Assembly: GCA_963729175.1 (NCBI GenBank)
Contig: CAVSMY010000015.1
Location: forward strand, 5,841 to 69,840
Source: an uncultured Chloroflexia bacterium
GTDB taxonomy: Bacteria > Chloroflexota > Limnocylindria > Limnocylindrales > CSP1-4
Length of the DNA stretch: 64,000 nucleotides
Direction of reading: 5' to 3'
Shown here: positions 1 through 64,000 of the stretch, in pieces
How the letters are laid out: each line of letters opens with the position of its first letter
Position numbering within the stretch: the first letter of the stretch is position 1
Made by a program: the position numbers and the translations under genes
Notes under the pieces: generated by a model
Told to the model about the DNA's origin: nothing
What the model saw: the letters and a program-made list of their open reading frames with translations, nothing else
Databases searched by the model: none

Positions 1-90
1 GAGACGGGTGGCCCGGAACTCGTGATCGAGGAGGGAGTCGACGAGCGGCCCGGCATCCTCCGGGTGGACGATCGCCACGACGAGCTTCAC
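1..90 (-). CDS. 5' end of a YaaQ/DarA-like (DUF970, PII-fold cyclic-di-AMP receptor) gene, truncated by the window edge
   Basis: Reverse-strand translation from GTG at 90 gives VKLVVAIVHPEDAGPLVDSLLDHEFRATRL. This resembles the MKLxxAIV..eDa..L...L....FrvTkL N-terminus of that family. Only 30 codons are visible and there is no clear SD. Confidence 0.4.
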   Translation of the reverse strand, partial: MKLVVAIVHPEDAGPLVDSLLDHEFRATRL

Positions 91-274
91 GGGCGGGAGT
101 ATAGGCAACGACCTGTGCGGGTCGAGCCGGCCGCTCGGATCGCCGGCCCGCGCTGCGACGGTGCGTCGGTCGTCCCGTCAGGCGCGACAGCGACCCCTAT
201 CCGAAGGGTCCGGTGGTCGGTAGCATCCGCCCCGCAACGACCTTCACCGATCCCCACCGCCCCTGGAGGCACCC

Positions 275-1273
275 GTGTCGACCGATGCTGGATCCGGCCC
301 TGCGCTGCCCGTCCTGACCGCACTCGCGGACACGCTCGCCCGGGGGGCGGACCTCGACGCCGTCGCGGGCGAGCTGCTGGCGATCCTGACCGACGCTGTC
401 GGCGCGGATGTCGCAGCGGCCTTCGTCGTCGACGACGACGGATCGGTTTCGCTCGTCGCGGCGATCGGCGTCGGCGACTTCGCGGCATACGAGAGCCATG
501 TCCGGGGATCCGCCGACCACCCGGTCGCGGCCGCGGCCCGGACCGGCGTCGCGGCGATCGGACGACCCGGCAGCCCGCCCGACGGGTCGGCGGCGACGGC
601 CGCCGACCTGCCGCTCATCGTCGGCGACGGCGGCATCGACCGGGTCCTCGGCGTCGTGAGCTTCGCCTGGTCCGGCGAGATCGAGGTCAGCGAGACCGAC
701 GCGGCGGTCCTGCGGATCGGCGCCGACCTGCTCGCGGTCGCGATCGACCGAGCCCGACTCGCATCCCTCGTCGGAGAGCGGGCCGAGTGGCTCGAGCGTC
801 TCGCCCAGACCGATCCGCTCACGGGTCTCGCGAATGCCCGGACCCTTGGTCGGGTGCTCGAGCTCGAGATCCTGCGCGCCGTCCGGCACGAGGGCCAGGT
901 CGCGGTCGCGGTCTTCGACATCGACGGTCTGGGGGCGATCAACGATCGTGACGGACGAGGCGCCGGGGACGATGCCCTCCGGATCGTCGCGGAGGTCGTC
1001 GGCGGATCGGTCCGGCTCGTCGACACGGTCGGTCGGACCGGCGCCGACGAGTTCGTCGTCGTCGCCCCCGGAGCCGGCGGTGCGACCGTGGCGCAGCGCG
1101 TCATCGACGGTGTCGCCGCCCGAGCCGACGGGCGATCGTTCACGGTCTCGGCCGGCATCGCCCGGTTCCCGGACGACGGTGCGTCGGCTGACGAGCTCCT
1201 TGAGGCCGCCCGGACCGCCGTCCTGTCCGCCCGAGACGCCGGCGGTGGGCGGCTGGCGACCGTCGGGGACTGA
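275..1273 (+). CDS. GAF-like + GGDEF-domain protein (diguanylate cyclase family, variant GADEF motif)
   Basis: 332-aa ORF with a GTG start and GGAGG a few nt upstream. LAQTDPLTGLANAR opens the GGDEF domain. The motif reads RTGADEF, with RLVD (an RxxD I-site) exactly 5 residues upstream. Confidence 0.85.
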   Translation: MSTDAGSGPALPVLTALADTLARGADLDAVAGELLAILTDAVGADVAAAFVVDDDGSVSLVAAIGVGDFAAYESHVRGSADHPVAAAARTGVAAIGRPGSPPDGSAATAADLPLIVGDGGIDRVLGVVSFAWSGEIEVSETDAAVLRIGADLLAVAIDRARLASLVGERAEWLERLAQTDPLTGLANARTLGRVLELEILRAVRHEGQVAVAVFDIDGLGAINDRDGRGAGDDALRIVAEVVGGSVRLVDTVGRTGADEFVVVAPGAGGATVAQRVIDGVAARADGRSFTVSAGIARFPDDGASADELLEAARTAVLSARDAGGGRLATVGD

Positions 1274-1313
1274 GCGCCTTCTCGGTCGTCGGGGACCACG
1301 CCCCGGCCGCTCC

Positions 1314-2222
1314 TCAGGCGTCCTTCGGGCCCGACCGGGCCACGCCCGACGACACGACCGGCAGCGTCGGCTTCGTCGCCCCCGGGCCCGGCTCGAGGGT
1401 CAGGGCGACCACGACCCCGGTCGCCGTCGGTCCCTGGCCGTCGGGCAGGTAGCCGACGCCATCCGAGGCGACCGAGAAGTCGCCGATCGCCACAGGCTTC
1501 TTGTTCGAGCCGATGAGCCAGGCCTCGTAGACCTGGGTGCCGGTCGTGGGCGTCAGACCGCGCACGGCGAGCACGACCTGGCCATCCGTGGCGAGCGCCG
1601 CGATGCCGCGCGGGCCGCCGGCCGTTTCGGAGCCGAGGACGGCGACGAGCGACCCGGGCTGGGCGGCGGTGTCGACGACGCTCTTGACCGCGGTCGCATA
1701 CGCCTGCGCCTGATCGAGCTGGCCCCGCAGCGAGAGGTTCCAGGCACCGAGGACGGCGATGAGGAGGACGGCCGCGGCGGCGAGTCCCCAGGCCAGCCAG
1801 CCGCCGCGGGCGGTCCGGCGGACCCGCGCCGGGGGCGTCGGCGAGATCACCCGATAGCCGGCCTCCGGATGGTCCTCCGGGATGAGCTCGACCACCCGCT
1901 TCGGAGCCGCCGGCTCCGCGGCTGGCGTCGGCGGGGCGGCGGACGCGACCGCGGCCGCGGAAGCCGCGGCGGCCCGGCGAGCGTCGAGATCCGCGGAAGC
2001 GGCCGCCAGGAGGCGACCCTTGACGGCGGCCGAGGGCTCGACCGGGTCGAGAGCATCGGCCAGGTACGGCACGACGCCGCCGAGGCGCTCGACCTCGGCC
2101 ATCGCCTCCGGACACGCGGACAGACCGGCCGCGACAGCCTCCTCGTCCTCCGGATCGAGGATGCCGAGGACGTACGGCGTGGCGAGCTCGACGAGCTCCT
2201 CGCAGGTGTACCAGCGGGTCAC
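1314..2222 (-). CDS. Anti-sigma factor, RskA-like
   Basis: 302 aa. N-terminal anti-sigma helix region, one TM (WLAWGLAAAAVLLIAVLGAW), and a C-terminal RskA-type domain (VYEAWLIG...LTLEPGPG). 4-nt overlap with the upstream ECF sigma gene. Confidence 0.8.
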   Translation of the reverse strand: MTRWYTCEELVELATPYVLGILDPEDEEAVAAGLSACPEAMAEVERLGGVVPYLADALDPVEPSAAVKGRLLAAASADLDARRAAAASAAAVASAAPPTPAAEPAAPKRVVELIPEDHPEAGYRVISPTPPARVRRTARGGWLAWGLAAAAVLLIAVLGAWNLSLRGQLDQAQAYATAVKSVVDTAAQPGSLVAVLGSETAGGPRGIAALATDGQVVLAVRGLTPTTGTQVYEAWLIGSNKKPVAIGDFSVASDGVGYLPDGQGPTATGVVVALTLEPGPGATKPTLPVVSSGVARSGPKDA

Positions 2223-2842
2223 GGGCCGGACTCCCTCGCGCCGTCGACGTCGCCGCCGAGGGCGCGGCGCAGGGTCAGCAGCCCGAGCCGCATCCGGCTC
2301 TTCACGGTCCCCAGCGGCGCGCCGGTCCGCTCCGCCACCTCGGTCTGGCTCAGACCGCCGTAGTAGGCCAGCTCGAGCGCCTCACGCTGGACCTCGGGCA
2401 GCGTCGCGAGAGCGGACCGGATCGCCACGGCGTCGAGGCGGCCCGCCACCTCGGCGAAGACATCCGGCAGACGGAGCGGCTCCGGAGTCGAGGCGGGGGC
2501 CTCGGGCTCGGGCAGCTCGGTCGTCGGTCGCCGTCGGCGGACGGCATCGATGGCCCGGTGATGGACGATCGCCAGGAGCCAGGTCTTGACGCTGCCGCGG
2601 GCGGCGGCATACCGATCGGCGTGCCGCCACGCGCCGAGGAAGGCGTCCTGGAGGACGTCCTCGGCGGCCGCGGCGTCACCCGTGACGCGGAGCGCGATCG
2701 CATAGGCCATGGCTCGATACCGGTCGTACAGGATCTCCAACGCATCGAGCTCGCCGGCCGCCACGCGTGCCAGAGCGGCCCGATCGGCGTCGTCGTCGGC
2801 CGTCGGGCTGCGCCGCTGGAGCGGGGCGGATGGCTCGCTCAC
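2219..2842 (-). CDS. ECF-type RNA polymerase sigma-70 factor
   Basis: 207 aa. Region 2 (DVLQDAFLGAWRHADRY...WLLAIVHHRAIDAVRRRR) and region 4 HTH (LSQTEVAERTGAPLGTVKSRMRLGL). Translationally coupled to the anti-sigma gene. Confidence 0.9.
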   Translation of the reverse strand: MSEPSAPLQRRSPTADDDADRAALARVAAGELDALEILYDRYRAMAYAIALRVTGDAAAAEDVLQDAFLGAWRHADRYAAARGSVKTWLLAIVHHRAIDAVRRRRPTTELPEPEAPASTPEPLRLPDVFAEVAGRLDAVAIRSALATLPEVQREALELAYYGGLSQTEVAERTGAPLGTVKSRMRLGLLTLRRALGGDVDGARESGP

Positions 2843-2860
2843 TCCGGGAGTGCGCGCCGG

Positions 2861-3553
2861 TCACGCGTTCGGTTCATCGGCCGTGTCCGGAACCGTCGCT
2901 CCGACCTCGATGCCGAGGCGATCGAGGGTGGCGACGACCGCGGCATGGACGGTGTCGGGATCGGCCGACGCGTCGACGACGACGAAGCGCTCGGGTTCCG
3001 CCGCGGCGAGCGCGAGATAGCCGTCCCGGACGCGGCGGTGGAACGCCAGGTCGAACGACGCCTCGAACCGCAGCTGCTCGTCGTCGGACTTCCGGGCCAG
3101 GCCGACCTCCGCCGGGACGTCGAGCAGGATCGTGAGATCCGGGCGCAGCCCGGCGGTCGCGAAGGCCTGGAGATCCTGGAGCTGATCGATCGGCAGACCG
3201 CGACCGTAGCCCTGGTAGGCGACCGTCGAGTCGGCATAGCGGGCGCAGATGACGATGGTGCCCTCGGCGAGGGCCGGCTCGAGCACCTCGGAGACGTGTT
3301 GGGCCCGCGCGGCGCTGAACAGCAGGGCATCGGCCCGCGGGTCGATCCGGACGTCGGTGTCGACGAGCACGAGATGGCGGACGCGCTCACCGACCCGCGT
3401 CCCGCCCGGCTCGCGGGCGAGGAGCACGGGTCTGCCGGCCGCGGCGATCGCGGCGCGGAGCCGCTCTGCCTGGAGCGTCTTGCCGGATCCGTCGGGGCCC
3501 TCGATCGTGATGAAACGACCGCGTCGACCGGTCGGGGCGCGGGTCTCGGTCAC
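2861..3553 (-). CDS. tmk: Thymidylate (dTMP) kinase
   Basis: 230 aa with P-loop FITIEGPDGSGKT and LAREPGGT. Length and remaining motifs are typical of Tmk. Confidence 0.9.
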   Translation of the reverse strand: MTETRAPTGRRGRFITIEGPDGSGKTLQAERLRAAIAAAGRPVLLAREPGGTRVGERVRHLVLVDTDVRIDPRADALLFSAARAQHVSEVLEPALAEGTIVICARYADSTVAYQGYGRGLPIDQLQDLQAFATAGLRPDLTILLDVPAEVGLARKSDDEQLRFEASFDLAFHRRVRDGYLALAAAEPERFVVVDASADPDTVHAAVVATLDRLGIEVGATVPDTADEPNA

Positions 3554-3697
3554 GGCGCCGAGTGTAGACCGGACTCATCCGTCTGACGGTGGCCTGCGAA
3601 CCAACTGCCAGGCGAGCCGCCCACGGTCGCCCACTCAGACGGATCCGGCACGGAGGGCCCTCGTGGCCGGTCCCGTCACTGCCCTTGGGAGGAACCC

Positions 3698-4843
3698 TTG
3701 CAGATGACAGTTCGACGCTCCTTGTCCGGCATCGGGCTGGTCGGCCTGGCGGCGCTCGTCGCCGCACTCGGCGCCGGCCCGATCCTCGTCGCCGGCGCCG
3801 ACCATCTCGATGCTCCGACCGTCAAGCACGACGGCCGCATCGACATCACCGACCTGTACGTCTTCTCCAACGGGACCGGGACCGCCCTGGTCGTGAACGT
3901 CAACCCGCTCATGAGCCCCGCTTCGACGAAGACGGCGACGTTCCGGCCGTCCGCGCTCTATCAGATCAAGATCGACACCAATGGCGATGCCGCGGCCGAC
4001 GTCGCCTATCGCATCCGCTTCAGCGGCGTCCAGAAGACCGCCAGCGGCGCCACGTTCCAGGACTTCGCCGTCCGCCGGGCGACCGGCCCGGCCGCGCGGA
4101 CCGATGCCTGGGATGGCGCGCTCGTGCTCGGATCCGGGGTCTCGACCCCGTACGGTGGGACCCCGCGCATCTCGACCCTCAGCGGGGGCGGGCGGGCGTT
4201 CGCCGGCCCGCGTGACGACCCCTTCTTCTTCGACCTTGCTGGCTTCATCCAGTTCAAGTCGAAGCTCCTGGCGGGTTCTACCGGCCTGACCGAGCTGCTC
4301 GGCGGGTTCACCGGGACCGACACGTTCAAGGGCACGAACATCAGCTCGATCGTCCTCACCGTCCCGAACTCGATGCTCGGTGGCGCCGGCCACGGCATCG
4401 GTGTCTGGGCGACGACGTCGATCCCCGGCTCCGGCGGATACCACCAGGTCGAGCGGATGGCCCGGCCTGCGATCAACACCGTCTTCAACCACAACGACCA
4501 GGCCAAGGAAGGCGCCAATCGCCTCAGCCCCGTCGACGACCGGGCCTATGACAAGGCCAACGTCATCGGCGTGCTCGACGCGATCGGCCACGTCCTGTCG
4601 GTCGATCACCTGCCGGCGTACACCTCGACCCAGAAGGCGGCGATCGCGAACGTCCTCCTTCCGGACACCCTGACATTCAAGGTCGGCGACAGCGCCGGCT
4701 TCCTCAACGGTCGACGTCTGGCGAATGACGTCATCGACGCCGAGTTCGCGCTCCTGACGAACGGCAACGTCAAGAGCGACGGAGTCAATGGCAACGACGT
4801 GAAGCTGCCAGGGGCGTTCCCGTTCCTGGCCGCTCCCCACTGA
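3698..4843 (+). CDS. Secreted DUF4331-family protein
   Basis: 381 aa. Signal peptide (LVGLAALVAALGAGPILVAGA), then DHLDAP...DITDLYVF and DDPFFFDL motifs as I remember them for DUF4331. Confidence 0.75.
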   Translation: MQMTVRRSLSGIGLVGLAALVAALGAGPILVAGADHLDAPTVKHDGRIDITDLYVFSNGTGTALVVNVNPLMSPASTKTATFRPSALYQIKIDTNGDAAADVAYRIRFSGVQKTASGATFQDFAVRRATGPAARTDAWDGALVLGSGVSTPYGGTPRISTLSGGGRAFAGPRDDPFFFDLAGFIQFKSKLLAGSTGLTELLGGFTGTDTFKGTNISSIVLTVPNSMLGGAGHGIGVWATTSIPGSGGYHQVERMARPAINTVFNHNDQAKEGANRLSPVDDRAYDKANVIGVLDAIGHVLSVDHLPAYTSTQKAAIANVLLPDTLTFKVGDSAGFLNGRRLANDVIDAEFALLTNGNVKSDGVNGNDVKLPGAFPFLAAPH

Positions 4844-4853
4844 CGGTCCATCG

Positions 4854-4880
4854 CCCGGAGCCGGCTCGTCCGGCTCCGGG
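4854..4880 (+). terminator. Perfect 11-bp stem / 5-nt loop hairpin 10 nt after the DUF4331 stop (terminator-like, no U tract)
   Basis: CCCGGAGCCGG ctcgt CCGGCTCCGGG read directly from the sequence. The next gene starts at 4922. Confidence 0.35.
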
Positions 4881-4921
4881 CGCCGTCCTCCGATGAAGTC
4901 GAGCCGACGACAGAGGGACCG

Positions 4922-6321
4922 ATGATCAGTCACCTGCCAGCCCGGACCACGTCGATGCGCGGTCTTCCCCGCCGACCAGCCGCGCTCCTCGCGGCCACCG
5001 TCGCATTCGTCGTCATCAGCCAGGCGGCGTCGTTCGCGACCCGACCCGGTGGGCCGCTCGCGGGGCCCGCCTACGCCGTCGACACCGGGATCGCCGGCGC
5101 CGAGCTCGAACGGATCCGAGGTGACGTCCGCTTCTGGTCCGATCGATTCGCGGGCTCCCCGACCGACGTCGTCGCGGCGACCGAGCTCGCATCGGCGGAG
5201 CTCGAGCTGGGTCGCACGACCGGCGACATCGCCGCCTACTCGGCGGCCGACGCGGCCGTCACATCGGCCCTCGCCATCGTCCCCGACTACCTGTCGGCAA
5301 TCGCCCTGCGCGGCACGACCGACATCGCACTCCACCGGTTCCCGGCCGCGGTCACGATCGCGCAGGGGATCCTCTCGGATCGACCCGCTGATCCCGGTGC
5401 GCTGGGCATCCTCGGAGACGCAAGCCTCGAGCTCGGCGACCTCACGACGGCCCGGTCGGCGTTCGATCAGCTGACCACGATCGATGGCGGCGCGGCGACG
5501 ACGGTCAGGTCGGCTCACCTCGCCTTCGTCGAGGGTCGCACGGACGTTGCAGTCGCGCTGTCGCGGACCGCCGTCAGCGGAGCCATCGTCGATGGCCTCA
5601 GCGGGACCGCGCTGGCCTGGTATCTGGCCCAGCTCGGTGACGTGCTCGCCGCCACCGGCGATGCGTCCGGCGCCCGGGATGCTCGCGATGCGGCCGTTCG
5701 CGCCGCCCCGGACAGCTGGCTCGCCCACGGTGGCCGGGCCCGCTCCCTCGCCGCCGCCGGCGACATCGACGGCGCCATCGCGGAGCTCGACGCCGGGCTG
5801 GCGATCGTCCCGCAGGTCGACCTGCTGGCGCGCCGATCCGACCTCCTCGAGCGACGGGGTCGACCCGCCGACATCGCCCAGGCGGCGACCGACCGCGCGA
5901 CGATCGACACGATCGCCACCCTGGCCAAGGCGAGCGGCAGCGTCTATGACCGCGCCTACGTCCTGTATCTCGCCGACCATGGTCTCCAGCACGAGCGCGC
6001 CGTCGAGCTCGCTCGCGCCGAGGCGTCCGTCCGCCATGACGCCTATGGGCACGACGCGCTGGCCTGGGCGCTGCTCGCGGCAGCGCAGCCGGGCGAGGCC
6101 AAGGTCGAGATCGATCAGGCCCTGGCGGTCGGGATCCGCGATCCGCGGGTCCTGTACCACGCGGGGATGATCGACGCGGCGACCGGCGACACGGCATCGG
6201 CCCGCGAACTCCTCGCCGCCGCGCTGGCGCTCGACCCGGCATTCGATCTTCGCCAGGCCGACCGGGCGCGACAGACCCTGGCCTCCCTGGCCAGCGGTGC
6301 GCCGTCCGTCACGAGCGCTCC

Positions 6322-6325
<4 letters not shown>
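4922..6325 (+). CDS. TPR-repeat protein with N-terminal membrane anchor or signal
   Basis: 467 aa, Ala/Leu-rich with repeated helical TPR-like units, hydrophobic N-terminus (AALLAATVAFVVIS). GAGGGA SD. Stop overlaps the next start (ATGA at 6322-6325). Confidence 0.7.
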
Positions 6326-7985
<1,660 letters not shown>

Positions 7986-8049
7986 CCGAAGCCAGCCACG
8001 TCGCGCGGCGCCCACGCCGACCGCGACCGGCCCTGCTACCCTGCCCGTC

Positions 8050-9498
8050 GTGCTCGACCTGACAGCGCGCGCCCTGGATACGGCCACGGCTCGCGGCGCG
8101 TCCTACGCCGACGCCCGTGTCGTCCGTCGACTCGACGAATCGATCCAGATCAAGAGCGGCCGCGTCGAGGGTGTCTCGTCCGGCGAATCCGAGGGCATCG
8201 GGGTCCGGGTGATCGTCGATGGTGCCTGGGGCTTCGCGAGCACCCACCGGCTCGACCCTGCCGGCATCGACGAGGTCGCGGCCGAGGCGGTCCGGATCGC
8301 CCGGGCCAGCGCGACGGCGCTCCGGGTGCCGGTCGTCCTGGACGATCGACCGCCGGCCCACGGGACGTTCGAGACGCCCGTCTTGGAGGACCCGTTCGCG
8401 ATCCCCCTGGGCACCAAGATCGAGCACCTCCTGGCCGCCGACACCGCGATGCGCCGGACGCCCGGGCTCGCGTTCACCGAGTCGATGTACGGCGCCCAGC
8501 GCGAGTGGAAGACGTTCGCGGCGACCGATGGCAGCGCGACCGAGCAGACGATCACCCATGTCGGCGCCGGGATCGAGGCCAACGCCGTCCGCGGCGACGA
8601 CCACCAGCGGCGGAGCTACCCCGACTCGGGCGGCGGCTGGCAGGGCGCCGGCTACGAGTTCATCCGCGGCCTGGACCTGGCCGGTCACGGCGAGCCGCTG
8701 TCGGCCGAGGCGATCGCCCTCCTCGACGCCCCGCAGTGCCCGTCCGGCCGGTCGACGATCATCCTCGACCCGTCGCAGCTGTACCTCCAGATCCACGAGA
8801 GCTGCGGCCACCCGACCGAGCTCGACCGGGTCTTCGGGACGGAGGCGAGCTACGCCGGCACGAGCTTCCTCACGACCGACAAGCTGGCGGCCGGCTTCCG
8901 CTACGGCAGCGACCTCATCGACATCGTCGCCGACGCCACCGCGCCGGGCGGGATGGGGACGTTCGGCTGGGACGATGAGGGTGTCGCGGCCCAGGCGGTG
9001 CCGCTCGTGAAGGAGGGCATCTTCACCGGCTACCTCTCGAGCCGCGAGACCGCGCCACTGATCGGTCGGCGATCCGGCGGGGCGATGCGGGCCGACGGCT
9101 GGAACCGCATCCCGCTCATCCGGATGACCAACGTCAACCTGCTGCCCAAGCCCGGGATGAGCCTCGACGAGATCGTCGCCGACACCGACGACGGGCTGTA
9201 CCTGAAGTCGAACCGCTCGTGGTCGATCGACGACCGTCGCCTGAACTTCCAGTTCGCGACCGAGGTCGCCTACGAGATCAAGGGCGGCAAGCTCGGCCGG
9301 CTCTTCCGGAACCCGACCTACACGGGCATCACCTACGAGTTCTGGCGCTCCTGCGACGCCGTCGGCGACGAACGCAGCTACCGGATGCTCGGGACGCCGA
9401 ACTGCGGCAAGGGCGAGCCGGGCCAGGTCGGCCACGTCGGCCACGCCGTCTCGGGGGCGCGGTTCCGCGACGTCCAGATCGGTGTCGGCAAGTGGTGA
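8050..9498 (+). CDS. tldD: TldD-family metalloprotease
   Basis: 482 aa with a GTG start. Motif HESCGHPTELDRV (HExxxH), typical length and C-terminal GxC...GG region. Confidence 0.9.
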   Translation: MLDLTARALDTATARGASYADARVVRRLDESIQIKSGRVEGVSSGESEGIGVRVIVDGAWGFASTHRLDPAGIDEVAAEAVRIARASATALRVPVVLDDRPPAHGTFETPVLEDPFAIPLGTKIEHLLAADTAMRRTPGLAFTESMYGAQREWKTFAATDGSATEQTITHVGAGIEANAVRGDDHQRRSYPDSGGGWQGAGYEFIRGLDLAGHGEPLSAEAIALLDAPQCPSGRSTIILDPSQLYLQIHESCGHPTELDRVFGTEASYAGTSFLTTDKLAAGFRYGSDLIDIVADATAPGGMGTFGWDDEGVAAQAVPLVKEGIFTGYLSSRETAPLIGRRSGGAMRADGWNRIPLIRMTNVNLLPKPGMSLDEIVADTDDGLYLKSNRSWSIDDRRLNFQFATEVAYEIKGGKLGRLFRNPTYTGITYEFWRSCDAVGDERSYRMLGTPNCGKGEPGQVGHVGHAVSGARFRDVQIGVGKW

Positions 9499-10850
9499 GC
9501 GCGGGCGATCCGGCGGGCCTGCTGTCGATCGCCGAGGAGACCCTCGGCCATGCCGAGCGGGCCGGCGCGACGGAGGCGGAGGTCCTCGTCCTCGGGGAGG
9601 ATTCGGCCCTGACGCGGTTCGCGAACAGCCAGATCCATCAGAACGTCGCCGAGGAGACGATCGGGGTCAACGTCCGGTTCGTCGTCGGCCAACGGGTCGG
9701 CGTCGCCTCGACCGGTCGTGCCGATGCCGAGGGGCTGAGGCGGGTCGCCGAGCGGGCCGGGGAGATCGCCCGGGCCACCTCGGAGCGACCGGACTGGCCG
9801 GGTCTGCCGGAGCCGGGCACGATCGTCGACGTCCCGACCGCCTACAGCGCCGAGACGGCGGCGCTGACTCCTGAGCTGCGGGCGGACGGCGCACGAGCGG
9901 TCATCGCCGCGGCGGACGACGCGGGTGTCCTCGCGTTCGGGTCGTTCTCGGCCGGCGTCGAGGCGATGGCGGTCGCGAACTCGAAGGGCGTCCGGGGCGT
10001 CCAGCATCGGACGACATCGCAGCTCCTCACCGTCTCGATGGGGCCCGACGGCGGGAACGGCTACGCGGAGGCCTGCGCCGTCGACTCGGCCACGATCGAC
10101 GCCCGGGCGATCGGCCAGGAGGCGGCCGCCAAGGCCCGGGCGACGCGCGAATCCCGTCGGTCTCGAGCCGGGCGACTACCCGGTGGTCCTCGAGGAGTAC
10201 GCCGTCTGCGACATCCTCGACATGCTCGGCTTTCTCGGGTTCAGTGCCCTGGCCGTCGAGGAAGAGCGGTCGTTCTACGAGCCCGGCCGGGTGGTCGGAA
10301 GCGAGCTCGTCTCGATCTGGGACGACGGCGCGGATCCGGCGGGGCTGCCGATGTCGTTCGACTATGAGGGGGTCCCGAAGGAGCGCGTCTCGCTCGATCG
10401 ACCACGGACGCTGCGTCGATGTCGTCTACGACGGCGAGACGGCAGCCCGTGCCGGGCGCCGCTCGACCGGTCACGGGCTGCCCGCGCCGAACCCCTACGG
10501 CCCGTTCCCGCTGAACATGGTCATGGCGTCCGGGACCACGAGCCGCGACGGACTGATCGCCGGTCTCGACCGCGGCCTGCTCGTGACCCGCTTCCACTAC
10601 ACCAACCCGGTCCACCCGAAGCTCGCGATCGTCACCGGCATGACCCGCGACGGGACGTTCCTCGTCGAGGGCGGGAGTGATCGTCGGACCGGTCCGGAAC
10701 CTCCGATACACGCAGTCCTATCTCGATGCGATCGGCGGGGTCGAGGCGGTCAGCTCGACCCGTCGGACGGTCCGGGGATTCCTCGGCGCGGTGGTCGTGC
10801 CCGCGGTCCGGATCGCGAGCTGGACGTTCACCGGCGCGACCGAGCACTGA
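9492..10850 (+). CDS. pmbA: PmbA/TldE-family protease partner; three apparent +1 frameshifts (about 10145, 10397, 10680)
   Basis: A GTG start overlaps the tldD stop. Homologous sequence continues through three frames: ...LSIAEETLGHAERAGATEAEV..., PVGLEPGDYPVVLEEYAVCDILDMLG..., DHGRCVDVVYDGETAARAG...TRFHYTNPVHP..., IVGPVRNLRYTQSYLDAIGG...WTFTGATEH*. Confidence 0.8.
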
Positions 10851-10925
10851 GTCGGCGGTCGGGTCCCCTGGAACCCCGGCGCTCCTCGTAACGGCCCCGT
10901 ACCGAGCCGGTGATCAGATGGCGGT

Positions 10926-12394
10926 ATGGACCGATCACGACGGGCCGCCTGCGTCACCCTCGTCGCCCTCGCCCTCTCCGCGTGCGCGACCGCGCCGAGC
11001 GCCTCGCCAGCCTCGTCCCCGGGCAACGCGGCGTCCCCGTCGACGGCCCTGTCGGCTCCCGAACCGCTGGTCGTCGATGTCGACCTCGACGCGAGCGACA
11101 TCGCGGCCGTCGCGATCCTCGCCCGGGATCCAGCCTTCGACCTCCGCGCGTTGACCGTCGCCGGGACGGGGATCGTCCATTGCGATGGCGGCCAGCGGGT
11201 CGGCCGAGGGCTGCTTGATGCGCTCGGGCTGACCGACGTGCCGGTCGCCTGTGGTCGCGAGACCGCCGGCGGGGCCGCGCGGGCGTTCCCCGAGGAATGG
11301 CGGACGGGCGCGGATGACGCATGGGGCATGTCGCTGGCCGATGCGGCGCCGCCGGCCCATCCCGGGACGGCATCGGACCTCATCCGCCGGGTGGCCTCCG
11401 AGGCGGATCGCCCGATCACGATCTTTGCGGCCGGCCCGCTGACGAACATCGCCGATGCCCTTGCCGCCGACCCGGCGCTGGCGACCAGAGTCGCGCGGCT
11501 TCACGTCATGGGCGGCGTCGTCGACGCCCTCGGGAACGTCGTCATCGACGACGTCCGGCAGAGCGATCGGATCGAGTGGAACTTCGCACGCCGATCCCGA
11601 TGCCGTCGGCGCCGTCCTCGCCTCGAGCCTGCCGATCAGCCTCGTGCCGCTCGACGCGACCGACGACGTGCCCGTGCCCGCCGACCTCACCGCCTGGCTC
11701 GAGACCGACCACGCGGCGGCCGGTGCCGACATCGTCTACGAGCAGCTGCTCCGTCTGCCGTCGCGGATCGACCGATCCCGGCAGCCAGCTCTGGGACGAG
11801 CTCGCCGCCCTGACCCTGAGCCAGCCCGACCTCGTCCGCTGGCAGACGCTCGACCTCGCAGCTGAGACGACCGGGCGGACGGCTGGCCGGATCGAGCGCA
11901 CCGACGACGGGCGCGAGGTGACCGTCGCTCTGGCAGCCGACCGACCGCGGGTCGAGACCGCCATGCTGGCTGCGCTGCGGCGCGGCCCACCGCGTCCCCA
12001 TCCGTTCTCGTTCGCCGGCGACGATCTCCGCGGTCTGGGACGGGACCACCTGCTCCTGGGGCGGGCCGCCACCGGCGAGGGCCGGCATGCATCGGCTGAC
12101 GTATCGAGAACCGCTCGACGGGTGACTCGTACGCCGTCGTCCGTCGTCGTCCAGCGACCCCACACGTGGCAGGAGCTCCTCGACCTCATCGCGGCGATCC
12201 AGCCCGGCACGCAGACCCAGCCGCCCGCCTGGGTCGACATCGCCGGCGGCGTCGGCGCGGCCGCCGGTGCCACGGGCCGATCGATCCTCGACCTGCCGGC
12301 CGGTGCCGGTGGGATGGCCGGGATCATCTGCGCGGCGGGCGACGACACCGCTCCACGGCTCGTCAGCAGCCCACCCGTCGACCTGCCCGGCTGA
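10926..12394 (+). CDS. Lipoprotein inosine/uridine-preferring nucleoside hydrolase family protein with C-terminal extension; at least 2 apparent frameshifts (about 11588, 11770)
   Basis: Lipobox LALSAC. VVDVDLDASDIAAVAIL, FAAGPLTNIADAL and HVMGGVVD are IUNH-like. Reading continues in shifted frames (HADPDAVGAVLASSLPISLVPLDAT..., SQLWDELAALTL...). The end of the C-terminal region is uncertain. Confidence 0.65.
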
Positions 12395-12426
12395 GATGGA
12401 CGAACCAGGGGTAGGCTTCGGCTGCC

Positions 12427-12876
12427 GTGGCCAGTCCAGCATCGATCAAGTCGCGCCTCGCCCGCTCCTTCGACCCGGCCGAGCTGCGCCGGATCAAGAA
12501 GCTCTGGATCCAGCACTCGATCGCCGAGGACCGGCGCGACATCGACGGCCTCATCGCGACGCTGTCGGTGACGTGCACGTACGAGATCGTCCCGACCGGC
12601 CAGGTCTGGCACGGCCACGACGGCGCGCGGGTGTTCTACACGGAGCTGTTCGCCGCATTCCCGGACAACGCCTTCGGGCTGACCGAGATCGTCGTCGGGC
12701 CGCAGGGGGTCTTCGAGGTCGCCACCCTGACGGGCACGAACCTCGGGCCGTGGGCCGGCGTCGCGCCATCCGGCTTACCGGTCCGGCTCGAGGTCCTCAT
12801 CCTCTTCCCATGGGACCCGGAGACGGAGCGGTTCAGCGGTGAGCGGATCTGGTTCGATCGCGGCGCGATCGCCTGA
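12427..12876 (+). CDS. SnoaL-like / NTF2-fold protein (ester-cyclase-like)
   Basis: 149 aa, GTG start. The pattern ...DIDGLIATL...Y......G....G..G...FY.ELFAAFPD... is typical of SnoaL-like polyketide-cyclase-fold proteins. Confidence 0.55.
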   Translation: MASPASIKSRLARSFDPAELRRIKKLWIQHSIAEDRRDIDGLIATLSVTCTYEIVPTGQVWHGHDGARVFYTELFAAFPDNAFGLTEIVVGPQGVFEVATLTGTNLGPWAGVAPSGLPVRLEVLILFPWDPETERFSGERIWFDRGAIA

Positions 12877-14101
12877 CGATCGCCTGCCGACGTTCGTGTC
12901 GGTCGGGACGTGGGCGTTCGCTATCGGGGTCGGGATCGTCGGCGTCCTCGTGACGGTCTTCGCCCGCCGCGGCGGCCCGACGCTCCAGGACGCGGTCTGG
13001 GCCCCCGCGACGGCGATCGCCTTCGCGACGGTCGGCGCCATCATCGTCAACCAGCGGCCCGGCAACGTGATCGGCCGGCTGTGTCTCGTGATCGGGCTCC
13101 TGCTCGGGCTCAACGTCGCTCTGACCGGGATCGCGGCCTTCGTCGACGCGCGACCGGGGCCGTTGCCGGCGCCGTTCGTCGTCTTCGCCCTCGCCTCCGG
13201 ACCGCTCCAGTGGATCGGGCTCGCGCTCATCGCCGCGCTGCTCGCCCGGTTCCCGGTCGGTCGCTTGCCGAGCCCGCCCTGGCGGGTCATCGACGCGATC
13301 GTCGGACTGTTCGCGATCGTCGTCAGCCTCACGATGTTCCTTCCCGGCGAGATATCGATCGATTGGCTCCTGCCGACCGAGAACCCGATCGGCGTCCTGC
13401 CACAGCCACCCGAAGACCTCGGCGAGGCGATCTGGGTCGTGGCCTTGATGCTCCTGTGGCCCATCGTCCTGGCATTCATCCTCGCGATCGTGGCGCTCGG
13501 GCTCCAGTACCGCAGAGCCGAGCAAGGCGGACGTGCCCAGATCCGCTGGGTCGTCGCCGCGGTCGGGCTGTTCTTCGTCGGGCTGACGTTGTCGGCCATC
13601 GGGACGCCGTTCGACGAGCTGACCTGGGCCCTCGTCCTGGTCTCGCCGGTCGCCATCCCGGTGGGCATCGGCATCGCCGTCACGCGTTACCGGCTCTACG
13701 AGATCGACCGCATCGTCAGCCGGACGATCAGCTACGCCGCCGTCACCGCGATCCTCGCCGCGACCTTCATCGGCGCCAACGTCACGCTCCAGTTCGCCCT
13801 CCGGCCGGCCCTTGGCGATGACACGATCGCCGTCGCGATGTCGACCCTCGTCGTCGCGATGCTTTTCGCCCCGGTCCGGAGTCGCGTCCAGGGAGTGGTC
13901 GACCGACGTTTCAACCGCGCCCGCATCGATGCCGAGCGTGCCGCGGCCCGGTTCGCCGACCAGCTTCGTGACGAGGTCGACCTCACGGCGCTGCGACGAG
14001 GCACGCTCGCGGCCGTGACCGGGGCGGTCGAGCCGCGCGATGCAGCCCTCTGGCTCAGGCATGCCGGGTACCCCGAGCCGTCACCGGACGCGGTCCTGTG
14101 A
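12839..14101 (+). CDS. Family-A polytopic membrane protein, paralog A1 (function unknown)
   Basis: 420 aa with multiple TM helices. Family motifs: QRPGNVIGRLCLVIG, FPVGRLPSPPWR, ENPIGV, AQIRW, VTRYRLYEIDRIVSRTISYAAVT, VDRRFNRARIDAE. Start uncertain (GTG 12839 overlaps the previous gene; alternative GTG at 12896). Confidence 0.85.
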   Translation: MSGSGSIAARSPDDRLPTFVSVGTWAFAIGVGIVGVLVTVFARRGGPTLQDAVWAPATAIAFATVGAIIVNQRPGNVIGRLCLVIGLLLGLNVALTGIAAFVDARPGPLPAPFVVFALASGPLQWIGLALIAALLARFPVGRLPSPPWRVIDAIVGLFAIVVSLTMFLPGEISIDWLLPTENPIGVLPQPPEDLGEAIWVVALMLLWPIVLAFILAIVALGLQYRRAEQGGRAQIRWVVAAVGLFFVGLTLSAIGTPFDELTWALVLVSPVAIPVGIGIAVTRYRLYEIDRIVSRTISYAAVTAILAATFIGANVTLQFALRPALGDDTIAVAMSTLVVAMLFAPVRSRVQGVVDRRFNRARIDAERAAARFADQLRDEVDLTALRRGTLAAVTGAVEPRDAALWLRHAGYPEPSPDAVL

Positions 14102-15343
14102 TGGCGTCCGCCGGCGTAGCCTCGGTCCCAGGTCGCGTGACGGTCGCCTTCGTCTGGGTCCTCGCGGCGGTCGGCGTGCTGTTCACATCGGCAGCGGGGT
14201 ATCTGTCCATCGCGGGCAGTGCTCAACCGAGCCTCAGCGACATCCTGTCGCTCCTCTCCCTCCTCGGAGCGCTCCTCGCGTTCATCCTGTCGGGCGCGAT
14301 CATCGCCTCGCGTCAACCCGGCAACATCGTCGGCTGGCTGCTCATCGTCCCGGGCCTCGCGGTGCCGCTCAGCCAGTTCGCCAGCGCCTGGCTTGCCTTG
14401 CTCGACCCACCGCCGACGAGCGCGACTCCAGCCCTCTGGCTGGCGCTCTGGTTCACCGGCTGGTCGTGGCTCCTCCTCATCTTCCCGATCTTCGATCTTC
14501 TCCTGACGTTCCCGGAGGGTCGCCTGCTGTCTCGCCGCTGGCGCAGCGCCGTCGGGCTCGAGATCGTGATGATCGTCGTGTTCATCGGGTTCGTGGCGTT
14601 TGGTCCCGACCTCGTCCTCCTAAGCCCGGACGGCACCGAGGCGATCTGGTCGATCCCTAATCCGATCGGGTTCCTCCCGGAGAACACGTTCGATGACTTC
14701 ATCGGAACGCCGTGGGCGATCGGCCTCCTGACGATGACGATCCTCAGCGTGTCCGCCTTCACCCTGCGCTTCCGACGCGGGTCGCCGGAGTTGCGCCACC
14801 AGCTGAAGTGGCCGATGCTGGCGATCGCGACCTTCGGGATCACTCTACGGCATCGCCGCCGTGGCCTCGCCCCTGAGCGACTCCGCGATCTGGAAAGTCC
14901 TGTTCGTGATCGCCGTCGCATCGATCCCGCTCTCGGTCGCGGTGGCAGTCCTGAAGTACCGCCTCTACGAGATCGACCGGATCATCAGCCGATCGGTGTC
15001 CTGGGCGATCGTCACCGCCCTCCTGGCGGGCGTGTTCGTCGCGATGGTGGTCGGCCTTCAGGCGGCGCTGGCCGGGCTGACCCAGGGTCAGACCGTGGCG
15101 GTAGCCGGTTCGACGCTCGTCGCCGCGGCGCTGTTCAACCCGGTCCGGGTCCGGGTCCAGCGGGCCGTCGACCGGAGGTTCAATCGTTCCACCTATGTCG
15201 CCGAGAAGATCGTCGGGGAATTCTCGGAGCGGATGCGCAGCGAGCTCGATCTCGAGACCCTCGGTTCCGATCTGGCGACGGCCGCGACCCGCGCGGTGGA
15301 GCCGGTGACGACGACGATCTGGCTTCGAAGATCGGCTCGATGA
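14098..15343 (+). CDS. Family-A polytopic membrane protein, paralog A2; one apparent frameshift (about 14840)
   Basis: GTGATG start overlaps the A1 stop. Motifs: SRQPGNIVGWLLIVPG, FPEGRLLSRRWR, PNPIGF, HQLKW; then in the next frame VLKYRLYEIDRIISRSVSWAIVT, AVDRRFNRSTY. Confidence 0.8.
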
Positions 15344-15495
15344 CCGGGCGCTCGCTCCGGCTGTCCCTGTCTCCCCCGCCCGGCCGGCCCTTCATGGTGT
15401 ACTAGTCCCGCTCGATGCACGACGCTCCGGACACGGACCCGGCGTCGTCTCGATGACGGATCGACAGTTCGAACACGCGTCCGCACGGCGCAGTC

Positions 15496-16257
15496 GTGAT
15501 CCGGCGCGAGGGCATCCAGCACGAGGACGGAGAGGACATGCCAGAAGCCACGGGGTCAGAGACACCTTCGGAAGGGCCGCCGGAGGAGACGAGACCGCCC
15601 CGCGACGTTGGGATCGATCCCGAGCATCGCTCGAGGTGGCGAGCGATGCTCCAGGACTCGGGCGATCGCGCGCTGGATCGTCTGTTCGGGATCGAGACCT
15701 CGGGCTGGGTCGGTCACGACCAGCTGGGATTCGACCCCGAAGATGGCACCTACTATCGGCCCTCGAATTGGATCAATCTCGTCGGCGTCTATCGGATGCT
15801 GCGGCAGATGGACATCACGTCTTCCAACGTGTTCGCGGACTTCGGCTGCGGCAAGGGTGTCGTGGTCCTGCTGGCGGGCCGCTTCCGGTTCGGGCGGGTG
15901 ATCGGCATCGATCTCTCCAAGTCGATGATCGATGTCGCCCGTCGGAACGTCGCTCGCCGCACGAAACCCGCCAAGCGGGGCCGGTATCAGCTGGTCCAGA
16001 CCGACGCCGTGGAGTACGCGATCCCCGCCGATCTCGATACCTGTTACTTCTACATGCCGTTCCCGACGCCGATCTACGAGCAGGTGATCGCCAACCTGGC
16101 GGCGTCGGCGGCTGCACATCCACGCGTCATCCGGCTGCTGTTCCTGCATCCGACGCAGCCCGATGCCGAGGTCCCGGAGCGACACGGGTTCCATGAGGTG
16201 AGCCGGATCCGGGGCCTCGTCCTCTATTCCAACGGACCCGCGAGCACGTCGTCCTGA
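15496..16257 (+). CDS. Class I SAM-dependent methyltransferase
   Basis: 253 aa. Motif I VFADFGCGKGVVVLL followed by VIGIDLS. Start uncertain (alternative ATG at about 15538). Confidence 0.7.
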   Translation: MIRREGIQHEDGEDMPEATGSETPSEGPPEETRPPRDVGIDPEHRSRWRAMLQDSGDRALDRLFGIETSGWVGHDQLGFDPEDGTYYRPSNWINLVGVYRMLRQMDITSSNVFADFGCGKGVVVLLAGRFRFGRVIGIDLSKSMIDVARRNVARRTKPAKRGRYQLVQTDAVEYAIPADLDTCYFYMPFPTPIYEQVIANLAASAAAHPRVIRLLFLHPTQPDAEVPERHGFHEVSRIRGLVLYSNGPASTSS

Positions 16258-16260
16258 GGC

Positions 16261-19149
16261 CTACCAGGTCACCAGGCGCCACTTGCCCGGCTCGAGCGCA
16301 TCCGGATCGCCGACCTCGGCGAAGATCGCGACCGCGGTCTTGAGGTGCTCGATCGCCGCCTCCTCGTCGCCGGTCGCGTGACGCAGGTCGGCGAGGCTGT
16401 TCTGGAGCGCCGCTTCCCGATGCCGGTCGCCGATCGAGCGGCACAGGGCCAGCGCTTCGTCGGTCAGGCCGATGGCCCGGGCGATCTCGCCAGCCGCGGC
16501 CAGCGAGCGGGCCAGGTTGTTCAGTGCGGCGACCTGCGCCGGTGCGTCGCCCGCTTCCGCGGCGAGCCGCAGGCTCTGACCGAGGAGGTCGCTCGCGGCC
16601 GACTGGTCGCCTCGCTCGGTCGCGAGGACGCCGGCGACGTTCGCGGCGCGGGCCACGGCATTCGGATCGCCGGACGCCTCCGCGGCGGCCAGGGCCTCCG
16701 CGGCCAGTCGGCGCGCGTCGTCGGCCCGGCCGGCCTGCTGGGCGTTGAGCCCCCGATCGGCGAGGAGGCGAGCCCGATCGGGCCCGGCGCCCTCGTGCTC
16801 GAGAGCGGCGGCGAAGTGGGCGTCCGCAGCGTCTGGGTCGCCACGGCGCTGATGGACGAGCGCGAGCCGGTGCTCGATCTCCCCGAGCCTCGCGGGGCTC
16901 GCGACCGCCGCGGCGGCCTCGAAGTGCTCGATCGCCGGGCCGTACTCTCCGGCCAGCGTCCGCAGATCGCCGAGCGCCGTGTGGATGTCCTCGACGTCGG
17001 GGTGTCCGAGCGCGAGCGCCGCCTCCAGATCGCCCTGGGCCTCGCGGTTGGCGAAGGCCGCTCGAGCCAGCTCGCCCGCCTCGACGAACGCGGCGGCGGC
17101 CTCCGCGTCACGGCCCGCCTCACGCTCGTGTCGGGCGATCCTGGCGATCCGGGCGGAGGACGGCTCGCGCACGTCCCTGGCCGTCCGTCCTCCACCAGCG
17201 CTCGATCGGAGCGCATCGGCCGCCCGTCGATGGAGCAGCCGCAACCGCGCCAGGCTCGTCGACCCGACCGCGACGTCGCGGAGCCGGGCATGGACGAAAT
17301 CGAGGTCGTCGAGACCGCCGGCCACCTCCCGGACGATGCCCCTCCCGACGAGCTCCTCGATCGCGGCGACGGTCTCGTCGTCTGAGCGGCCGCTCGTCGC
17401 CCGGACCGTCTCGGCGTCGAACGATCGTCCGAGGATCGCGCCGGCGGTCGCGACCTGCCGGGCGATCTCTGAGAGGTCCGCCAGGCGCCCGGCGAGCAGG
17501 GAGCGGATGCCCGGCGGGACCGCATCAGCCGGCAGGTCGGACGCACCGAGCTCGACGAGATACAGCGGCAGACCCTCCGCCTCGTCGACGGCGCTCTCGA
17601 GCGCGGCGCTGGTCGGCGGCGCCGTTCGGCGCCAGGCGACGGCCGCGAGCTCACGCGAGGCGACCGGGTCGAGCCGGTCGAGCCGCAGGGTCGTCGCCGA
17701 CCCGATGATCCGGGCGATGAGCGGGGCCGCCCGCTCATCGATGTCCTCTCGCCGGAATGTGATGAGGACGACGACCGGCCGACCAGAGAGCCGGCGCGAG
17801 AGGTACGCCAGGGTCTCGAGGGTCGACTCGTCGGCCCACTGGAGGTCGTCGACCCGAAGCATCCCTGGGGCCTCACCGCCGGCGAGCTCGACGAGCGCCG
17901 TCGTCACCGCCTCGAGCAGTCGATGGAGCGCGAACGGCCCGACCAGGTCCGCGGGTGCCGGCGCGTCGGCCGCGACCTCCGGGAGCAGTCGGGCGAGCTC
18001 GGTCCTGACGCCCGGCCCGAGCCGGTCGGTCCCGGCGGCGGCGATCCCGGCGCGGAGGAGCGCGACGATCGGCCCGAAGCCGATGCCGGCCTCGCCGGCG
18101 TAGGCGACCGCCTCGAGACAGGTCCCGCGCGAGTCTCGCATCTCGCGGACGACCGCGTCCGCCAGCCGCGTTTTGCCGATGCCGGCCTCGCCCTCGATCG
18201 CGATGACGATGCCATCCGCCTCGATGGCCCCGATCGCCGTCCGGAGGTGTGTCAGCTCGGTCGTCCGATCGACCAGCGGGAGCGACGACGATGCAGCGTC
18301 GGGCTCGCGGTCCTCGAGCGGCGGGCGTCCCTGGGGGGCCGACGGCGGTCCTGGCTCGACCTGGAAGGCGCCGTCCCGGATCGCTTCGTAGAGCGCGGTC
18401 GTCTCCGGCAACGGCGGCACGCCGAGCTCGCGGTCGAGCGTCCGCACGCAGTCCCGGTACTGGCGGACGGCTGCCGCCGGCTCGCCGGCCCTGGCATGCG
18501 CCTCCATGAGCAGCCGATGGGCCGGCTCGTGGAGTGGATCGAGCTCGAGCCAGCGGCGGCCGACCGTGATCGCCGCACCCGCATCCCCCGCCGAGAGCTC
18601 GAGCCTGGCGAGCCGCTCGAGCGCTCCCGCCAGCTCCCGTCGGTAGTCCTCCCGCTCGGCCAGCAGCCACTCATCGAACGGCTCGCTGTCACGGAGGGCG
18701 AAGCCGTCCATGAACGTCCCGCGATCGAGCACGGCGGCGGCCCGGAGCGCCGCGCGGCAGCGGCGGCACGACTCGCCCGAGTCATGGCGATGGGCGCGCG
18801 CCCGGGCGAGTGCCGCGCGGAAGGCGCCGAGATCGGAGGCGACGACGCCCGGATCGATCGCGACCGCCGATCGGTCGATCGTCAGCCGACCCGGGCCGAG
18901 GGCGGCATTGAGGACCGACAGGGTGCGCCGGAGGGCGCCGCGCGCGGAGGTCTCATCGGCCTCCGGCCAGAGAAGGGCGGCGAGGACATCCCGGCTCGCC
19001 GGGCGACCCGACGCCACCAGGTACGCGAGGAGGGCGACGGCCTTGCGGGTGTCGACATCGAGCGGCGCGCCCTCGACCCGGACCGAGACCGGGCCGAGAA
19101 GCTGGACATCGACCGGTGGCGGCGGCACGAGCGCAACGGTACACGCCAC
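16261..19149 (-). CDS. SARP/AfsR-type regulator: OmpR-like wHTH + BTAD + AAA/NB-ARC ATPase + TPR
   Basis: 962 aa. VQLLGPVSVRVEG...RKAVALLAYL (wHTH); FDEWLLAEREDYRREL...HEPAHRLLMEAHARAGEPAAAVRQYRDC (BTAD); Walker A IEGEAGIGKTRL; C-terminal TPR-like repeats. Confidence 0.85.
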   Translation of the reverse strand: MACTVALVPPPPVDVQLLGPVSVRVEGAPLDVDTRKAVALLAYLVASGRPASRDVLAALLWPEADETSARGALRRTLSVLNAALGPGRLTIDRSAVAIDPGVVASDLGAFRAALARARAHRHDSGESCRRCRAALRAAAVLDRGTFMDGFALRDSEPFDEWLLAEREDYRRELAGALERLARLELSAGDAGAAITVGRRWLELDPLHEPAHRLLMEAHARAGEPAAAVRQYRDCVRTLDRELGVPPLPETTALYEAIRDGAFQVEPGPPSAPQGRPPLEDREPDAASSSLPLVDRTTELTHLRTAIGAIEADGIVIAIEGEAGIGKTRLADAVVREMRDSRGTCLEAVAYAGEAGIGFGPIVALLRAGIAAAGTDRLGPGVRTELARLLPEVAADAPAPADLVGPFALHRLLEAVTTALVELAGGEAPGMLRVDDLQWADESTLETLAYLSRRLSGRPVVVLITFRREDIDERAAPLIARIIGSATTLRLDRLDPVASRELAAVAWRRTAPPTSAALESAVDEAEGLPLYLVELGASDLPADAVPPGIRSLLAGRLADLSEIARQVATAGAILGRSFDAETVRATSGRSDDETVAAIEELVGRGIVREVAGGLDDLDFVHARLRDVAVGSTSLARLRLLHRRAADALRSSAGGGRTARDVREPSSARIARIARHEREAGRDAEAAAAFVEAGELARAAFANREAQGDLEAALALGHPDVEDIHTALGDLRTLAGEYGPAIEHFEAAAAVASPARLGEIEHRLALVHQRRGDPDAADAHFAAALEHEGAGPDRARLLADRGLNAQQAGRADDARRLAAEALAAAEASGDPNAVARAANVAGVLATERGDQSAASDLLGQSLRLAAEAGDAPAQVAALNNLARSLAAAGEIARAIGLTDEALALCRSIGDRHREAALQNSLADLRHATGDEEAAIEHLKTAVAIFAEVGDPDALEPGKWRLVTW

Positions 19150-19199
19150 GCGGTTCGTCCCGTAACGTTGTCGAGACGAGCGACCTCGACGATGGCGCC

Positions 19200-20429
19200 A
19201 TGATCGGAGGTTGTGTGACGACCGACGCCCGGACCGACCGAGCGACCGATCCGGTCGAGCGCGCCGGACGACTGATGCGGATCGCCATCGTGGTCCTGTT
19301 CCTTGCCGGCTTGGCCGTCTGCCTCTGGGCCGTCGAGCCGGTGGGGGTCGTCATGTACCTCGCCTACGCCGGCGTCGGCGGCCTCGTCGCCTATCGACGG
19401 CCGTCCCATCCGGTCGGCTGGTTGCTCATCCTGGCCGGCTGGGGCGCCACCGGGATCTCGCGGGTCGACCTCCCGGTGGACGCCTTGGTGGCCGGCGGAC
19501 TGACGCCGCAGCAGGAGCTCGCGGCGTGGCTGAACGGGAACGCCTGGACGCTCGTCATCGGCGCCCTGTTCGGGGTGACGCTCGTGTTCCCGTCCGGGAC
19601 GCTGCCGGGTGGTCGGGCCAGGACCCTCGCCCTGCTCGCATCGGCGGCGATGGTCCTGGCGGGCGTCCTCGTCACGATCGCCCCGACGATCAACGTCACG
19701 TCGATGTCCGGCCAGCCGGTGGACATCCCCAACCCGGTGGCCGTGGCTCCGGAAGCGGCGATCTGGGGGGTGCTGACGCCGACCACGGTGCTGTACCCAG
19801 CGATGTTCATGCTCCTCGCTGCCGGGATCGTGTCGCTGCTCCTGCGAGCCCGACGCTCGACGGGCCTCGAACGGCTCCAATACACCTGGCTCCTGGCAGC
19901 GATCTGCCTCGTCGTCATCGGATCGGCGGTCTGGGTGATCCTCACGTTCTTCGTCGCCCGCTACGAGCTCGTCTGGATCCCCGTCCTGCTCACCTACCCC
20001 ACCGTCCCGATCGCCATCGCCGTCGCGGTCCTCCGGTATCGCCTGTTCGAGATCGATCGGATCATCAGCCGGACGATCGGCTGGGCCATCGTGACCCTTG
20101 GCCTCGCTACTGTCTTCGTCGCTGTGGTCGTCGGACTGCAGACCGTCCTGACGCCCTGGACGTCGGGCGACACATTGGCCGTCGCTGCGTCGACGCTCCT
20201 CGTCTTCGGCCTTTTCCAGCCGCTCCGACGACGGGTCCAGAGAGCCGTCGACCGCCGCTTCGACCGAGCCCGAGTCGATGCCGAGGCGACGGTCGAGGCG
20301 CTCGCGGCGCGGCTGCGCGAGGACGTGGCCCTCGATGCCGTCCGCCGGGAGGTCCTGCTCGCGACCGACCAGGCGCTCCGGCCGACGGCCACGGGGATGT
20401 GGCTCCGCGGTAGCGGTGGGTCGACATGA
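19200..20429 (+). CDS. Family-A polytopic membrane protein, paralog A3
   Basis: Motifs: YRRPSHPVGWLLILAG, FPSGTLPGGRAR, PNPVAV, RLQYTW, VLRYRLFEIDRIISRTIGWAIVT, AVDRRFDRARVDAE. Start uncertain (ATG at 19200 or 19275; the ORF opens at 19116). Divergent from the SARP gene. Confidence 0.85.
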   Translation: MIGGCVTTDARTDRATDPVERAGRLMRIAIVVLFLAGLAVCLWAVEPVGVVMYLAYAGVGGLVAYRRPSHPVGWLLILAGWGATGISRVDLPVDALVAGGLTPQQELAAWLNGNAWTLVIGALFGVTLVFPSGTLPGGRARTLALLASAAMVLAGVLVTIAPTINVTSMSGQPVDIPNPVAVAPEAAIWGVLTPTTVLYPAMFMLLAAGIVSLLLRARRSTGLERLQYTWLLAAICLVVIGSAVWVILTFFVARYELVWIPVLLTYPTVPIAIAVAVLRYRLFEIDRIISRTIGWAIVTLGLATVFVAVVVGLQTVLTPWTSGDTLAVAASTLLVFGLFQPLRRRVQRAVDRRFDRARVDAEATVEALAARLREDVALDAVRREVLLATDQALRPTATGMWLRGSGGST

Positions 20430-21619
20430 CTTTCGGCGGGACCGCACCGAGGCGGCGGAGGTGGCCGTGGGCGGTCGCGGTCATCGACGTCGTGGCGTTG
20501 ATCCTCGGTCAGGCGACCCTCCCCACGGACTCCGACGGAGGGGCGTTCATCCTCTTCGTCACGGCCATCGCCTCGTTCGCAGGAGTCGGAGCCCTGCTGA
20601 TGACGCGGGTTCCCGGCAACATCCTCGGGCCACTCCTGCTGCTCTGCGGGACGCTCATGGCCGGGGTCACCGCGCTCGGCGGGTATGCGACGCTCGGGGC
20701 CTCGGCATCGCCGATGTGGCCGGGCACCGGTGTGGCAGCCAGCGCGAGCGAGGCCCTCTACATCGTCCCCATCGGCGTGGCGTTCGCGTTCGTGCCGCTC
20801 GTCTTCCCCAGCGGTCGTCTGCTGTCGCCGCGGTGGCGCTGGGTCGTCACCCTCGACATCGCGTTGCTCGCCACGAGCGTCGTCTCGAACCTGATCCGAC
20901 CGGGGCTCGTCGGCGGGGTGCCGGTGGAGAACCCGCTCGCGATCCCAGCGCTCGAGCCGTTGGTGTCCGCCCTCGACCTCCCGAGTTCGCTCCTGGCGGT
21001 CGTCGCCTTCGGTGCGGCCGCGACCGCCCTCGCGATCCGATACCGAGGCGGGACGGTGGTGGTTCGACAGCAGGTCAAGTGGCTTCTTGCGGCCGCGACG
21101 GTGGCAGCCGTCGCCTTCCCGATCTCATTCGTGGTGGAGGACGAGACGCTCAGCACCGCGACCTTCTTCGTGGGCTTCCTCGCCTTCGTCGCATTGCCTC
21201 TCGCGATCGGTGTCGCGGTGCTGCGGTATCGGCTGTTCGAGATCGATCGGGTCATCAGCAGGACGTTGTCCTGGGCGATCGTCACCGGGCTGCTCGCAGC
21301 GGTCTTCGCCGTCGGCGTGGTCGGGCTCCAGGCGGTGCTCGTGACCTTCACCTCGGGCGACACGCTCGCGGTGGCGGCATCCACGCTCGTCGTCTTCGGC
21401 CTGTTCCAGCCCATCCGACGGCGGGTCCAGGCGACGGTCGACCGGCGCTTCGACCGGGCCAAGGTCGACGCCGAGCACACCGTCGAAGCACTGGCGTCAC
21501 GGCTCCGCGACGACGTCGACCTCGGCGCGGTGCGATCCGAGGTGATCGAGGCGGTGGATGCCGCTCTCCACCCGGCATCGACCGGGCTGTGGCTGCGCGG
21601 CTCGGAGGATGCCCGGTGA
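20426..21619 (+). CDS. Family-A polytopic membrane protein, paralog A4
   Basis: 397 aa, ATGA overlap with A3. Motifs: TRVPGNILGPLLLLCG, FPSGRLLSPRWR, ENPLAI, QQVKW, VLRYRLFEIDRVISRTLSWAIVT, TVDRRFDRAKVDAE. Confidence 0.9.
   Translation: MTFGGTAPRRRRWPWAVAVIDVVALILGQATLPTDSDGGAFILFVTAIASFAGVGALLMTRVPGNILGPLLLLCGTLMAGVTALGGYATLGASASPMWPGTGVAASASEALYIVPIGVAFAFVPLVFPSGRLLSPRWRWVVTLDIALLATSVVSNLIRPGLVGGVPVENPLAIPALEPLVSALDLPSSLLAVVAFGAAATALAIRYRGGTVVVRQQVKWLLAAATVAAVAFPISFVVEDETLSTATFFVGFLAFVALPLAIGVAVLRYRLFEIDRVISRTLSWAIVTGLLAAVFAVGVVGLQAVLVTFTSGDTLAVAASTLVVFGLFQPIRRRVQATVDRRFDRAKVDAEHTVEALASRLRDDVDLGAVRSEVIEAVDAALHPASTGLWLRGSEDAR
21443..21597 (+). repeat. 155-bp perfect direct repeat, copy 1 (3' end of paralog A4)
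   Basis: Base-for-base identical to 22653-22807 on direct comparison of the printed sequence. The flanks diverge immediately. Confidence 0.9.
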
Positions 21620-22829
21620 TAGAGCGACCGGCGAGCGGGCCGGGTCGGTCGTCGGTTCGTCCACGCCCGCAGGAGTGGCTGGTTCGGCTGGGCGCGTTCG
21701 CGGGGATCGTCCTCCCGCTGGTCACGATCGCCGTCGAGGCGCTGTCTGGCTGGCCGGCCGGGGGCTCGCACCTGGCCTACCTGCCCGTCGTGCTTGCATT
21801 CGTGGGCGTCGGCTGGCTCCTCTGCGAGCGCAGGCCGGGCAATGCCGTCGGCTCGCTCCTTCTCACCTTCGGGGCGCTGTTCGGCCTGTTCCTGCCGTTC
21901 GACCTGTATCTGGCCTCGGATCCAGCAGGCCTGGCCGCGACGCTCTCGGCGATCTACCTCAGCTCGCTCGACGTGCCGCTCTTCACGCTGCTCGCGCTGA
22001 CCCTGGTCGTGTTCCCGGACGGCCGGCCGCTGAGCCCGCGGTGGCGGATCACGTACGTCGTCGCGGCGTTCGCTTCGGGGCTCGCCGTCGGCGGCTACCT
22101 CATCAGCAGCGCCCCGATCCCGATCTACCCGTCGTACACGAGCCCGGTCGGCATCCCCGACGTGGATGGCCTGCTGTTGGTCGAGTCCGCCTACGTCGTG
22201 ATGCTCTGTCTCCTCATCGCCGGGGCGGCGTCGCTGTTCCTGCGCTGGCACCGCGGGTCGCAGACGGTCCGGGCTCAGGTGAAGTGGGTCGTCGGCGCGG
22301 CAATCATCGCCGCGGGGAGCGAGCTCCTCAATGTCGCGACGTTCGATCCCGCGGAACCGAACTCCCCGACCGCCATCGCGTCCTCGGTCGCGATCGGCCT
22401 CGTCCCGCTCTCGATCGGCATCGCCGTCCTCCGCTATCGGCTGTACGAGATCGACCGGATCATCAGCCGGACCATCGTCCTGGGCGATCGTCACCGGGGC
22501 CCTGGCACTCACGTTCATCGCCGTGCGTCGTGGGGCTTCAGACGGTCCTGGCCACCTTCACCGCCGGGAATACCCTGGCGGTGGCAGCCTCGACCCTCGT
22601 CGTGTTCGGCCTCTTCCAGCCGGTCCGACGCCGGGTCCAGAAGGCCGTGGATCGGCGCTTCGACCGGGCCAAGGTCGACGCCGAGCACACCGTCGAAGCA
22701 CTGGCGTCACGGCTCCGCGACGACGTCGACCTCGGCGCGGTGCGATCCGAGGTGATCGAGGCGGTGGATGCCGCTCTCCACCCGGCATCGACCGGGCTGT
22801 GGCTGCGAGGCAGTGACCGCCCGACATGA
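21616..22829 (+). CDS. Family-A polytopic membrane protein, paralog A5; two apparent +1 frameshifts (about 22476 and 22527)
   Basis: GTGA overlap with A4. Motifs: CERRPGNAVGSLLLTFG, FPDGRPLSPRWR, AQVKW, VLRYRLYEIDRIISRTI. Then SWAIVTGALALTFIAV in the next frame, then VVGLQTVLATF...AVDRRFDRAKVDAE in the third. Confidence 0.8.
22653..22807 (+). repeat. 155-bp perfect direct repeat, copy 2 (3' end of paralog A5)
   Basis: Identical to 21443-21597, offset 1210 bp. Encodes RRFDRAKVDAEHTVEALASRLRDDVDLGAVRSEVIEAVDAALHPASTGLWLR in both genes. Confidence 0.9.
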
Positions 22830-22866
22830 CGTCCTGGTGGATGTGCGACGGCGTATCTTCCGTCCG

Positions 22867-24075
22867 ATGACGGCGGGGGTGACGAGGGTGGATCGATCCA
22901 GCCGGACGAGCTGGCCGCTACGGCTCGTGACGCTCGGACTGACGATCGTCGGGCTCGTCGCCGGCATCGCGGGGGCCCTCATCCCAGGGGGCCTGGGGCC
23001 GGAGGGTCCCATCTTCGCGGCGGTCGGGGTCGCCTTCCTTGGGGTCGGACTGCTGATCGTGGAGCGGTCCGGCGCCACCAGCGTCGGCTGGACATCGTGG
23101 TTGATCGGCGCCCTGGTCGCCGGCTTCGCGGCTGCCGATGTCTACGTCCGGATCACGCCTCCGCTTCCGAGTCAGCAGGACGTCGCATGGCTTATCAGCA
23201 TCATCGACGGCCCGTTCTTCCTCCTCATCGCTCTCCTGTTCCTCAGGATCCCCGATGGCCATCTGCCCTCGCCGCGGTGGCGGATCCTCGTGGCCGTCAT
23301 GGTCATCCTGGCCACAGCGACGGTCATCCGATCCGCGACGACGGCAGGCCCGCTGCCCTACTACCCGTGGATCACGAACCCGTTCGGGATCGCCGGTGTC
23401 GAGGGGTCGGTGATCGCAAGCCTGCCCTACGGTCTGCTCGTCGGATGCGTGGTCATCGCGGCGTTGTCGCTTTTCGTCCGCTGGCGCAAGGCGGACGCGA
23501 TCGAGCGAGCCCAGCTCAAGTGGATCGTGGCCGCGGCTGCCCTGGTCGGCATCGCGATGCTCGGGTACGGGATCGAGGCGGGGCCGGGTGAGTACTCCCA
23601 GCTCGGCGACATCGCGATCGGTGTGGCGTTGCTGCTCTTCCCGATCGCGGTCGGGATCGCGATCCTCCGCTATCGCCTGTACGAGATCGACCGGCTCATC
23701 AGCCGGACGATCTCCTGGGCCATCGTGACGGCGACTCTTGCGGCGGTCTTCGTCGTGGTCGTCGTCGGGCTGCAGGCGCTCCTGGCCACGTTCACCGCGG
23801 CGAACACGCTCGCGGTCGCCGCCTCGACGCTCGTCGTGTTCGGGCTATTCCAGCCGGTCCGGCGCAGGGTCCAGGCGGCCGTTGACCGGCGGTTCGATCG
23901 GGCCAAGGTCGACGCCGAGCAGACCGTCGACGCCCTGGCCTCCCGGCTTCGGGACGACGTCGACCTCGAGGCCGTCCGGGCCGAGATCATGGACGCGGTC
24001 GACGGTGCCCTGCACCCGGCGGGGAGCGGGCTGTGGCTGCGGGTCCCGGATCGTCCCAGTGAGGGTGCGGGGTGA
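22867..24075 (+). CDS. Family-A polytopic membrane protein, paralog A6
   Basis: Motifs: VERSGATSVGWTSWLIG, IPDGHLPSPRWR, TNPFGI, AQLKW, ILRYRLYEIDRLISRTISWAIVT, AVDRRFDRAKVDAE. Start uncertain (ATG 22867, or GTG at 22837/22843). Confidence 0.85.
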   Translation: MTAGVTRVDRSSRTSWPLRLVTLGLTIVGLVAGIAGALIPGGLGPEGPIFAAVGVAFLGVGLLIVERSGATSVGWTSWLIGALVAGFAAADVYVRITPPLPSQQDVAWLISIIDGPFFLLIALLFLRIPDGHLPSPRWRILVAVMVILATATVIRSATTAGPLPYYPWITNPFGIAGVEGSVIASLPYGLLVGCVVIAALSLFVRWRKADAIERAQLKWIVAAAALVGIAMLGYGIEAGPGEYSQLGDIAIGVALLLFPIAVGIAILRYRLYEIDRLISRTISWAIVTATLAAVFVVVVVGLQALLATFTAANTLAVAASTLVVFGLFQPVRRRVQAAVDRRFDRAKVDAEQTVDALASRLRDDVDLEAVRAEIMDAVDGALHPAGSGLWLRVPDRPSEGAG

Positions 24076-24530
24076 GCTGGCACATCGCGGTCGAGCTCGT
24101 CCACGTCGTCGCCGCGATCGTCTTCGCCGCCGGCTACATCAGCACGAACGTCCTGACCGAGCTGGCTCGCGAGACCGACGAAGCACCGACGCGCCGCGTC
24201 GCCCTCGGACTTTCCGGGGTGTTCGATCAATTCCTCGTCATCCCGTTCGGGACCCTCGCCGGACTGTCGGGTCTGGTGCTCTTCCCGGTGCTCGGCTACC
24301 CGATCACGAGCCAGTGGGTGTGGCTTTCGACGCTCCTGTATCTCGGCGTGATCGGCCTTGGGATCACCGTCTGGCGAGCCCGCGGCCTGCGGATCGAGGC
24401 GGCCCTCGCCGACGACGACGATGCGGCGGTGGTGGCCCTGTTGCGCGATCAGCGGTACGTCGCGCTGTCGCGCGGCGAGAATGTCGTCGTCTTCCTCATC
24501 GTCGTGCTCATGATCGTCAGACCGTCGTAA
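24072..24530 (+). CDS. Small 4-TM integral membrane protein (DUF2269-like by recollection)
   Basis: 152 aa, GTGA overlap with A6. Four hydrophobic segments (HVVAAIVFAAGY, LVIPFGTLAGLSGLVLF, WVWLSTLLYLGVIGLGI, VVVFLIVVLMIV). Confidence 0.5.
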   Translation: MSWHIAVELVHVVAAIVFAAGYISTNVLTELARETDEAPTRRVALGLSGVFDQFLVIPFGTLAGLSGLVLFPVLGYPITSQWVWLSTLLYLGVIGLGITVWRARGLRIEAALADDDDAAVVALLRDQRYVALSRGENVVVFLIVVLMIVRPS

Positions 24531-24564
24531 CGGTTCCCGGACGGAGGGTCGCGAGACTGCTGCC

Positions 24565-26178
24565 ATGACGTTCATCCAGTCGCTCCGACGGACGGTGGGA
24601 CGCGGCGCACGTGACGAGGCGCCGCCGACGCCGGATACACCCCATCCCGCGGTGGCCGACGAGCCCGCGAGCATCGCCGTGGAGATCGCGCCGACCGACC
24701 CGCTCTTCGCCGTCCTCGAGTCGGCCGTCGGCGTCGTCGATGTCGATCGCATCGACCTCGACTCACCGGCGGTGCGGGAGCTCCGGGCCGCCGGTGTCCG
24801 GGTCGTCGTCCCGCTCGTGACCCAGGGAGAGTTGATCGGTGCCCTGTACCTCGGGCCCCGTCTGTCCGACCAGGACTACTCGACCGACGACCGTCGGCTG
24901 CTCACGACCCTCGCCGCCCAGGCCGCCCCGGCGATCCGGGTCGCCCAGCTCGTCGCCGAGCAGGCCGTCGAGATCCAGGCCCGTGAGCGACTGGACCAGG
25001 AGCTCCGCCTGGCGACATTGATCCAGCAGCAGTTCCTGCCCCACGCGCTGCCCGACCTGCCCGACTGGCAGGTGGCCGCCTACTACGGCCCGGCCCGGGC
25101 GGTCGGCGGTGACTTCTACGACTTCATCGAGCTGCCCGACGGCCGGATCGGGGTCGTCATCGGCGACGTGACCGACAAGGGCGTCCCTGCGGCACTGCTC
25201 ATGGCCCGGACGCACTCGATCCTCCGCGGCGAGGCACCGAGGCTTGTCGAGCCGGGAGCGGTCCTCGCGTCGGCCAACGAGGCGCTCTGCCAGGAGACCC
25301 CGGCGAACATGTTCGTCACCTGCCTGTACGCGGTGCTCGACCCGGCGACCGGTCGGCTGGTCTTCGCGAACGCCGGTCACAACCTGCCCTATGTCCGGGG
25401 CACCGACGGCGTGACCGAGCTCCGGGCGACCGGGATGCCCCTGGGCCTGATGCCCGGGATGGTGTACGACGAGGTCGTCGCGACGATCGGCGCCGGCGAG
25501 ACCGTGCTGCTGTCCTCGGACGGGTTCGTCGAGGCCCACGACCCCGGGGGCCAGATGTACGGCTTCCCGCGCCTGAAGGATGCCTTCGCGACGGAGCAGG
25601 CCGGGAGCGACACGATCGACGGGCTGCTCGAGGACCTGCGGACCTTCACCGGCAGGGACTGGGAGCAGGAGGACGACATCACCCTCGTCGCCCTGCGGCG
25701 ATCGGCCGAGACCGGGCGGACCTTCATGTTCGGCCATCCCGAGGAGACGCCGAGCGTCCTGGTCGACACCCTGATCGCCGGTGAGATCGGCAACGAGCGC
25801 CAGGCGATGGAGATGGTCGCCGCGGCCGTCGCCCCGCTCGGGCTCCCCGCCGATCGGCTCGAACGACTCAAGACCGCGGTGGCCGAGACCACGATGAACG
25901 CGATCGAATACGGCAGCCAGGGTCGAGCCGACGTGCCCGTCCGGCTCCAGGTCTTCGCCACCGACGAGGCCGTGACGGTCCGGGTGACCGACCGGGCCCT
26001 CGGCGGCACGATCCCCGACGAGCCGGAGACCCCGGACCTCGAGGCGAAGCTCGCCGGGCTCCAGAAGGCCCGCGGGTGGGGCCTCTTCCTGATCGAGCAG
26101 ATGGTCGACCGAGTGACGGTCGAACCGACCGAGGACGGCCAGGCCGTCGTCCTCCTGATGCGCAGAGGAGATGCCTGA
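24565..26178 (+). CDS. Fused GAF-like / PP2C (SpoIIE-type) Ser phosphatase / RsbW-like HATPase protein
   Basis: 537 aa. End of a GAF domain (QGELIGALYLGPR...DDRRLLTTLAAQAAPAI). PP2C motifs (GGDFYDF, GVVIGDVTDKGVPAALLM, NAGHNLPY, LSSDGFVE, DDITLVAL). C-terminal anti-sigma-kinase-like ATPase (TAVAETTMNAIEYG...ARGWGLFLIEQMVD). Confidence 0.85.
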   Translation: MTFIQSLRRTVGRGARDEAPPTPDTPHPAVADEPASIAVEIAPTDPLFAVLESAVGVVDVDRIDLDSPAVRELRAAGVRVVVPLVTQGELIGALYLGPRLSDQDYSTDDRRLLTTLAAQAAPAIRVAQLVAEQAVEIQARERLDQELRLATLIQQQFLPHALPDLPDWQVAAYYGPARAVGGDFYDFIELPDGRIGVVIGDVTDKGVPAALLMARTHSILRGEAPRLVEPGAVLASANEALCQETPANMFVTCLYAVLDPATGRLVFANAGHNLPYVRGTDGVTELRATGMPLGLMPGMVYDEVVATIGAGETVLLSSDGFVEAHDPGGQMYGFPRLKDAFATEQAGSDTIDGLLEDLRTFTGRDWEQEDDITLVALRRSAETGRTFMFGHPEETPSVLVDTLIAGEIGNERQAMEMVAAAVAPLGLPADRLERLKTAVAETTMNAIEYGSQGRADVPVRLQVFATDEAVTVRVTDRALGGTIPDEPETPDLEAKLAGLQKARGWGLFLIEQMVDRVTVEPTEDGQAVVLLMRRGDA

Positions 26179-26531
26179 TGGCTGGCGAGCAGCTCGACGT
26201 GCGGGTCGAGGCCGGCCCGCAGACCTCCCGGATCGTGATGTCCGGGCGGCTCGACCGCGAGGGCGACGCGGCGATGGCCGATGGCTACAGCCGGGCGGAG
26301 GCGTCCGGTGCGACGACCGTCGTGCTCGACTTCACGGCCGTCGACTACATCAACAGCACCGGGATCGCCCTGGTCGTCCGGTTGCTCGGGGAGGCCCGAC
26401 GCGACCATCGCACGGTCCGCGCGACGGGTCTGAGCCCGCACTACCGGGAGATCTTCCGGATCACCCGCCTGTCGGATTTCATGATCATCGAGGACGAGGC
26501 GACGACCGTCGCAGAGCCGGCCGTGTCCTGA
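26178..26531 (+). CDS. STAS-domain anti-sigma-factor antagonist (RsbV/SpoIIAA-like)
   Basis: 117 aa. The ATG shares one base with the upstream stop (TGATG). VVLDFTAVDYINSTGIALVV contains the conserved phosphorylatable Ser/Thr context. The C-terminus LSPHYREIFRITRL is STAS-like. Confidence 0.8.
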   Translation: MAGEQLDVRVEAGPQTSRIVMSGRLDREGDAAMADGYSRAEASGATTVVLDFTAVDYINSTGIALVVRLLGEARRDHRTVRATGLSPHYREIFRITRLSDFMIIEDEATTVAEPAVS

Positions 26532-27754
26532 TGCCGGTGGCCCACGCGGTGACACCGGCGCGACTCGGCGCGCTCGCCCTGTGGTCCGTCGCAGTGCTAG
26601 CCGGACTGACGCTCAGCGCTGCGTTCCTCCAGAACCAGGAGTGGCTCGGGACCGATCTCGCCTTCGGCCTGTTCGTCCTGGTCGTCGTCGCCGATTCGAT
26701 GGTCTTCGCGTCGATGGGCGCTCTGATCATCTTCCGGCGTCCGACGAACCACGTCGGCTGGCTCCTGGCCGGGATCGGGCCGCTCCTGAGCATGACGTTC
26801 ACTGGCTATGTGATCGGCGCGGTCAGAACGGAGAACCTCGGGCCCGATGATGTGGTGGCCGGACTCCTGAGCTTGCTCGGCGGGATCGGGTTCTACTCGT
26901 TGTTCCTCATGCTGGCCCTGACGGCGATCCTCTTTCCGGACGGTCGGCTTCCGTCGCGACGGTGGCGTCTCCCGGTTGCGCTGGGGGCCGCCCCACTCGT
27001 CGTCGCCGTGCCCATCGCGCTGGTCAAGCCCGGGCCGGTCGACGTCGGGCTGGCGAACAACCCGCTGGGGATCCAGCTCGACGCGATGGCGCAGATCCGT
27101 CTCGTCACGGAGCCGCTCGCCACCATCGCCATTCCGGCGCTCCTCGCCCTCGGCGCCACGGCCGTGCTCGTTCGGTTTCGACACGCGGACGGAGACACTC
27201 GCGAGCAGTTGAAATGGCTCCTTGGGGCAGTCGCCGTCGTCGTGGTGCTGGTCGCGCTGAGCTTTTCGCAGCCGAGCGAGGAGCTCGCACCGACGGCCGT
27301 CCTTGCGGTCGCGAGCCTCTCGCTGCTCCCGATCTCGATCGGTGTGGCCGTCCTCCGGTATCGGCTGTACGAGATCGATCGCCTGGTCAGCCGGACGGTC
27401 AGCTGGTCGATCGTTACGGTCGTCCTGCTGGCGACCTTCGGGGTCGGGCTGCTGGCCCTCCAGGCGCTCCTCGCGGGAGTCACCCAGGGCCAGACGATCG
27501 CCGTCGCGGCCTCGACACTGATCGCCCTGGCGGCCTTCCAGCCGGTCCGCCGGCGGGTCCAGCGGGCGGTCGACCGGCGGTTCGACCGGACCCGCTACGA
27601 CGGCGACCGGGTGGTCGCGGCGTTCGCCGCTCGGATGCGAGACCAGCTCGATCTGGCCCTCCTGACGGGCGAGATCGGGAGGGTCGCCACGGAGACGGTC
27701 CGCCCGACGCGCGCGAGCGTCTGGATCCGGGCGGCCCGGGCCGACGGTCGATGA
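26531..27754 (+). CDS. Family-A polytopic membrane protein, paralog A7
   Basis: TGATG junction with the STAS gene. Motifs: FRRPTNHVGWLLAGIG, FPDGRLPSRRWR, NNPLGI, EQLKW, VLRYRLYEIDRLVSRTVSWSIVT, AVDRRFDRTRYDGD. Confidence 0.9.
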   Translation: MPVAHAVTPARLGALALWSVAVLAGLTLSAAFLQNQEWLGTDLAFGLFVLVVVADSMVFASMGALIIFRRPTNHVGWLLAGIGPLLSMTFTGYVIGAVRTENLGPDDVVAGLLSLLGGIGFYSLFLMLALTAILFPDGRLPSRRWRLPVALGAAPLVVAVPIALVKPGPVDVGLANNPLGIQLDAMAQIRLVTEPLATIAIPALLALGATAVLVRFRHADGDTREQLKWLLGAVAVVVVLVALSFSQPSEELAPTAVLAVASLSLLPISIGVAVLRYRLYEIDRLVSRTVSWSIVTVVLLATFGVGLLALQALLAGVTQGQTIAVAASTLIALAAFQPVRRRVQRAVDRRFDRTRYDGDRVVAAFAARMRDQLDLALLTGEIGRVATETVRPTRASVWIRAARADGR

Positions 27755-28992
27755 CCGAGCGAGATCTCCGGACGACGGGACCCGGCGAGCGCGTCGCTGC
27801 CGCGCTGCTCTGGATCCTCGCGGCGGTGGCAAGCTCGGCCCTCGTCGGGGCGGTCCTCATCGGCGGTGCCGAGCAGTTCGGTCCGCCCGACGATCCGGCC
27901 ACGATCGCCTTCGTCCTCTTTCTCGCCCTTGCGTCGATGGCTTTCGCGACCGCCGGGATCCTCGTGGTCGTCCGTCGACCCGGGAACATCATCGGCTGGC
28001 TCATGCTCGCGATCGGCCCCTTGATCTCGGGAGCGTTCACCGGCTTCGCGCTCGGAGCCCTCTCCACCGCCGCCCTCGGTCCCGACGATCTGCGTGCCGG
28101 CTTCCTCAGCATGCTCGGCGTGACGACGCTCCTGCCGGCGCTCGCCCTCGTCGGGATCCTCACCCTCGTCTATCCGACGGGACACTTCCTGTCGCGACGG
28201 TGGGCCTGGCTGACGGCGATCGTCGCCGCGCCGATCGTGCTGGATGAGCTCCTCATCGTCATCCGGCCGGGCCAGCTCGACCCCACGCTGGCCCGCAACC
28301 CGCTCGGATTCGGGACATTCCTGCCGATGGAGCAGGCCGTCATCTTCGATGGGATCGCGTATCCGGCGACGTTCCTCCTCGTGCTCCTCGGGTTCCTGTC
28401 GATGCTGGTGCGACTGCGTGGGGCCGACGCGGTCACCCGGCAGCAGCTGAAGTGGTTCCTTGCCGCGGTCGCGGTGATCTTCGTCACGGGTGTCGCGAGC
28501 AGCCTCGGCGAGTCGAACAGCAACGACGTCATCGATCTGCTGGCGGTCGCCAGCTATGCCCTGCTGCCGACTGCGGTCTGCATCGCGATCCTGCGCTATC
28601 GGCTGTATGAGATCGACCGACTGGTCAGTCGGACCGTCAGCTGGGCGATCGTGACGGCCGTCCTGGTGGCGACGTTCGCGGCCGGCCTGCTGGCCCTCCA
28701 GACGATCCTTGCCGACGTCACCCAGGGCGACACGATCGCCGTGGCGGCCTCGACGCTCATCGCCCTGGCCGTCTTCCAGCCCGTCCGCCGGCGGGTCCAG
28801 CGGGCGGTCGACCGCCGGTTCGACCGGAGCCGCTACGACGCGGAGCGGGTGATCGATGACTTCGGCACGCGCCTGCGTGACCAGCTCGACCTGTCGCTTC
28901 TCAGGAGCGAGGTCGGGCGGGTCGCGACCGAGACCGTCCGTCCGACGCGGGCGAGCGTCTGGATCCGGCCGATCCGGCCGGGCGGCCGATGA
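27751..28992 (+). CDS. Family-A polytopic membrane protein, paralog A8
   Basis: ATGA overlap with A7. Motifs: VRRPGNIIGWLMLAIG, YPTGHFLSRRWA, RNPLGF, QQLKW, ILRYRLYEIDRLVSRTVSWAIVT, AVDRRFDRSRYDAE. Confidence 0.9.
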   Translation: MTERDLRTTGPGERVAAALLWILAAVASSALVGAVLIGGAEQFGPPDDPATIAFVLFLALASMAFATAGILVVVRRPGNIIGWLMLAIGPLISGAFTGFALGALSTAALGPDDLRAGFLSMLGVTTLLPALALVGILTLVYPTGHFLSRRWAWLTAIVAAPIVLDELLIVIRPGQLDPTLARNPLGFGTFLPMEQAVIFDGIAYPATFLLVLLGFLSMLVRLRGADAVTRQQLKWFLAAVAVIFVTGVASSLGESNSNDVIDLLAVASYALLPTAVCIAILRYRLYEIDRLVSRTVSWAIVTAVLVATFAAGLLALQTILADVTQGDTIAVAASTLIALAVFQPVRRRVQRAVDRRFDRSRYDAERVIDDFGTRLRDQLDLSLLRSEVGRVATETVRPTRASVWIRPIRPGGR

Positions 28993-29095
28993 GCGGTCCG
29001 GGCGCGCGGCGGGCGCACCGTCGTAACGATGACCGGACACCCGCGCGGTACACCATGCGCACACTGACGAGCAAGCGACGGATCGGAGGGGCGAG

Positions 29096-29440
29096 ATGAC
29101 AGCGACGACGGTCGAAGTGGAGCCGATCGACGGGACGGCGATCCTGCACATCCGCGGCGAGGTGACCGCGGCGTCCGAGGGGGCACTGATGGACGCCTAC
29201 GGCGCCGCGACCGCGGCTGGCGCGACGACGATCGTCCTCGACTTCAGCAACCTCGAGTACATGAACAGCGGTGGCATCGGGCTGATGGTCACGCTCCTCA
29301 TCCGGGTCCAGCGAGCGGGCCAGAAGCTCATGGCCGCGGGGCTGTCGGACCACTACCGCCAGATCATGTCGCTGACCCGCCTCGACGAGGCGATCGCGAT
29401 CCACGACACACCCGCCTCGGCGCTGGCCGCGACGGTCTGA
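29096..29440 (+). CDS. STAS-domain anti-sigma-factor antagonist, second copy
   Basis: 114 aa, GGAGGGG SD. IVLDFSNLEYMNSGGIGLMV and LSDHYRQIMSLTRL parallel the first STAS protein. Confidence 0.8.
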   Translation: MTATTVEVEPIDGTAILHIRGEVTAASEGALMDAYGAATAAGATTIVLDFSNLEYMNSGGIGLMVTLLIRVQRAGQKLMAAGLSDHYRQIMSLTRLDEAIAIHDTPASALAATV

Positions 29441-29450
29441 GGACACGACG

Positions 29451-30236
29451 ATGGCCACTTCCCCGACCCCACCGATCGACACGACGCCGTCGACAGACGC
29501 TTCGCCTGCGAAGCCGGTCGATGCCGCTCCCGCCGCGGCCAAGGGCTCCGGCTGGGCCTCTCCGGTCGACCGCCTGACGGTCACGACCGCTCCGAAGGGG
29601 GCGATGCCGGTGACCGTCCAGGGCCGGCGGCTGGCGGGTCCCCTTCAGGGCTTCGGGCAGCTGTGGCAGAAGACGTTCCGCATCCGCCTCGACGGCCAGG
29701 CCGACCCGGCCGCGGTCGTCGCCCACTGGAAGGCCCACTTCCCGGAGTTCTGGCCGAAGGGCAACACGTTCTACGCTCCGCTCGAGGGCATCAAGCCCGG
29801 CGAGGTCGCTCTCCTGAAGGTCACCGCCGCCGGCCCGGTGAAGCTCAACAGCGGCGTCATGGTCATCTACGCCGACGACACGTCGTTCTCGCTCATGACC
29901 CCGGAGGGCCACACGTTGGCGGCCTGGATCACCTTCAGCGCCGAGCGCGATGCCGCGACCGGCGACGTGGTGGCCCAGACGCAGGCGCTGGAGCGGCCGT
30001 CCGATCCGTTCTACGAGATGGCGTACCTGCTCGGTGCGAACGAGAAGAACAGCCGGTTCTGGGAGGCCACGCTCGAGAACCTCGCCCGATCCCTCGGGGT
30101 CGAGGGCCGCTGCGAGCGCACGATCGTCCGGGTCGATCCGAAGCGCCAGTGGCGCCACGCCGGGAACGTGGTCCACAACGCGAACATCCGTGGCACCTTC
30201 TGGACGATCACCCACCCGCGGTCCTGGCGGCGCTGA
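29451..30236 (+). CDS. Conserved-looking hypothetical protein, no domain recognised
   Basis: 261-aa ORF 10 nt after the STAS gene. Non-repetitive, balanced composition (e.g. GFGQLWQKTFRIRL, HWKAHFPEFWPKGNTFYAPLEGIKPGEV). Low-complexity Pro/Thr/Ala N-terminus. Confidence 0.6.
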   Translation: MATSPTPPIDTTPSTDASPAKPVDAAPAAAKGSGWASPVDRLTVTTAPKGAMPVTVQGRRLAGPLQGFGQLWQKTFRIRLDGQADPAAVVAHWKAHFPEFWPKGNTFYAPLEGIKPGEVALLKVTAAGPVKLNSGVMVIYADDTSFSLMTPEGHTLAAWITFSAERDAATGDVVAQTQALERPSDPFYEMAYLLGANEKNSRFWEATLENLARSLGVEGRCERTIVRVDPKRQWRHAGNVVHNANIRGTFWTITHPRSWRR

Positions 30237-30278
30237 CCCGCGCCACCCGACCGATCACCTGCTGACACCGACACACGC

Positions 30279-31716
30279 GTGACCGACCGGCTCGACGCCG
30301 TCGTCGTCGGCGCCGGGCCGAACGGGCTGGCGGCGGCGATCACCCTTGCCCAGGCGGGCTGGTCGGTCCGCGTCGTCGAGGCGTCCGACACGCCCGGAGG
30401 CGGCAGCCGCTCGGCCGAGCTGACGCTGCCCGGATACATCCACGATGTCTGCGCGACCGTCATGGGCACGCACCTCGCCTCGCCGTTCTTTCGCGACGTT
30501 GTGGACCTCAGTCGTCACGGTCTGGAGTTCGCGACCCCGGACGCGCCGCTCGGCCACGCGCTCGACGATGGCCGAGCGGTCATGCTGGAGCGGTCCGTCG
30601 ACGCGACCGCGGCGGGCCTCGGACGGGACGGGACCGCCTACCGACGACTCGTCGGGCCGCTCGTCGCGGACGCCGACCGGCTGCTGCCCTGGCTCCTCGG
30701 CCCGGTGGCCCGGCCGACCCGTCACCCGATCGCCCAGGCCCGGTTCGGCATCCCGGGTATCGCCTCGGCGACGGTTCTCGCGCGGACGGTGTTCCGCGAG
30801 GAACCGGGCCGGGCGCTGCTCGCCGGGCTCGCCGGTCACTCGATGCTGCCGCTCCGCGAGCCGGGTACCGCCGGCTTCGCCCTCGTCCTCGCGCTGATGG
30901 CCCACGTCACCGGCTGGCCGGTGGTCCGTGGCGGAGCAGGCAGACTGGCCGAGGCGATGACAGCCGAGCTCCTGTCGCTCGGCGGCGAGATCGAGACGGG
31001 CCGTCGGGTCGAGAGCCTCGAGGAGCTCCCGACGGCGCGGGCGACGCTGCTCGACCTGTCGCCTCGCCAGGTCGTGGCGATCGCCGGCGGACGGCTCCCG
31101 GACCGCTACCGCCGTCGCCTGGCCGGGTTCCGCTACGGGCCGGGCGTCTGCAAGGTCGACTGGGCCCTCTCCGGACCGATCCCCTGGCAGGCCCCCGAGC
31201 TGGCCCGCGCCGGGACGGTCCATGTCGGTGGATCCGCTGGCCGAGATCGCAGCGGCCGAGCGCGAGCCGCATCGCGGTCGGGACGCCGCTCGACCGTATC
31301 TGCTGCTCGTCCAGGCCACCCGGTTCGACCCGACGCGGGCGCCCGACGGCGGCCAGACGGCCTGGGCGTACTGCCACGTGCCCCACGGCTCGGCCGTCGA
31401 CGTGAGCTCGGCGATGGAGGCCCAGATCGAGCGCTTCGCACCGGGGTTCCGCGACACGATCATCGGTCGTTCGGTGAAGACCGCGGCGGCGATGGAGGCC
31501 TACGACGCGAACTACGTCGGCGGCGACATCAACGGCGGCGTCCAGGACCTGCGGCAGCTGTTCGGTCGACCGATCCTGACCCGCGACCCGTACGCGACCC
31601 CCGTCCGGGGCCTGTACATCTGCTCGTCGTCGACGCCGCCGGGCGGCGGCGTCCACGGCATGTCGGGCTACCTCGCCGCACGATCGGCGCTTCGACGCAC
31701 AGGCCGCGACCGCTGA
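30279..31716 (+). CDS. FAD/NAD(P)-dependent oxidoreductase of the phytoene-desaturase (CrtI-like) family; one apparent frameshift (about 31233)
   Basis: Dinucleotide fold VVVGAGPNGLAAAITLAQAGWSVRVVEASDTPGGG. After the shift: LAEIAAAEREPHRGR...YLLLVQATRFDPTRAP...YICSSSTPPGGGVHGMSG, a typical C-terminus. Confidence 0.75.
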
Positions 31717-31732
31717 ACCCAGGGACGAGCGA

Positions 31733-33082
31733 CTAGCGCACGGAGACGGATCCCACCCCACCCCGGAGGTCGAACTCGACGCGGTGTCGGGCGGTCGCCC
31801 AGTCGGGCGAGATCCAGCCACCGGAGGGATCGCGCGGGAACCGCGCCATGTCGACATCGGTCGAGCCGAGCCCCATCTTCGAGGAGATCCGGGCCGCGAC
31901 GCCGGGCGGGACGATGAACCGGAGCGAGGCGACGCCGGCCTCGGCATCGACGCGGGTGTAGTCGGTCGTGGCCGGGACGGTGATCGTCGTGTCCGAGGCG
32001 CCGGACTTGACGCGCAGGTCGGTGACCCGGAGCGCTGACAGATCGGCCACGGTCTTCGAGGCGCCGCCCTCGAGCGCGAGACGGAGCGGGACCGCGTCCG
32101 TCAGCCCGATCCGCCATTCGAACGGCGCGCGGTCCCACGGCGCGCTCCACATCCGATCCGCCGGCGTCGCCAGCCGGATCCGACCGGGGCCGCGGCCCTC
32201 GAGCCGGGCGCCGCCCCGGAACGTGCCGTCGACGAGGTGGCCGGGCCCGGCCGGCCCGGTGATCGTCAGGACCCCGGCGCCGAACGAGATCGTGACGTCG
32301 GCCATCGTGGCGTCGCCCAGATCGATCGATCGATCCTCGTCGTCCCCCGACAGCGTCGAGGCCTGGGCGGCCTGGGTGGCCGGTCCGCCAGCGGCCTCGG
32401 CGGCCGCGCCGGTCGCCCTGGCGGCGGCTCCCTCGGCGGCCTCGCCAGCCGCCGCCGCGGCGGCGGCTGCCCCGGGCACCGGGCCGCGCGCCGGGCCCGC
32501 CGGTGTCCAGCCGGCGCCTCCGCTCGCCTCCCAGCTATCGGCCCGCCAGAACCGCGGCGCGACGAACGCCCCGACGAGCAGCAGCAGTCCGAGGATGACG
32601 ATCAGCGCCGGGACCACGACCGAGACGACCTGCTGATCGGCGTTGCCGAGGCCGAGGAAGCCCTCGAAGAACACGAACCCGACGAGGAAGAGAGCGATGC
32701 CGGCCGTCAGTGCGCCGAGGCCCGACCGGATGAACCGGCCCTGGCCGGTCAGGAGCCCGTAGAGGGACATCCCGAGGCCCACGCCGCCTGGCGCGACGAG
32801 GGCCCAGGCGTAGGCCCAGCTCCCGGAGGAGTCCGTAGCCTGCTGGACGCCGAGGACGACCCCGACCGTCGTGACGATCCCGCCGGCGATCGCGAATCCG
32901 ACGCCGCCTTCGTGGCCGACGAGCAGGCCGGCGACGAAGAGGCCGATGCCGACCGCGATCGGCCAGACGGGCCAGTCGATGTGGAACGTCAGCTGCTGCC
33001 CGGCGAAGAGCAGCAGACCGATGACGATCAGGACGATCCCGATGCCGGCGCCCCGGCGGGTGTCCGACTGCATGGCCTGCAT
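31733..33082 (-). CDS. Membrane protein with N-terminal multi-TM region, Ala-rich linker and C-terminal toast-rack (LiaF/DUF2154-like) beta domain
   Basis: Start taken at MQAMQSD (33082); the ORF opens at 33202. There are 5-6 TM helices. The C-terminus has repeated strand pairs (DVTISFGAGVLTITG, LRLALEGGASKTVADL, DLRVKSGASDTTITVP, VEFDLRGGVGSVSVR). Confidence 0.55.
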   Translation of the reverse strand: MQAMQSDTRRGAGIGIVLIVIGLLLFAGQQLTFHIDWPVWPIAVGIGLFVAGLLVGHEGGVGFAIAGGIVTTVGVVLGVQQATDSSGSWAYAWALVAPGGVGLGMSLYGLLTGQGRFIRSGLGALTAGIALFLVGFVFFEGFLGLGNADQQVVSVVVPALIVILGLLLLVGAFVAPRFWRADSWEASGGAGWTPAGPARGPVPGAAAAAAAAGEAAEGAAARATGAAAEAAGGPATQAAQASTLSGDDEDRSIDLGDATMADVTISFGAGVLTITGPAGPGHLVDGTFRGGARLEGRGPGRIRLATPADRMWSAPWDRAPFEWRIGLTDAVPLRLALEGGASKTVADLSALRVTDLRVKSGASDTTITVPATTDYTRVDAEAGVASLRFIVPPGVAARISSKMGLGSTDVDMARFPRDPSGGWISPDWATARHRVEFDLRGGVGSVSVR

Positions 33083-33235
33083 GATGCGCCTCCGGATCGT
33101 GGCGAGAGCACGGAGCGAGGCGAGCCGAGGGACAGACCTCGCCACGTTCGATCGTCGTCCGGGAGGGCACCGCCCGGGATGTGCCACCCGGCCCGCGATC
33201 ACGGGTCGCGCGTCACCATCGCGCCGGGGAGCCGA

Positions 33236-33638
33236 TCAGGCGACGCAGAACTCGTTGCCCTCGGGGTCGGCCAGGACCGACCAGCAGAAGTCGCCGAGAC
33301 AGCGTTCCGCGGCGATGACCGTGGCCCCGAGCCCGACGAGGCGTTCGAGCTCCGCCGCCCGATCCTCCGACCCCAGGTCGAGGTGGACGCGGTTCTTCAC
33401 GACCTTCGCCTCGGGGACCTTCTGGAACAGGATCGGCAGGGGATGCGGGCCATCCCCGATCCGCTGTTCCGGTGGCGGCACGATGGCGACGAACTGCTCG
33501 TCGACGTCGCGGCGCTCCCAGCCGCCGAGCGCCTCGGTCCAGAAGCCCGACGACCACGTCGTGGTCGGCGCAGTCGATGACGACCTCGCGCTGGCGCAGC
33601 GGCAACGACGCCTCCTCTCGGGACTGTCGACTGACCAT
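33236..33638 (-). CDS. VOC/glyoxalase-family protein; one apparent frameshift (about 33547)
   Basis: MVSRQSREEASLPLRQREVVIDCADHDVVVG continues after a 1-nt shift as FWTEALGGWE...NRVHLDLGSEDRAAELERLVGLGATV...WSVLADPEGNEFCV, a typical VOC pattern. Confidence 0.65.
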
Positions 33639-33687
33639 ACGGCTCCGACCCCTGCCACGTTCGACCGTAACGCTCCCGAGACGGCAG

Positions 33688-34948
33688 ATGTCGACGATGT
33701 CGCGCATGACGATGAGCGGCCGATCGCTGGATCGCGCACTGATCTGGCTCGGCGTCGCCCTGTGTAGCGCTTCGTTCGCGGTGATCGCCCTCGCCGTGTG
33801 GCTGCGGGTCACGTCGAGCGCGCCACCATTGGAGAACCGGTTCGGGATCAGCGATGCATCGCTTGTCGGCCCGATCGTCCTCGTCGTGGCGTGCGCCGCG
33901 GTCGCCCTCGTCATCCTCGTGCGTCGACCACGGACCGTCGTCGCCTGGCTGCTGTCCGGGATCGGCCTGTCCTACGGCGTAACGGTCCTGTGTATCGCGG
34001 CCGTCTTCGACGCCGCCGTCCATCCCGGGCCGGTCGGGCTCGCCGAGGTGGGCTGGCTCGCACAGGTCGGGGCCCAGGTCGCTGGCGTCCTGACATTCGT
34101 CTTCATCTTCGCCTTCCCGGATCCCGCGAGGATCCCGCGAGGCGGCCTCCTGCTCGTCGCGGCAGCCGTCGTGGCCGGGGTGAACAGCGCCTGGATCAGC
34201 CTCCACCCGGGGCCGTTGTTCCTGTGGCCGACCATCGTCAACCCCATCGGCGTCGCTCCCGTGCTCCTCGGCGGCGGAAGTGCCGACGTCGTCGTCGTTC
34301 CCGCTCCTGGTCGGCTCGGGCTGGCTCCTGACGATCCCGTGGCTCGCATGGCGCTACCGCTGGAGCGACCCGGTCGAGCGGCTCCAGCTCAAGTGGTTCG
34401 CGTCCGCCGGTATCGTCTCGGTGGTCGCGTTGATCATCCTGCTGGCCGTCGGCCTGAGCGGGTGGAACGATCCTGGCCTGTGGTGGCCGATCGCGCTGTA
34501 CGCCCTGGCGATGACGCTCGTGCCGGTCGCCGTAGGGGTCGCGATCCTGCGATACGACCTGTACGCCATCGACCGGATCATCAATCGGGCGATCGTCTAC
34601 TCGGCGCTGACCGCCCTCCTGGCGGTCGCATTCGCGGTGACGATCACCGCCCTCGGAACGATCGCCAGGATCACCCTCATCGGGAGTGGTGAGGGCGATG
34701 CCGTCATCGTGGCGCTCTCGACTCTGACCATCGCGGCGCTCTTCAACCCCCTCCGCAGGCTGATCCAGACGGCCGTCGACCGGCGGTTCGACCGGGCGCG
34801 CTACGACACGACCCGGACCATCGACGCGTTCGCCGAGCGGCTTCGCGGCACCCTCGACCTGGAACAGCTCGAGACCGAGATGCTCGAGGTCGTCCGGGGT
34901 GCCCTCCGACCATCGATCGCGGGCGTCTGGCTCGGGAGAGGCCGGTGA
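33688..34948 (+). CDS. Family-A polytopic membrane protein, paralog A9 (RYDLYAIDR subtype); one apparent frameshift (about 34300)
   Basis: Motifs: VRRPRTVVAWLLSGIG, VNPIGV; after the shift WRYRWSDPVERLQLKW, ILRYDLYAIDRIINRAIVYSALT, AVDRRFDRARYDTT. Several in-frame ATGs at 33688-33712. Confidence 0.8.
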
Positions 34949-36210
34949 CCGGGCGAGGGCCGACCGACCGGGCGCTCAGATGGCTCGGCGTCCTGGTCTG
35001 GGTGGGGACGGTGGCCCTGACGGTCGTCGCATTCGGCCTTCGGCTGATGTCACACGCTCCCCCCTATGAGAACCGCTTCGGGATGACGGATGCGTCGCTG
35101 GGCGGCTTCGGGATCCTCGAGGTCACCTGCGTGAGCGTGGCTCTCGTCATCATCAGTCGGTTGCCGCGCAACCTCGTGGCCTGGTTGCTGTTCGGCATCG
35201 GCTTGTCGTATGCCATCTCGATCGTCTGCGCCGCGATCGTCTTCGACGCCGCGGCTGACGGGACGCTGGCGGATCGCGCGATCGTCGCCTGGCTGGCTCA
35301 GGCGGGCGCCCAGGTGGCGGGCGTCCTGACATTCGTCTTCATCTTCGTCTATCCGGAGATCCACCTCGACGAACGGAAGCGGCTGACGGTCGGGGTCGTC
35401 GTCTTCGGCGGCACGGTGATCGGGGTCGGGTCGATCGCCCTCCACCCGGGTTCGCTGTTCTTCTGGCCATCGATCCCGAATCCGTTCGGCATCGGCCCGC
35501 GGTTCCTGCTCGGTCCCGACGAAAGCCTGGTCGCCGTGCCGGTGATCCTGCTGGCCTTCGGACTGGCTGCCGTGGCCTGGATCGGCTGGCGCTATCGCCG
35601 GAGCCAGGGGGTCGAGCGTCTGCAGCTCAAGTGGTTCGTCTCGGCCGCGGTCGTGTCGCTGGCGGCGCTGGTCGTCCTGATCACCCTCGGCGGTGCCGGG
35701 CGCGGCACGGGGACGGAGTGGTGGCCACTCCTCGTCTACGCCCTCTCGGTGACGCTCGTCCCGATCGCGGTCGGCGTCGCGATCCTTCGCTACGACCTCT
35801 ACGCGATCGACCGGATCATCAACCGGGCCATCGTCTACGCCGCCGTCACGGCATTGCTCGCCCTCGTCTTCGCCGCGATCGTGGTCGTCGTCGGGGCTGC
35901 GCTCGCGGGGGTCACGAACGAATACGAGACGGTCGCCGTCGCGATCTCGACGCTCGCCGTCGCGGCGCTCTTCAGCCCCATCCGCGGCCGCATCCAGCGG
36001 GCAGTCGATCGGCGGTTCTACCGAGCCAAGTACGACTCGACCCGGACGGTCGACGCGTTCGGCGAGCGGCTCCGCCGGACCCTCGACCTCGAAGAGCTCG
36101 AAGGCGAGATGCTCGATGTCGTCGAGCGGGCGCTACGACCCCGGGCTGCCGGCGTCTGGCTCGCCGGCGCGGAGCCGGCCGAAGGTCAGCGCCAGGCCGT
36201 CCGGGCCTGA
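34945..36210 (+). CDS. Family-A polytopic membrane protein, paralog A10 (RYDLYAIDR subtype)
   Basis: 421 aa, GTGA overlap with A9. Motifs: SRLPRNLVAWLLFGIG, PNPFGI, ERLQLKW, ILRYDLYAIDRIINRAIVYAAVT, AVDRRFYRAKYDST. Confidence 0.9.
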   Translation: MTGRGPTDRALRWLGVLVWVGTVALTVVAFGLRLMSHAPPYENRFGMTDASLGGFGILEVTCVSVALVIISRLPRNLVAWLLFGIGLSYAISIVCAAIVFDAAADGTLADRAIVAWLAQAGAQVAGVLTFVFIFVYPEIHLDERKRLTVGVVVFGGTVIGVGSIALHPGSLFFWPSIPNPFGIGPRFLLGPDESLVAVPVILLAFGLAAVAWIGWRYRRSQGVERLQLKWFVSAAVVSLAALVVLITLGGAGRGTGTEWWPLLVYALSVTLVPIAVGVAILRYDLYAIDRIINRAIVYAAVTALLALVFAAIVVVVGAALAGVTNEYETVAVAISTLAVAALFSPIRGRIQRAVDRRFYRAKYDSTRTVDAFGERLRRTLDLEELEGEMLDVVERALRPRAAGVWLAGAEPAEGQRQAVRA

Positions 36211-36860
36211 TCCGGGTACAGCCTCACTCGTCGGTACGGCTCCCGCCCGCGCGAGCGGGAGACGAGGTTGGCCCGCTCGGCCATCTGGTGCTGGAGTCGC
36301 CGGATGTAGGCGTTCTGGGGTGACAGCTCGACCGGCTCGGACCGCTTGAGGACCATCCCGATGGCCTCTTCGGTCTCGCGCAGGGCCGCCTCGCGCGGGT
36401 CGACCTCGAGGGCGAAGATCGACGTGAGCGAGGCCTGCATCTGGAGGATGGTGTTCGACTTGAGGACGTAGATCGGCATCGCCCGCTCCTCGGCCTCCCG
36501 CAGGGCCGGGGTCTTCTGGCGGTACTCCGAGCGGAGCGTCATGACGACGTCCGCCTCGTCGATGTCGCGGCCGATGATGACCGGCAGCTGGAGTTCGCGG
36601 ATCGCCTGCTCGAGCCGCTTGCGGCTGATGCCGTGCGGAAAGACCCGGAGCGTCGGCAGGGTGCCGGCGTCCTCGACGATCAGCGCCGGGCCGTCATCCT
36701 CCGCTGCCGCTGCGACCGCCCGGTCCGCGAGTGCCTCGTCGTCGGAGGCATCGTCCGCGGCGACGACGTCGAGCGTTGACGGGTCCGGTGCCCTCGTCGG
36801 CATGGAGCGCCGTGATCGCCTTCGACGCCTGCTCCCGCCAGGCGCAGCTGGCGCTCCCAT
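36186..36860 (-). CDS. R3H-domain nucleic-acid-binding protein (C-terminal module of Ycf45-like ATPases); possibly one gene with the upstream ATPase
   Basis: 224 aa. The C-terminus SPQNAYIRRLQHQMAERANLVSRSRGREPYRRVRLYP is an R3H motif. Same reading frame as the upstream ORF, separated only by a TGA at 36870-36872. Confidence 0.7.
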   Translation of the reverse strand: MGAPAAPGGSRRRRRSRRSMPTRAPDPSTLDVVAADDASDDEALADRAVAAAAEDDGPALIVEDAGTLPTLRVFPHGISRKRLEQAIRELQLPVIIGRDIDEADVVMTLRSEYRQKTPALREAEERAMPIYVLKSNTILQMQASLTSIFALEVDPREAALRETEEAIGMVLKRSEPVELSPQNAYIRRLQHQMAERANLVSRSRGREPYRRVRLYPDQARTAWR

Positions 36861-36869
36861 TCGCGCATG

Positions 36870-38232
36870 TCACGGGCCCGGACCTCGAGCGCGGCGGTCT
36901 GGTCGGCTCGCTCCAGGGGACCCCGATCGGCGATCCCACCGGCGACGAACGGCGCCTCGCCCTCGGTCCGGACGGCCGCTTCGGCTGCTCCTCGGGCAGC
37001 GTCGCGAGAGGAGCCACCGCGCGTCGGCCGCCACGATCCGGACGCACCGGGTCGATAGCCCTGGCGCAGACCGGATCCGGTCGCGCCATCGCCGAAGTGG
37101 CGACGTCCGATAGCCCTGGCCGCGCCAGCCCGGCTCCGTCCGCCACGACGGCCCCGCCCCGACGAGCCCGGCGAAGCGCTCGGGACCGAGCTGCTCACGC
37201 GGCGACGGTCGCGGTCGCGACTGGGACCGATGGACGCCCTCCTCGTCGCGCCAGCGCTGCTCCGGCGCGACCGGGTCGCCGCGAAGCATCTGGTCGACGG
37301 TCTCGGCGACGTCGGTGTGGACGATGACGCGGTCGCGGTCGGCGATCTCGACGACGACATCGAATGTCGGGGGAGCCTTGCGCTCGAGGACGCTCTTCTG
37401 GGTTCGGCGGCGGCGGGCCTCCTCGTCGCCGAGGGTCACGCTCTGGATGCCGCCGATCAGGTCCGAAAGGGTCGGGTTGAGCATCAGATTGTCGAGGTTG
37501 TTGCCGTGGGCCGTCCCGATGAGCTGGACGCCTCGCTCGGCGATCGTCCGGGCCGCCACCGCTTCGAGCTCGGTCCCGATCTCGTCGATGACGATGACCT
37601 GGGGCATGTGGTTCTCGACCGCCTCGATCATCACCTCGTGCTGCAACGACGGTGTCCGGACCTGCATCCGGCGAGCCTTGCCGATCGCGGGATGGGGGAT
37701 GTCGCCATCGCCGGCGATCTCGTTGCTCGTGTCGACGACGACGACCCGCTTGCGGAAGTCGTCGGCCAGGACGCGGGCGGCCTCACGCAGCATCGTCGTC
37801 TTGCCGATGCCCGGGCGACCCATGATGAGGATCGACTTGCCCGGACTCGACGAGGTCCTCGACGATCTCGATCGTCCCGAAGACCGCCCGCCCGATCCGG
37901 AGCGTCAGCCCGACGATCTTGCCGGTCCGGTTCCGGATCGCGCTGATCCGGTGGAGGGTCCGCTCGATCCCGGCCCGGTTGTCGTCGCCGAACAAGCCGA
38001 TGTGGTCGACGACGTGGGCGATGTCGGCCTCGGTCACCTCGCGCTCGAGGAGCATGACCTCGCGATCGGGGAACCGACCTTCCGGCGGGCGGCCGAGGTC
38101 GAGGACGACCTCGATCAGACCCTCGCGCTCCGGCAGCTCGTTGACCGCGGCCACGATCTCCGGCGGCAAGGCCGCCAGCAGGGCATCGAGATCGTCGATC
38201 GATTCGCGGCGGCGAGCCTCAGGTCCCACCAT
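36870..38232 (-). CDS. SpoIIIAA/Ycf45-like AAA ATPase; one apparent frameshift (about 37845)
   Basis: N-terminal [33 protein letters not shown]...[26 protein letters not shown]. After a 1-nt shift, Walker [19 protein letters not shown] and Walker [10 protein letters not shown]. The tail is Arg/Gly-rich. Confidence 0.75.
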
Positions 38233-38249
38233 CGACCTCCACGCTGCGG

Positions 38250-39300
38250 CTAGCTGACGCCGGCCGGCACGAGGGCCGGCTCGGCGACACGGACGAGGGT
38301 CTCCTTGAGGAGCAGGGTGACCGTCGCGATCGATTCGAAGCCGGCCTCCTCGAGGCGGCCGTCGATGGGCGACTCGTAGGTCCGGACAGGTGACAGCACG
38401 CCGTGCTCGTGACGATGTCCAGAGCCGCGCTCGATCCGCTCGCGGATGATCCCGAGACCGAACTCGACGAGCGGTCCGACATCCCGCTCCGGTCGCGCCA
38501 GGATCTTCAGGTAGTGCGGCTGGTCCTCCTTAGCGACGCCGACCTGGACGAACGCGTCGAGCAGCGTGCCGTCCGCCCCGCCGCCCGGCGTCTGCTGGAC
38601 GTAGGCCTCGACATCGGCGAACCGGAGGATCGGCGCCAGCGAGCTCCTGGGGACGCGCCACGAGATGCCCTGGCGCTCCCAGTCGGAGATCCGGAGGAGC
38701 TCCAGACGTTGGACCGGCTGGGGCGTCACGGCGGCATACAGGCGGTGGAGCGCGACGGCGTCGACCGGCTCGGCATCGCGGATCCCGCATTCCTTCGCTC
38801 GGTCGGTCGTCCAGGGCTCGGGCAGCTCCTCGGTCGCCGGGCGGAGCATGACCCGCTCGTCGCCGTAGCGCGCGAAGCCGGCCTGCATGAACAGGTCGAC
38901 GTTGCCGTCCTCGTCGGCACAGGCGACGTGGATCCGGCCCATCCCCGCCCGGCCGGCGTCGCGGAGCAGCTGATGGACGAGCCGGAAGCGGATATCGCCG
39001 GCTTCGCCGGCCCCGATCGCGTCGAGCTCGACGATCGTCCACTCGTCGCGATGGCTGTCGCGCTCTGCCCGAAGCAGCCCGGCGACGCGGCCGTCCTCCT
39101 CGTAGACGTACAGCAGATCGTGCGGTCGGAACGCCCCGAGAGGCAGCCGGAACAGGCTGAACATGCCGATCCGGGTCGAGCTGACGGGCAGGCCCAGCGA
39201 GCGCGTCCCGTTGCCTTCGATCTGACACAGCCGAGACAGCTCGCCGAGCGCCGGCGAGGTCCGTCAACCGGGCGACCCGGACCTTGACCCGGCCGCTCAC
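38250..39300 (-). CDS. GNAT-family N-acetyltransferase (two-domain); one apparent frameshift (about 39250)
   Basis: GTG at 39300 overlaps the pdxT stop (GTGA). VSGRVKVRVARLTDLA, then after the shift LGELSRLCQIEGNG...MFSLFRL...GRVAGLL...IRFRLVHQLLRDAGRAGMGRIHVACADEDGNVDLFMQAGFARYG. Confidence 0.7.
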
Positions 39301-39935
39301 GACGCCTGCCTCGCCCGTCGGGTCGGGTGGTGGCGACGCCCGGACCCCTCGCCCGGGTCGGCGTGCTCCGAGGCCATCGTCGCCACGAGGCGGTGGAAGC
39401 GGGTCTCGCCGGCCAGCTCGGGATGGAACGCCGTGGCGACGATGTTCCGCTCCCGGACGGCGACGATCCGACCGTCGTCAAGACGGGCCAGAACGTCGAC
39501 CTCGGGCCCGACGCGGTCGATGACGGGTGCCCGGATGAAGACGGCGTGGACCGGCCGGTCGCCCAGGATCGGCACGGCCAGCTCGGCCTCGAACGAGTCG
39601 AGCTGGCGACCGAAGGCATTCCGTCGGACCGTGATATCGAGCAGCGGCAGGATCGGCGTCTCCTCGCCCTCGATCTCGTCAGCCAGGACGATCATCCCGG
39701 CACAGGTCCCGAACAGCGGCGCGCCGCTGGCAGCCAGATCGAGGATCGGCTGACGCAGACCCCAGCGGTCGATGAGCCGACGCATCGTGGTGCTCTCACC
39801 GCCCGGCAGGATCAGGCCGTCGACGCCGTCGAGGTCCCCGGGCAGGCGCACATCGACGCCCTCGACGCCGATCGCGTCAAGGGTCGCCAGGTGCTCCGCG
39901 AACGCCCCTTGCAACGCAAGGACGCCGATCCGCAC
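39297..39935 (-). CDS. pdxT: Pyridoxal 5'-phosphate synthase glutaminase subunit
   Basis: GTG start giving VRIGVLALQGAFAEH...LILPGGESTT...LFGTCAGMIVLA...FIRAP...ATAFHPEL, a full-length match to PdxT motifs. Confidence 0.9.
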   Translation of the reverse strand: MRIGVLALQGAFAEHLATLDAIGVEGVDVRLPGDLDGVDGLILPGGESTTMRRLIDRWGLRQPILDLAASGAPLFGTCAGMIVLADEIEGEETPILPLLDITVRRNAFGRQLDSFEAELAVPILGDRPVHAVFIRAPVIDRVGPEVDVLARLDDGRIVAVRERNIVATAFHPELAGETRFHRLVATMASEHADPGEGSGRRHHPTRRARQAS

Positions 39936-39949
39936 GGCGGGAGGCCCCG

Positions 39950-40837
39950 CTACCAGCCGCGGACCGCCAGCCGCTCCGCCTCCGGGATCGCTTCGAGCGC
40001 GATGCCGCGCATCGGGGCGCCGAGGCCCTTGCTGACCTCGGCCAGGATCTTCGGGTCGTCGAAGTGGGTCGTGGCCTGGACGATCGCGTTGGCCATCCGG
40101 GCCGGCTCGTCGCTCTTGAAGATGCCCGAGCCGACGAAGACGCCCTCCGCGCCGAGCTGCATGACGAGGGCCGCGTCGGCCGGGGTGCTGATGCCGCCGG
40201 CGACGAAGTTCACGACCGGCAGCTTGCCGTCCTGGGCGACCTGCTTCACCAGCTCGTAGGGGGCCTGGAGGTCCTTCGCCGCGACGAACAGCTCGTCGTC
40301 GCGGAGACCCTGGAGCCGTCGGATCTCGGCCAGCACGTCGCGCAGCTGACGGACCGCCTCGACGACGTTGCCGGTCCCGGCCTCGCCCTTCGTCCGCATC
40401 ATCGCGGCGCCTTCGTTGATCCGTCGGAGGGCCTCGCCGAGGTTCCGGCAGCCGCACACGAAGGGGACCTTGAAGGCGTGCTTGTCGATGTGGTTGGCCT
40501 CGTCGGCGGGCGTCAGGACCTCGGACTCATCGATGTAGTCGACGCCGAGCGCCTCGAGGATCTGGGCCTCGACGAAGTGGCCGATCCGGGCCTTGGCCAT
40601 CACCGGGATGGAGACGGCGTCCATGATCCCCTCGATCATCGAGGGGTCGCTCATCCGGGCCACGCCGCCCGCGGCGCGGATGTCGGCCGGGACGCGCTCG
40701 AGCGCCATGACGGCGACGGCGCCGGCTTCCTCGGCGATCGACGCCTGCTCGGGAGTGACGACGTCCATGATGACGCCGCCCTTGAGCATCTGGGCGAGGC
40801 CCTTCTTCGTCGTCCAGGTGGACGTTTCGACGGTCAT
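39950..40837 (-). CDS. pdxS: Pyridoxal 5'-phosphate synthase lyase subunit
   Basis: The ATG at 40837 gives [27 protein letters not shown]...[13 protein letters not shown]...[10 protein letters not shown]...[11 protein letters not shown]...[16 protein letters not shown], unmistakably PdxS. The longer ORF upstream of this start is Arg/Pro-rich and non-coding-like. Confidence 0.95.
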
Positions 40838-41054
40838 GTGTGGTGGCTTCCTCTGGTCGTCCGCGTCGGGCCGCCACCGTGCTTGCCCCGGGGTCCTCGC
40901 CCGCTCGAGCACGGGAGGGCGGCCGTGCGCTCGCCCGATTATGTCACGCCCTTCGCGCGGTCCCGTGGGAGTGACCCGCGCCGTGGTGCACGGGCGCCGG
41001 CGGTGTGGCGGTGTGGCGCGGCGGCACGGCGACCCCGAGACACTGGGTGGCCCC

Positions 41055-41170
41055 GTCCCTCGGCCGTCACTCGCCGGGCATCGGCCGTCGGCAAGCCCGC
41101 GCATCGGCCGTCGGCAGCCCTGCGCATCGGGCGTCACTCGCTGGGCGACGGCCGTCGCTCGCTGGGCGAC
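41055..41170. repeat. Degenerate tandem repeats of about 23 bp in the long pdxS-upstream non-coding region
   Basis: gcatcggccgtcggcaagcccgc / gcatcggccgtcggcagccctgc / gcatcgggcgtcactcgctgggc / gacggccgtcgctcgctgggc read consecutively from 41078. A related cactcgctgggcgac copy lies at about 41299. Confidence 0.7.
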
Positions 41171-41586
41171 TCAACGGGCGACGATCCGCTCCCGGCTGCG
41201 GCGTCCGGACGCTTTCACCCGCCGTTCGAGCCGCCCGGCGGTTCATCCGTCGAAGGACGCCGCGGATCCGAACCCGCGGTCGCCCTCGTACGTCCGTTCA
41301 CTCGCTGGGCGACTCATCGTCGCGCGAGCTGGCTCCCATCGGTCTGCCCGGCCGGTGCCCACGCGGTGGCCCGACCGTCGAAGGAACGACGCGGCGCGGA
41401 CGGCTGAAGCCGCTCGCCCGACGATCGGTCCACAAGGTGGGCGAACCATCGGACAGGAGCGGTCGCGACCGGTCAGTCGTGGCCTGTTCGACTGTTGGGC
41501 CACTCCGAGGACACACAGGCAGTCGCCGGCGATCGTCCGGCCCGGTCTCAGGCCTATCCGACCGCTGGCGTTCGTCCGGCCCGGCC

Positions 41587-42381
41587 TCAGCCCTTGCGAC
41601 CCCCGACCGTCCGGACGACCCCGGACATCAGCTTCGTGGCACGGCGTGCCGCATCAGGCGACAGCCGCGACAGGCTGTTCACGAGCGCGAGGACATCCTC
41701 GTCGGGCAGCCCGTCAAGGAGTCGGACCAACCGCAAGACCGTGGCATCGTCGATCCGATCAAGAAGGACGAGGATCCGCTCCAGCTGGCGGGGCTCGACC
41801 TGCGGCACAAGGCCGATCGCCCGGTCGAAGAGCCGGACGAACGCGAGGAACGCCGCGAGCCAGTCGCGCAGCTCCGCGAGCTCGGCGTCGGCCGGGTTGG
41901 CCGCGGCGGCTCGCGTCGCGTCGGAGGCGGTCGCCTCGAGGACCGACACGATCGGATCGCCCTCGCGCGACTTGCGCTGAGCGACGACCCGTCCGAACCA
42001 GCGCCACGGATCGTTGACGGCGAGATACGCGACGCCGGCGGGACCCCGTCGACCGACCCGGCGCGGCTCCGGGACCCGCTCGACGAGTCCCCAATCCGCC
42101 GCCTCGTTGAGTGCCAGGCTCGCCGCGCGATGCGATAGCCCGAGGGCCTCACGGACCTCCCGCTCCGTCAGCGGCGCGCGCCGGCTCATGAGGTACGCGT
42201 GCACGCGAGCGATCGCGGGAGCGACTCCCCAGGCCGCGCCCATCTCGCCCCATGCGTCGGCGAGGCGGAGGCGGATCTCCTCGGCCTCGGGCGAGGACGG
42301 GGTCTGGTCGTCGCCCTGGTGGTGCGGCAGCGCGGTCACGATCGAAACATGCGACTTGACAGTAGCCTGTTCTTGACCCAT
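41587..42381 (-). CDS. GbsR/MarR-like winged-helix transcriptional regulator
   Basis: 264 aa. ...ADAWGEMGAAWGVAPAIARVHAYLMSRRAPLTEREVREALGLSHRAASLALNEAADWGLVERV matches the GbsR/MarR wHTH pattern. Start uncertain. Confidence 0.6.
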   Translation of the reverse strand: MGQEQATVKSHVSIVTALPHHQGDDQTPSSPEAEEIRLRLADAWGEMGAAWGVAPAIARVHAYLMSRRAPLTEREVREALGLSHRAASLALNEAADWGLVERVPEPRRVGRRGPAGVAYLAVNDPWRWFGRVVAQRKSREGDPIVSVLEATASDATRAAAANPADAELAELRDWLAAFLAFVRLFDRAIGLVPQVEPRQLERILVLLDRIDDATVLRLVRLLDGLPDEDVLALVNSLSRLSPDAARRATKLMSGVVRTVGGRKG

Positions 42382-42514
42382 AACTTGGTACCGCAGAGTA
42401 GCACGAACTGGAGGTGGTCAGGATGGCAGCCGAGAACCCCTCCGCAGTCGTCTCCGCTCGCCATCATGCGCCGGCCGCCGACCGCTGGCGCGTCGAGCTC
42501 GGCGCGTTCGGCCC

Positions 42515-42865
42515 GTGACTGACCGGCCGGCGTCGCGCGAGCACGGGTTCGCGCTCGGGCTGCTTGCCGGGAGCCTGGCTGGACTCGTCGGGTTGGCATT
42601 CCTCCCGGGTGCCTCGATCGTGGCGCTCGTCGCGATCGTCGTGGGCGGGCTGGCTCGGCCGCGCCCGTGGGGCCTCGCGGGGACGCTGATGGGCACCGGT
42701 GCGAGCCTGGCGGCCGTCCTCTGGCGGGCAGATCAGGCATGCCGACCGGGCGAGTGCGTCGGACCGGATCTCTTGCCTTGGTTCAGCGTTGCGGGGCTGC
42801 TCGTGGTGCTCGGCGGGCTCCTCGTCGGCTCCCTCATCGTGCGAGGTCGTCGGACCGACGATTGA
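42515..42865 (+). CDS. Small membrane protein, unknown function
   Basis: 116 aa with three or four hydrophobic segments (FALGLLAGSLAGLVGLAFL, IVALVAIVVGGL, LLPWFSVAGLLVVLGGLLVGSLIV). Confidence 0.5.
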   Translation: MTDRPASREHGFALGLLAGSLAGLVGLAFLPGASIVALVAIVVGGLARPRPWGLAGTLMGTGASLAAVLWRADQACRPGECVGPDLLPWFSVAGLLVVLGGLLVGSLIVRGRRTDD

Positions 42866-43141
42866 GGCGCGATGCGCCGCCCGGGGTGCATCGGGTGAGG
42901 TTCGTCAGGCGCCCGGTGTGTCGACCACCGTGGCCCGCACCCACGCCTATCACGCTCAGTCGATCGGCTCGGGCGTCAGCGTGCGTGGCCGTCGGCGCGT
43001 CGGGTCATCATCGCCGGGCTGCCACGCTCGCTCGGCCCCAGGATCATCACCGAGCGTGATCAGCCGACATCCGCGGTTTCGCCGCCCACGCTGAGGGAGC
43101 AAGGCGGCACGACCCGTACGGGCGCCACCTATCATCGGGTC

Positions 43142-44758
43142 ATGGCCGTCCTTCGCAGCCGCCTCGACCCGGCGAGCGCGGAGGTCGTCGCCGACCACTT
43201 GGCGATGGACACCCGGGTCACCGAGCTGCGCCGCCGGCTCCACGGGATCAGCGATCGTGGCGCGGCCGGCGATGACCGCTCGGTCGAACGCCATCGCGAG
43301 CGGGGCAAGCTGCCCGTCCGCGAACGGATCGACCGGCTCATCGACCCCGGCTCGGCGTTCCTGGAGCTGAGTCCGCTCGCGGCGGACGGCGTCTACGACG
43401 ACGAGGCGCCCGGCGCTGGCATCGTGACCGGCATCGGCCGGATCGAGGGGACCCTGTGCGTCATCGTCGCGAATGACGCCACCGTCAAGGGCGGCACGTA
43501 CTACCCACTGACGGTGAAGAAGCACCTGCGCGCCCAGGAGATCGCGCTCGAGAACCGCCTGCCGTGCGTCTATCTCGTCGACAGCGGCGGCGCCTATCTG
43601 CCACTTCAGGCCGAGGTCTTCCCGGACCGCGAGCACTTCGGTCGGATCTTCTACAACCAGGCCCGGATGTCGGCCGCGGCGATCCCCCAGGTCGCCGTGG
43701 TGATGGGCAGCTCGACGGCCGGCGGGGCATACGTCCCGGCGATGTCCGACGAGACGGTCATCGTCAAGGGAACCGGCACGATCTTCCTCGGCGGCCCGCC
43801 ACTCGTGAAGGCCGCCACGGGCGAGGACGTGACCGCCGAGGAGCTGGGCGGCTCCGACGTCCATGCCCGCCGATCCGGCGTCGCTGATCACGAGGCCCTC
43901 GACGACGAGCATGCCCTGGCTCTCGGGCGCGAGATCGTCCGGCACCTCGCCCGACCGGCGCCCGAATCGCCGTGGGAGCGACGGCGGTCCGAGCCGCCGG
44001 CGGTCGACCCGGAGGGTGGCGAAGGATCCGCCCACCTCTACGCCACGGTCCCCTCGGACCCCCGCCGGAGCGTGCCGGTCCGTGAGGTCATCGCCCGGCT
44101 CGTGGACGGAAGCCGGTTCCACGAGTTCAAGCCCGAGTACGGCGAGACGCTCGTCGCGGGCTTCGCCCACATCGACGGCTATCCGGTCGCGATCCTTGCC
44201 AACGACGGCATCCTGTTCAGCCAGTCCGCCCTCAAGGGCGCCCATCTCATCGAGCTGGCGACGAAGCGCCGGGTGCCCCTGCTGTTCCTCCAGAACATCA
44301 CCGGGTTCATGGTCGGCCGTGAATACGAGGCCGGCGGGATCGCCAAGGACGGCGCGAAGCTCGTCACCGCCGTCGCCTGCGCCGAGGTCCCGAAGTTCAC
44401 CGTCCTGATCGGCGGCAGCTTCGGGGCCGGCAACTACGCGATGGCCGGCCGGGCCTACGGACCGCGTTTCCTGTGGACGTGGCCGAACAGCCGGATCTCG
44501 GTGATGGGCGGTCCCCAGGCGGCCCGCGTGCTCTCGACGGTCCGCGGCGGCTTCTCTGACGAGGCCGAGCGGGATGCCTTCGAGGCGCCGATCCTGGAAG
44601 CGTACGAGCGCGAGGGGTCGGCCTACTACGCGACCGCCCGGCTATGGGACGACGGGATCATCGATCCGCTCGACACCCGGCGGGTCCTCTCGATGGGCAT
44701 CTCGGCCGCGCTCCACGCGCCGATCCCGGAGACCCGCTTCGGCGTCTTCCGGATGTGA
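43142..44758 (+). CDS. Methylcrotonyl-CoA carboxylase beta (carboxyltransferase) subunit
   Basis: 538 aa. [112 protein letters not shown]. This is the LiuB/AccD1-type pattern. Confidence 0.85.
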
Positions 44759-44767
44759 TCGCGGCGC

Positions 44768-45634
44768 ATGAAAGTACGGGGATCCGGCTTCGGGTCGTCA
44801 GGCTATCGTCACTCCGTGCGCCACCCACGGCTTCGATGGTTCCGCGCCCTCGGCTTGATCGTCATCGGCGGCTGGCTACTCGCTGGATGCCAGCTCCTCG
44901 GAGCGGGCGGCGGACGGTATCCGGATGCCTGTGCCGAGCTCGGGTTCTCCCCGACGCGTTGCAAGGCCATCGTCGAGTCCAAGCGCGACCAACTGGATAT
45001 CCGACAGGACCAGATCGCCCAGGTCGACATCCTGCCGCCCTCCGGGACCGACACGGCCACGCTGGGTGGGCAGATGGTCGCCCGGGTCCGTTTCCGACTC
45101 GTCGATGGGAAGGTCTCGACACATGAGTTCTGGTGCACGGGCGTCGGCAGTGCGTCGGATCGGGCCTGTCGTGACGATGCCCGGATCACGCTGTACGACG
45201 GCGTCGACGTCGATGTCCCCTGCCCGGGACCGCCGACGAAACCTTCTCCGGTAGGTCCCGCCGGTTGTGCGACCCCGCCGCCGACACCCCGTCCGGCGAG
45301 CCTTGCTCACGCCCGACCCCTCATCGTCCCGAGCCTCGATGTCGCCCTCGACCACGTCGGTCACTACGAAGCGAAGGTGGGCGAGGCGGGTTTGGCCGAC
45401 GGATATCTCAGGGCTCGGACGGCCCGGATCGCAGAGGACCAGCCCGTCGACTTCTGGATCGACGATGGCGTTCGGATCGATGTCCGACCGGTGGATCCGG
45501 ATCGACCGCCTGTCGGAAGCCGGTATCGCGATCCGTACGACGGCGTGGAGCCGGTCGACGTGTTCGTCGTCTTCGATGTCGTCGACGTGTCTCCTGGAGC
45601 AACGCTCGAGATCCGTGACCTCGACGTCGAATGA
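44768..45634 (+). CDS. Lipoprotein, unknown function
   Basis: 288 aa with lipobox WLLAGC after a hydrophobic stretch. Cys-containing mature part. No domain recognised. Confidence 0.6.
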   Translation: MKVRGSGFGSSGYRHSVRHPRLRWFRALGLIVIGGWLLAGCQLLGAGGGRYPDACAELGFSPTRCKAIVESKRDQLDIRQDQIAQVDILPPSGTDTATLGGQMVARVRFRLVDGKVSTHEFWCTGVGSASDRACRDDARITLYDGVDVDVPCPGPPTKPSPVGPAGCATPPPTPRPASLAHARPLIVPSLDVALDHVGHYEAKVGEAGLADGYLRARTARIAEDQPVDFWIDDGVRIDVRPVDPDRPPVGSRYRDPYDGVEPVDVFVVFDVVDVSPGATLEIRDLDVE

Positions 45635-45701
45635 GCGATCCGCCACCGCACCGGAACGGATCACATGGGAACCTGGCCCGTGGGACGGTCGTCGGAGGAC
45701 C

Positions 45702-46254
45702 ATGACGAGGTCCGTCGCCTTCGCCCTCGTTCTCGCGGGGCTGATGCTCAGCGGCTGCGACATGCTTGCGTCGCACGGGCTGCCGGCCATCGGGTCGGCC
45801 CGCAACGCCGTCGGTGACGAGTCGTTCTCGCTGACGATCGAGAGCCCCCGGACGACCTGGTCGACGGGTGAGCCGATCGACATCTCGGCCGAGCTCACCT
45901 ACACCGGCGCCGCGCCGAGCGCGGACGTCTACGGATCGGGCAGCGGGCTGGTCGGCTTCGACATCGACCAGACGGACGGGCCGTTCGACGTCGCCTCCGC
46001 CTCGACCTCGGACTGCGCCCTTCACACGATGACCCGCGGGAAGACCGAGGACATCGCGTTCGTCAAGTCGGGCGGATGGACCCCCGACGATCCACTGGCG
46101 GCCCGGTTGCAGGCGTTCTTCGCCGATCCGGAGCTCCACCTCGCGCCGGGGACCTACACGATCACCGCGCGGCTCGATGCGTTACCTTGGCCAGTGCGCC
46201 GCCGGCACGGCCCACGGGCTCGCGGCCGGCATCACGCTCACCGTCACGGGCTGA
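45702..46254 (+). CDS. Lipoprotein, unknown function; one apparent frameshift near the 3' end (about 46183)
   Basis: GGAGGAC SD, MTRSVAFALVLAGLMLSGC lipobox. After ...TITARLDA the sensible continuation LGQCAAGTAHGLAAGITLTVTG* is in the next frame and stops at 46254. Confidence 0.6.
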
Positions 46255-46325
46255 CTGTGGCCCGGCCCGTCGGGCACCGCCGACCGGGTCCGCCCCTCCG
46301 ACCCGGTCACGTACCATCTGAGCCG

Positions 46326-47633
46326 ATGAACGCTCGCGTCCTCCAGGTCAACGTCTCGCCGGGCGGAGTCCCGAAGCGCCCTGTCGAGGGGCCGGTCCAT
46401 GTCGGCCGGCTCGGACTCGACGGCGACGGCCACGGCGAGCCGACCGTCCACGGCGGGCCGCATCGCGCCGTCTGCCTGTTCGCGTCCGAGGCGATCGGAC
46501 GCGTGGCGGCCGAGGGCAATCCGATCTTCCCGGGATCGTGCGGCGAAAACCTGACGACCGAGGGCGTCGAGCTCGCGACGCTCACGGCGGGGACACGCCT
46601 CGCGATCGGCGAGACCCTGCTCCTGGAGGTCTCGGCGGCCGACGGACCCTGCGAGACGATCGAGGGTTCGTTCGCCGACCGGCGGTTCAGTCGGATCAAC
46701 ATCGCGCTCCACCCGACCGATAGCCGGATGTATGCCCGTGTCCTCGTCGAGGGCTCGGTCCAGGCCGGCGACGCGATCCGGGTCCTGTCCCCCGATCCGG
46801 CCTCGCGAGCCGCGGCCTGGCCCCTCCTCACCAGGATCGAGTCCGCGCGCCGGAAGTTCTGGCTCGCGAACTGGCGCGCCTCGGAGGCGGCCGGCATGGA
46901 CTGCGTGATCGTCGATGACGGGGAGCTCGCGCTGGTCACCGCGCCGGGGATCCCCGGGCCGTGGCGCAACCGGGCCATCGGCCTGACGATCATCCCGAAT
47001 ATGGCGCCGCGGGCGGCGGCCTTCTTCGCCGACCACGGGACGACCGGCTGGGCGGATCTGGAGCCCGATGACGCCATCGCGCTCGGCATCGCGCCGGACC
47101 CCAGCGACGAGCAGACCGACTGGTTCGCCGCCCCGGTCGAGCGGGTGGGTGAGGCGACCGCTCCGGGTGTCACGATCCGGATGATCGGCCCTGACGAGGT
47201 CGGTGCCTGGACGGACCTGATCCTCGAGGCGGCGCCGACCGGCACTGTCCGAGACACGTGGTTCCGACGGACGGCGCCGCATCTGCTCGGGACGCCAGAG
47301 CAGGCCCACCGACGGCTCTTCGTCGCCGAGCTCGATGGCCACCCCGTCGGCGGCGCGGCGCTGGCGGTCGGACGCAAGGTCGGCTGGCTCGCCACCGTGG
47401 GCGTCATGCCCGAGGCACGTGGCCGAGGGATCCAGCGGGCGCTCATCGCCGCCCGAACCGCGGTCGCGGTGGAGCTCGGCTGCGACACGGTGGCGGCTGA
47501 CACGGAGCCCGGCACGATCTCCGCGATGAACCTTGCCGCGATGGGCTTCGAGATCGTCGAGTCGACGGTCCGGGTCAGCCTGCCCGAGGAACCGGTGATC
47601 AAGCCCGAGCTGGCAGCCGCCGGCGCACGCTAG
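46326..47633 (+). CDS. MOSC domain + GNAT acetyltransferase fusion protein
   Basis: The N-terminal LQVNVSPGGVPKRPV...GLDGDGH...HGGPHRAVCLF...GENLTTEGVEL...PCETIE is MOSC/YiiM-like. The C-terminal VAELDGHPVGGAALAV...VGVMPEARGRGIQRALI is a GNAT motif A. Confidence 0.75.
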   Translation: MNARVLQVNVSPGGVPKRPVEGPVHVGRLGLDGDGHGEPTVHGGPHRAVCLFASEAIGRVAAEGNPIFPGSCGENLTTEGVELATLTAGTRLAIGETLLLEVSAADGPCETIEGSFADRRFSRINIALHPTDSRMYARVLVEGSVQAGDAIRVLSPDPASRAAAWPLLTRIESARRKFWLANWRASEAAGMDCVIVDDGELALVTAPGIPGPWRNRAIGLTIIPNMAPRAAAFFADHGTTGWADLEPDDAIALGIAPDPSDEQTDWFAAPVERVGEATAPGVTIRMIGPDEVGAWTDLILEAAPTGTVRDTWFRRTAPHLLGTPEQAHRRLFVAELDGHPVGGAALAVGRKVGWLATVGVMPEARGRGIQRALIAARTAVAVELGCDTVAADTEPGTISAMNLAAMGFEIVESTVRVSLPEEPVIKPELAAAGAR

Positions 47634-47689
47634 ACCCGCGCGGCTCCGGCGAGACGGCCGGCGCGTCAGACCCGGGCCGCGCCGCGGCC

Positions 47690-48463
47690 TCAGCCGCGGA
47701 GATGGAACCGGATCCCGAGGACATCGACGACTCGGGGCTCGATACCCGTCGCCACCAGCCGGACCGTCGCCGTGTCCGACGAGCCGACTCCCGCCATCGA
47801 CGCAGCCATGAGGCGGATCGCGTGCGGCCCGACGCTCGTCTCGCGAGCGCCACGGCCGGCCAGCGACGGACGGACGAGCAGTCCGAGTGACCGGAGATAG
47901 GCCCCCTGCGTCCGGCGGACGGACGACACCGGGATCGTCAGGCCCTCCAGCCGGACCGGGGAACCGAGCGGATGGACGTCCCCGGCGCGAGCCGCGCGCT
48001 CGGCCGCGGTCCACTCGGCCGCGGTCAGGTCGTGCTCGATGAGGAACGGCGGCTCCTCTGGACCGAGATGGCCCGGGGCAGCGAGCGACCAGGCGACGGT
48101 CCGACCGTCGTCGCGGACACGGGCGCCGGGGGTCGGGCCATCCCAGTGGCCGCCGAAGTCGCGCAGCCGGGCGACGTCGGCGGCGAGATCGTCGGAGGCG
48201 AGCGCGAACGTGGCGAGCCCGCCTCCGCGATCGAGCGCCGCGAGCGTCGGGCGACCGATCCACGATCCCGCCGCGAGCGCGTCATCCGTCACGCCGATCA
48301 GCTCCAGATACGCGTCGCCGAGCCAGACGAGCCGATTTGCCGTCCCGAGCGCCGGATGGCGACCGCCGCCAGCGGCCCGGAGTCCGACGGACGCCTCGAG
48401 CGAGGCGGCCGCAGTCTCGGGGTCGCCGACGGCGATGACGATGTGGTCGATCCCGGTGAGCAC
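47690..48463 (-). CDS. Two-domain glyoxalase-like (VOC superfamily) protein
   Basis: 257 aa. MLTGIDHIVIAVGDPETAAASL...NRLVWLGDAYLELIGV...PPFLIEHD is typical of the glyoxalase-like domain family. Confidence 0.7.
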   Translation of the reverse strand: MLTGIDHIVIAVGDPETAAASLEASVGLRAAGGGRHPALGTANRLVWLGDAYLELIGVTDDALAAGSWIGRPTLAALDRGGGLATFALASDDLAADVARLRDFGGHWDGPTPGARVRDDGRTVAWSLAAPGHLGPEEPPFLIEHDLTAAEWTAAERAARAGDVHPLGSPVRLEGLTIPVSSVRRTQGAYLRSLGLLVRPSLAGRGARETSVGPHAIRLMAASMAGVGSSDTATVRLVATGIEPRVVDVLGIRFHLRG

Positions 48464-48560
48464 GGTGTGCAGCGTAGAGGTCGGCTGGCGCGGCGGCGGC
48501 CCGCGCGGAGCCGGAGGCGATCAGGTCGTACACTGCGCTCCGACGTCGCGGGAGGAGGGG

Positions 48561-51500
48561 GTGGACCAGCCGCCAGTCACGGGGGACGCCGCTGCTCCCG
48601 GGGAGGGACCCGAGGTCGCGCCGGACGCGGCCCCGTCGCCCCGCCGCGGTGCCGAGCTGCGCACGTTCCTCATCGCGGACATCCGTGGCTACACCGCGTA
48701 CACCGAGGAACGCGGCGACGAGGCCGCTGCCACGCTCGCCGCGGAGTTCTCCGCGCTCGTCGAGCAGCTCGCCGGCGAGTTCGAGGGTGTCCTGCTCGAG
48801 GTCCGCGGCGACGAGGCGCTCGTCGTCTTCTTCTCCGCGCGCCAGGCTCTCCGGGCCGCGGTCGAGCTCCAGTCCCGGGCCGGCCAGCTCGCCCGGCCGA
48901 TCGGCATCGGGCTCGACGCCGGTGAGGCGATCCCCGTCGGGACCGGCTACCGCGGCACGGCGCTCAACGTGGCGGCACGCCTGTGCGCCCAGGCCAAGGG
49001 CGGCGAGATCGTCGCCTCCGAAGCGGTCATCCACATGGCTGCCCGGATCGATGGCGTCGCCTATGTCGATGCCCGGACGGTCAAGCTCAAGGGGCTCGAA
49101 GAGGCGGTCCGTGCGGTCACGGTCCTGCCCGAGTCGAGAGCCCCGAAACGGCGCTCATCACGTGGCGCGGGTGGATCGCTGCGGCAGCGTCGGATCGCCA
49201 TCCCCGTCGTCGGCGGCGCGGTCGTCGTCGCCGTCTTCGCGGTCGCCGTGCTGACAGGAACGCTCGGGTCCGGACCGTTCACGACCGCGACGCCGCGCCC
49301 GTCTCCGTCGCCGGCGGGCTCGCTGGCGCCAGCGGCGTTCTCGATCCAGGCACCGGCGTTCGCGCTCCTCGACGCGGCGACGGGGTCGCTGGTCGCGCCG
49401 ATCGGCAGCCGCAGCCCGGGTGACGAGGCGATCTTCGCGGGCGGCGCCTTCTGGCAGCTCGAGTCCGATCCCCCGGGCATCCTGCGGATCGACCCCGCGA
49501 CAGGGGGCACGACCTCGATCGGCCTGCCGCTGCGTGACCCGGGTGGGTTCGCCGTCGATGGCACGACCCTGTGGGTCGCCGACCGCGACGGGTCGCGCGT
49601 CGTCCGCATCGACACGGTGTCGGGCACACCGCTGCCAGAGCTGCGCCTCACGAGCGACCCGAACGACGTCTTCGGCGCGGCCGACGTCGTGCTCGCCGGA
49701 GGATCCGTGTGGGTCACCCGGCCGAACCCTGGGGAAGTGATCCGACTCGATCCTGCGGACGGACGGGTCGATCACCTCGATCCCGATCTCCGGCGCCGCT
49801 CGCCTCGCCGTTGACGACGATCGGATCTGGGTCCTCTCGACCGATGGCATCCTGACCGCGATCGACGTCTCTTCGGGCACCCGCGCCGCGATCGACCTCC
49901 GCCTGCCGGCCGACGAGTACGACAGCCTCGCCGTGGGCGGGGGATCGGTGTGGACCGCCGGCCGCCGTCAGGGGACCGTCTACCGGGTCTCCCGCAGCGG
50001 CGACCTCCAGGGCGGCATCCCGACGGGGGCTGGGGCCCAGGCCGTGTCGTTCGCCGATGGGCGGCTATGGGTCGGGAACCAGCATGCCGGCTCGATCAGC
50101 TCGATCACGGCCGACACGGGCAAGGTGAGCGCCCTGCCGACGGGTCAGACCGTCGTCGGGGTGGTCGCCGGCGGCGGTCGTCTGGTCGTCGGCCTCGTCC
50201 CGATGGTCGACCCGTTCGCCGGCCTCGAGGGCAAGGTCCTCCGGATCGCGATCGACGGCGATCCACTCGCCGTCTTCGACCCACCGCTGATCGAAACCTT
50301 CGAGATGTTCCAGATCTCGAACGCGACGTGTGCCGGGTTGCTGAGCTTCAAGGACGAGGGCACGCCCGGCGGCTGGACGCTCCAGCCGGAGCTGGCGGCG
50401 TCGATGCCGGACGTGAGCGATGGCGGCAAGACGTACACCTTCCACATCCGGGAGGGCGTGATGTTCGCACCGTCCGGCGGACCCATCACCGCCGCCGTCC
50501 TGAAGACCTCCCTGGAGCGGGCGATGTCGACGGGCTTCGGGACCCAGTATTCGTTCCCGAACGACCTGCTGAAGGACCTGGTCGGAGCGACCGACCTCAC
50601 GGGCGGCCGAGCTCAGACGATCGACGGCATCGTCGCCGACGGCCAGACGCTGACGCTTCGGTTCAAGCAGCCGGCGGACGACTACCTGACGAAGTTGACC
50701 CTGCCGTTCTTCTGCCCGGTGCCGCCCGACGTCCGGGCGATCCCCGGCGGGGTCAACCCGTCGACCGGCCTCCCGAGCGCCGGACCGTACTACCTCGCAA
50801 GCAAGCTGCGAGACTCGGCGATCCTCAAGCGCGATCCGACCTACAGCGGGCCACGCAAGCCGGTCTTTGACGCGATCGCGATCACCCTGAACCAGGACGT
50901 CCGGACGTCGATCGGTCAGGTCGATGCCGGTCAGCTCGACTACGTCCTGACATACGCCGACGACGCCCTCGCGCCCGACAGCGACCTGGCCAGGACGTAC
51001 GGCCCAGGGACCGCGGACCGACGGTATGTGAACGACCCGACCGGCGACGTGACCGTCCTGGCGATCCCCGGGGCCTTCCAGGCGCGCTCGCCGGGTCCGT
51101 CCCTGGCGAGCCCTTCGGCGGGGAGCCCGACACCGTCCGAGCCGCCCGGGATCGTCACCGACAAGACCGTCCGGCAGGCGATCGCCAGCGCGCTCGATCG
51201 CCCGCGTCTCGCCGCCGATCTCGGTGAGATCCCTGCCGGACGCCTGTTCACCCCGCGGACGCTCGGCTATGTCGACACGCCGCTGCTGCCGGTCGACGGG
51301 CCCGACCTCGAGCGGGCGACGTCGTTGATGGCCGGCCGGACCGGGGCCGTGACACTCGGCTATCCGGACGACTGCCAGAGCTGCCCGGACGTCGCGACAG
51401 AGATCGCAGCCGACCTCGCCCGGATCGGTCTGACCGTCACGTCCGTCGCAGAGGCGAACATCTACTCCGCCGACGAAGACATGCTCCTGCTCGGCGCCGG

Positions 51501-51789
51501 GTATCCGGACATCGATCCGGTCCGCTTCGTCGACTCGCTGCCGACCGCGGATCTGATGCGCCTGTCCGCGGAGGATGCGGCGATGGTCGCGGAGCTCGGG
51601 TTCCTGACCGGCGAGGCGCGCACCAAGGCGGCGGCAGCGCTCGCGGATCGCTGGGCCGCGGAGACGGCGACGATCATCCCGGTGTCGTACGGCGTGTCGC
51701 GCGAGTATTTCTCGGACCGGATCGGCTGCCGGGTCTTCCCGCCATCGATCTTCGCGGTCGACCTTGTCACGCTCTGTCCGAAGGATTGA
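48561..51789 (+). CDS. Receptor-type class III nucleotide cyclase, paralog C1: cyclase domain - 1 TM - beta-propeller-like repeats - SBP_bac_5 solute-binding domain; one apparent frameshift (about 49770)
   Basis: The GTG is preceded by GGAGGAGGGG. Cyclase motifs: RTFLIADIRGYT, LEVRGDEALVVF, IGIGLDAGEA, GYRGTALNVAARL. TM: IAIPVVGGAVVVAVFAVAVL. Six or more repeats of the type G..LWV.....G.v.RID..tG. SBP region: KVLRIAI...LQPELAASMPDVSDGGKTYTFHIREGVMF. Confidence 0.85.
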
Positions 51790-51791
51790 CG

Positions 51792-54700
51792 ATGGACGAC
51801 GAGCAGCGGAGCCAGACGCCGGACGCGACGCCGGAGGACGACGCGATCGGCGGCGACCCATCGGCGCCAGGAACGTCGAGCCGGGCCGCGATGCCCGGCG
51901 GTCCGTCCGCGCCCGGCGAGACGGACCTGCGGACCTTCCTCATCGCCGACATCCGCGGCTACACCTCATACACCGAAGAGCATGGCGACGAGGCGGCCGG
52001 CCAGCTCGCCGGGCGGTTCGCGGCGCTCGTCCGCGAGGTCGTCGAGGGGCGCGGCGGCTACCTGCTCGAGCTCCGCGGCGATGAGGCCCTGGCGGTCTTC
52101 TCCTCCGCTCGCCAGGCGCTCAAGGCGGCGAACGAGATCCAGCGCCGCCAGGAGATCGATGCGCTCCCGCGTGGCATCGGCATCGGCCTCGACGCCGGCG
52201 AGGCGATCCCGATCGAAGGCGGCTTCCGGGGCTCGGCGCTGAACCTGGCCGCCCGGCTGTGCGCCCAGGCCGGGCCCGGCCAGGTCGTCGCCTCCGAGGC
52301 GGTGATCCATCTCGCCGCTCGCGTCGACGGCCTCGCCTACATCGACGCGCGGACGCTCCGGATGAAGGGCCTCGACGAGCCGGTCCGAGCGGTGACGGTC
52401 GTGCCCGAGTCGCAGGCCCCCAAACGGCGCCGGAGCGGCGGCGGGCGGCGTGTCGAGCGCCGCGGCACTCTGGCAGCAGCGGGGCTGGGCCTGGCCGTTG
52501 TGGTCCTCGGGCTGGCGGTCGCGGGCTCGAGCCTGTTCCGGGGCGGACCGCCGTCGACACCCGGTCCCTCGAGCGCGGCGGAGCCGTCCTCCTCGCCGAC
52601 CCCGGCACCATCCCTCGTCCCGGGCGCGGGCGAGATCGGCGTCGCCGACCTGCCGGTGGTCGCATTCGTCGACCCGGCGACAGGTGCCGTGGGCGAACGG
52701 ATCAAGGGCTTCGGCGAGCCGGTCGATGCGAGGTTCGAGGACGGCGCGTTCTGGGTCCTCGACGACGCCCCGCGGGCCCTCCATCGGATCGATCCGTCGA
52801 CCGGGGCGGACACGCTCCAGGTCCCGCTGGGGTTCGACGTCGGGCACTTCACCGTCGGTGGTGGCCGCATCTGGGTGAGTGAGCCGACCACGACGAAGAT
52901 CCACGAGTTCGATGCCGCCTCCGGTCGGGAGGTCGCGTCGTTCGACGTGAGCAACAGCTCCTTCATCAACCAGGCGATCGGTGGTCTCGCCTTCGGCGAT
53001 GGCGCGCTCTGGGTCTCGCATGGGCCGGCGGATGTCAGCCGCGTCGATCCGACGAGCCATGCGATCCGCGAGAGCATCACCACCGAGGCGATCATCGGCG
53101 TCCAGTACACCCCGGACGCGCTCTGGGTCATCGGCTGGAACAACAACGTCGTGCGCGTGGATCCGGTCGCTCGTGCGGTGACGGGATCGACCGACATCGC
53201 CGGCCGCATCGGCGACATGGTCGCGGGAGGCGGCGTCGCCTGGGTCTCGCAGCCGGACACCGGGACGGTCGTCAAGGTCGACTCCTCGCTCGCCCAGACG
53301 ACGATCCCGACCGGACCGGGAGCCACGGCCCTGGCCTTCGACGACTCGACCGGGACGCTGTGGACGGCGAACTATGCGGCCGGGTCCGTCACCCGGGTCG
53401 ACACGGTCACGAACGCCCCGCAGACCTTCAACGTCGGGCACGGCCTGCAGACCATCGCCGCCGGCGGCGGCAAGGTCCTCATCGGCGTGACGAGGAGCCC
53501 GGACGAGATCGCGTCCGCTCTGACCGGGACGGTCCTGAGGATCGGGACGGGCGAAGACTTCTACGTCACTGATCCGGCCATCTTCGGACGGACCGACGCG
53601 CGATCCCAGGTGGATCAGGCCACCTGCGCCAGGTTGCTGGACTATCCGGACAAGGATGGTCCGGCTGGAGGGACGCTCGAGCCCTCTGTCGCCACAGCCA
53701 TGCCCGAGGTCTCGCCCGATGGCAAGACGTACACCTTCACGGTCTCCTCGGGATCCGCCTTCTCGCCGCCGTCCAACGAGCCGTTGACCGCCGAGACGTA
53801 CCGGGCATCGATCGAGCGGGCGATGGACCCCGGGCTGGGCGGTGACGAGTTCGCGCCCGGATACGCTGCACTCTCGGACATCCGTGGCGCCCTGGCCTTC
53901 CACGGTGGTCAGACCGACCACATCGAAGGCATCACGGTCGAGGGCGACCGCCTGACGATCCAGCTCGTCCAACCGTCAGCGACCTTCCTCCAGCGTCTGT
54001 GGCTCCCGTATTTCTGCCCCGTTCCGATCGGGACGCCGGCGGTCCAGGCGGGGATCAACGACCCGCCGATCGCGCGCTCGGGACCCTATTACATCGACGA
54101 GCATGTACCGGGCGCGATCACGGTCCTGAGGAAGAACCCGAACTACACGGGACCCCGGACCCCGACCTTCGATGCCATCGCCTACCTGTTCGAGCCGGAC
54201 CTGGGTCAGGCGGTCGGCCGCGTCGAGTCCGGGGCCCTCGATGTCGCGGCCGGGGCAGGCCCGGCCCTCGACATCGGAGGTCGCATCGATCGAGCCTGGG
54301 GACCGACCTCCGAAGCTGCGGGCGGGGGCGACCAGCGCCTCTTCCGCGGTGCCGAGACCGGGCTCGACTTCCTGGCTGTCAACCCCGGAAGTCAGGCACT
54401 GGCCGACCCCGACGTCCGGCGTGCCATCGGACTGGCCCTCGATCGACCGAGCCTCGCCCTGGCGATGCACTGGGCCCCGACCGACGAGATGGCGCCGCTG
54501 ACGGCGACCGGCATCACCGAGACGGATCGGTTCCCACTCGATGGTCCGCACGTGGACGAGGCGAAGGCGCTTCTCCATGGACGTCAGCTCACGCTCAAGA
54601 TCGCCTGGTACGACAGCAAAAGCTGCCCTGCGTGCCGCCAGGCGATCGACGTCATCGTCAAGGACCTGGCCGCGGTCGGGATCACTGCCACGGAGGAAGA

Positions 54701-55085
54701 GTCATCGTTCCCGGCGCAGTTCGCCGCAGGGACCGATAGCGGCTACGACCTGGCGGTCGGGAACGCCTGGCAGGACCACCCGGACCTCGCCGAGTGGCTG
54801 CAGCGGGTCTTCCCGACGGGTAGTCCGTATGACATGACGGCCCCTGCAGGCTGGGTGCCTGCGGACATCAGCGCGGAGCTCACACGGGTCCTCGGACTGA
54901 CCGGGACAGAGCGACAGACCGCCGCGGCGGCCCTGGCGAAGAAGATCGCCGACGACGTCGACTTCATCCCGCTCTGGCAGCCGGTCTACCCGGAGTTCAT
55001 CTCCGAACGGGTCGGTTGTCTCACGTTCCAGCAGCCGTACCCATCCCTTGATCTGGTCGCCGCCTGTCCGGCCGGGAGCGGCTGA
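51792..55085 (+). CDS. Receptor-type class III nucleotide cyclase - propeller - SBP_bac_5 fusion, paralog C2
   Basis: About 1097 aa, intact. RTFLIADIRGYT, LELRGDEALAVF, GFRGSALNLAARL. TM: LAAAGLGLAVVVLGLAVAG. WV-type repeats. SBP region: TVLRIGT...LEPSVATAMPEVSPDGKTYTFTVSSGSAF. The start is ATG 51792 or TTG 51786, which overlaps the C1 stop. Confidence 0.9.
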   Translation: MDDEQRSQTPDATPEDDAIGGDPSAPGTSSRAAMPGGPSAPGETDLRTFLIADIRGYTSYTEEHGDEAAGQLAGRFAALVREVVEGRGGYLLELRGDEALAVFSSARQALKAANEIQRRQEIDALPRGIGIGLDAGEAIPIEGGFRGSALNLAARLCAQAGPGQVVASEAVIHLAARVDGLAYIDARTLRMKGLDEPVRAVTVVPESQAPKRRRSGGGRRVERRGTLAAAGLGLAVVVLGLAVAGSSLFRGGPPSTPGPSSAAEPSSSPTPAPSLVPGAGEIGVADLPVVAFVDPATGAVGERIKGFGEPVDARFEDGAFWVLDDAPRALHRIDPSTGADTLQVPLGFDVGHFTVGGGRIWVSEPTTTKIHEFDAASGREVASFDVSNSSFINQAIGGLAFGDGALWVSHGPADVSRVDPTSHAIRESITTEAIIGVQYTPDALWVIGWNNNVVRVDPVARAVTGSTDIAGRIGDMVAGGGVAWVSQPDTGTVVKVDSSLAQTTIPTGPGATALAFDDSTGTLWTANYAAGSVTRVDTVTNAPQTFNVGHGLQTIAAGGGKVLIGVTRSPDEIASALTGTVLRIGTGEDFYVTDPAIFGRTDARSQVDQATCARLLDYPDKDGPAGGTLEPSVATAMPEVSPDGKTYTFTVSSGSAFSPPSNEPLTAETYRASIERAMDPGLGGDEFAPGYAALSDIRGALAFHGGQTDHIEGITVEGDRLTIQLVQPSATFLQRLWLPYFCPVPIGTPAVQAGINDPPIARSGPYYIDEHVPGAITVLRKNPNYTGPRTPTFDAIAYLFEPDLGQAVGRVESGALDVAAGAGPALDIGGRIDRAWGPTSEAAGGGDQRLFRGAETGLDFLAVNPGSQALADPDVRRAIGLALDRPSLALAMHWAPTDEMAPLTATGITETDRFPLDGPHVDEAKALLHGRQLTLKIAWYDSKSCPACRQAIDVIVKDLAAVGITATEEESSFPAQFAAGTDSGYDLAVGNAWQDHPDLAEWLQRVFPTGSPYDMTAPAGWVPADISAELTRVLGLTGTERQTAAAALAKKIADDVDFIPLWQPVYPEFISERVGCLTFQQPYPSLDLVAACPAGSG

Positions 55086-55175
55086 TCGAGGAGCCCCGGG
55101 CGACCGGACCGGATCCCTGCCGCCCACGCGATTGACAGGCTAGAGAGACTGTCGGAACCGATGCAGGAGGAGGGG

Positions 55176-58100
55176 ATGCAGGACGGCAGCGGGCCTGACG
55201 CCGCCGGATCCGTGCCCGATGGCGCCGTGACCGAGCCCGCGGATGGCGCCGTGACCGAGCCCGCGGATGGCGCCGCGCCCGAGATCCGCGGCCGCGGGCG
55301 TGTCGGCCGACGGCGCATCCGCCGAGGCCGAGCTGCGGACGTTCCTCATCGCGGACATCCGCGGCTACACGACCTACACCACCGATCACGGCGCCGACGC
55401 CGCCGCCAAGTTGGCGACCGACTTCGCGGCGATCGTCCGCGAGGTCGTGACCGCCCACGACGGGTTCCTCCTCGAGCTCCGGGGCGACGAGGCACTCGTC
55501 GTGTTCGTCCTGGCACGGCGCGCCCTCCGGGCCGCCCTGGAGCTCCAGACCCGCTTCGCCGCGGAGCTGCCGCGCGGCGTCGGCATCGGCCTCGACGCGG
55601 GCGAGGCGATCCCCGTCGAGGGCGGCTATCGCGGCTCTGCCCTGAACCTCGCAGCTCGACTGTGCGGCCAGGCAGGCCCCGGCGAGACGCTCGCCTCGGA
55701 GGCCGTCATCCACCTGGCCGCGAAGGTCGATGGCATCGGCTATGCGGATCCGCGGACCTTCCGCCTCAAGGGCATGGACGAGCCGATCCGGGCCGTCCAT
55801 GTCGTGCCCAGTGCCCAAGGCTCCAGGAAACCGATCCGCTATGGGCGCGACGGCGGCGTGGATCGCCGGCTGCTCGCCGTCGGCGGTGTCGGCCTGCTCG
55901 CGGTGGTCATCGCGGCAGCCAGCCTCTCCGGTGCGTTCGGTGGGACGCCTGCGCCGTCGTCGAGCCCAGCGGCATCCGCCGCCGGGGTCTCGCCCTCGCC
56001 GGCGGCCTCCCCGGAGCTGTTCTCGGTCGATCAGCTGCCGCTCCTCGCGTTCGTCGACCCGAAGACCGGTACGGTCACCGACAGCCGGACGACGGAGTCA
56101 CTGCTCGTCGACGGCGGTCAGACCGACGACGCCGTCTGGCTGCTCGCCGTCGACCCACTGGCCATCGAGAAGATCGACCCGATCACCCACAAGTTGCTCA
56201 AGACGTTCTCGATCCCGCTCACGAAGATGGGCGGCGCGACGATCGCTGACGGCATCTTGTGGGTGTCGGACGCGACCGGTCCGGTCGTGATCGGGATCGA
56301 CATCGCGACCGGGGTGAAGAAGCACGAGTACCACTTCGGGGCCGACGAACACGACGTCACGCGTGCGGTCAGCCTCACCTCGCTCGACGGCTCGCTGTGG
56401 GTCGGCTCGGCGGACACGAGCGAGGTCCTGCGGATGGATCCGGCGACCGGCGCGATCCAGGCGCGGATCCCGATGCAGTTCCCCGACATCCTCCAGGCGG
56501 ACCCGAGCGGTGTGTACGTCACCGGATTCGGTCAGCTCCGCCGGATCGATCCGGCGACGAACACCGTCGCCTGGGCGACGGACATCCGTCCGACGTTCCT
56601 GCCGGACATCGCCTTCGGCGGCGGCTTCATCTGGACCGTGGACGACGCGTCCGGGCACGTATGGAAGGTCCAGCCGACGGGCCAGATCGCCGATGACTAC
56701 GACGTCGGTGTCGGGGCGCTGCCGATGGCGGCAGTCGGCGACACGATGTGGGTCGGGGTACAGGACACCGGGACCCTCGTCGGGATCAACATGGTCACCG
56801 GCGCGACCCGGAGCATCCATATCGGTCATCTGATCTACACGATCTCGAAGGCCGGGGATGACCTGGCGGTGACGCTCGGCCCGACGCCCGAGGAGGTCAT
56901 CGCGGCTGTCGACGGCGACGTCCTGACGATCGCCTCGCCGTTCGGGCCGTTCCAGAGCTCGGATCCGGCGACGAGCTCAGCGTTCGAGTGGCGCCAGATG
57001 TCGTACCTGACCTGTGTCGGCCTGATGCGCTACCAGGACGCACCGGCGCCGGATGGCTGGAACCTCATCCCCGAGGTCGCGTCGGCGGCGCCGACGATCT
57101 CGCCGGACGGGCTCACCTACACCTATGCGGTCCGCGACGGATTCATGTTCTCGCCGCCGTCGACCGAGGCGATCACCGCCGCGACCTTCCAGGCCTCGCT
57201 CGAACGCGCGCTGTCGCCGGCGATGGGCGGATTTACCGGTTACACCTCGGGGTTCCTGCACATGCTCGACGGGCTCGACGCCTATCGGAACGGAGATGCA
57301 GCGCACATCTCGGGCATCACCGTGACGGACGACACGATCTCGTTCCGCCTGATCGAGCCGACGGCCGACTTTCCGAACCGCTTGACCCTGCCGTACTTCT
57401 GTCCGGTGCCGGTCGGGACGCCCACGGTCGTCGATGGCCTCGACACGGCTCCGCCGCTCCCGTCAGCCGGCCCATATTTCTTCGAGACGCTCATCGGCGG
57501 TGAGCTGGCCCTGTTCGTGAAGAACCCGAACTACCACGGTGACCGCCCGACGCCGTTCGATGCGATCGCCTTCCGGACCGGCTTCGAGCCTGGTGACGCG
57601 ATCGGCCGGGTCGACGCGGGGACCGCGGACGCAGCGACAGCTGGGGCGTATGACCGCCTCGCTAACGCCGCGAGCCAGCTGGCGAAGACGTGGGGTGAGG
57701 GGAGCCAGAACGCCACGAACGGCGATCAACGGTGGTTCGGAAGCCCGCGGTTCCAGACGCGCTACATCGCCCTGAACACGAACATCCCGGCGCTGAAGGA
57801 CCCGACGATCCGCGAGGCGATCTCGAAGGCGATCGACCGCCAGCGTCTGTCCGCCCTGTTCGGGACCGCACCGGCGCCGATCCTTCTGCCGCCGTCGGTC
57901 CCGGAGGGTCGGACGACCGCCGCGGTGCCGGCACGCGACCTGGAAGGCGCGAAGGCGCTCATGGCCGGTCGCAAGGTCGAACTGGTCATGCAGATCACCC
58001 CGAAGGGCGACATCGTCGAGCTCGACGCGATCACGACCGAGATCGTCAGCGAGCTGTCCCAGATCGGGATCACCGTCACCGTCCAGCGGTCCGACGATCC

Positions 58101-58440
58101 GACGGCTGATGCGCATGCCGATGGCTCGACGATCGGGCTGATCGAGGGCGTTCTCGACAGCGACTTCCCGAGCGCCGTCGACCTCCTCGGCGCGCTCGAC
58201 TTCTTCGCCTGGCTCACACCGGCGGACTCCGCGGAGCTGGCTCGGATCCACGGCCTGGACCGAGACGAGGGGTCGCGGGCCGCGATCGCCCTGGCGACGA
58301 AGGTCGACGCGACCGAGCACCTCGTGATCCCGTACGGCTATCCCGTCTACCCGATGTTCCTCGGACCGCATGTCGGCTGCGGCTTCGTCCAGCCGGCGAT
58401 CGGGGCCGTCGACCTCTCGAGTCTCTGCCGGAAGCCGTGA
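55176..58440 (+). CDS. Receptor-type class III nucleotide cyclase - propeller - SBP_bac_5 fusion, paralog C3; probable frameshift near 55290 (or a later start at ATG 55267)
   Basis: The ATG at 55176 has a perfect AGGAGGAGGGG SD and encodes MQDGSGPDAAGSVPDGAVTEPADGAVTEPADGAAPE. The main 1057-aa frame from 55267 carries RTFLIADIRGYT, LELRGDEALVVF, GYRGSALNLAARL, a TM, WV repeats and an SBP region (DVLTIAS...LIPEVASAAPTISPDGLTYTYAVRDGFMF). Confidence 0.85.
55218..55283 (+). repeat. 24-bp tandem repeat (2.75 copies) encoding DGAVTEPA-DGAVTEPA-DGAAPE
   Basis: gatggcgccgtgaccgagcccgcg occurs twice perfectly (55218-55241 and 55242-55265), followed by a partial variant copy ending at 55283. Confidence 0.95.
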
Positions 58441-58522
58441 CCGACGATCCGCGGGAGGCGCCCGACCCGACCGCTGCCGAGACGCCGGCGGCCAGGACCG
58501 CCGAGGATGCGACGCGCAAGCC

Positions 58523-59014
58523 ATGACCGATCAGCCGGCCCCGCCGCCAGAGTCGGAGGCGACCACCTCAGCCGCGTCGGATGCCCCCGAGCAACGGACG
58601 TTCCTCGTCGCCGACAGCCGTGGCTATACCGACTACACCGACGAGCACGGGACCGACGCCGCATCGAAGATCGCCGCCCACTTCCTCGCGCGACGCGCTC
58701 TGGCGAGCAGCGGGATCGACTACCCCGACGTCGCGTCATGGCTCCAACGGGCCCTCGGAGCCGACGTGACACCGAGCGGTCGGGCGTCCTCGTGGACGAT
58801 CGGCGAGGTCCAGGCTGCCGTCGGCGCATCGGGTCTAACGCGGGAGACCACGGCGACGAAGCTCGCGGATCGACTCGTGTCGGAGGGGTTCGTCGTCCCG
58901 TACGCGGAGCTCGATTACCCGCAGCTCTTCTCGGATCGGATCGGCTGCATCACGTATCAGCAGGGCATCGCCGAGGTCGACCTCGCTGCGCTCTGCCTGA
59001 AGCCCGGAGCCTGA
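58523..59014 (+). CDS. Internally deleted fourth cyclase-SBP paralog (N-terminal about 50 aa of the cyclase joined to the last about 100 aa of the SBP domain)
   Basis: 163 aa. EQRTFLVADSRGYTDYTDEHGTDAASKIAAHF matches the start of the C1-C3 cyclase domains. The C-terminus ...LTRETTATKLADRLVSEGFVVPYAELDYPQLFSDRIGCITYQQGIAEVDLAALCLKPGA matches the C1-C3 C-termini. Confidence 0.7.
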   Translation: MTDQPAPPPESEATTSAASDAPEQRTFLVADSRGYTDYTDEHGTDAASKIAAHFLARRALASSGIDYPDVASWLQRALGADVTPSGRASSWTIGEVQAAVGASGLTRETTATKLADRLVSEGFVVPYAELDYPQLFSDRIGCITYQQGIAEVDLAALCLKPGA

Positions 59015-59051
59015 CCCGCAGCCGCTCATCCGGCCCCGCTACGATCGGCCG

Positions 59052-60068
59052 GTGACGACGGCCAGGATCCTCCCAGGTGACGACCCCGGCGCGATCGCCG
59101 AAGCGGCGGAGCGGATCCGCGCCGGTGAGCCGGTCGCATTCCCGACCGAGACGGTCTACGGGCTCGGCGCGGACGCCGGGGATGCGGTGGCTGTCGCTCG
59201 CGTGTTCGCCGCCAAGGATCGCCCGACCTTCGACCCGCTGATCGTCCACGTCGCGGATGCCGCGGCCGCCGGCCCGTTGATCGACCCCGCCGGCGCCGCG
59301 GACCGGAGGATCAGCGCACTGGCCGGGCGGTTCTGGCCCGGCCCGTTGACGCTCGTCGTGCGCAAACGGCCGATCGTCCCGGACATCGTCACGGCCGGCC
59401 TCCCGACGGTCGGGCTGCGCGTGCCCGACCATCCCGTCGCCCTCGCCCTGCTGCAAGCGGCCGGGGTCCCGATCGCGGCCCCGTCGGCGAACCGCTTCGG
59501 CGGCGTCAGCCCGACCCGCGCCGAGCACGTCGCCAGCCAGCTCGGCGACCGGATCGAGCTGATCCTCGACGGCGGACCGAGCCGGGTCGGTCTTGAGTCG
59601 ACGGTCGTGCTCCTGGCCGACGGCCGCCAGGTGCTTCTCCGACCCGGTGGCCTGGCGATCGAAGCGATCGAGGCGGTGATCGGTCCACTCGGACTGCTCG
59701 GGAGCGACGAGGAGCGCTCGCTATCGCCCGGCCGGGCCGCCGGCCACTACGCCCCGCGTGCCGCGCTGGCGATCGTCGCGCCCGAAGAGACCCCGAGGGC
59801 CGTCGCCGGCGAGCGACTCGGGCTCCTCGCGGCATCCGATGCGGACAGGGACGTCGCCGTCGCGAACGGCGGCCCGTTCGTCACCATCGAGGTCCTCGCC
59901 CCGAACGGCGATCCCGTCGAGGCGGCGGCGCGGCTGTTCGACGCCCTCCATCGCCTCGATGCCGCCGGGCTCGATCGGATCGTCGCCCAACCGGTCGCCG
60001 AGCGAGGCCTCGGCCGCGCGATCATGGACCGCCTCCGCCGAGCCGCTGCGGCTACGATCGAGGCATGA
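59052..60068 (+). CDS. tsaC: L-threonylcarbamoyladenylate synthase (YrdC domain + Sua5 C-terminal domain)
   Basis: 338 aa, GTG start. PTETVYGLGADA, KDRPTFDPLIVHV, WPGPLTLV, VGLRVPDHP, APSANRFGGVSPT, then a Sua5-type C-terminal domain. Confidence 0.85.
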   Translation: MTTARILPGDDPGAIAEAAERIRAGEPVAFPTETVYGLGADAGDAVAVARVFAAKDRPTFDPLIVHVADAAAAGPLIDPAGAADRRISALAGRFWPGPLTLVVRKRPIVPDIVTAGLPTVGLRVPDHPVALALLQAAGVPIAAPSANRFGGVSPTRAEHVASQLGDRIELILDGGPSRVGLESTVVLLADGRQVLLRPGGLAIEAIEAVIGPLGLLGSDEERSLSPGRAAGHYAPRAALAIVAPEETPRAVAGERLGLLAASDADRDVAVANGGPFVTIEVLAPNGDPVEAAARLFDALHRLDAAGLDRIVAQPVAERGLGRAIMDRLRRAAAATIEA

Positions 60069-60874
60069 CCATGGTCCGGCTCGACCGTCTCGGCCCCGGG
60101 GGCGTCGTCGCGCGGGTCACGCTGGCCCGGCCGGATGCCCACAACGCCTTCGACGCGAGTCTGATCGCCGAGCTGCGCTCGACGTTCGTGGCGCTCGGCC
60201 GAGAAGGGCCGGATCGTCTCCGCGCGGTCATCCTGGCGGGCGATGGGCCGTCCTTCTGTGCCGGCGCGGACATCGCCTGGATGCGGGCGGCGATGACCCT
60301 CGACACCGAGGCGAACGAGGCCGACGCCATGGCGATGGCGGACATGCTCGAGGCGATCGATACCTGTCCTGCCCCCGTCGTGGCCCGGGTCCACGGCGCC
60401 GCGCTGGGTGGCGGCGCAGGTCTGTGCGCGGTGGCCGACCTCGTCATCGCCGAGAGCGGGACGCGGTTCGGCTTCACCGAGACACGCCTGGGGATCCTGC
60501 CGGCGGTCATCAGCCCGTTCGTCGTCGCGAAGATCGGTCCGACGAATGCGCGGGCTCTGTTCCCCGGCGGCCGCCGCTTCGACGCCGTCCGGGCCCACCG
60601 GATCGGGCTCGTCCACGAGGTCGTCGAAGGCGAGGCAGCGCTCGATGACGCGGTCGCTGCGGCGGTCGCAGACCTCCTCGCCGCCGGGCCCACGGCGGCC
60701 CGAGCAGCGAAGGCGATCGTCCGCGAAGTCGCGGGACTCTCGCACGGCTCGTCGAAGTGGCACACGGCCCGGGTGATCGCCCGACAGCGCACCTCGGAAG
60801 AGGCACAGGAGGGGTTCCGGGCCTTCTCCGAGCGACGCCGGCCGGCGTGGGCACCCGACCCAGAGGGCGACTAG
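60065..60874 (+). CDS. Enoyl-CoA hydratase/isomerase family protein (methylglutaconyl-CoA hydratase by context)
   Basis: 269 aa, ATGA overlap with tsaC. NAFDASLIAEL, FCAGADIAWM, VHGAALGGGAGLCAVADLVIA, FGFTETRLGILPAVISPF. The specific function is inferred from the neighbouring MCCase and HMG-CoA lyase genes. Confidence 0.75.
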   Translation: MTMVRLDRLGPGGVVARVTLARPDAHNAFDASLIAELRSTFVALGREGPDRLRAVILAGDGPSFCAGADIAWMRAAMTLDTEANEADAMAMADMLEAIDTCPAPVVARVHGAALGGGAGLCAVADLVIAESGTRFGFTETRLGILPAVISPFVVAKIGPTNARALFPGGRRFDAVRAHRIGLVHEVVEGEAALDDAVAAAVADLLAAGPTAARAAKAIVREVAGLSHGSSKWHTARVIARQRTSEEAQEGFRAFSERRRPAWAPDPEGD

Positions 60875-60934
60875 GGCGCGATCGGCGACGCTGCCTTGCG
60901 CAGAATGGCTCGATACGCGACGATCGCGCCACTG

Positions 60935-62953
60935 ATGACGGACCGACTGTCGCCAAGCGCGTACGCCCGGGCCGGATCGGCGTGTCCACGCGGACCGTCC
61001 AGCGCTGGATCGAGACCGGACGGCTGCCCGCCGAGCGTGTCGGTGGGCGATGGCATGTCGCGTTTGACGCGTTGGACGCTTCACGCGCACTGGCATTGCC
61101 CAGCCAGACCGCCGGGCGACCGATCGGGACGCTGTTCATCGCGAACCGTGGCGAGATCGCGGCGCGGATCGAGCGGACCTGCCGCCGCCTCGGGATCGTC
61201 GCCGTCATCCCTGAGGTCGAGGGACCAGAAGCGATCGACCTGCTCGACCCGGCGGCGGTCGTCGCAGCGGCCGTCACGACCGGCGCAGACGCGCTTCATC
61301 CGGGATATGGCTTCCTCGCGGAGTCCGCCCTCCTGGCCGAGGCCGTCGAGGCGGCCGGCATCCGGTGGGTCGGCCCGCCGGCCGAGGCGATCCGTGCCGT
61401 CGGAGACAAGGCCGCCGCGCGGCGCCTCGCCGCTCGCCTCGGGATCTCCGTGGCGCGTGGCTACGACGGCCCTGCCCAGGACGACGCCGCGCTCCGTCGA
61501 GCGGCAGGGCGGATCGGCTTTCCGGTCCTGATCAAGCCAGCCGCCGGGGGTGGCGGCAAGGGCATGCGGATCGTTCGCGACCGAGGCGAGCTCGCTGAGG
61601 CGCTCGATGCGTCTCGGCGGGAGGCCCGATCCGCGTTCGGCGACGACCGGCTCATCCTCGAGGCGTTGATCGAGCACGCCCGCCATGTCGAAGTCCAGGT
61701 CCTGGCCGATCACCGCGGTGGCGTGGTCCATCTTGGGAGAGCGGGACTGCTCGGTCCAGCGGCGCCATCAGAAGGTCCTCGAGGAGACGCCCTCGCCGGC
61801 CGTCGACGACGCCCTCAGGGCGGCTCTCGGGAGCGCGGCGACCCGCCTCGCCGCAGCGGTCGGGTACGCGAGTGCCGGGACGTGCGAGTTCCTCGTCGCC
61901 GACGACGGATCGTGGTCCTTCCTCGAGATGAACACCCGCCTCCAGGTGGAGCACCCGGTGACCGAGATGGTGACCGGTCGCGATCTGGTGGCCGATCAGC
62001 TGGCGATCGCGGCCGGGGCGACGCTCTCCGAGCTCGGCCTCGAAGGCGATGAGCCGCCGCCCGACGGTCACGCGATCGAGGTCCGCCTCTACGCCGAGGA
62101 TGCCGAGGCGGGGTTCCTGCCGGCGACGGGGCGGGTCGAGGCGCTCCGCTGGCCCGCGAGCGACAGCATCCGGGTCGATGCGGGGATCGAGCTCGGGACG
62201 ATCGTCGGCGCGCGGTTCGATCCGCTGCTCGCGAAGATCATCGCCCACGCTCCGGATCGGGCGACCGCGCTGGCGCGGCTCGCGATGGCGCTCGACGAGA
62301 TCCTGGTGCTCGGCGTCGTGACGAACCTCCGGTTCCTTCGGTGGCTTGTCCGACAGTCGTGGCTCGTCGAGGGCGAGGCGCGGGTCGACTCACTCGATGC
62401 CACCTGGGCTCCGATCGTCGGTTCGGCGGTCCCCGACGATGCCTGGGCGACCGCGGCGGCTGCGCTGGCGCGACGCCCGGACGAGCGCGCCGACGACCCA
62501 TGGTCCGACGGCTGGCGGCTCGGTGGATGGGGTGTCGTGACGCTGCTCGCCGAGGATGGCGAGGTCCGGCGGATCTCGATCTCCCCGGGGATGGCGGTGG
62601 ACGACCGCGGGGTCGTCATCGGTGTCGACGGTGGCGCGTTCGTCGACGTCGACGGCCGGAGCGTCGGGTTCCGGTCGGCGCCGCCGCCGGACGTCGACCG
62701 GGCGGCCCGCGACGCCCGGGCCCACCACGATGCCGGGACGGCCCGGCTCGAGGCGCCGATGCCCGGGCGGGTCATCGGGGTCGCGACGCGGGTCGGCGGC
62801 CGGGTCGATACCGGCGATCCGGTCGTGACCCTCGAGGCGATGAAGATGGAGCACGTGATCCGCTCGCCGATCGAGGGCGTGGTCGAGTCGGTCGAGGTCC
62901 GCATCGGCGATCAGGTCGACCGGGGCCGGCTGCTCGCGGTCGTCGAACCGTGA
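60935..62953 (+). CDS. Methylcrotonyl/acyl-CoA carboxylase alpha subunit (biotin carboxylase + BCCP) with an apparent N-terminal excisionase-type HTH; two apparent frameshifts (about 60975 and 61735)
   Basis: HTH-like IGVSTRTVQRWIETGRLPAERVGGRWHV. Then LFIANRGEIAARI, HPGYGFLAE, LIKPAAGGGGKGMRIV. After the shift: ERDCSVQRRHQKVLEETPSP, EMNTRLQVEHPVTE. The C-terminal biotinyl motif is TLEAMKMEH. The start is uncertain; a TTG near 61090 would give a protein without the HTH. Confidence 0.75.
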
Positions 62954-63015
62954 GGTCGCTACCCTAGGCGCGAGCAGACCGGGCCGGCTAGCCCGGAGGA
63001 CCGACGGAGACCGCG

Positions 63016-63204
63016 ATGCCGACCCCCGACGCCCCGCTGACGAAGACGCGCAGCCAGCTCCTCGAGGAGCACGCCGCGGCGCGCGGACGCCGGAATGGCG
63101 CGCCGCTCGGGAGCGAGGCCTGGAAGGCTGCCGTCACCGACCTCGAGCGCATCGAGGTCGAGATCGCTCGCATGGAGCGGGCGATGGATCCGCCGCGCCA
63201 GTGA
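63016..63204 (+). CDS. Small hypothetical protein (helical / coiled-coil-like)
   Basis: 62-aa ORF with a GGAG-type SD, sitting between the carboxylase alpha and HMG-CoA lyase genes. The composition looks coding (KTRSQLLEEHAAARGRR...DLERIEVEIARMERAM). Confidence 0.45.
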   Translation: MPTPDAPLTKTRSQLLEEHAAARGRRNGAPLGSEAWKAAVTDLERIEVEIARMERAMDPPRQ

Positions 63205-63232
63205 TGGACCGGCACGGTCGCCCCCGGGCCCG

Positions 63233-64000
63233 GTGAACGGGACGATCGGGTCGGACCGCGTCGTCCGGGTCTACGAGGTCGGGCCGCGCGACGGACTCCA
63301 GAACGAGGCCGCACCGATCGCCACGTCCGACAAGCGCCGATTCCTCGAGCTCCTCGCCGCGGCCGGTCTACGCGAGATCGAGGCGACGAGCTTCGTCAGC
63401 CCGCGGGCGATCCCGCAGCTGGCCGACGCGGACGAGCTGCTCGGATCCCTCGACCGCGCTCCGGGCGTCCGGTACCCCGTCCTCGTCGCGAACGAGCGCG
63501 GCCTCGAGCGAGCCGCCGCCGCTGGCGCCGACGCGATCGCCGTCTTCACCGCCGCGACCGACGCGTTCACGAGCCGAAACATCGGGCTGACCGTCAGCGA
63601 GAGCCTCGCCGGGTTCGGCCCGCTCCTCGCTGAGGCGGGCGAGCGCGGCTGGTGGCGGCGGGCCTATGTCTCGACCGCCTTCGGCTGCCCGTACAGCGGC
63701 GCCGTGGCGCCAGCCCGGCCGGTCGAGGTGGCCGTGCAGCTGCTCGAGGCCGGGGCCGATGAGATCTGCTTCGGCGACACGATCGGCGTCGGGGTCCCGG
63801 GCCAGGTCCATGCGATCGCCGGTCTGGCCAGGGACGCCGGCATCGAGCCGTCCCGGACGGCGTTCCACTTCCACGACACCCGCGGCACCGCCCTCGCGAA
63901 CGTCGTCGCCGGGCTCGAGGAGGGGATCCGTTGCTTCGATGCCTCGACCGGCGGGACGGGCGGCTGCCCATATGCCCCGGGCGCCGCCGGCAACCTCGCG
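63233..64000 (+). CDS. Hydroxymethylglutaryl-CoA lyase, 3' end beyond the window
   Basis: Open frame from GTG 63233 to the window end (256 codons): VRVYEVGPRDGLQNE, EATSFVSPRAIPQLAD, FHFHDTRGTALANV, TGGCPYAPGAAGN. It is absent from the ORF track because no stop lies inside the window. Confidence 0.85.
   Translation, partial: MNGTIGSDRVVRVYEVGPRDGLQNEAAPIATSDKRRFLELLAAAGLREIEATSFVSPRAIPQLADADELLGSLDRAPGVRYPVLVANERGLERAAAAGADAIAVFTAATDAFTSRNIGLTVSESLAGFGPLLAEAGERGWWRRAYVSTAFGCPYSGAVAPARPVEVAVQLLEAGADEICFGDTIGVGVPGQVHAIAGLARDAGIEPSRTAFHFHDTRGTALANVVAGLEEGIRCFDASTGGTGGCPYAPGAAGNLA

Follow-up and report, generated by a model that had tools for sequence, protein, structure and literature searches.

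Ten paralogous membrane protein genes in the window (the whole 64,000-nt stretch of DNA that was analysed) encode what profile comparison supports as stand-alone, kinase-less copies of the 10-TM N-terminal sensor module of NarL-type GAF histidine kinases (HKs). The genes lie in arrays within a conserved cassette that also encodes an AfsR-like SARP regulator, a phosphatase-kinase fusion (PP2C-W) and two STAS proteins (V1 and V2). Stand-alone sensor arrays in a conserved cassette with a common SARP-type promoter point to an undescribed multi-sensor signalling system. The reading we favour, with modest confidence, is that diversified membrane sensors or sensor-anchors feed one common cytoplasmic partner-switching module.

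Gene copies and integrity of the family

A tblastn search of the window with A6 recovered exactly ten copies, all on the forward strand, at the positions given beforehand in the preliminary description. That description had put the family at about one fifth of the window, close to the 19% (~12.4 kb) obtained by summing the ten genes. The paralogs are co-directional, ~400 aa each and without an output domain.

A1, 12839-14101, +: intact ORF; start at 12839 or GTG 12896
A2, 14098-15343, +: from tblastn; 1-nt deletion at ~14846, full-length once corrected
A3, 19200-20429, +: intact ORF
A4, 20426-21619, +: intact ORF; 3' end with ~155 nt identical to A5
A5, 21616-22829, +: 1-nt insertions at ~22477 and ~22526, full-length once corrected
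A6, 22867-24075, +: intact ORF; member chosen for the AF2 model
A7, 26531-27754, +: intact ORF; translationally coupled to V1
A8, 27751-28992, +: intact ORF
A9, 33688-34948, +: 1-nt deletion at ~34303, full-length once corrected; likely start 33706
A10, 34945-36210, +: intact ORF

The 4-nt overlaps (ATGA or GTGA) reported between adjacent genes are present at A1/A2, A3/A4, A4/A5, A7/A8 and A9/A10. Translation of A1 may begin at GTG 12896 instead of 12839, because the upstream SnoaL gene ends at 12876, and A9 probably starts at ATG 33706. Seven of the ten copies are intact ORFs. The 1-nt indels in A2, A5 and A9 are probably assembly errors, because conserved non-family genes of the window also show frame changes (the FAD-oxidoreductase gene and the SpoIIIAA/PTPase/R3H gene (three)) and are both intact in a relative, L081, and because the sibling assemblies L080 and L081 differ by frame breaks of the same kind. 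Nor is the copy number an artefact of assembly, as had been considered: amino-acid identity between the window paralogs does not exceed 60%, and 60 of the 77 loci hold arrays, with up to nine family genes, the isolate Nocardioides sp. GXQ0305 being among them. The loci come from the 80 best matches to A6, a sample hence biased to the A6 subfamily and related MAGs.

The three frameshifted copies and the ~155-nt tract that A4 and A5 share at 100% identity could be read as signs of truncated histidine kinases in decay, or of an assembly artefact. This reading is largely refuted and hardly credible. The family comprises at least 10,472 to 36,140 clusters at 50% identity, which makes it very large; its genes are usually found as tandem arrays, and both length and end point are conserved. 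Invariant residues extend into the last 15 aa, the corrected copies keep every motif, and the indels also strike genes outside the family. In the Nocardioides isolate eight copies appear intact, each being matched by tblastn in one segment that covers most of the query. As supposed earlier, no CHARACTERISED member of the family came to light: the searches turned up neither a paper on the family nor a Pfam or NCBIfam model for it.

Protein architecture and relationship to histidine kinases

The AF2 model of A6 (pLDDT 85.6) contains 10 TM helices, within the 8-10 claimed previously, followed by a ~65-aa helical tail, and the motifs listed in the preliminary description were recovered in alignments of 7 and of 105 sequences. 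No Pfam or NCBIfam domain scored at or above cutoff in the family proteins, and HisKA, HATPase, cyclase and HTH domains are absent from the window members, which agrees with the reported lack of an output domain. Assignment to a transporter or enzyme class had been named as a possible contrary outcome of a structure search; no such fold was matched (best Foldseek PDB match E 0.03, TM ≤0.35). The loops bearing RRPxN, FPDGRLPSxRWR, RxQLKW and RYRLYEIDR are cytoplasmic, as judged by their 2.0-5.0 K+R per loop versus 0.1-0.5 in the alternate loops. Conservation is 0.60-0.80 in these motif loops, TM10 and the tail helix and 0.10-0.39 in most outer loops and TM1-7; the NPxG motif of an outer loop is conserved.

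Columns 55-411 of the 434-column family profile align with residues 63-412 of a Streptomyces plasmid protein (WP_138957284.1, Streptomyces sp. YIM 121038, plasmid pSSP121038; hhalign probability 99.9%, E 5.8e-32), which is annotated as 'GAF domain-containing sensor histidine kinase' and has the order membrane module-GAF-HisKA_3-HATPase_c. A second alignment of the profile, at probability 100% and E 2.4e-44, covers residues 393-789 of P0411, a close relative of the family (406 bits) in which an A-like module is followed by GAF-HisKA_3-HATPase_c. The idea of kinase-less sensors, previously based on a membrane-sensor module of some actinobacterial HKs, is therefore supported over the whole protein including the tail. 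Homology to these NarL-type (HisKA_3) GAF kinases of Actinomycetota and Chloroflexota, which have a polytopic N-terminal module, spans their sequence from TM2 as far as the first helix and strand of the GAF domain, and the common parts comprise all 10 TM helices, the linker helix, RRPxN, FPDG, NPxG, QLKW and RYRLY(D/E)IDR. In contrast to the kinases, the window proteins terminate just past that first GAF helix and strand and thus lack the remaining GAF domain, the HisKA_3 dimerisation/phosphoacceptor domain and HATPase_c; a response regulator gene downstream is also missing, and the arrays adjoin a PP2C-RsbW/STAS module instead. Similarity to Pfam PF16927 (HisKA_7TM, the N-terminal 7TM region of HKs) is weak and local, spanning TM6-TM8, and the related Streptomyces HK matches it weakly too. 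No window protein reached its gathering score of 28.6 (A3, 26.2 bits), E fell below 0.01 in only 4 of 105 family members, and the family differs in having 10 TM helices, not 7, and a conserved tail.

HK sensor modules usually dimerise, and the module here is the same as in the kinases. The proteins could alternatively be decoys that modulate two-component signalling by heteromerising, through this module, with full-length GAF-HisKA_3 kinases encoded at other sites of the genome, in which case the cassette linkage would be only regulatory. We regard this as very unlikely, as no such kinase was encoded in the window or in 1.3 Mb of family loci, every match to the N-terminal half alone was a frameshift fragment, and PP2C-W, rather than a two-component pair, is what the linkage and common promoter indicate.

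Divergence and homogenisation of the paralogs

The preliminary description had neighbouring genes as each other's closest relatives. This holds for A3-A6 (50-56% amino-acid identity), A7/A8 (59%) and A9/A10 (60%) but fails for A1/A2, which share 38% and have their nearest relatives in other genomes. The repeated local duplication proposed on that basis is partly right: the duplications are old (≤60% identity), and some of the likeness between neighbouring tails reflects C-terminal homogenisation, because the nearest relative lay within the same locus for 93 of 222 tails (42%) versus 28 of 222 N-terminal sensor halves (13%), with TM8-10 at 37%. By these comparisons, the N-terminal halves diverged anciently and the C-terminal halves have been homogenised within genomes; the ~155-nt tract without a difference between A4 and A5 is one example of such homogenisation.

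A conserved cassette around the arrays

The arrays are embedded in a cassette consisting of an AfsR-like SARP, the arrays, a half-GAF-PP2C-RsbW fusion (Rv1364c-like), two STAS genes, a DUF1990 gene and an FAD oxidoreductase gene, found in dozens of soil-bacterial genomes of Chloroflexota and Actinomycetota. This membership, together with the promoter element described below, was missed in the earlier reading of the window.

ORF 10926, +: nucleoside hydrolase; ATG at +39 of promoter element 10887-10925
12415-12876, +: SnoaL-like protein (Pfam SnoaL 2.2e-11); conserved cassette flank in 14 loci by synteny
16261-19149, -: AfsR-like large SARP regulator, wHTH/BTAD-AAA_16-TPR (Pfam BTAD 2.9e-23, AAA_16, TPR_12; NCBIfam AfsR 4e-20)
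24072-24530, +: DUF2269 small membrane protein (Pfam); GTGA overlap onto A6
24565-26178, +: PP2C-W, half-GAF, PP2C (SpoIIE) phosphatase and RsbW-like HATPase_c_2 kinase (Pfam, AF2 model)
26178-26531, +: STAS protein V1, serine in YINSTG; TGATG overlaps with PP2C-W upstream and A7 downstream
29096-29440, +: STAS protein V2, anti-sigma-factor antagonist (Pfam STAS 1e-14; TIGR00377 59 bits, cutoff 53.45), serine in YMNSGG
29451-30236, +: DUF1990 protein, conserved cassette member (Pfam, synteny)
30279-31736, +: FAD/amine-oxidase-like oxidoreductase, conserved cassette member (Pfam, synteny); frame change at ~31250 in this assembly

The survey of homologous neighbourhoods for PP2C and STAS genes that had been suggested placed a PP2C-W ortholog in 44 of the 52 loci of at least 15 kb. 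The median distance from the PP2C-W ortholog to the nearest family gene is 199 nt. Orthologs of 51-75% identity occur in 53 loci altogether. All 275 family copies lie on the strand of their locus-defining copy. TGATG overlaps join PP2C-W, V1 and A7 in the window, and ATGA joins A7 and A8. The SARP gene is divergent from A3-A6, and in ~50 loci an ortholog of 41-51% identity likewise lies upstream, on the other strand. The DUF2269 gene was not found in 77 related loci. The array itself is variably placed: it may precede PP2C-W, follow the FAD gene, or lie either between the two STAS genes or downstream of them, which is consistent with a looser coupling.

PP2C-W has its best PDB match in 3KE6, the RsbU-RsbW unit of Rv1364c from Mycobacterium tuberculosis (Foldseek E 4e-20), a partner-switching regulator whose several domains are arranged as PAS-RsbU-RsbW-RsbV. 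Rv1364c is linked to SigF. The fused phosphatase-kinase unit is the same and the STAS partners in the cassette keep the phosphorylatable serine, whereas the input of PP2C-W is a partial GAF domain (AF2 model) and not PAS, the STAS proteins are separate and two in number, arrays of membrane modules are genomically attached, and the SigF link is without counterpart. In the kinases, the GAF part corresponding to the PP2C-W N-terminal domain directly follows the A-like module.

Gene order alone does not separate an input from an output role for the family. The STAS protein MlaB regulates MlaFE, and by this model the family proteins could be outputs, i.e. channels, transporters or envelope enzymes whose cytoplasmic face is regulated by binding of unphosphorylated STAS protein. 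Such a role would fit the position of A7-A8 between two STAS genes and their translational coupling to V1, the arrays beside STAS or DUF1990 genes in three other loci (L025, L031, L071), the weak matches of V1 and V2 to MlaB, and a cassette devoid of sigma factor genes and of any other defined output. It is nevertheless unlikely, given that homology to a sensor module known only upstream of kinase domains extends over the entire protein, that no transporter or enzyme fold was matched, that conservation lies on cytoplasmic loops and not in a TM pore or outer active site, and that diversified paralog arrays suit input diversity better than one effector activity.

A second alternative makes the proteins passive membrane anchors or scaffolds for the soluble PP2C-W and STAS module, without sensing, comparable to the 10-TM region of SpoIIE. 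PP2C-W lacks TM segments, and its N-terminus (MTFIxSLRR) is disordered but conserved; the conserved cytoplasmic face and tail of the family and the within-genome homogenisation of the C-terminal halves are also in keeping with anchoring. One anchor would suffice, however, yet 2-10 paralogs of ancient divergence, with orthologs in other genomes, are retained, and the NPxG of the outer loop is conserved, so that pure anchoring seems quite improbable.

A common promoter-like element

A common element lies upstream of family genes and of the phosphatase gene: CGTAACG-N4-CCGGACG, whose two repeats are in 11-nt phase, is followed after 9 nt by a -10-like hexamer, and the ATG lies at +39.

10887-10925, +: SARP-box-like promoter element, CGTAACG-N4-CGTACCG, 9 nt, TCAGAT; ATG of ORF 10926 at +39
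19161-19193, +: SARP-box-like promoter, CGTAACG-N4-CGAGACG, 9 nt, GACGAT; A3 ATG at +39
24526-24558, +: SARP-box-like promoter, perfect CGTAACG-GTTC-CCGGACG, 9 nt, GAGACT; PP2C-W ATG at +39
29022-29054, +: SARP-box-like promoter, CGTAACG-ATGA-CCGGACA, 9 nt, TACACC; upstream of V2
33666-33698, +: SARP-box-like promoter, CGTAACG-CTCC-CGAGACG, 9 nt, GACGAT; ATG 33706 at +40

The strict form precedes 49 family genes and 47 PP2C-W genes. CGTAACG occurs in the loci 203 times on the plus strand and 35 times on the minus strand. In 49 of 53 loci it lies no more than 150 nt before the start of the PP2C-W ortholog, and it also precedes unlinked single-copy family genes. The position of the A3 ATG at +39 predicts a leaderless transcript, and the element at 10887-10925 may start an operon running through SnoaL to A1-A2.

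The geometry of the element matches that of AfsR boxes. The afs box of AfsR spans -40 to -19 (PMC10936776), as the candidate sites would if transcription starts at the ATG at +39. As at other SARP-dependent promoters, two direct repeats in 11-bp phase lie ~8-9 bp upstream of a -10 element, and a gene beside the arrays encodes a large SARP that carries NOD/AAA and TPR domains. The differences are the repeats themselves (CGTAACG / CCGGACG), other target genes and hosts that include Chloroflexota, and SARP binding is putative.

A possible multi-sensor partner switch

Under the favoured reading of the family as sensors or sensor-anchors, the partner-switching module would consist of the half-GAF-PP2C-RsbW fusion and the two phosphorylatable STAS proteins of the same cassette. 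The variable outer loops and TM1-7 half of each paralog would perceive differing membrane or extracytoplasmic cues, and the arginine-rich conserved cytoplasmic face, TM8-10 and the helical tail (ending P..W.R) would pass the signal by presumed contact to PP2C-W or a STAS protein. This would shift the balance of phosphatase and kinase activity, hence the STAS phosphorylation state and a presumed output. The tail and the PP2C-W N-domain showed no specific co-variation once phylogeny was controlled (mirror-tree test, partial r -0.14). The divergent AfsR-like SARP would drive the arrays and the phosphatase operon from the common CGTAACG-N4-CCGGACG promoters; with such promoters in common, the whole set may behave as one regulon, possibly with feedback.

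A functional parallel that we would draw is the Bacillus stressosome, in which RsbR paralogs act upstream of RsbT and RsbU. There is no homology between the systems: the RsbR paralogs are soluble, with globin-like and STAS domains, whereas the window family is a polytopic membrane protein without a STAS domain, and RsbS and RsbT are absent here. By analogy (PMC11821858), the stressosome may be likened to the cassette in that several paralogs combine a variable N-terminal sensor with a conserved C-terminal part and feed one PP2C-based partner switch.

Relationship of the family to histidine kinases

The ten paralogous membrane-protein genes of the window (A1-A10) encode members of a family that, judged by its sequence, is the sensor module of a known kinase class, detached from the kinase and connected with an Rv1364c-like switch and an AfsR-like regulator, both of known kinds. 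The link to the membrane-sensor part of histidine kinases, which the preliminary description had proposed, holds by profile alignment (hhalign) to two kinases. One is a Streptomyces protein found as a tblastn match on a plasmid, annotated as 'GAF domain-containing sensor histidine kinase' and composed in Pfam terms of a membrane region, GAF, HisKA_3 and HATPase_c; nearly the whole family profile aligns to its residues 63-412 (probability 99.9%, E 5.8e-32). The other, P0411, a representative protein returned at 406 bits by an exhaustive representative search, carries the family module twice, ahead of GAF, HisKA_3 and HATPase_c, and the profile covers residues 393-789 (probability 100%, E 2.4e-44). 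In both kinases the C-terminal end of the family (AVRPxxAxVWLR) aligns with the GAF region's first strand (ALRLPYVAIEL / ALKLPYAAIEL) and stops there, at residue 412 of the Streptomyces kinase and residue 789 of P0411; the Pfam GAF matches begin beyond this point, and the family has no complete GAF domain. These shared end points indicate that the family comprises the sensor module, the linker helix and only the first helix and strand of GAF. It therefore resembles NarL-type GAF-HisKA_3 histidine kinases in its homologous polytopic sensor module and linker helix, but differs from them in lacking the complete GAF domain, the HisKA_3 phosphoacceptor and the HATPase_c catalytic domain.

The absence of an output domain noted earlier was borne out, as Pfam matches to HisKA_3 and HATPase_c are missing from seven window proteins and from 105 family members. 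Without these two domains, the family is not a histidine kinase. A role as histidine-kinase decoys, in which the proteins would pair through the shared module with full-length kinases elsewhere in the genome, seems improbable; an HMM search found no histidine-kinase fusion in 1.3 Mb of related loci, where all matches to the N-terminal half only were frameshift fragments. The N-terminal half of A7 as sole query likewise retrieved only short fragments, two of which were named NarL-family sensor kinase by JGI and end before any kinase domain. Longer family matches (577-884 aa) mostly consist of the module fused in tandem, with no other Pfam domain. The Streptomyces plasmid locus (Streptomyces sp. 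YIM 121038 plasmid pSSP121038, 949476-954303) encodes two tandem HisKA_3 kinases followed by one NarL-type response regulator, and the family-like membrane module belongs to the second of these kinases. The module has thus undergone tandem duplication in its kinase-fused form as well, and P0411 goes further with two modules in one polypeptide.

Motifs, topology and structure

The motifs listed in the preliminary description recur in alignments of 7 and 105 sequences. No Pfam or NCBIfam model matched the window proteins at its cutoff. The best Pfam score was that of HisKA_7TM (PF16927) to A3, at 26.2 bits against a gathering threshold of 28.6 bits, and only 4 of 105 family members matched this model at E<0.01; by Pfam's own threshold the family is not a member of PF16927. 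Ten transmembrane helices are present in the AF2 model of A6 (mean pLDDT 85.6); the last extends into the cytoplasm as a long helix (314-363), and a second helix (367-382) comes after it. The tail ends in a disordered stretch of low confidence, yet it contains the invariant P384 and W390. By the positive-inside rule both termini are cytoplasmic: the loops carrying RRPxN, FPDGRLPSxRWR, RxQLKW and RYRLYEIDR hold on average 2.0-5.0 Lys+Arg, and the alternate loops 0.1-0.5. Conservation reaches 0.60-0.80 in these four cytoplasmic loops, TM10 and the tail helix, and is low (0.10-0.39) in TM1-7 and most outer loops. We consider it quite unlikely that the family members are passive anchors that merely hold a partner at the membrane.

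A profile search of the PDB with the family gave nothing below E 0.7, and Foldseek with the A6 model against the PDB returned only generic 7TM bundles (best E 0.03, TM <=0.35). As neither search produced a significant match, identity as a transporter or membrane enzyme was dropped. PADLOC found no defence-system match, its sole hit being a generic TPR match of the SARP regulator.

Reading frames and assembly errors

A tblastn search with A6 over the window recovered all ten copies at the positions first assigned to them, all on the + strand, and the 4-nt overlaps between genes were likewise found. Seven of the ten genes are intact open reading frames, and the remaining three carry single-base indels:

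A2: 1-nt deletion near 14846, with the true end at 15343, not 15405
A5: two 1-nt insertions, near 22477 and 22526
A9: 1-nt deletion near 34303

After single-base correction, all three are full-length, keep every motif and end in W(L/I)R. These indels are probably sequence errors rather than marks of pseudogenes, as suggested by three observations. Two conserved genes of the window are also broken and have intact counterparts in the relative L081, namely the FAD-oxidoreductase gene (30279-31736; one frame change at ~31250) and the SpoIIIAA/PTPase/R3H gene (36186-38229, - strand; three breaks giving four frame pieces). The two sibling assemblies, L080 and L081, differ from each other by such breaks. 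In addition, the highly conserved phosphatase gene of the cassette described below is itself broken in several loci from long-read MAGs. Together with a PdxT match that covers only 142 of 237 residues, the two broken genes indicate that the window assembly is prone to indel errors. That the family genes as a whole are products of decay or artefact is scarcely credible.

L080 and L081 encode the same phosphatase protein within the same cassette, and the set of split family and FAD genes varies between them; in both, antisense ORFs were called across one family gene. Their wider synteny with the window includes PdxS/PdxT and the SpoIIIAA-like gene.

Family size and modular evolution of the arrays

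Among representatives of 50%-identity clusters, the family profile matches 36,140 at E<=1e-3 and 10,472 at E<=1e-30, and nearly all of the top matches stand alone as proteins of about 400 aa. The loci compared here derive from the 80 best matches to A6, many of them from related MAGs, and their counts do not represent independent events: two or more copies occur in 60 of 77 loci from species-representative genomes and four or more in 36, with a maximum of nine. Each of the 275 copies points in the same direction as the copy that defines its locus. Most loci belong to Limnocylindria-type Chloroflexota; other carriers are Nocardioides, Cellulomonas, Solirubrobacterales, Rubrobacteraceae, Thermoleophilia and one Gemmatimonadota. 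Expansion to multiple copies, here ten, is habitual for the family and not peculiar to the source genome.

The proposal that neighbouring copies are each other's closest relatives stood for A3-A6, A7/A8 and A9/A10 and failed for A1/A2, whose nearest relatives lie in other genomes. Amino-acid identity falls from 60% (A9/A10) and 59% (A7/A8) through 56% (A4/A5), 54% (A5/A6) and 50% (A3/A4) to 38% (A1/A2). Relatedness also differs along the protein. Across 242 family sequences, the nearest relative is found in the same locus for 13% when residues 40-240 are compared, for 37% with TM8-10 and for 42% with the tail, and the window copies are far more alike at their 3' ends than in their 5' parts. 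The sensor halves are therefore old paralogs that evolve independently of one another, and the similarity of the transmitter halves within a genome is maintained by gene conversion, a shared partner, or both. The 3' ends of A4 and A5 share ~155 nt of 100% identity encoding the cytoplasmic tail (~21445-21600 and ~22655-22810), while the two genes are 40-60% identical elsewhere at the DNA level; the tract reflects either recent gene conversion or an artefact of consensus polishing.

A conserved cassette around a partner switch

The following genes accompany the arrays or lie near them in the window:

224-1273, + strand: GAF-GGDEF diguanylate cyclase, adjoining the ECF sigma gene and likewise outside the conserved cassette
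1314-2381, - strand: RskA-type anti-sigma factor, outside the conserved cassette
2219-2860, - strand: ECF sigma factor, outside the conserved cassette
16261-19149, - strand: AfsR-like large SARP regulator
24072-24530: DUF2269 small membrane protein between A6 and PP2C-W, with a GTGA overlap
24565-26178, + strand: PP2C-W, a fusion of a half-GAF, a PP2C (SpoIIE) and an RsbW-like domain
26178-26531, + strand: V1, STAS protein
29096-29440, + strand: V2, STAS protein
31733-33202, - strand: 489-aa ORF between the FAD gene and A9, with no Pfam domain and a relative in one locus only (L013)

SnoaL, DUF1990 and FAD-oxidoreductase genes complete the neighbourhood. Searches with the neighbour proteins (tblastn) outlined a conserved cassette in the order SnoaL(+), SARP(-), a variable number of family genes (+), PP2C-W, two STAS genes, DUF1990 and FAD oxidoreductase, and independent gene calls with Pfam marks confirmed it in L080 and L081. 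Among the 52 loci that reach 15 kb or more, 44 carry an ortholog of PP2C-W (orthologs are 51-75% identical), at a median distance of 199 nt from the nearest family gene. The arrays usually lie between SARP and PP2C-W, alternatively after the FAD gene or among the STAS/DUF1990 genes. The window unites all of these positions: A1-A2 follow SnoaL, A3-A6 occupy the canonical place, A7-A8 separate the two STAS genes and A9-A10 lie downstream. TGATG overlaps join PP2C-W, V1 and A7.

PP2C-W matches SpoIIE (1.7e-49) and HATPase_c_2 (1.1e-19) in Pfam, and its AF2 model is most similar to the RsbU-RsbW structure of Rv1364c from M. tuberculosis (3KE6, E 4e-20). Its N-terminal 'GAF' is partial, consisting of two short helices, a hairpin and a long exit helix; ahead of it are 33 disordered residues with a conserved MTFIxSLRR at their start. 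In the kinases, the GAF segment immediately after the family-like module aligns with this partial GAF (E 5e-5 and 2.5e-4). Both STAS proteins keep the phosphorylatable serine (V1 YINSTG, V2 YMNSGG), and V2 scores above the TIGR00377 cutoff. The cassette thereby shares with RsbU/RsbW/RsbV-type partner switches the PP2C/SpoIIE phosphatase, the HATPase_c_2 kinase/anti-sigma domain and the STAS antagonist with its serine. It differs in that no cognate sigma factor or other defined target was found in the cassette, either here or in L080/L081; the only sigma factor of the window is the ECF factor with RskA, ~10 kb upstream of the first family gene. Alternatively, the family could represent membrane effectors regulated by STAS, a reading that we regard as unlikely. 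PDB sequence searches with the DUF1990 and FAD proteins came back empty.

A shared, SARP-box-like promoter element

The heptamer CGTAACG occurs seven times in the window against 2.3 expected, a number reached in none of 100 shuffles. Five of the sites lie upstream of gene starts, within these elements:

10887-10925: upstream of ORF 10926
19161-19193: upstream of A3
24526-24558: upstream of PP2C-W
29022-29054: upstream of V2
33666-33698: upstream of A9

Across the 77 loci, 203 occurrences are on the + strand and 35 on the - strand, and in 49 of 53 loci one lies <=150 nt upstream of the PP2C-W start. The consensus, CGTAACG-nTnn-CCGGACG, contains two heptamers in 11-nt phase, followed by 9 nt and a -10-like nAnnaT at +27 to +32, with the first ATG most often at +39. 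The strict pattern lies upstream of 49 genes of the family and of 47 PP2C-W genes, and the core heptamer is also found upstream of unlinked single-copy family genes. SARP targets bear repeats spaced by 11 bp, of which the 3' one lies ~8 bp away from the -10 element; the afs box of AfsR spans -40 to -19 (PMC10936776). Based on position frequencies, the window sites and the SARP domains, the geometry of the element equals that of AfsR-type SARP targets, and the divergent AfsR-like SARP is the obvious candidate activator of the genes that bear it. If transcription starts at the ATG, the transcripts would be leaderless. A scan for consensus sigma-70 promoters found none, and terminator-like matches were at chance level.

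Proposed mechanism and its implications

On balance, we slightly favour a reading in which the family represents diversified membrane sensors or sensor-anchors. These variable proteins would feed a single PP2C-RsbW/STAS switch, and the whole set of sensors and switch would be expressed as a SARP regulon. The sequences show the homology to the kinase sensor module, the topology, the pattern of conservation, the conserved cassette and the homogenised C-terminal halves. The family is connected to the switch by genomic linkage, translational coupling and the shared promoter element; we infer from sequence the sensing itself, the physical contact and its partner, the binding by SARP and the output.

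Perhaps the family and PP2C-W are even two halves of a split sensor, a possibility that we hold tentatively and with some doubt. In the related kinases, membrane module, signalling helix, first GAF helix and strand and remaining GAF all lie in one chain. In a split sensor, the membrane protein would end with the first part of GAF and the soluble phosphatase-kinase would start with the remaining partial GAF. The invariant P..W.R tail of each of up to ten sensors would then dock, by helix or strand complementation, into the partial GAF or onto the STAS sheet, forming a stressosome-like array. A mirror-tree comparison of the tail with the N-terminal domain of PP2C-W gave no signal of specific contact (partial r = -0.14). 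The PP2C-W and family profiles show no similarity in hhalign, which indicates that PP2C-W has no copy of the family tail of its own. If true, the split sensor would constitute a combinatorial, membrane-bound, stressosome-like input array under AfsR-type SARP feedback, widespread in soil Chloroflexota and Actinomycetota.

Literature searches turned up no account of the family, the cassette or the CGTAACG element, and a family of this size has neither a Pfam model nor a solved structure nor any characterised member. The conserved regulatory cassette that it dominates occurs in soil lineages that are abundant yet little studied (Limnocylindria-type Chloroflexota, Nocardioides, Solirubrobacterales, Rubrobacteraceae). 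A sensor module of histidine-kinase class that is detached from its kinase, multiplied and genomically tied to a serine phosphatase/kinase/STAS partner switch bears on how membrane signals enter partner-switching systems. The predicted SARP-type promoter would extend AfsR-like regulation beyond antibiotic clusters and beyond Actinomycetota, and CGTAACG-N4-CCGGACG offers a simple sequence handle for finding the regulon.

Other features of the window

Rfam and tRNA scans found nothing. The only ORF between A2 and SARP (15344-16260), at 15453-16196, encodes an arginine-rich sequence without homologs and is probably no real gene, so that this stretch is probably non-coding. ORF 10926-11813 encodes a nucleoside hydrolase (IU_nuc_hydro) behind a SARP-box-like element with the ATG at +39. 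It matches just the first 164 of 297 profile positions and is overlapped in another frame by ORF 11321-12394; the region 10926-12394 probably contains another frameshift. DUF2269 is absent from all 77 related loci and was dropped as a conserved cassette member. In four other loci, a small membrane protein unrelated to it (131-153 aa) is encoded behind the same CGTAACG promoter element.

Follow-up and report, generated by a model that had tools for sequence, protein, structure and literature searches.

The present study analyzes a gene cassette within a window of 64,000 nucleotides from an uncultured Chloroflexia bacterium. Open reading frame and domain analysis placed eleven genes head to tail on the + strand from 19200 to 30236, in the order already given by an earlier sequence-only reading: four members of a membrane protein family designated A (A3, 19200..20429; A4, 20426..21619; A5, 21616..22829; A6, 22867..24075, with alternative starts at 22768, 22813 or 22867), a small 4-TM protein (24072..24530), a GAF(partial)-PP2C(SpoIIE)-HATPase_c_2 bifunctional protein (24565..26178), a first STAS protein (STAS-a, 26178..26531), A7 (26531..27754), A8 (27751..28992), a second STAS protein (STAS-b, 29096..29440) and a 261-aa protein (29451..30236). 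The close packing described by that reading was also found, with overlaps at six junctions (ATGA at 20426, GTGA at 21616 and 24072, TGATG at 26176-26180 and 26529-26533, and ATGA at 27751) and gaps of 37, 34, 103 and 10 nt elsewhere. Its domain calls were borne out by Pfam for the phosphatase-kinase fusion, both STAS proteins, the 4-TM protein (DUF2269, 1.4e-13) and a divergent regulator with BTAD, AAA_16 and TPR domains. Past 30236, where the unit had been proposed to end, it extends after a 42-nt gap into a conserved gene for an FAD-dependent oxidoreductase of the amine-oxidase / phytoene-desaturase superfamily (30279..31736, +; Pfam NAD_binding_8 and Amino_oxidase). The DUF2269 gene occurs among related loci only in the window and in locus L001, and is a lineage-specific insertion outside the conserved core.

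Ten family-A paralogues (A1-A10) were detected in the window by tblastn, rather than the eight previously counted. Two satellites lie across the regulator gene from the cassette (A1, 12839-14101, +; A2, 14098-15343, +, with one frameshift near 14847) and two lie beyond the flavoprotein gene (A9, ~33706-34948, +, with one frameshift near 34270; A10, 34945-36210, +). A5 contains two +1 frame changes near 22476-22534, both within ~60 nt in this assembly. Since unrelated genes of the window (PmbA/TldD, IU_nuc_hydro and SpoIIIAA-PTPase-R3H) are split as well, the frameshifts in A genes more likely represent assembly indels than decay specific to the family. The AF2 model of A6 (pLDDT 79.8) showed ten TM helices and a long C-terminal cytoplasmic helix, and A3 is likewise a 10-TM protein. 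The Pfam HisKA_7TM model matched 6/17 family-A members (best E 3.6e-9); the match of A3 was weak (E 5.9e-4). Like the HisKA_7TM (PF16927) sensors of histidine kinases, the A proteins form a multi-TM bundle, but they lack any HisKA or HATPase catalytic part, carry two additional TM helices plus a cytoplasmic tail specific to the family, and occur in tandem arrays. Identity among paralogues was 27% in the membrane part compared with 57% in the C-terminal module, the tail of which has the motif FQPxRRRVQxxVDRRFDRxxxD...WLR. Invariant residues of the family were mostly Arg, Asp, Trp and Pro, and the model together with the positive-inside rule would place most of them in the cytoplasm. None of the best matches had the A module fused to a kinase, STAS or PP2C domain. 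A7 and A8 sit between the two STAS genes, which are adjacent in the canonical order of other loci.

The bifunctional protein has a partial GAF domain followed by SpoIIE (E 1.7e-49) and HATPase_c_2 (E 1.1e-19) domains. Its PP2C metal-binding motifs and the kinase N-box and G2 box were kept across 45 orthologues. The G1 box in Chloroflexota orthologues reads D-R-A-L-S-G and not D-x-G-x-G, making the kinase activity of the fusion uncertain. STAS-a (117 aa) and STAS-b (114 aa) are single-domain proteins by Pfam and NCBIfam, and the serines singled out earlier as predicted phospho-acceptors are conserved, that of DYINSTG across 40 STAS-a orthologues and that of EYMNSGG in orthologues of STAS-b. The three biochemical parts are those of RsbU/RsbV/RsbW and SpoIIE/SpoIIAA/SpoIIAB, with catalytic and phospho-acceptor motifs kept, but in the cassette the phosphatase and kinase are fused, there are two antagonists and any cognate sigma factor is unlinked. 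The fusion itself is less unusual than had been supposed, as HsbR/HsbA of Pseudomonas and CrsR/CrsA of Shewanella also combine PP2C and an anti-sigma-type serine kinase in one polypeptide, with a small STAS antagonist bearing a conserved serine and an operon without a sigma gene (PMC6482189). The cassette differs from these proteobacterial systems in its input (a partial GAF rather than a receiver domain), in having two STAS proteins rather than one, in its fixed position beside a SARP-NOD-TPR regulator, 10-TM arrays, a DUF1990 protein and a flavoprotein, and in its occurrence in Chloroflexota and Actinomycetota. No sigma factor was found within the unit, in agreement with the earlier account; the nearest is an ECF sigma/RskA pair at 1314-2842, which had homologues in just 4/82 related loci, and no sigma gene was conserved among those 82.

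The 261-aa protein, previously left unassigned, is a member of DUF1990 (27.6 bits against a Pfam cut-off of 23), with a START/Bet v1 (SRPBCC) fold according to its AF2 model and Foldseek. It is the best-conserved protein of the cassette, its homologues being 55-79% identical, and its N-terminal tail is disordered in the model yet has conserved W35, A36, P38, R41 and L42. The flavoprotein is the last cassette gene and follows DUF1990 in ~43/55 related loci.

The divergent regulator (16261..19128, −) is an AfsR-type large SARP in which a wHTH/BTAD domain (Pfam 2.9e-23) precedes an AAA_16 NOD (5.2e-18) with the Walker A motif GEAGIGKT and a TPR region (TPR_12, 7.4e-18). This is the domain order of AfsR and other large SARPs, but the protein is not an AfsR orthologue, scoring 70.9 bits (E 5.6e-20) against an NCBIfam AfsR cut-off of 1430. 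It further differs from AfsR in lacking an adjoining biosynthetic gene cluster, in being found mainly in Chloroflexota, and in its repeats (TAACG / GRACG) and regulon; and whereas AfsR is phosphorylated by an AfsK-type Hanks kinase, the window SARP is linked to a serine phosphatase/kinase-STAS module. Its divergence and domains were as first described, but orthologue alignment of the intergenic region indicates that the start is probably GTG at 19128 rather than 19149, leaving a spacer of 71 bp to A3. That spacer holds a conserved element, GCG(T/C)AACGGTAC (19131..19142, −), which most Chloroflexota loci share at a distance of 29 nt upstream from the main promoter box. The element is the putative −10 for a leaderless mRNA of the SARP, or possibly a third SARP site; its complement TACCGT precedes the SARP start codon by 6-8 nt.

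Comparison across genomes demonstrates a real cassette conserved across two bacterial phyla, of which no description was found in the literature searched. The 80 loci examined were those most similar to A6, and more distant family members may have other contexts. Among the 50 A-family loci with at least 17 kb of sequence, 45 had PP2C, STAS and DUF1990, and in 43 of these 45 the SARP gene was also present, divergent to the cassette; in the two exceptions (L014 and L042) A genes fill the upstream flank. Linkage of A genes to PP2C and STAS genes is overwhelming in these loci, and a search anchored on DUF1990 recovered it in 3/3 loci. The cassette can be written SARP(−) / A x1-10 / GAF-PP2C-kinase / STAS / STAS / DUF1990 / flavoprotein, with tandem arrays of 1-10 A genes varying among loci. 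It occurs in Limnocylindria-like Chloroflexota and in Actinomycetota including Nocardioides, Gaiella, Rubrobacteraceae, Acidimicrobiia and Thermoleophilia, and the nearest relatives of the window are Limnocylindria-like Chloroflexota MAGs, not Streptomyces.

A shared promoter element, CGTAACG(T/A)TnnCnG(G/A)ACG-N9-nAnnnT, was present in 47/51 SARP-proximal intergenic regions. Its two heptamer repeats, GTAACGT and nG[G/A]ACGn, are imperfect and spaced by 11 bp, and they end 8 bp upstream of the nAnnnT −10 hexamer, a distance that depends in part on an arbitrary choice of heptamer boundaries. The geometry agrees with the published SARP rule, under which repeats are spaced by 11 or 22 bp and the 3′ one lies 8 bp from the −10, and the candidate operator also shares the weak −10 and the −35 overlap (PMC10936776). 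A PWM trained on the SARP-proximal intergenic sites gave, over 1.29 Mb, 138 matches on the cassette strand versus 1 on the opposite strand; 57 matches lay directly 5′ of PP2C in related loci, independent of the training sites. At 87/147 sites a long open reading frame starts 6-10 nt past the −10, implying leaderless mRNAs. The box also occurs upstream of A-gene arrays and of lone A genes elsewhere, a placement that fits a regulon target as well as a sensor, and in some loci other small membrane or secreted proteins lie downstream of it.

The window has four boxes, all intergenic and on the + strand. P1 (19159..19195) is an exact match, CGTAACGTTgtCgAGACG followed after 9 nt by the −10-like hexamer GACGAT, with the A3 ATG 6 nt on (PWM 34.3). 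P2 (24524..24560), CGTAACGGTTCCCGGACG then GAGACT, overlaps the DUF2269 stop codon and has the PP2C ATG 6 nt past the hexamer (PWM 27.2), a position also occupied in 57 related loci. P3 (29020..29056), CGTAACGATGACCGGACA upstream of STAS-b, is a weak site with one mismatch and a PWM score of 13.7, under the training range. P4 (33664..33700), CGTAACGCTCCCGAGACG then GACGAT, precedes A9/A10 (PWM 26.6). The internal sites P2 and P3 speak against an obligatory transcript of 11 kb; the proposed operon holds at least two promoters of the same type, and probably a third, so that a single coupled operon is unlikely. Control by the SARP, also proposed earlier, is strongly supported in silico by the conserved SARP-type promoter, binding to the box being predicted from co-inheritance and geometry.

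Patterns detected are consistent with an AfsR-type regulon in which the partner switch signals to the SARP and not to a sigma factor, a reading to which we give about an even chance, the wiring between proteins being what we infer. The SARP would bind the boxes and activate mostly leaderless transcripts, probably including its own. The GAF-PP2C-HATPase_c_2 protein would set serine phosphorylation of both STAS proteins in the manner of RsbU/V/W or HsbR/HsbA, and the output would be the co-inherited SARP, with a STAS or the DUF1990 protein acting on its NOD-TPR sensor. The A proteins may be 10-TM intramembrane sensors of HisKA_7TM type that lack a kinase, with a diversified membrane part reading different hydrophobic or membrane cues and a conserved cytoplasmic tail docking onto the common switch. 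The SRPBCC protein and flavoprotein may act by binding or modifying a small hydrophobic molecule, which would serve either as physiological output or as a ligand for feedback. The observations of the sequence-only reading are therefore partly confirmed; its interpretation, with A proteins as presumed inputs or targets of STAS switching, is partly supported. The literature gives the activating signals of AfsR-like regulators as unknown, and this wiring, if true, would give the class a testable signal input.

An alternative explanation, which is unlikely, is that the A proteins are regulon output, induced when needed for membrane protection or transport, with the signal entering via GAF, the SARP TPR or the SRPBCC protein. 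The SARP-box promoter on every A array and on lone A genes would suit this, as would a copy number of 1 to 8 or more resembling expansions of stress effectors and the other small membrane or secreted proteins behind the box. Against it are a membrane domain of the HisKA_7TM sensor type, an invariant Arg/Asp/Trp/Pro set atypical of catalysis or transport, and the receptor-family pattern of variable sensor part and conserved cytoplasmic tail.

It is also unlikely that the locus is a classical partner switch aimed at a sigma or anti-sigma factor encoded elsewhere, with the SARP, A, DUF1990 and flavoprotein genes merely co-regulated neighbours. The HATPase_c_2 domain is of anti-sigma type and matches RsbA, SpoIIAB and RsbW models below threshold, and such kinase domains often act on unlinked sigma factors, as for the fused CrsR and HsbR, whose target RpoS is unlinked (PMC6482189). 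Against this are the co-inheritance of SARP and switch in 43/45 loci of two phyla, the lack of a conserved sigma gene in the 82 loci and one SARP-type promoter common to all cassette units.

A small-molecule circuit, in which the SRPBCC protein and flavoprotein produce, carry or break down a hydrophobic signal sensed by A or PP2C, possibly with PYL-like gating of PP2C, appears improbable. In its favour are the strong conservation of DUF1990 and the position of the CrtI/amine-oxidase-like flavoprotein after it, and the top Foldseek matches of the START-fold model were PYL abscisic acid (ABA) receptors, some solved bound to PP2Cs. START folds are generic, however, non-PYL SRPBCC proteins scored nearly equally, and sequence identity is 9-19%; the pairing of a START-fold protein with PP2C resembles PYR/PYL/RCAR of plants by analogy only, with no detectable sequence homology and a PP2C of SpoIIE type. 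The flavoprotein matched CrtO/CrtI far under cut-off and resembles known families just in its FAD-binding N-terminus. Very improbable is an anti-phage or other conflict system around the STAND NTPase, suggested by the NLR-like NOD-TPR architecture of the SARP and the variable A-gene copy number, since PADLOC matched only generic TPR, the regulator has a DNA-binding SARP domain with a matching promoter box, and the cassette lies in a conserved chromosomal neighbourhood (SNO/SNZ and SpoIIIAA-R3H) that suggests vertical inheritance.

Comparison with related genomes ties the family-A membrane-protein genes of the window (A1–A10) to a conserved cassette. Homologs of A6 number more than 3,900, most of them about 390 aa long and nameless or labeled "hypothetical protein". 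The loci compared were the best 80 matches to A6 and represent the cassette-linked subfamily; a scan with an A-family alignment, one genome per species, gave 78 loci, and related loci were annotated by tblastn with the window proteins. An earlier sequence-only reading had associated the A genes with PP2C and STAS genes, and this association clearly holds elsewhere in the sample of 80 best A6 matches, since a PP2C-kinase fusion, STAS genes, and a DUF1990 gene occurred together in 45 of the 50 loci with at least 17 kb of sequence. A divergent SARP gene was additionally present in 43 of those 45, and in the two exceptions (L014 and L042) A genes fill the upstream flank. Gene order also recurs in related genomes, the canonical form being the SARP gene on the minus strand, a variable number of A genes, the PP2C-kinase gene, STAS-a, STAS-b, and DUF1990. 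Related loci carry one to eight near-full-length A genes; six loci show the SARP gene directly divergent from the PP2C gene, with the A array placed after DUF1990, A genes separate STAS-b from DUF1990 in several loci, and the window has A7 and A8 between STAS-a and STAS-b. The DUF2269 gene was seen, among the loci compared, only in the window and its closest relative (L001) and is therefore an accessory insertion. The full cassette was found at all three loci recovered by a DUF1990-anchored search, and one relative (L081) is syntenic with the window far past the cassette, through amine oxidase, glyoxalase, SpoIIIAA-R3H, and SNO/SNZ genes. Carriers are mostly Chloroflexota MAGs labeled Chloroflexia or Limnocylindrales, with actinomycetotal carriers in Nocardioides sp. 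GXQ0305, Nocardioidaceae, Gaiella, Thermoleophilia, Rubrobacteraceae, and Acidimicrobiia; a few bins with other labels may be binning errors. A SnoaL-like gene (ketosteroid-isomerase fold; 12427–12876, plus strand), which overlaps the start of A1 in the window, recurs at 13 of 50 loci, immediately outside the SARP gene; its product is a further small protein, associated with the cassette, whose fold is of a hydrophobic-ligand type.

The window has a G+C content of 70–74%, and coding frames were identified through third-position G+C. Eleven same-strand genes had been proposed at 19200–30236, in the order A3–A6, a small membrane protein, the fusion gene, STAS-a, A7, A8, STAS-b, and a 261-aa protein, and this arrangement was borne out, as were the overlaps at 20426 (ATGA), 21616 (GTGA), 24072 (GTGA), and 27751 (ATGA), the TGATG junctions at 26176–26180 and 26529–26533, and gaps of 37, 34, 103, and 10 nt. 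Pfam and NCBIfam agreed with the domains proposed for the fusion protein, the two STAS proteins, and the divergent BTAD/AAA_16/TPR regulator; the small membrane protein is DUF2269 in Pfam, and five window products have the same lengths as in the gene calls of a public protein collection. Other parts of the sequence-only reading need revision. The 261-aa protein, described as unassigned, passes the Pfam cut-off for DUF1990; the unit had been ended at 30236, but a twelfth gene, for an FAD-dependent oxidoreductase (30279–31736), follows 42 nt later and is part of the conserved unit; and the window has ten family-A paralogs rather than eight, with A9 and A10 at 33.7–36.2 kb and A1 and A2 on the far side of the SARP gene. 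A single 11-kb operon was not adopted because internal copies of a promoter motif argue against it. An Rfam scan of the whole window found nothing.

This motif was detected solely through comparison of orthologous spacers, aligned from the SARP gene to the first downstream gene; a sigma-70 promoter scan of 16000–31000 found no promoter, and terminator-like matches there were not above chance. A box, C-GTAACG-(T/A)T-nnCn-G(G/A)ACG, was present in 47 of 51 SARP-proximal spacers, and downstream of it an A and a T are conserved in positions compatible with a −10 hexamer nAnnnT. If the box is divided into the heptamers GTAACGT and nGRACGn, these are spaced by 11 bp; the first overlaps the −35 position, and 8 bp separate the end of the second from the −10. 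Target promoters of SARPs are reported to have direct repeats spaced 11 or 22 bp with the 3′ repeat 8 bp from the −10 (PMC10936776), and the box, having this geometry, is a candidate SARP-binding site. A 37-nt weight matrix (PWM) trained on 46 SARP-proximal sites found 138 sites on the cassette strand versus one on the opposite strand in 1.29 Mb of related loci; 57 of the 138, which are independent of the training sites, were directly upstream of the PP2C gene, and further sites precede lone A genes at other places in these genomes. A long ORF begins 6–10 nt after the −10 at 87 of 147 sites, a spacing that is a signature of leaderless transcripts and suggests that cassette mRNAs are of this kind. 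Window sites were found at 19159 (PWM score 34.3; A3 ATG 6 nt past the −10), at 24524 (27.2; overlapping the DUF2269 stop codon, with the PP2C ATG 6 nt past the −10), at 33664 (26.6; before A9), and at 29020 (a weak 13.7; before STAS-b). With these four sites, a regulon of three or more transcription units of the same type would describe the region better than a single 11-kb operon. DUF2269 ends in a TAA stop codon (24528–24530) that falls within the CGTAACG repeat of the box at the PP2C promoter, and the inserted gene is therefore grafted exactly onto a pre-existing PP2C promoter.

A reading of the box as an ECF-sigma promoter, with GTAAC as the −35, was rejected because the second conserved block is just 11 nt downstream, the conserved positions beyond it are nAnnnT and not an ECF −10, and no ECF sigma gene is conserved nearby. 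The box also stands before non-cassette genes in related loci (L007 4693, L067 2011, L012 7846, L055 16401, L026 12110, L048 10642, L074 17996, L079 1661, and L033 17140 on the minus strand). Judged by translated ORFs only, their products include secreted nucleoside-hydrolase-like proteins or lipoproteins, an ABC ATPase, a secreted 236-aa protein, proteins of 145–156 aa that may be SRPBCC-like, and membrane proteins of 119–139 aa, and these genes are possible additional members of the regulon.

The regulator itself has the architecture of AfsR-like SARPs, i.e. SARP (wHTH and BTAD), NOD ATPase, and TPR regions, with Pfam matches to BTAD, AAA_16, and TPR_12 and recognizable Walker A (GEAGIGKT) and Walker B (VDDLQWAD) motifs. 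By model score it is not an AfsR ortholog, as its N-terminal residues 8–332 align to the AfsR model with 70.9 bits compared with an equivalog cut-off of 1430. Its neighbors in the window are housekeeping or unidentified genes, with no secondary-metabolite gene cluster beside it. A second conserved element, GCGTAACGGTAC, occurs 29 nt upstream of the box, and its complement, TACCGT, sits 6–8 nt from the SARP start codon. We infer that TACCGT is the −10 of a leaderless SARP mRNA, which would put the start in the window at GTG 19128 (the gene then running from there to 16261 on the minus strand), reduce the divergent spacer to 71 bp, and make the box overlap the −35 region of the SARP gene's own promoter. 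Recent work states that the activators of large AfsR-like SARPs are unknown (PMC10936776; bioRxiv 10.64898/2026.09.02.748808), and stresses that for most AfsR-like regulators neither signals nor targets are known.

The A proteins appear to combine a diversified membrane part with a common tail. Identity among the seven intact paralogs is 27% in the membrane part and 57% in the C-terminal module (LRYRLYEIDR ... FQPxRRRVQxxVDRRFDR ... WLR), a module that belongs to a very large family of 21,547 clusters (50% identity, E ≤1e-3). An AlphaFold model (pLDDT 79.8) has ten transmembrane helices and a long C-terminal helix, and from this model, the Arg-rich conserved loops, and the positive-inside rule, both termini are predicted to be cytoplasmic. 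HisKA_7TM (PF16927) matched A3 below its cut-off (20.2 versus 28.6 bits) and 6 of 17 family-A members (best E 3.6e-9), while a Pfam scan of A4, A6, A7, and A8 gave no match. Unlike HisKA_7TM histidine kinases, the A proteins end after the cytoplasmic tail, and no HisKA/HATPase core was found in the window A proteins or in long homologs. The A module may also occur N-terminally in histidine kinases, a possibility that was not used as evidence. Several long homologs match the A module twice, suggesting tandem-A read-throughs, and one has a PDZ domain. Under the mechanism we favor, the A proteins would be diversified intramembrane receptors sharing one docking tail. They could alternatively be effectors and not sensors, a minor but distinct possibility. 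A Rosetta-stone search of the long homologs found no fusion of the A module to kinase, STAS, or PP2C domains. Foldseek gave weak generic 7TM/GPCR matches to the A model (E ≥0.03, query-normalized TM-score about 0.35), which were not taken as evidence.

Some A genes are interrupted. A5 has two frame changes inside about 60 nt near 22476–22534 (frame 1 to 2 to 0), and A2 and A9 have one frameshift each, at about 14847 and about 34270, respectively. Unrelated window genes at 9219–12394 and 36186–38232, namely a second PmbA/TldD, IU_nuc_hydro, and SpoIIIAA-PTPase-R3H, are likewise split across frames, the last being a single protein of 687–713 aa in two relatives (L080 and L081). For this reason the frameshifts in A2, A5, and A9 are probably assembly indels and not A-specific decay, and classification of these genes as pseudogenes was not adopted. 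The 3′ ends of A4 and A5 (21558–21602 and 22768–22812) are nearly identical in DNA, with the out-of-frame peptide MPLSTRHRPGCGC read at both, and A5 and A6 are 82% identical in their C-terminal modules versus 39% in their membrane parts, a pattern suggesting that the tail region was recently duplicated or underwent gene conversion.

The partner-switching components retain motifs that such a switch would require. The fusion protein has a partial GAF, a SpoIIE PP2C (E 1.7e-49), and a HATPase_c_2 domain (E 1.1e-19) in Pfam, and the PP2C metal motifs GGDFYD, GDVxDKG, SDG, and EDDIT are kept in 45 orthologs. The N-box (ExxMNAxEYG) and G2 box (RGWGLFLI) of the kinase are conserved in orthologs; its G1 box, however, reads DRALSG in Chloroflexota orthologs and DxGG in those of Actinomycetota, so ATP use by the kinase domain is plausible only. 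Both STAS proteins exceed the Pfam STAS cut-off and are single-domain proteins of 114–117 aa, lacking the N-terminal sensor domain of an RsbR-type protein of the stressosome (RsbR/RsbS/RsbT/RsbX); on the NCBIfam antagonist superfamily model (cut-off 53.45 bits) STAS-b passes with 59 bits and STAS-a falls below with 43.7. The serines of DYINSTG (STAS-a) and YMNSGG (STAS-b) are kept in at least 95% of 40 orthologs. Fused PP2C-kinase switches with no linked sigma factor are already known in HsbR and CrsR (PMC6482189), so this feature is not novel in itself; the fusion here shares the joined PP2C and kinase, but has a partial GAF N-terminus and no receiver domain. The target of the switch could be an unlinked sigma factor, as CrsR acts on RpoS (PMC6482189), which we consider fairly unlikely. 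Pfam searches of the cassette genes found no cognate sigma factor, and the only sigma gene found in the window, an ECF (Sigma70_r2/r4) with an adjacent RskA-type anti-sigma gene (1314–2842, minus strand), is 17 kb away and has homologs in 4 of 82 loci, so is not conserved beside the cassette.

DUF1990 is the most conserved component of the cassette, at 55–79% identity. Its match to PF09348 is 27.6 bits against a cut-off of 23, and many homologs have precomputed PF09348 matches. The modeled core has a START/Bet v1 fold for which the best PDB structural matches are the PYL abscisic-acid receptors of the PYR/PYL/RCAR group (Foldseek E 1.2e-5), at a target-normalized TM-score of 0.5–0.6 and 16–19% identity, with other SRPBCC proteins scoring almost as well. 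A PDB sequence search with the DUF1990 profile gave no match. Residues 1–70 (29451–29660) form a tail modeled as disordered (pLDDT below 50) in which W35, A36, L42, V56, G58, G63, P64, Q66–G69, and W72–K74 are invariant and P38, R41, and R60 nearly so, and this conservation suggests a docking motif; candidates are a short linear motif and a segment that becomes folded when a partner binds. Directly 3′ of DUF1990, on the same strand and after a gap of 30–200 nt, is a flavoprotein gene in about 43 of 55 loci including actinobacterial ones; its family matches are restricted to the FAD-binding N-terminus, the nearest being CrtO, CrtI, and HpnE, all far below cut-offs. A further, quite improbable alternative is that the cassette forms a small-molecule circuit in which the PP2C is gated in a PYL-like way.

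The basis for the mechanism we favor is a conserved cassette, a common SARP-type promoter, and intact PP2C catalytic and phospho-acceptor motifs. In such a mechanism the SARP would activate the box promoters, the fused PP2C/kinase would toggle STAS phosphorylation, the switch would report to the NOD-TPR sensor of the co-inherited SARP and not to a sigma factor, and the SRPBCC (DUF1990) protein and flavoprotein would handle a hydrophobic molecule. A defense system is an unlikely explanation, since PADLOC matched no defense system, yielding just one generic TPR match (E 4.4e-4), and the chromosomal surroundings are conserved. A joint reading, in which kinase-less 7TM-type arrays and a START-fold receptor gate the PP2C/kinase and STAS is the ligand that activates an NLR-like AfsR-type factor, is speculative and improbable as a whole. 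If true, the cassette would hold an entire bacterial signaling pathway, self-contained and wired in a new way: a START-fold receptor would gate PP2C as in plant PYL-PP2C, and partner switching would lead to a STAND regulator and not to a sigma factor, the STAS proteins being the protein ligand that has long been sought.

Neither large SARPs nor the geometry of their operators is new, and AfsR-like examples are numerous; here one is locked to a defined signaling set and a recognizable operator, so the cassette offers concrete candidate inputs and a reporter promoter for SARP activation. The literature searched contained neither a link from SARP to partner switch nor a description of this cassette, the A family, or the CGTAACG box. 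Through the cassette, partner switching would gain an output other than a sigma factor, a huge membrane family that has no Pfam family of its own (the 21,547 clusters matching the C-terminal module) would receive a role, and a major regulon would be described in Limnocylindria-type Chloroflexota, known here solely from metagenome assemblies. Its interest lies in being widespread, in its ready-made reporter promoter, and in its possible presence in a cultured Nocardioides: the carrier Nocardioides sp. GXQ0305 (locus L061) is not labeled as a MAG and may be a cultured isolate, which would make experiments feasible.

Elsewhere in the window, a GAF-GGDEF diguanylate cyclase gene lies at the edge (275–1273, plus strand). 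Four large genes follow in succession at 48561–58440 (plus strand), the first encoding a 417-aa protein with DUF6923 repeats and the next three encoding family 5 solute-binding proteins of 618, 1099, and 1057 aa, of which the two biggest have long N-terminal extensions with DUF6923 repeats, an unusual architecture for solute-binding proteins.

Follow-up and report, generated by a model that had tools for sequence, protein, structure and literature searches.

Genes and features of the locus

The window analysed here, a 64,000-nucleotide stretch of DNA from an uncultured Chloroflexia bacterium, contains an array (C1-C4) of three full-length receptor-cyclase genes and one remnant (Table 1). A scan of the entire 64-kb window with the motif RTFL[IV]AD.RGYT recovered four copies on the same strand (48666, 51936, 55342 and 58601) and none outside the array, which bears out the four-gene array proposed in an initial annotation of this sequence. 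The order of parts described there, namely an N-terminal cyclase homology domain (CHD), one transmembrane (TM) helix, a Pro/Ser/Ala linker, a beta-propeller and a family-5 solute-binding protein (SBP) domain, is seen in the intact ORFs of C2 and C3, and the repeat peptides and the RIGC...DL...C tail quoted there were both found in the translations. C2 is identical to the public protein P0001, and its ATG lies 2 nt beyond the stop of C1. C3 had been assigned a start at 55176; the ATG at that position is in another frame and the actual start is the ATG at 55267, in agreement with the public protein P0107, which corresponds to C3 (1057 aa).

C1 has the same domain order, but it is not the single ORF from 48561 to 51789 that had been assumed: the frame opened at 48561 ends at 49814, and the SBP half is encoded in the +1 frame, which is open from 49741 to 51789, with the junction falling where RLDPADGRV meets ITSIPISG. 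When the frame is repaired 80 of the 81 family-invariant residues are retained. A further 1-nt insertion at about 61735 breaks the conserved HLGERDCS motif of a biotin carboxylase gene; hence the frameshift in C1 is probably a sequence error, likely an assembly indel, and C1 is probably intact in vivo.

C4 is real, as had been claimed, and is a dead internal-deletion remnant of a fourth diverged paralogue. Its residues ~3-64 correspond to the beginning of the CHD, and residues 59-158 to the last ~105 aa of the SBP. The first ~60 aa (N-terminal tail and CHD start) are thereby fused to a ~105-aa SBP end, while D99, the TM segment and the propeller are missing.

Table 1. Coordinates of the genes, domains and other features of the array; nucleotide positions are counted from the first letter of the window.
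Feature	Position	Strand	Residues	Description and basis
C1, 5' part	48561..49772	+		N-terminal tail, CHD (motif at 48666), TM helix (aa ~210-240), Pro/Ser linker, first propeller blades (DUF6923, 30.8 bits); putative start; ORF translation
C1 frameshift	49768..49772	+		1 nt; apparent insertion of a G between ...cgg gtc and atc acc...
C1, 3' part	49771..51789	+		+1 frame; remaining propeller blades and complete SBP_bac_5 (E 3.6e-35, profile positions 2-360 of 368); translation
C2	51792..55085	+	1097 aa from ATG 51792, or 1099 aa from TTG 51786	Intact ORF
C2 CHD	51924..52406	+	aa 47-207, ~160 aa	phmmer against PDB, invariant columns; pLDDT > 90. Key residues: D55, D99 (metal); E95, G146 (base pair); N153, R157 (transition state); K194 (phosphate)
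C2 TM segment	52461..52547	+	aa ~226-254	Preceded by KRRRSGGGRRVERR; Kyte-Doolittle maximum 2.37
C2 propeller	52656..53492	+	aa 291-569	Seven-bladed; 28 strands (AF2)
C2 SBP	53532..55082	+	aa 583-1099	Family 5 (cluster C), conserved Cys-containing C-terminus; Pfam E 2e-39
C3	55267..58440	+	1057 aa	Intact receptor cyclase; SBP_bac_5 E 8e-41
C4 remnant	58523..59014	+	163 aa	Most likely start M 58523

A class III cyclase homology domain at the N terminus

In phmmer searches against the PDB the N-terminal domain recovered the class III cyclases Ma1120 (E 7e-14), 3mr7 (3e-12), Rv1900c (1e-8), Rv1264 (3e-8) and Cya2 (1.5e-5), with the alignment spanning residues 5-159 of 163. Alignment of 38 homologues revealed that D55, D99, N153, R157 and K194 are invariant, and the signature D-E-D-G-N-A-R-K is preserved in 53 of 55 ORFs that combine CHD, propeller and SBP. 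The N-terminal domain of about 160 residues is thus a class III CHD, as had been suggested, with the catalytic residues invariant. A check with standard profiles supported only part of the proposed combination: SBP_bac_5 and propeller-type DUF6923 repeats were detected, whereas the Guanylate_cyc model (PF00211) stayed below its cutoff, giving no match in C2 and C3 and at best 12.8 bits in C1 against a cutoff of 21.9. Relatives score near the threshold (21.8 bits for L043 and 26.7 bits for P0194), and the model is insensitive to the present CHD subfamily. The assignment accordingly relies on the phmmer matches to solved class III cyclases.

The base-specifying residues

In the phmmer alignment E95 and G146 of C2 occupy the positions of K101 and D157 of Ma1120. 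Both are invariant in the family, so that the Lys/Asp pair of adenylyl cyclases is absent at both adenine-specifying positions of the CHD. The initial annotation had overlooked this guanylyl-cyclase-like Glu/Gly pair. The top PDB match is a chain of Ma1120 carrying E, G and Y, which departs from the wild type exactly at those sites, and neighbouring cytosolic CHDs display K-D, K-G and other pairs. The specificity pairs of cyclases are imperfect predictors of their substrate. Previous studies showed that Cya2 carries the E-G pair, that exchange of K101 and D157 of Ma1120 for guanylyl-cyclase-type residues markedly improved its guanylyl cyclase activity, the K101E/D157G double mutant being the best, and that a Tyr before the catalytic Arg raises this activity in Cya2 (PMC4215837). 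In the present family that Tyr is replaced by A156, or by Ser in a few members. On these residues the active site looks more like that of a cGMP maker than that of a cAMP maker. Given the invariant Glu/Gly pair, GTP would be preferred as substrate, either by itself or alongside ATP, and we lean slightly towards a guanylyl or dual-specificity cyclase; the chance that another NTP is used appears small.

Topology and structure of the ectodomain

C1, C2 and C3 each contain one strongly hydrophobic segment with an Arg/Lys-rich stretch before it, which in C2 is the sole such segment in a Kyte-Doolittle plot. A single TM segment, as had been proposed, is present in all 38 family members examined, and across these homologues it is flanked by a net charge of +5.5 on the N-terminal side and of +0.3 on the C-terminal side. 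This bias predicts that the CHD lies inside the cell and the ectodomain outside, arguing against a cytoplasmic location of the SBP. The full-length AF2 model of C2 (mean pLDDT 86, pTM 0.75) has low pLDDT in the juxtamembrane linkers (residues 214-275), and the TM segment is not helical in it. C1-C3 lack a HAMP domain, a signalling helix and a cyclase-transducer element.

The repeats, previously counted as six or seven, form in the C2 model a propeller of 28 strands in seven blades, and the model of this domain is of high confidence (pLDDT 93.7, pTM 0.91). The best Foldseek matches are likewise seven-bladed, namely 1l0q (YVTN), 3vgz (YncE) and 2z2n (Vgb lyase), and in Pfam the repeats match DUF6923 at ~30 bits. 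An NHL profile yielded 13.9 bits, under its cutoff of 20; together with the blade count this rules out a six-bladed NHL propeller of the PknD type.

The C-terminal domain is, in keeping with the initial annotation, a complete SBP with the bilobal fold of cluster C (family 5). SBP_bac_5 is matched in C1, C2 and C3 over almost the whole profile (E 1e-35 to 1e-41; 122-141 bits against a cutoff of 32.4), and the C2 domain recovers 8upi from the PDB with phmmer (E 1e-16). Foldseek aligns it with MppA, DppE, NikA, OppA and AapF over ~530-570 columns (E ~1e-30), with a TMt of up to 0.78 to open MppA (4toz). Two of its cysteines, C1078 and C1094, do not vary across the family.

Distribution, modularity and gene context

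The domain order had been noted as one not seen described before, but it is not rare. Searches of other genomes found at least 50 loci that encode it in a single ORF; the loci retrieved from species-representative MAGs contain 55 such ORFs, and metagenome proteins from several sources supply more than 120 full-length homologues. The hosts are Chloroflexota (Limnocylindria) and Actinomycetota MAGs. For the CHD subtype, clustering at 50% identity leaves 668 representatives at E<=1e-30, and species-representative genomes contain at least 392 loci. The family is large and common in uncultured soil bacteria. It is hidden from standard annotation: Pfam misses the cyclase, NCBIfam has no model for it, and the homologues are named 'ABC transporter substrate-binding protein' by NCBI and 'class 3 adenylate cyclase/SBP' by JGI/COG.

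Sensor and output domains are exchanged between these proteins. The propeller-SBP ectodomain also occurs on Ser/Thr kinases of the BTAD-Pkinase type (L014, P0148), and the CHD is joined to a propeller with a Peripla_BP_6/ANF_receptor domain (L043, L061, L067), to PQQ and NHL propellers (L075) and to nSTAND and WD40 domains (P0194).

The locus of the array is syntenic in five others (L001, L003, L004, L023 and L055), and its annotated neighbours in the window are metabolic genes. Neither ABC ATPase signatures (LSGGQ or G.SG.GK[ST]) nor ABC permease or ATPase genes are present anywhere in the 64-kb window, as had been noted for the surroundings of the array, and none are conserved beside the homologues. 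No effector gene for cyclic nucleotides was found conserved beside the family loci.

A proposed mechanism and its alternatives

Taken together, C1-C3 are probably type II single-pass receptor nucleotidyl cyclases that a ligand would switch on by making them dimerise, and they may be guanylyl cyclases. In this N-in, C-out layout the cytoplasmic CHD would be followed by a short basic linker and one TM helix and, outside the cell, by a flexible Pro/Ser/Ala linker leading to the seven-bladed propeller and the Venus-flytrap SBP, which together would constitute the ligand sensor, the role that the initial annotation had proposed for the SBPs. Class III domains whose single chain carries the full catalytic set need to pair head to tail as homodimers to be active. 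This need, the flexible-looking linkers and the lack of a HAMP domain, signalling helix or transducer make ligand-controlled dimerisation the most likely mechanism, judging by linker composition only: dimerisation or clustering of the ectodomains would bring two CHDs together and switch on cNMP synthesis, following the logic of the PknD/PknB-type kinases. The analysis establishes which domains are present, the predicted topology, the conserved catalytic residues, the exchange of sensors and outputs and the pattern of divergence; that a ligand is bound, how dimerisation proceeds, which product is made and what acts downstream are inferred.

The proteins might instead be membrane-tethered transport SBPs that feed an Opp/Dpp-type ABC permease encoded elsewhere, with the CHD reporting on or regulating transport. 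The SBP is complete and closest to the transport proteins MppA, DppE, OppA and NikA, NCBI names the homologues accordingly, in one related locus (L006) a stand-alone SBP-type ORF lies ~8 kb away from the cyclase gene, with unannotated ORFs after it, and the SBPs of monoderm bacteria need anchoring. Yet ABC ATPase and permease genes are absent from the window and from the conserved surroundings of homologues, and in place of export by a signal peptide or lipobox we observed a leading CHD and an internal TM anchor. Moreover, the CHD retains its catalytic residues, and the occurrence of the ectodomain on Ser/Thr kinases and of the CHD on propeller sensors lacking an SBP fits a sensor module. We consider the transport reading improbable. 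A CHD that is a dead pseudo-enzyme, serving only in dimerisation or as a scaffold, would agree with the sub-threshold PF00211 scores, and its variant, a maker of pyrimidine cNMPs like the Pycsar PycC, with the matches to the PycC profile. However, the six canonical positions and the phosphate-binding Lys show no variation even between distant phyla, contrary to expectation for a dead domain, and the PycC matches of the CHD are weak (25-27 bits), with metabolic neighbours and no adjacent Pycsar effector gene, making either version very unlikely. That the fusions or the array are assembly artefacts joining separate cyclase and SBP genes is scarcely conceivable, even though the assembly is of the metagenome type and has at least two frameshifts: the single-ORF architecture recurs in the 55 MAG-derived ORFs and in over 120 metagenome proteins, the five other loci share the synteny, and the paralogues are less than 40% identical, which renders a repeat collapse impossible.

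A more serious contender, though one we hold to be rather less probable than not, is that the proteins are receptor adenylyl cyclases making cAMP and that the Glu/Gly pair does not dictate a preference for GTP in this scaffold. Of the bacterial class III enzymes characterised so far almost all are, to our knowledge, adenylyl cyclases, and so are the nearest solved relatives Ma1120, Rv1900c and Rv1264; the replacement of the Cya2 Tyr by Ala and the JGI/COG label 'class 3 adenylate cyclase' point the same way. Against this, neither the Lys nor the Asp that specifies adenine is present, the Cya2 pair invariantly takes their place, and it is precisely K101E/D157G that moves the activity of Ma1120 toward GTP (PMC4215837).

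Relationship to known signalling systems

Cya2 of Synechocystis PCC 6803 (PDB 2w01) and the KDA->EGY mutant of Ma1120 (5d0g) share with the present proteins a class III CHD, the Glu/Gly pair, the canonical pair of metal-binding Asp residues and the Asn/Arg pair. They differ in the placement of the CHD, which in the present proteins lies at the N terminus ahead of a TM helix and a large ectodomain; further, Ala takes the place of the Tyr that adjoins the catalytic Arg in Cya2, and Cya2 is similar in sequence to the present CHD only at E 1.5e-5.

The modularity of bacterial class III cyclases is already known, as are PBP-fold receptor cyclases in eukaryotes: the natriuretic-peptide receptor guanylyl cyclases of animals and the receptor adenylyl cyclases of trypanosomatids combine a PBP-fold ectodomain, one TM segment and a CHD. 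By analogy, the proteins described here would be single-pass receptors in which a PBP-fold ectodomain controls a dimeric class III cyclase, and the sister proteins L043, L061 and L067 even carry an ANF_receptor-type (Peripla_BP_6) domain. However, their topology is inverted, running from a cytoplasmic N-terminal CHD to an extracellular C-terminal sensor; the SBP belongs to cluster C (family 5) rather than to the type I PBPs, a seven-bladed propeller is added, and the kinase-homology domain and coiled-coil transducer are missing. An animal-type receptor guanylyl cyclase was rejected on the inverted order, the lack of a Pkinase or kinase-homology domain in C1-C3 and the family-5 SBP.

The analogy with the PknD-type Ser/Thr kinases of Actinobacteria, drawn in the initial annotation, holds in a literal sense. 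Both are N-in, C-out single-pass proteins with an extracellular propeller as sensor, and in L014 and P0148 a Pkinase domain replaces or is added to the CHD beneath the same propeller-SBP ectodomain. Here, though, the output is a cyclase rather than a kinase, an SBP is added, and the propeller is a seven-bladed one of the YVTN/YncE/Vgb type, unlike the six-bladed NHL propeller of PknD. Family-5 SBPs have precedent as signal receptors (PMC8050422). Those of the DppA-Tap, CBP-ChiS, AapF and PrgZ systems have the same fold but are free or lipid-anchored and dock onto separate receptors or transporters, whereas the SBP of the present proteins forms one polypeptide with the signalling enzyme, and no transporter genes lie nearby.

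In a full-text literature search we found no characterised protein with a family-5 SBP covalently fused to a cyclase, none with the reversed, CHD-first topology and none matching the invariant Cya2-like Glu/Gly pair of this family. We therefore offer, tentatively and as a possibility short of an even chance, that these proteins represent a large family of receptor guanylyl cyclases in bacteria that has so far been overlooked, in which extracellular Venus-flytrap domains (family-5 SBPs here, ANF-receptor-like PBPs in the sister proteins) would gate cGMP synthesis in a reversed, type II single-pass topology. If so, they would be a convergent counterpart of the animal natriuretic-peptide receptors, and cGMP signalling would be widespread in uncultured soil Chloroflexota and Actinomycetota. 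Should cGMP be made, the short list of bacterial guanylyl cyclases would be greatly enlarged; should the enzymes be ligand-gated, they would open a direct way to learn what abundant but uncultured soil lineages, Limnocylindria and Gaiellales among them, are sensing. The small CHD and the ectodomain predicted with high confidence are practical objects for tests.

Divergence of the tandem paralogues

The three paralogues are 65-72% identical in the CHD, 30% in the propeller and 35-38% in the SBP. The diversification that had been suggested is borne out for the ectodomains, but not as a recent burst: the paralogues are old, and C3 is 60% identical to the first copy of a tandem pair in L004. The combination of a conserved output domain with strongly diverged ectodomains suggests that the three tandem paralogues probably sense different ligands.

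Domain architecture and predicted topology

Pfam searches with the products of C1, C2 and C3, the three tandem receptor-type cyclase genes that precede the remnant copy C4, recovered the family-5 (cluster C) solute-binding domain (SBP) in each (SBP_bac_5, e-value 1e-35 to 1e-41, near-full profile), as well as the propeller-type repeat DUF6923. Two of the three domains proposed in the initial annotation were found by profile, but the Pfam Guanylate_cyc model stayed below threshold on the N-terminal domain, with no usable cyclase match even at E<=10. The cyclase assignment was instead borne out by a phmmer search against PDB, in which the 163-aa N-terminal domain of C2 aligned over its full length with class III cyclases of solved structure (Ma1120, e-value 7e-14, followed by 3mr7, Rv1900c, Rv1264 and Cya2). 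NCBIfam contains no family model for these receptor cyclases and gave a partial match only, to the cyclase half of LipJ. In an AlphaFold model of C2 built from an alignment of 38 homologues (mean pLDDT 86, pTM 0.75), the cyclase homology domain (CHD) is followed by a low-confidence stretch containing the transmembrane (TM) segment and the Pro/Ser linker, then by the 28 beta-strands of the propeller and a bilobal alpha/beta domain (Table). Foldseek matched this last domain to the family-5 SBPs 8upi, AapF, MppA, DppE, NikA and OppA with e-values of about 1e-30 (TMt up to 0.78, against open MppA). The propeller of C2 had no sequence match in PDB by phmmer; modeled alone it reached a pLDDT of 93.7, and its best Foldseek matches are all 7-bladed (YVTN 1l0q, YncE and virginiamycin B lyase), which supports the beta-propeller noted initially and identifies it as a 7-bladed YVTN/YncE/Vgb type rather than the 6-bladed NHL type of PknD.

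Each protein has one strongly hydrophobic segment, 20-40 residues downstream of the CHD, and no N-terminal signal peptide, the chain opening with the CHD. Across 38 homologues the mean net charge is +5.5 in the 20 residues before this segment and +0.3 in the 20 after it, and by the positive-inside rule this bias predicts a cytoplasmic CHD with an extracytoplasmic propeller and SBP, as initially proposed. The four cysteines invariant in the SBP part of the 38-sequence alignment (C614, C744, C1078 and C1094; C2 numbering throughout) fit such an oxidising location.

Catalytic site and substrate

The CHD is the best-conserved part of the receptor cyclases in the 38-sequence alignment, with invariant metal-binding D55 and D99, the transition-state pair N153 and R157 in NxxxR spacing, and K194-G195 of the phosphate-binding site. 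The base-specifying positions of C2 are E95 and G146 (the E/G pair). PDB contains both wild-type Ma1120 and a mutant with three substitutions (K to E, D to G and A to Y); E95, G146 and A156 of C2 align to the substituted positions, and the best PDB match is the mutant. The positions are K101, D157 and A167 of Ma1120, where guanylyl cyclase (GC)-type residues at K101 and D157 markedly increase GC activity and decrease adenylyl cyclase (AC) activity, the K101E/D157G double mutant having the highest GC activity; an E-G pair is present in Cya2, a guanylyl cyclase from bacteria (PMC4215837). The D-E-D-G-N-A-R-K signature is found in 53 of the 55 ORFs combining CHD, propeller and SBP in related loci; cytosolic CHD-STAND cyclases of the same loci display K-D, K-G or other pairs. 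From these residues the CHD looks catalytically competent and guanylyl-cyclase-like. Since the Tyr of Cya2 is replaced by Ala in C2, its specificity stays a prediction, and we regard an AC as the lesser possibility, albeit one of real weight. A dead CHD or a pyrimidine cyclase is unlikely, given that the catalytic residues are invariant and the similarity to PycC is weak; on the latter ground membership of the Pycsar systems was also rejected.

Distribution and module exchange

A protein search with C2 recovered more than 120 full-length homologues (1027-1147 aa, 37-56% identity) from metagenomes and MAGs of Chloroflexota and Ca. Limnocylindria, which NCBI labels 'ABC transporter substrate-binding protein' and JGI, by COG, 'ABC-type transport system substrate-binding protein/class 3 adenylate cyclase'. 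Scanning species-representative genomes yielded at least 392 relatives, and MAGs account for every one of the best 80 (Limnocylindria, 'Chloroflexia', Gaiellales, Thermoleophilia, Acidimicrobiia and other Actinomycetota). In the fetched loci 55 ORFs contain the whole architecture, so the domain order first noted here does recur in other genomes, and the CHD subtype comprises 668 cluster representatives (50% identity) at E<=1e-30. The receptor cyclases are a large, uncharacterised and mis-annotated family, and no oddity of one genome. Full-text literature searches found the CHD-TM-propeller-SBP architecture nowhere described; the DUF2652 'cyclase-like' family is different and cytosolic (PMC4886424), and a review of SBP signalling covers free SBPs only (PMC8050422).

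The ectodomain is common to kinases and cyclases, and the CHD accepts many sensors (Table), a pattern typical of a sensor/output system and not of a transporter component. The rival reading of a tethered transport SBP serving a distant ABC importer is disfavoured both by those relatives with the ectodomain on kinases and by the absence of ABC genes from the window, in line with the initial remark that no permease or ATPase lies nearby. Fusion of separate genes by misassembly, a concern raised at the outset, is excluded because the architecture recurs in independent assemblies. The sister receptors in which a Peripla_BP_6/ANF_receptor-type domain replaces the family-5 SBP consist of the same parts as the receptor guanylyl cyclases of animals, arranged the other way round; the E/G pair is visible in the sequences of two of them (L043 and L067). 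Animal and trypanosomatid receptor cyclases with PBP ectodomains share the logic of our family but have the opposite topology, PknD-type kinases share the logic but differ in output, and Cya2 has only the E/G pair in common. Two metagenome proteins (P0194 and P0169) have the CHD subtype at their N-terminus and are cytosolic STAND-type cyclases.

Features of the window, domains of C2 and relatives with exchanged modules
Feature	Position	Strand	Remarks
GAF-GGDEF protein	224-1273	+	signalling
RskA-type anti-sigma	1314-2381	-	
ECF sigma	2219-2860	-	
BTAD-AAA_16-TPR regulator	16261-19350	-	large; SARP/AfsR-like
Polytopic membrane paralogues	19116-20429, 20426-21619, about 21600-22755, 22768-24075	+	
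GAF-SpoIIE(PP2C)-HATPase_c_2	24514-26178	+	signalling; anti-sigma-kinase-like
Glyoxalase-like	47690-48463	-	divergent; flank on C1 side
C1	48561-51789		48561 frame ends at stop 49814; remainder in +1 frame
C2	51792 (ATG) or 51786 (TTG) to 55085		intact; equals public P0001, 1097 aa
C3	55267-58440		intact; equals public P0107, 1057 aa
C4	58523-59014 (most likely)		163 aa; remnant
Sua5/TsaC	59052-60068		flank on C4 side
Biotin carboxylase/BCCP	about 60694-62953	+	split by 1-nt insertion at about 61735
CHD of C2	residues 47-207		confident
TM segment and Pro/Ser linker of C2	residues 214-275		low confidence
Propeller of C2	residues 291-569		
SBP of C2	residues 583-1099		
Ser/Thr kinase with same ectodomain	L014 (313-4158)		Trans_reg_C-BTAD-Pkinase-TM-propeller-SBP_bac_5
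Kinase plus E/G-type CHD, both in cytoplasmic part	P0148		(BTAD)-Pkinase-CHD-TM-propeller-SBP_bac_5
Family-5 SBP replaced	L043:1630-4521, L061:9968-12802, L067:9842-12856		same CHD-TM-propeller-Peripla_BP_6/ANF_receptor
PQQ propeller	L075		CHD-TM-PQQ propeller-NHL
Without propeller	P0125		CHD-SBP5
nSTAND1 NTPase with WD40 repeats	P0194, P0169		CHD-nSTAND-WD40; 1400-1700 aa

Structure and history of the array

The window has a G+C content of ~72%, and the motif RTFL[IV]AD.RGYT occurs four times in its 64 kb, always in the four same-strand array genes. The start initially assigned to C3 (55176) is an ATG of another frame, and C1, initially taken as a single ORF, changes frame at 49768-49772 (junction RLDPADGRV / ITSIPISG). 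The repaired C1 (1075 aa) keeps 80 of the 81 family-invariant residues, which rules out a decaying pseudogene. The insertion in the biotin carboxylase gene breaks the conserved HLGERDCS motif, passing from frame 1 to frame 2; in the loci L003 and L004 the homologues of this gene each form one ORF (743-806 aa). The presence of two 1-nt lesions at most 12 kb apart suggests that both are indel errors of assembly. Many homologous cyclase genes in L021, L023, L029, L060, L065, L069, L073 and L077 are split into 2-5 overlapping-frame ORFs, most of them from 'MFD...bin' assemblies, as would be expected from assembly indel errors there rather than from pseudogenisation. Only 2 nt separate the stop codon of C1 from the ATG of C2, which suggests co-transcription of these genes; a promoter and terminator scan was uninformative in 72% GC DNA. 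C4 aligns to the first ~60 residues of the family and the last ~105 residues of the SBP, and is the remnant of a diverged fourth paralogue with an internal deletion of ~900 aa.

The neighborhood of the window (PdxS, MarR, carboxyltransferase, MOSC/GNAT, then biotin carboxylase) is shared by L001, L003, L023 and L055 with one cyclase gene and by L004 with two. At this syntenic locus the 3+1 array thus represents a local expansion, and it is an unusually dense tandem set of this family. Both the synteny and the closest relatives place the window with Limnocylindria-type Chloroflexota. Recent tandem amplification was rejected, as C3 and C2 are closer to copies in other genomes (60% identity to the first L004 copy and 56% to the public protein P0002, respectively) than to each other or to C1 (about 37-38% within the array); judging by these values the copies are old. 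The best match of C1 to anything is 40% identical. Between paralogues identity is 65-72% in the CHD, 30% in the propeller and 35-38% in the SBP, a pattern of conserved output and diverged sensors that fits different ligand specificities, although weaker constraint on the ectodomains would also fit. ORF clustering across 79 fetched loci revealed no conserved partner or effector gene near the family, the sole recurrent 'neighbor' being a shadow ORF antisense to the CHD.

Proposed mechanism

Class III CHDs in which a single chain supplies every catalytic residue act as head-to-tail homodimers. The linkers on either side of the TM segment, about 20 basic, Gly-rich residues following the CHD and about 35 Pro/Ser/Ala residues preceding the ectodomain, both have low pLDDT, and neither a HAMP domain nor a signalling helix or a transducer element was found in a Pfam search of the array proteins; rigid-body transmission across the membrane therefore seems unlikely. 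Building on the parts, predicted topology, conservation and modularity documented here, we infer a mechanism by analogy to PknD/PknB-type kinases: a ligand bound in the cleft of the SBP, perhaps with help from the propeller, would alter self-association of the ectodomain, which would set the proximity of two CHDs and thereby turn on cNMP synthesis. Heterodimers of co-expressed paralogues might also form. The SBP fold neighbors recovered by Foldseek bind peptides, murein tripeptide, opines, Ni-chelates and a signalling amine. GAF domains can bind cNMPs, and it is conceivable, as speculation, that the two GAF proteins of the window are cyclase effectors.

Other features of the window

The window has a second tandem array (19116-24075), coding for four paralogous polytopic membrane proteins; none of them has a Pfam match, and all share a conserved C-terminal tail, LRYRL[FY]EIDRxISRT...FGLFQPxRRRVQxxVDRRFDRAxVDAE. 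The AT skew is strongly negative across this array, which is followed by the GAF-SpoIIE(PP2C)-HATPase_c_2 gene. Signalling genes are plentiful in the window (Table).
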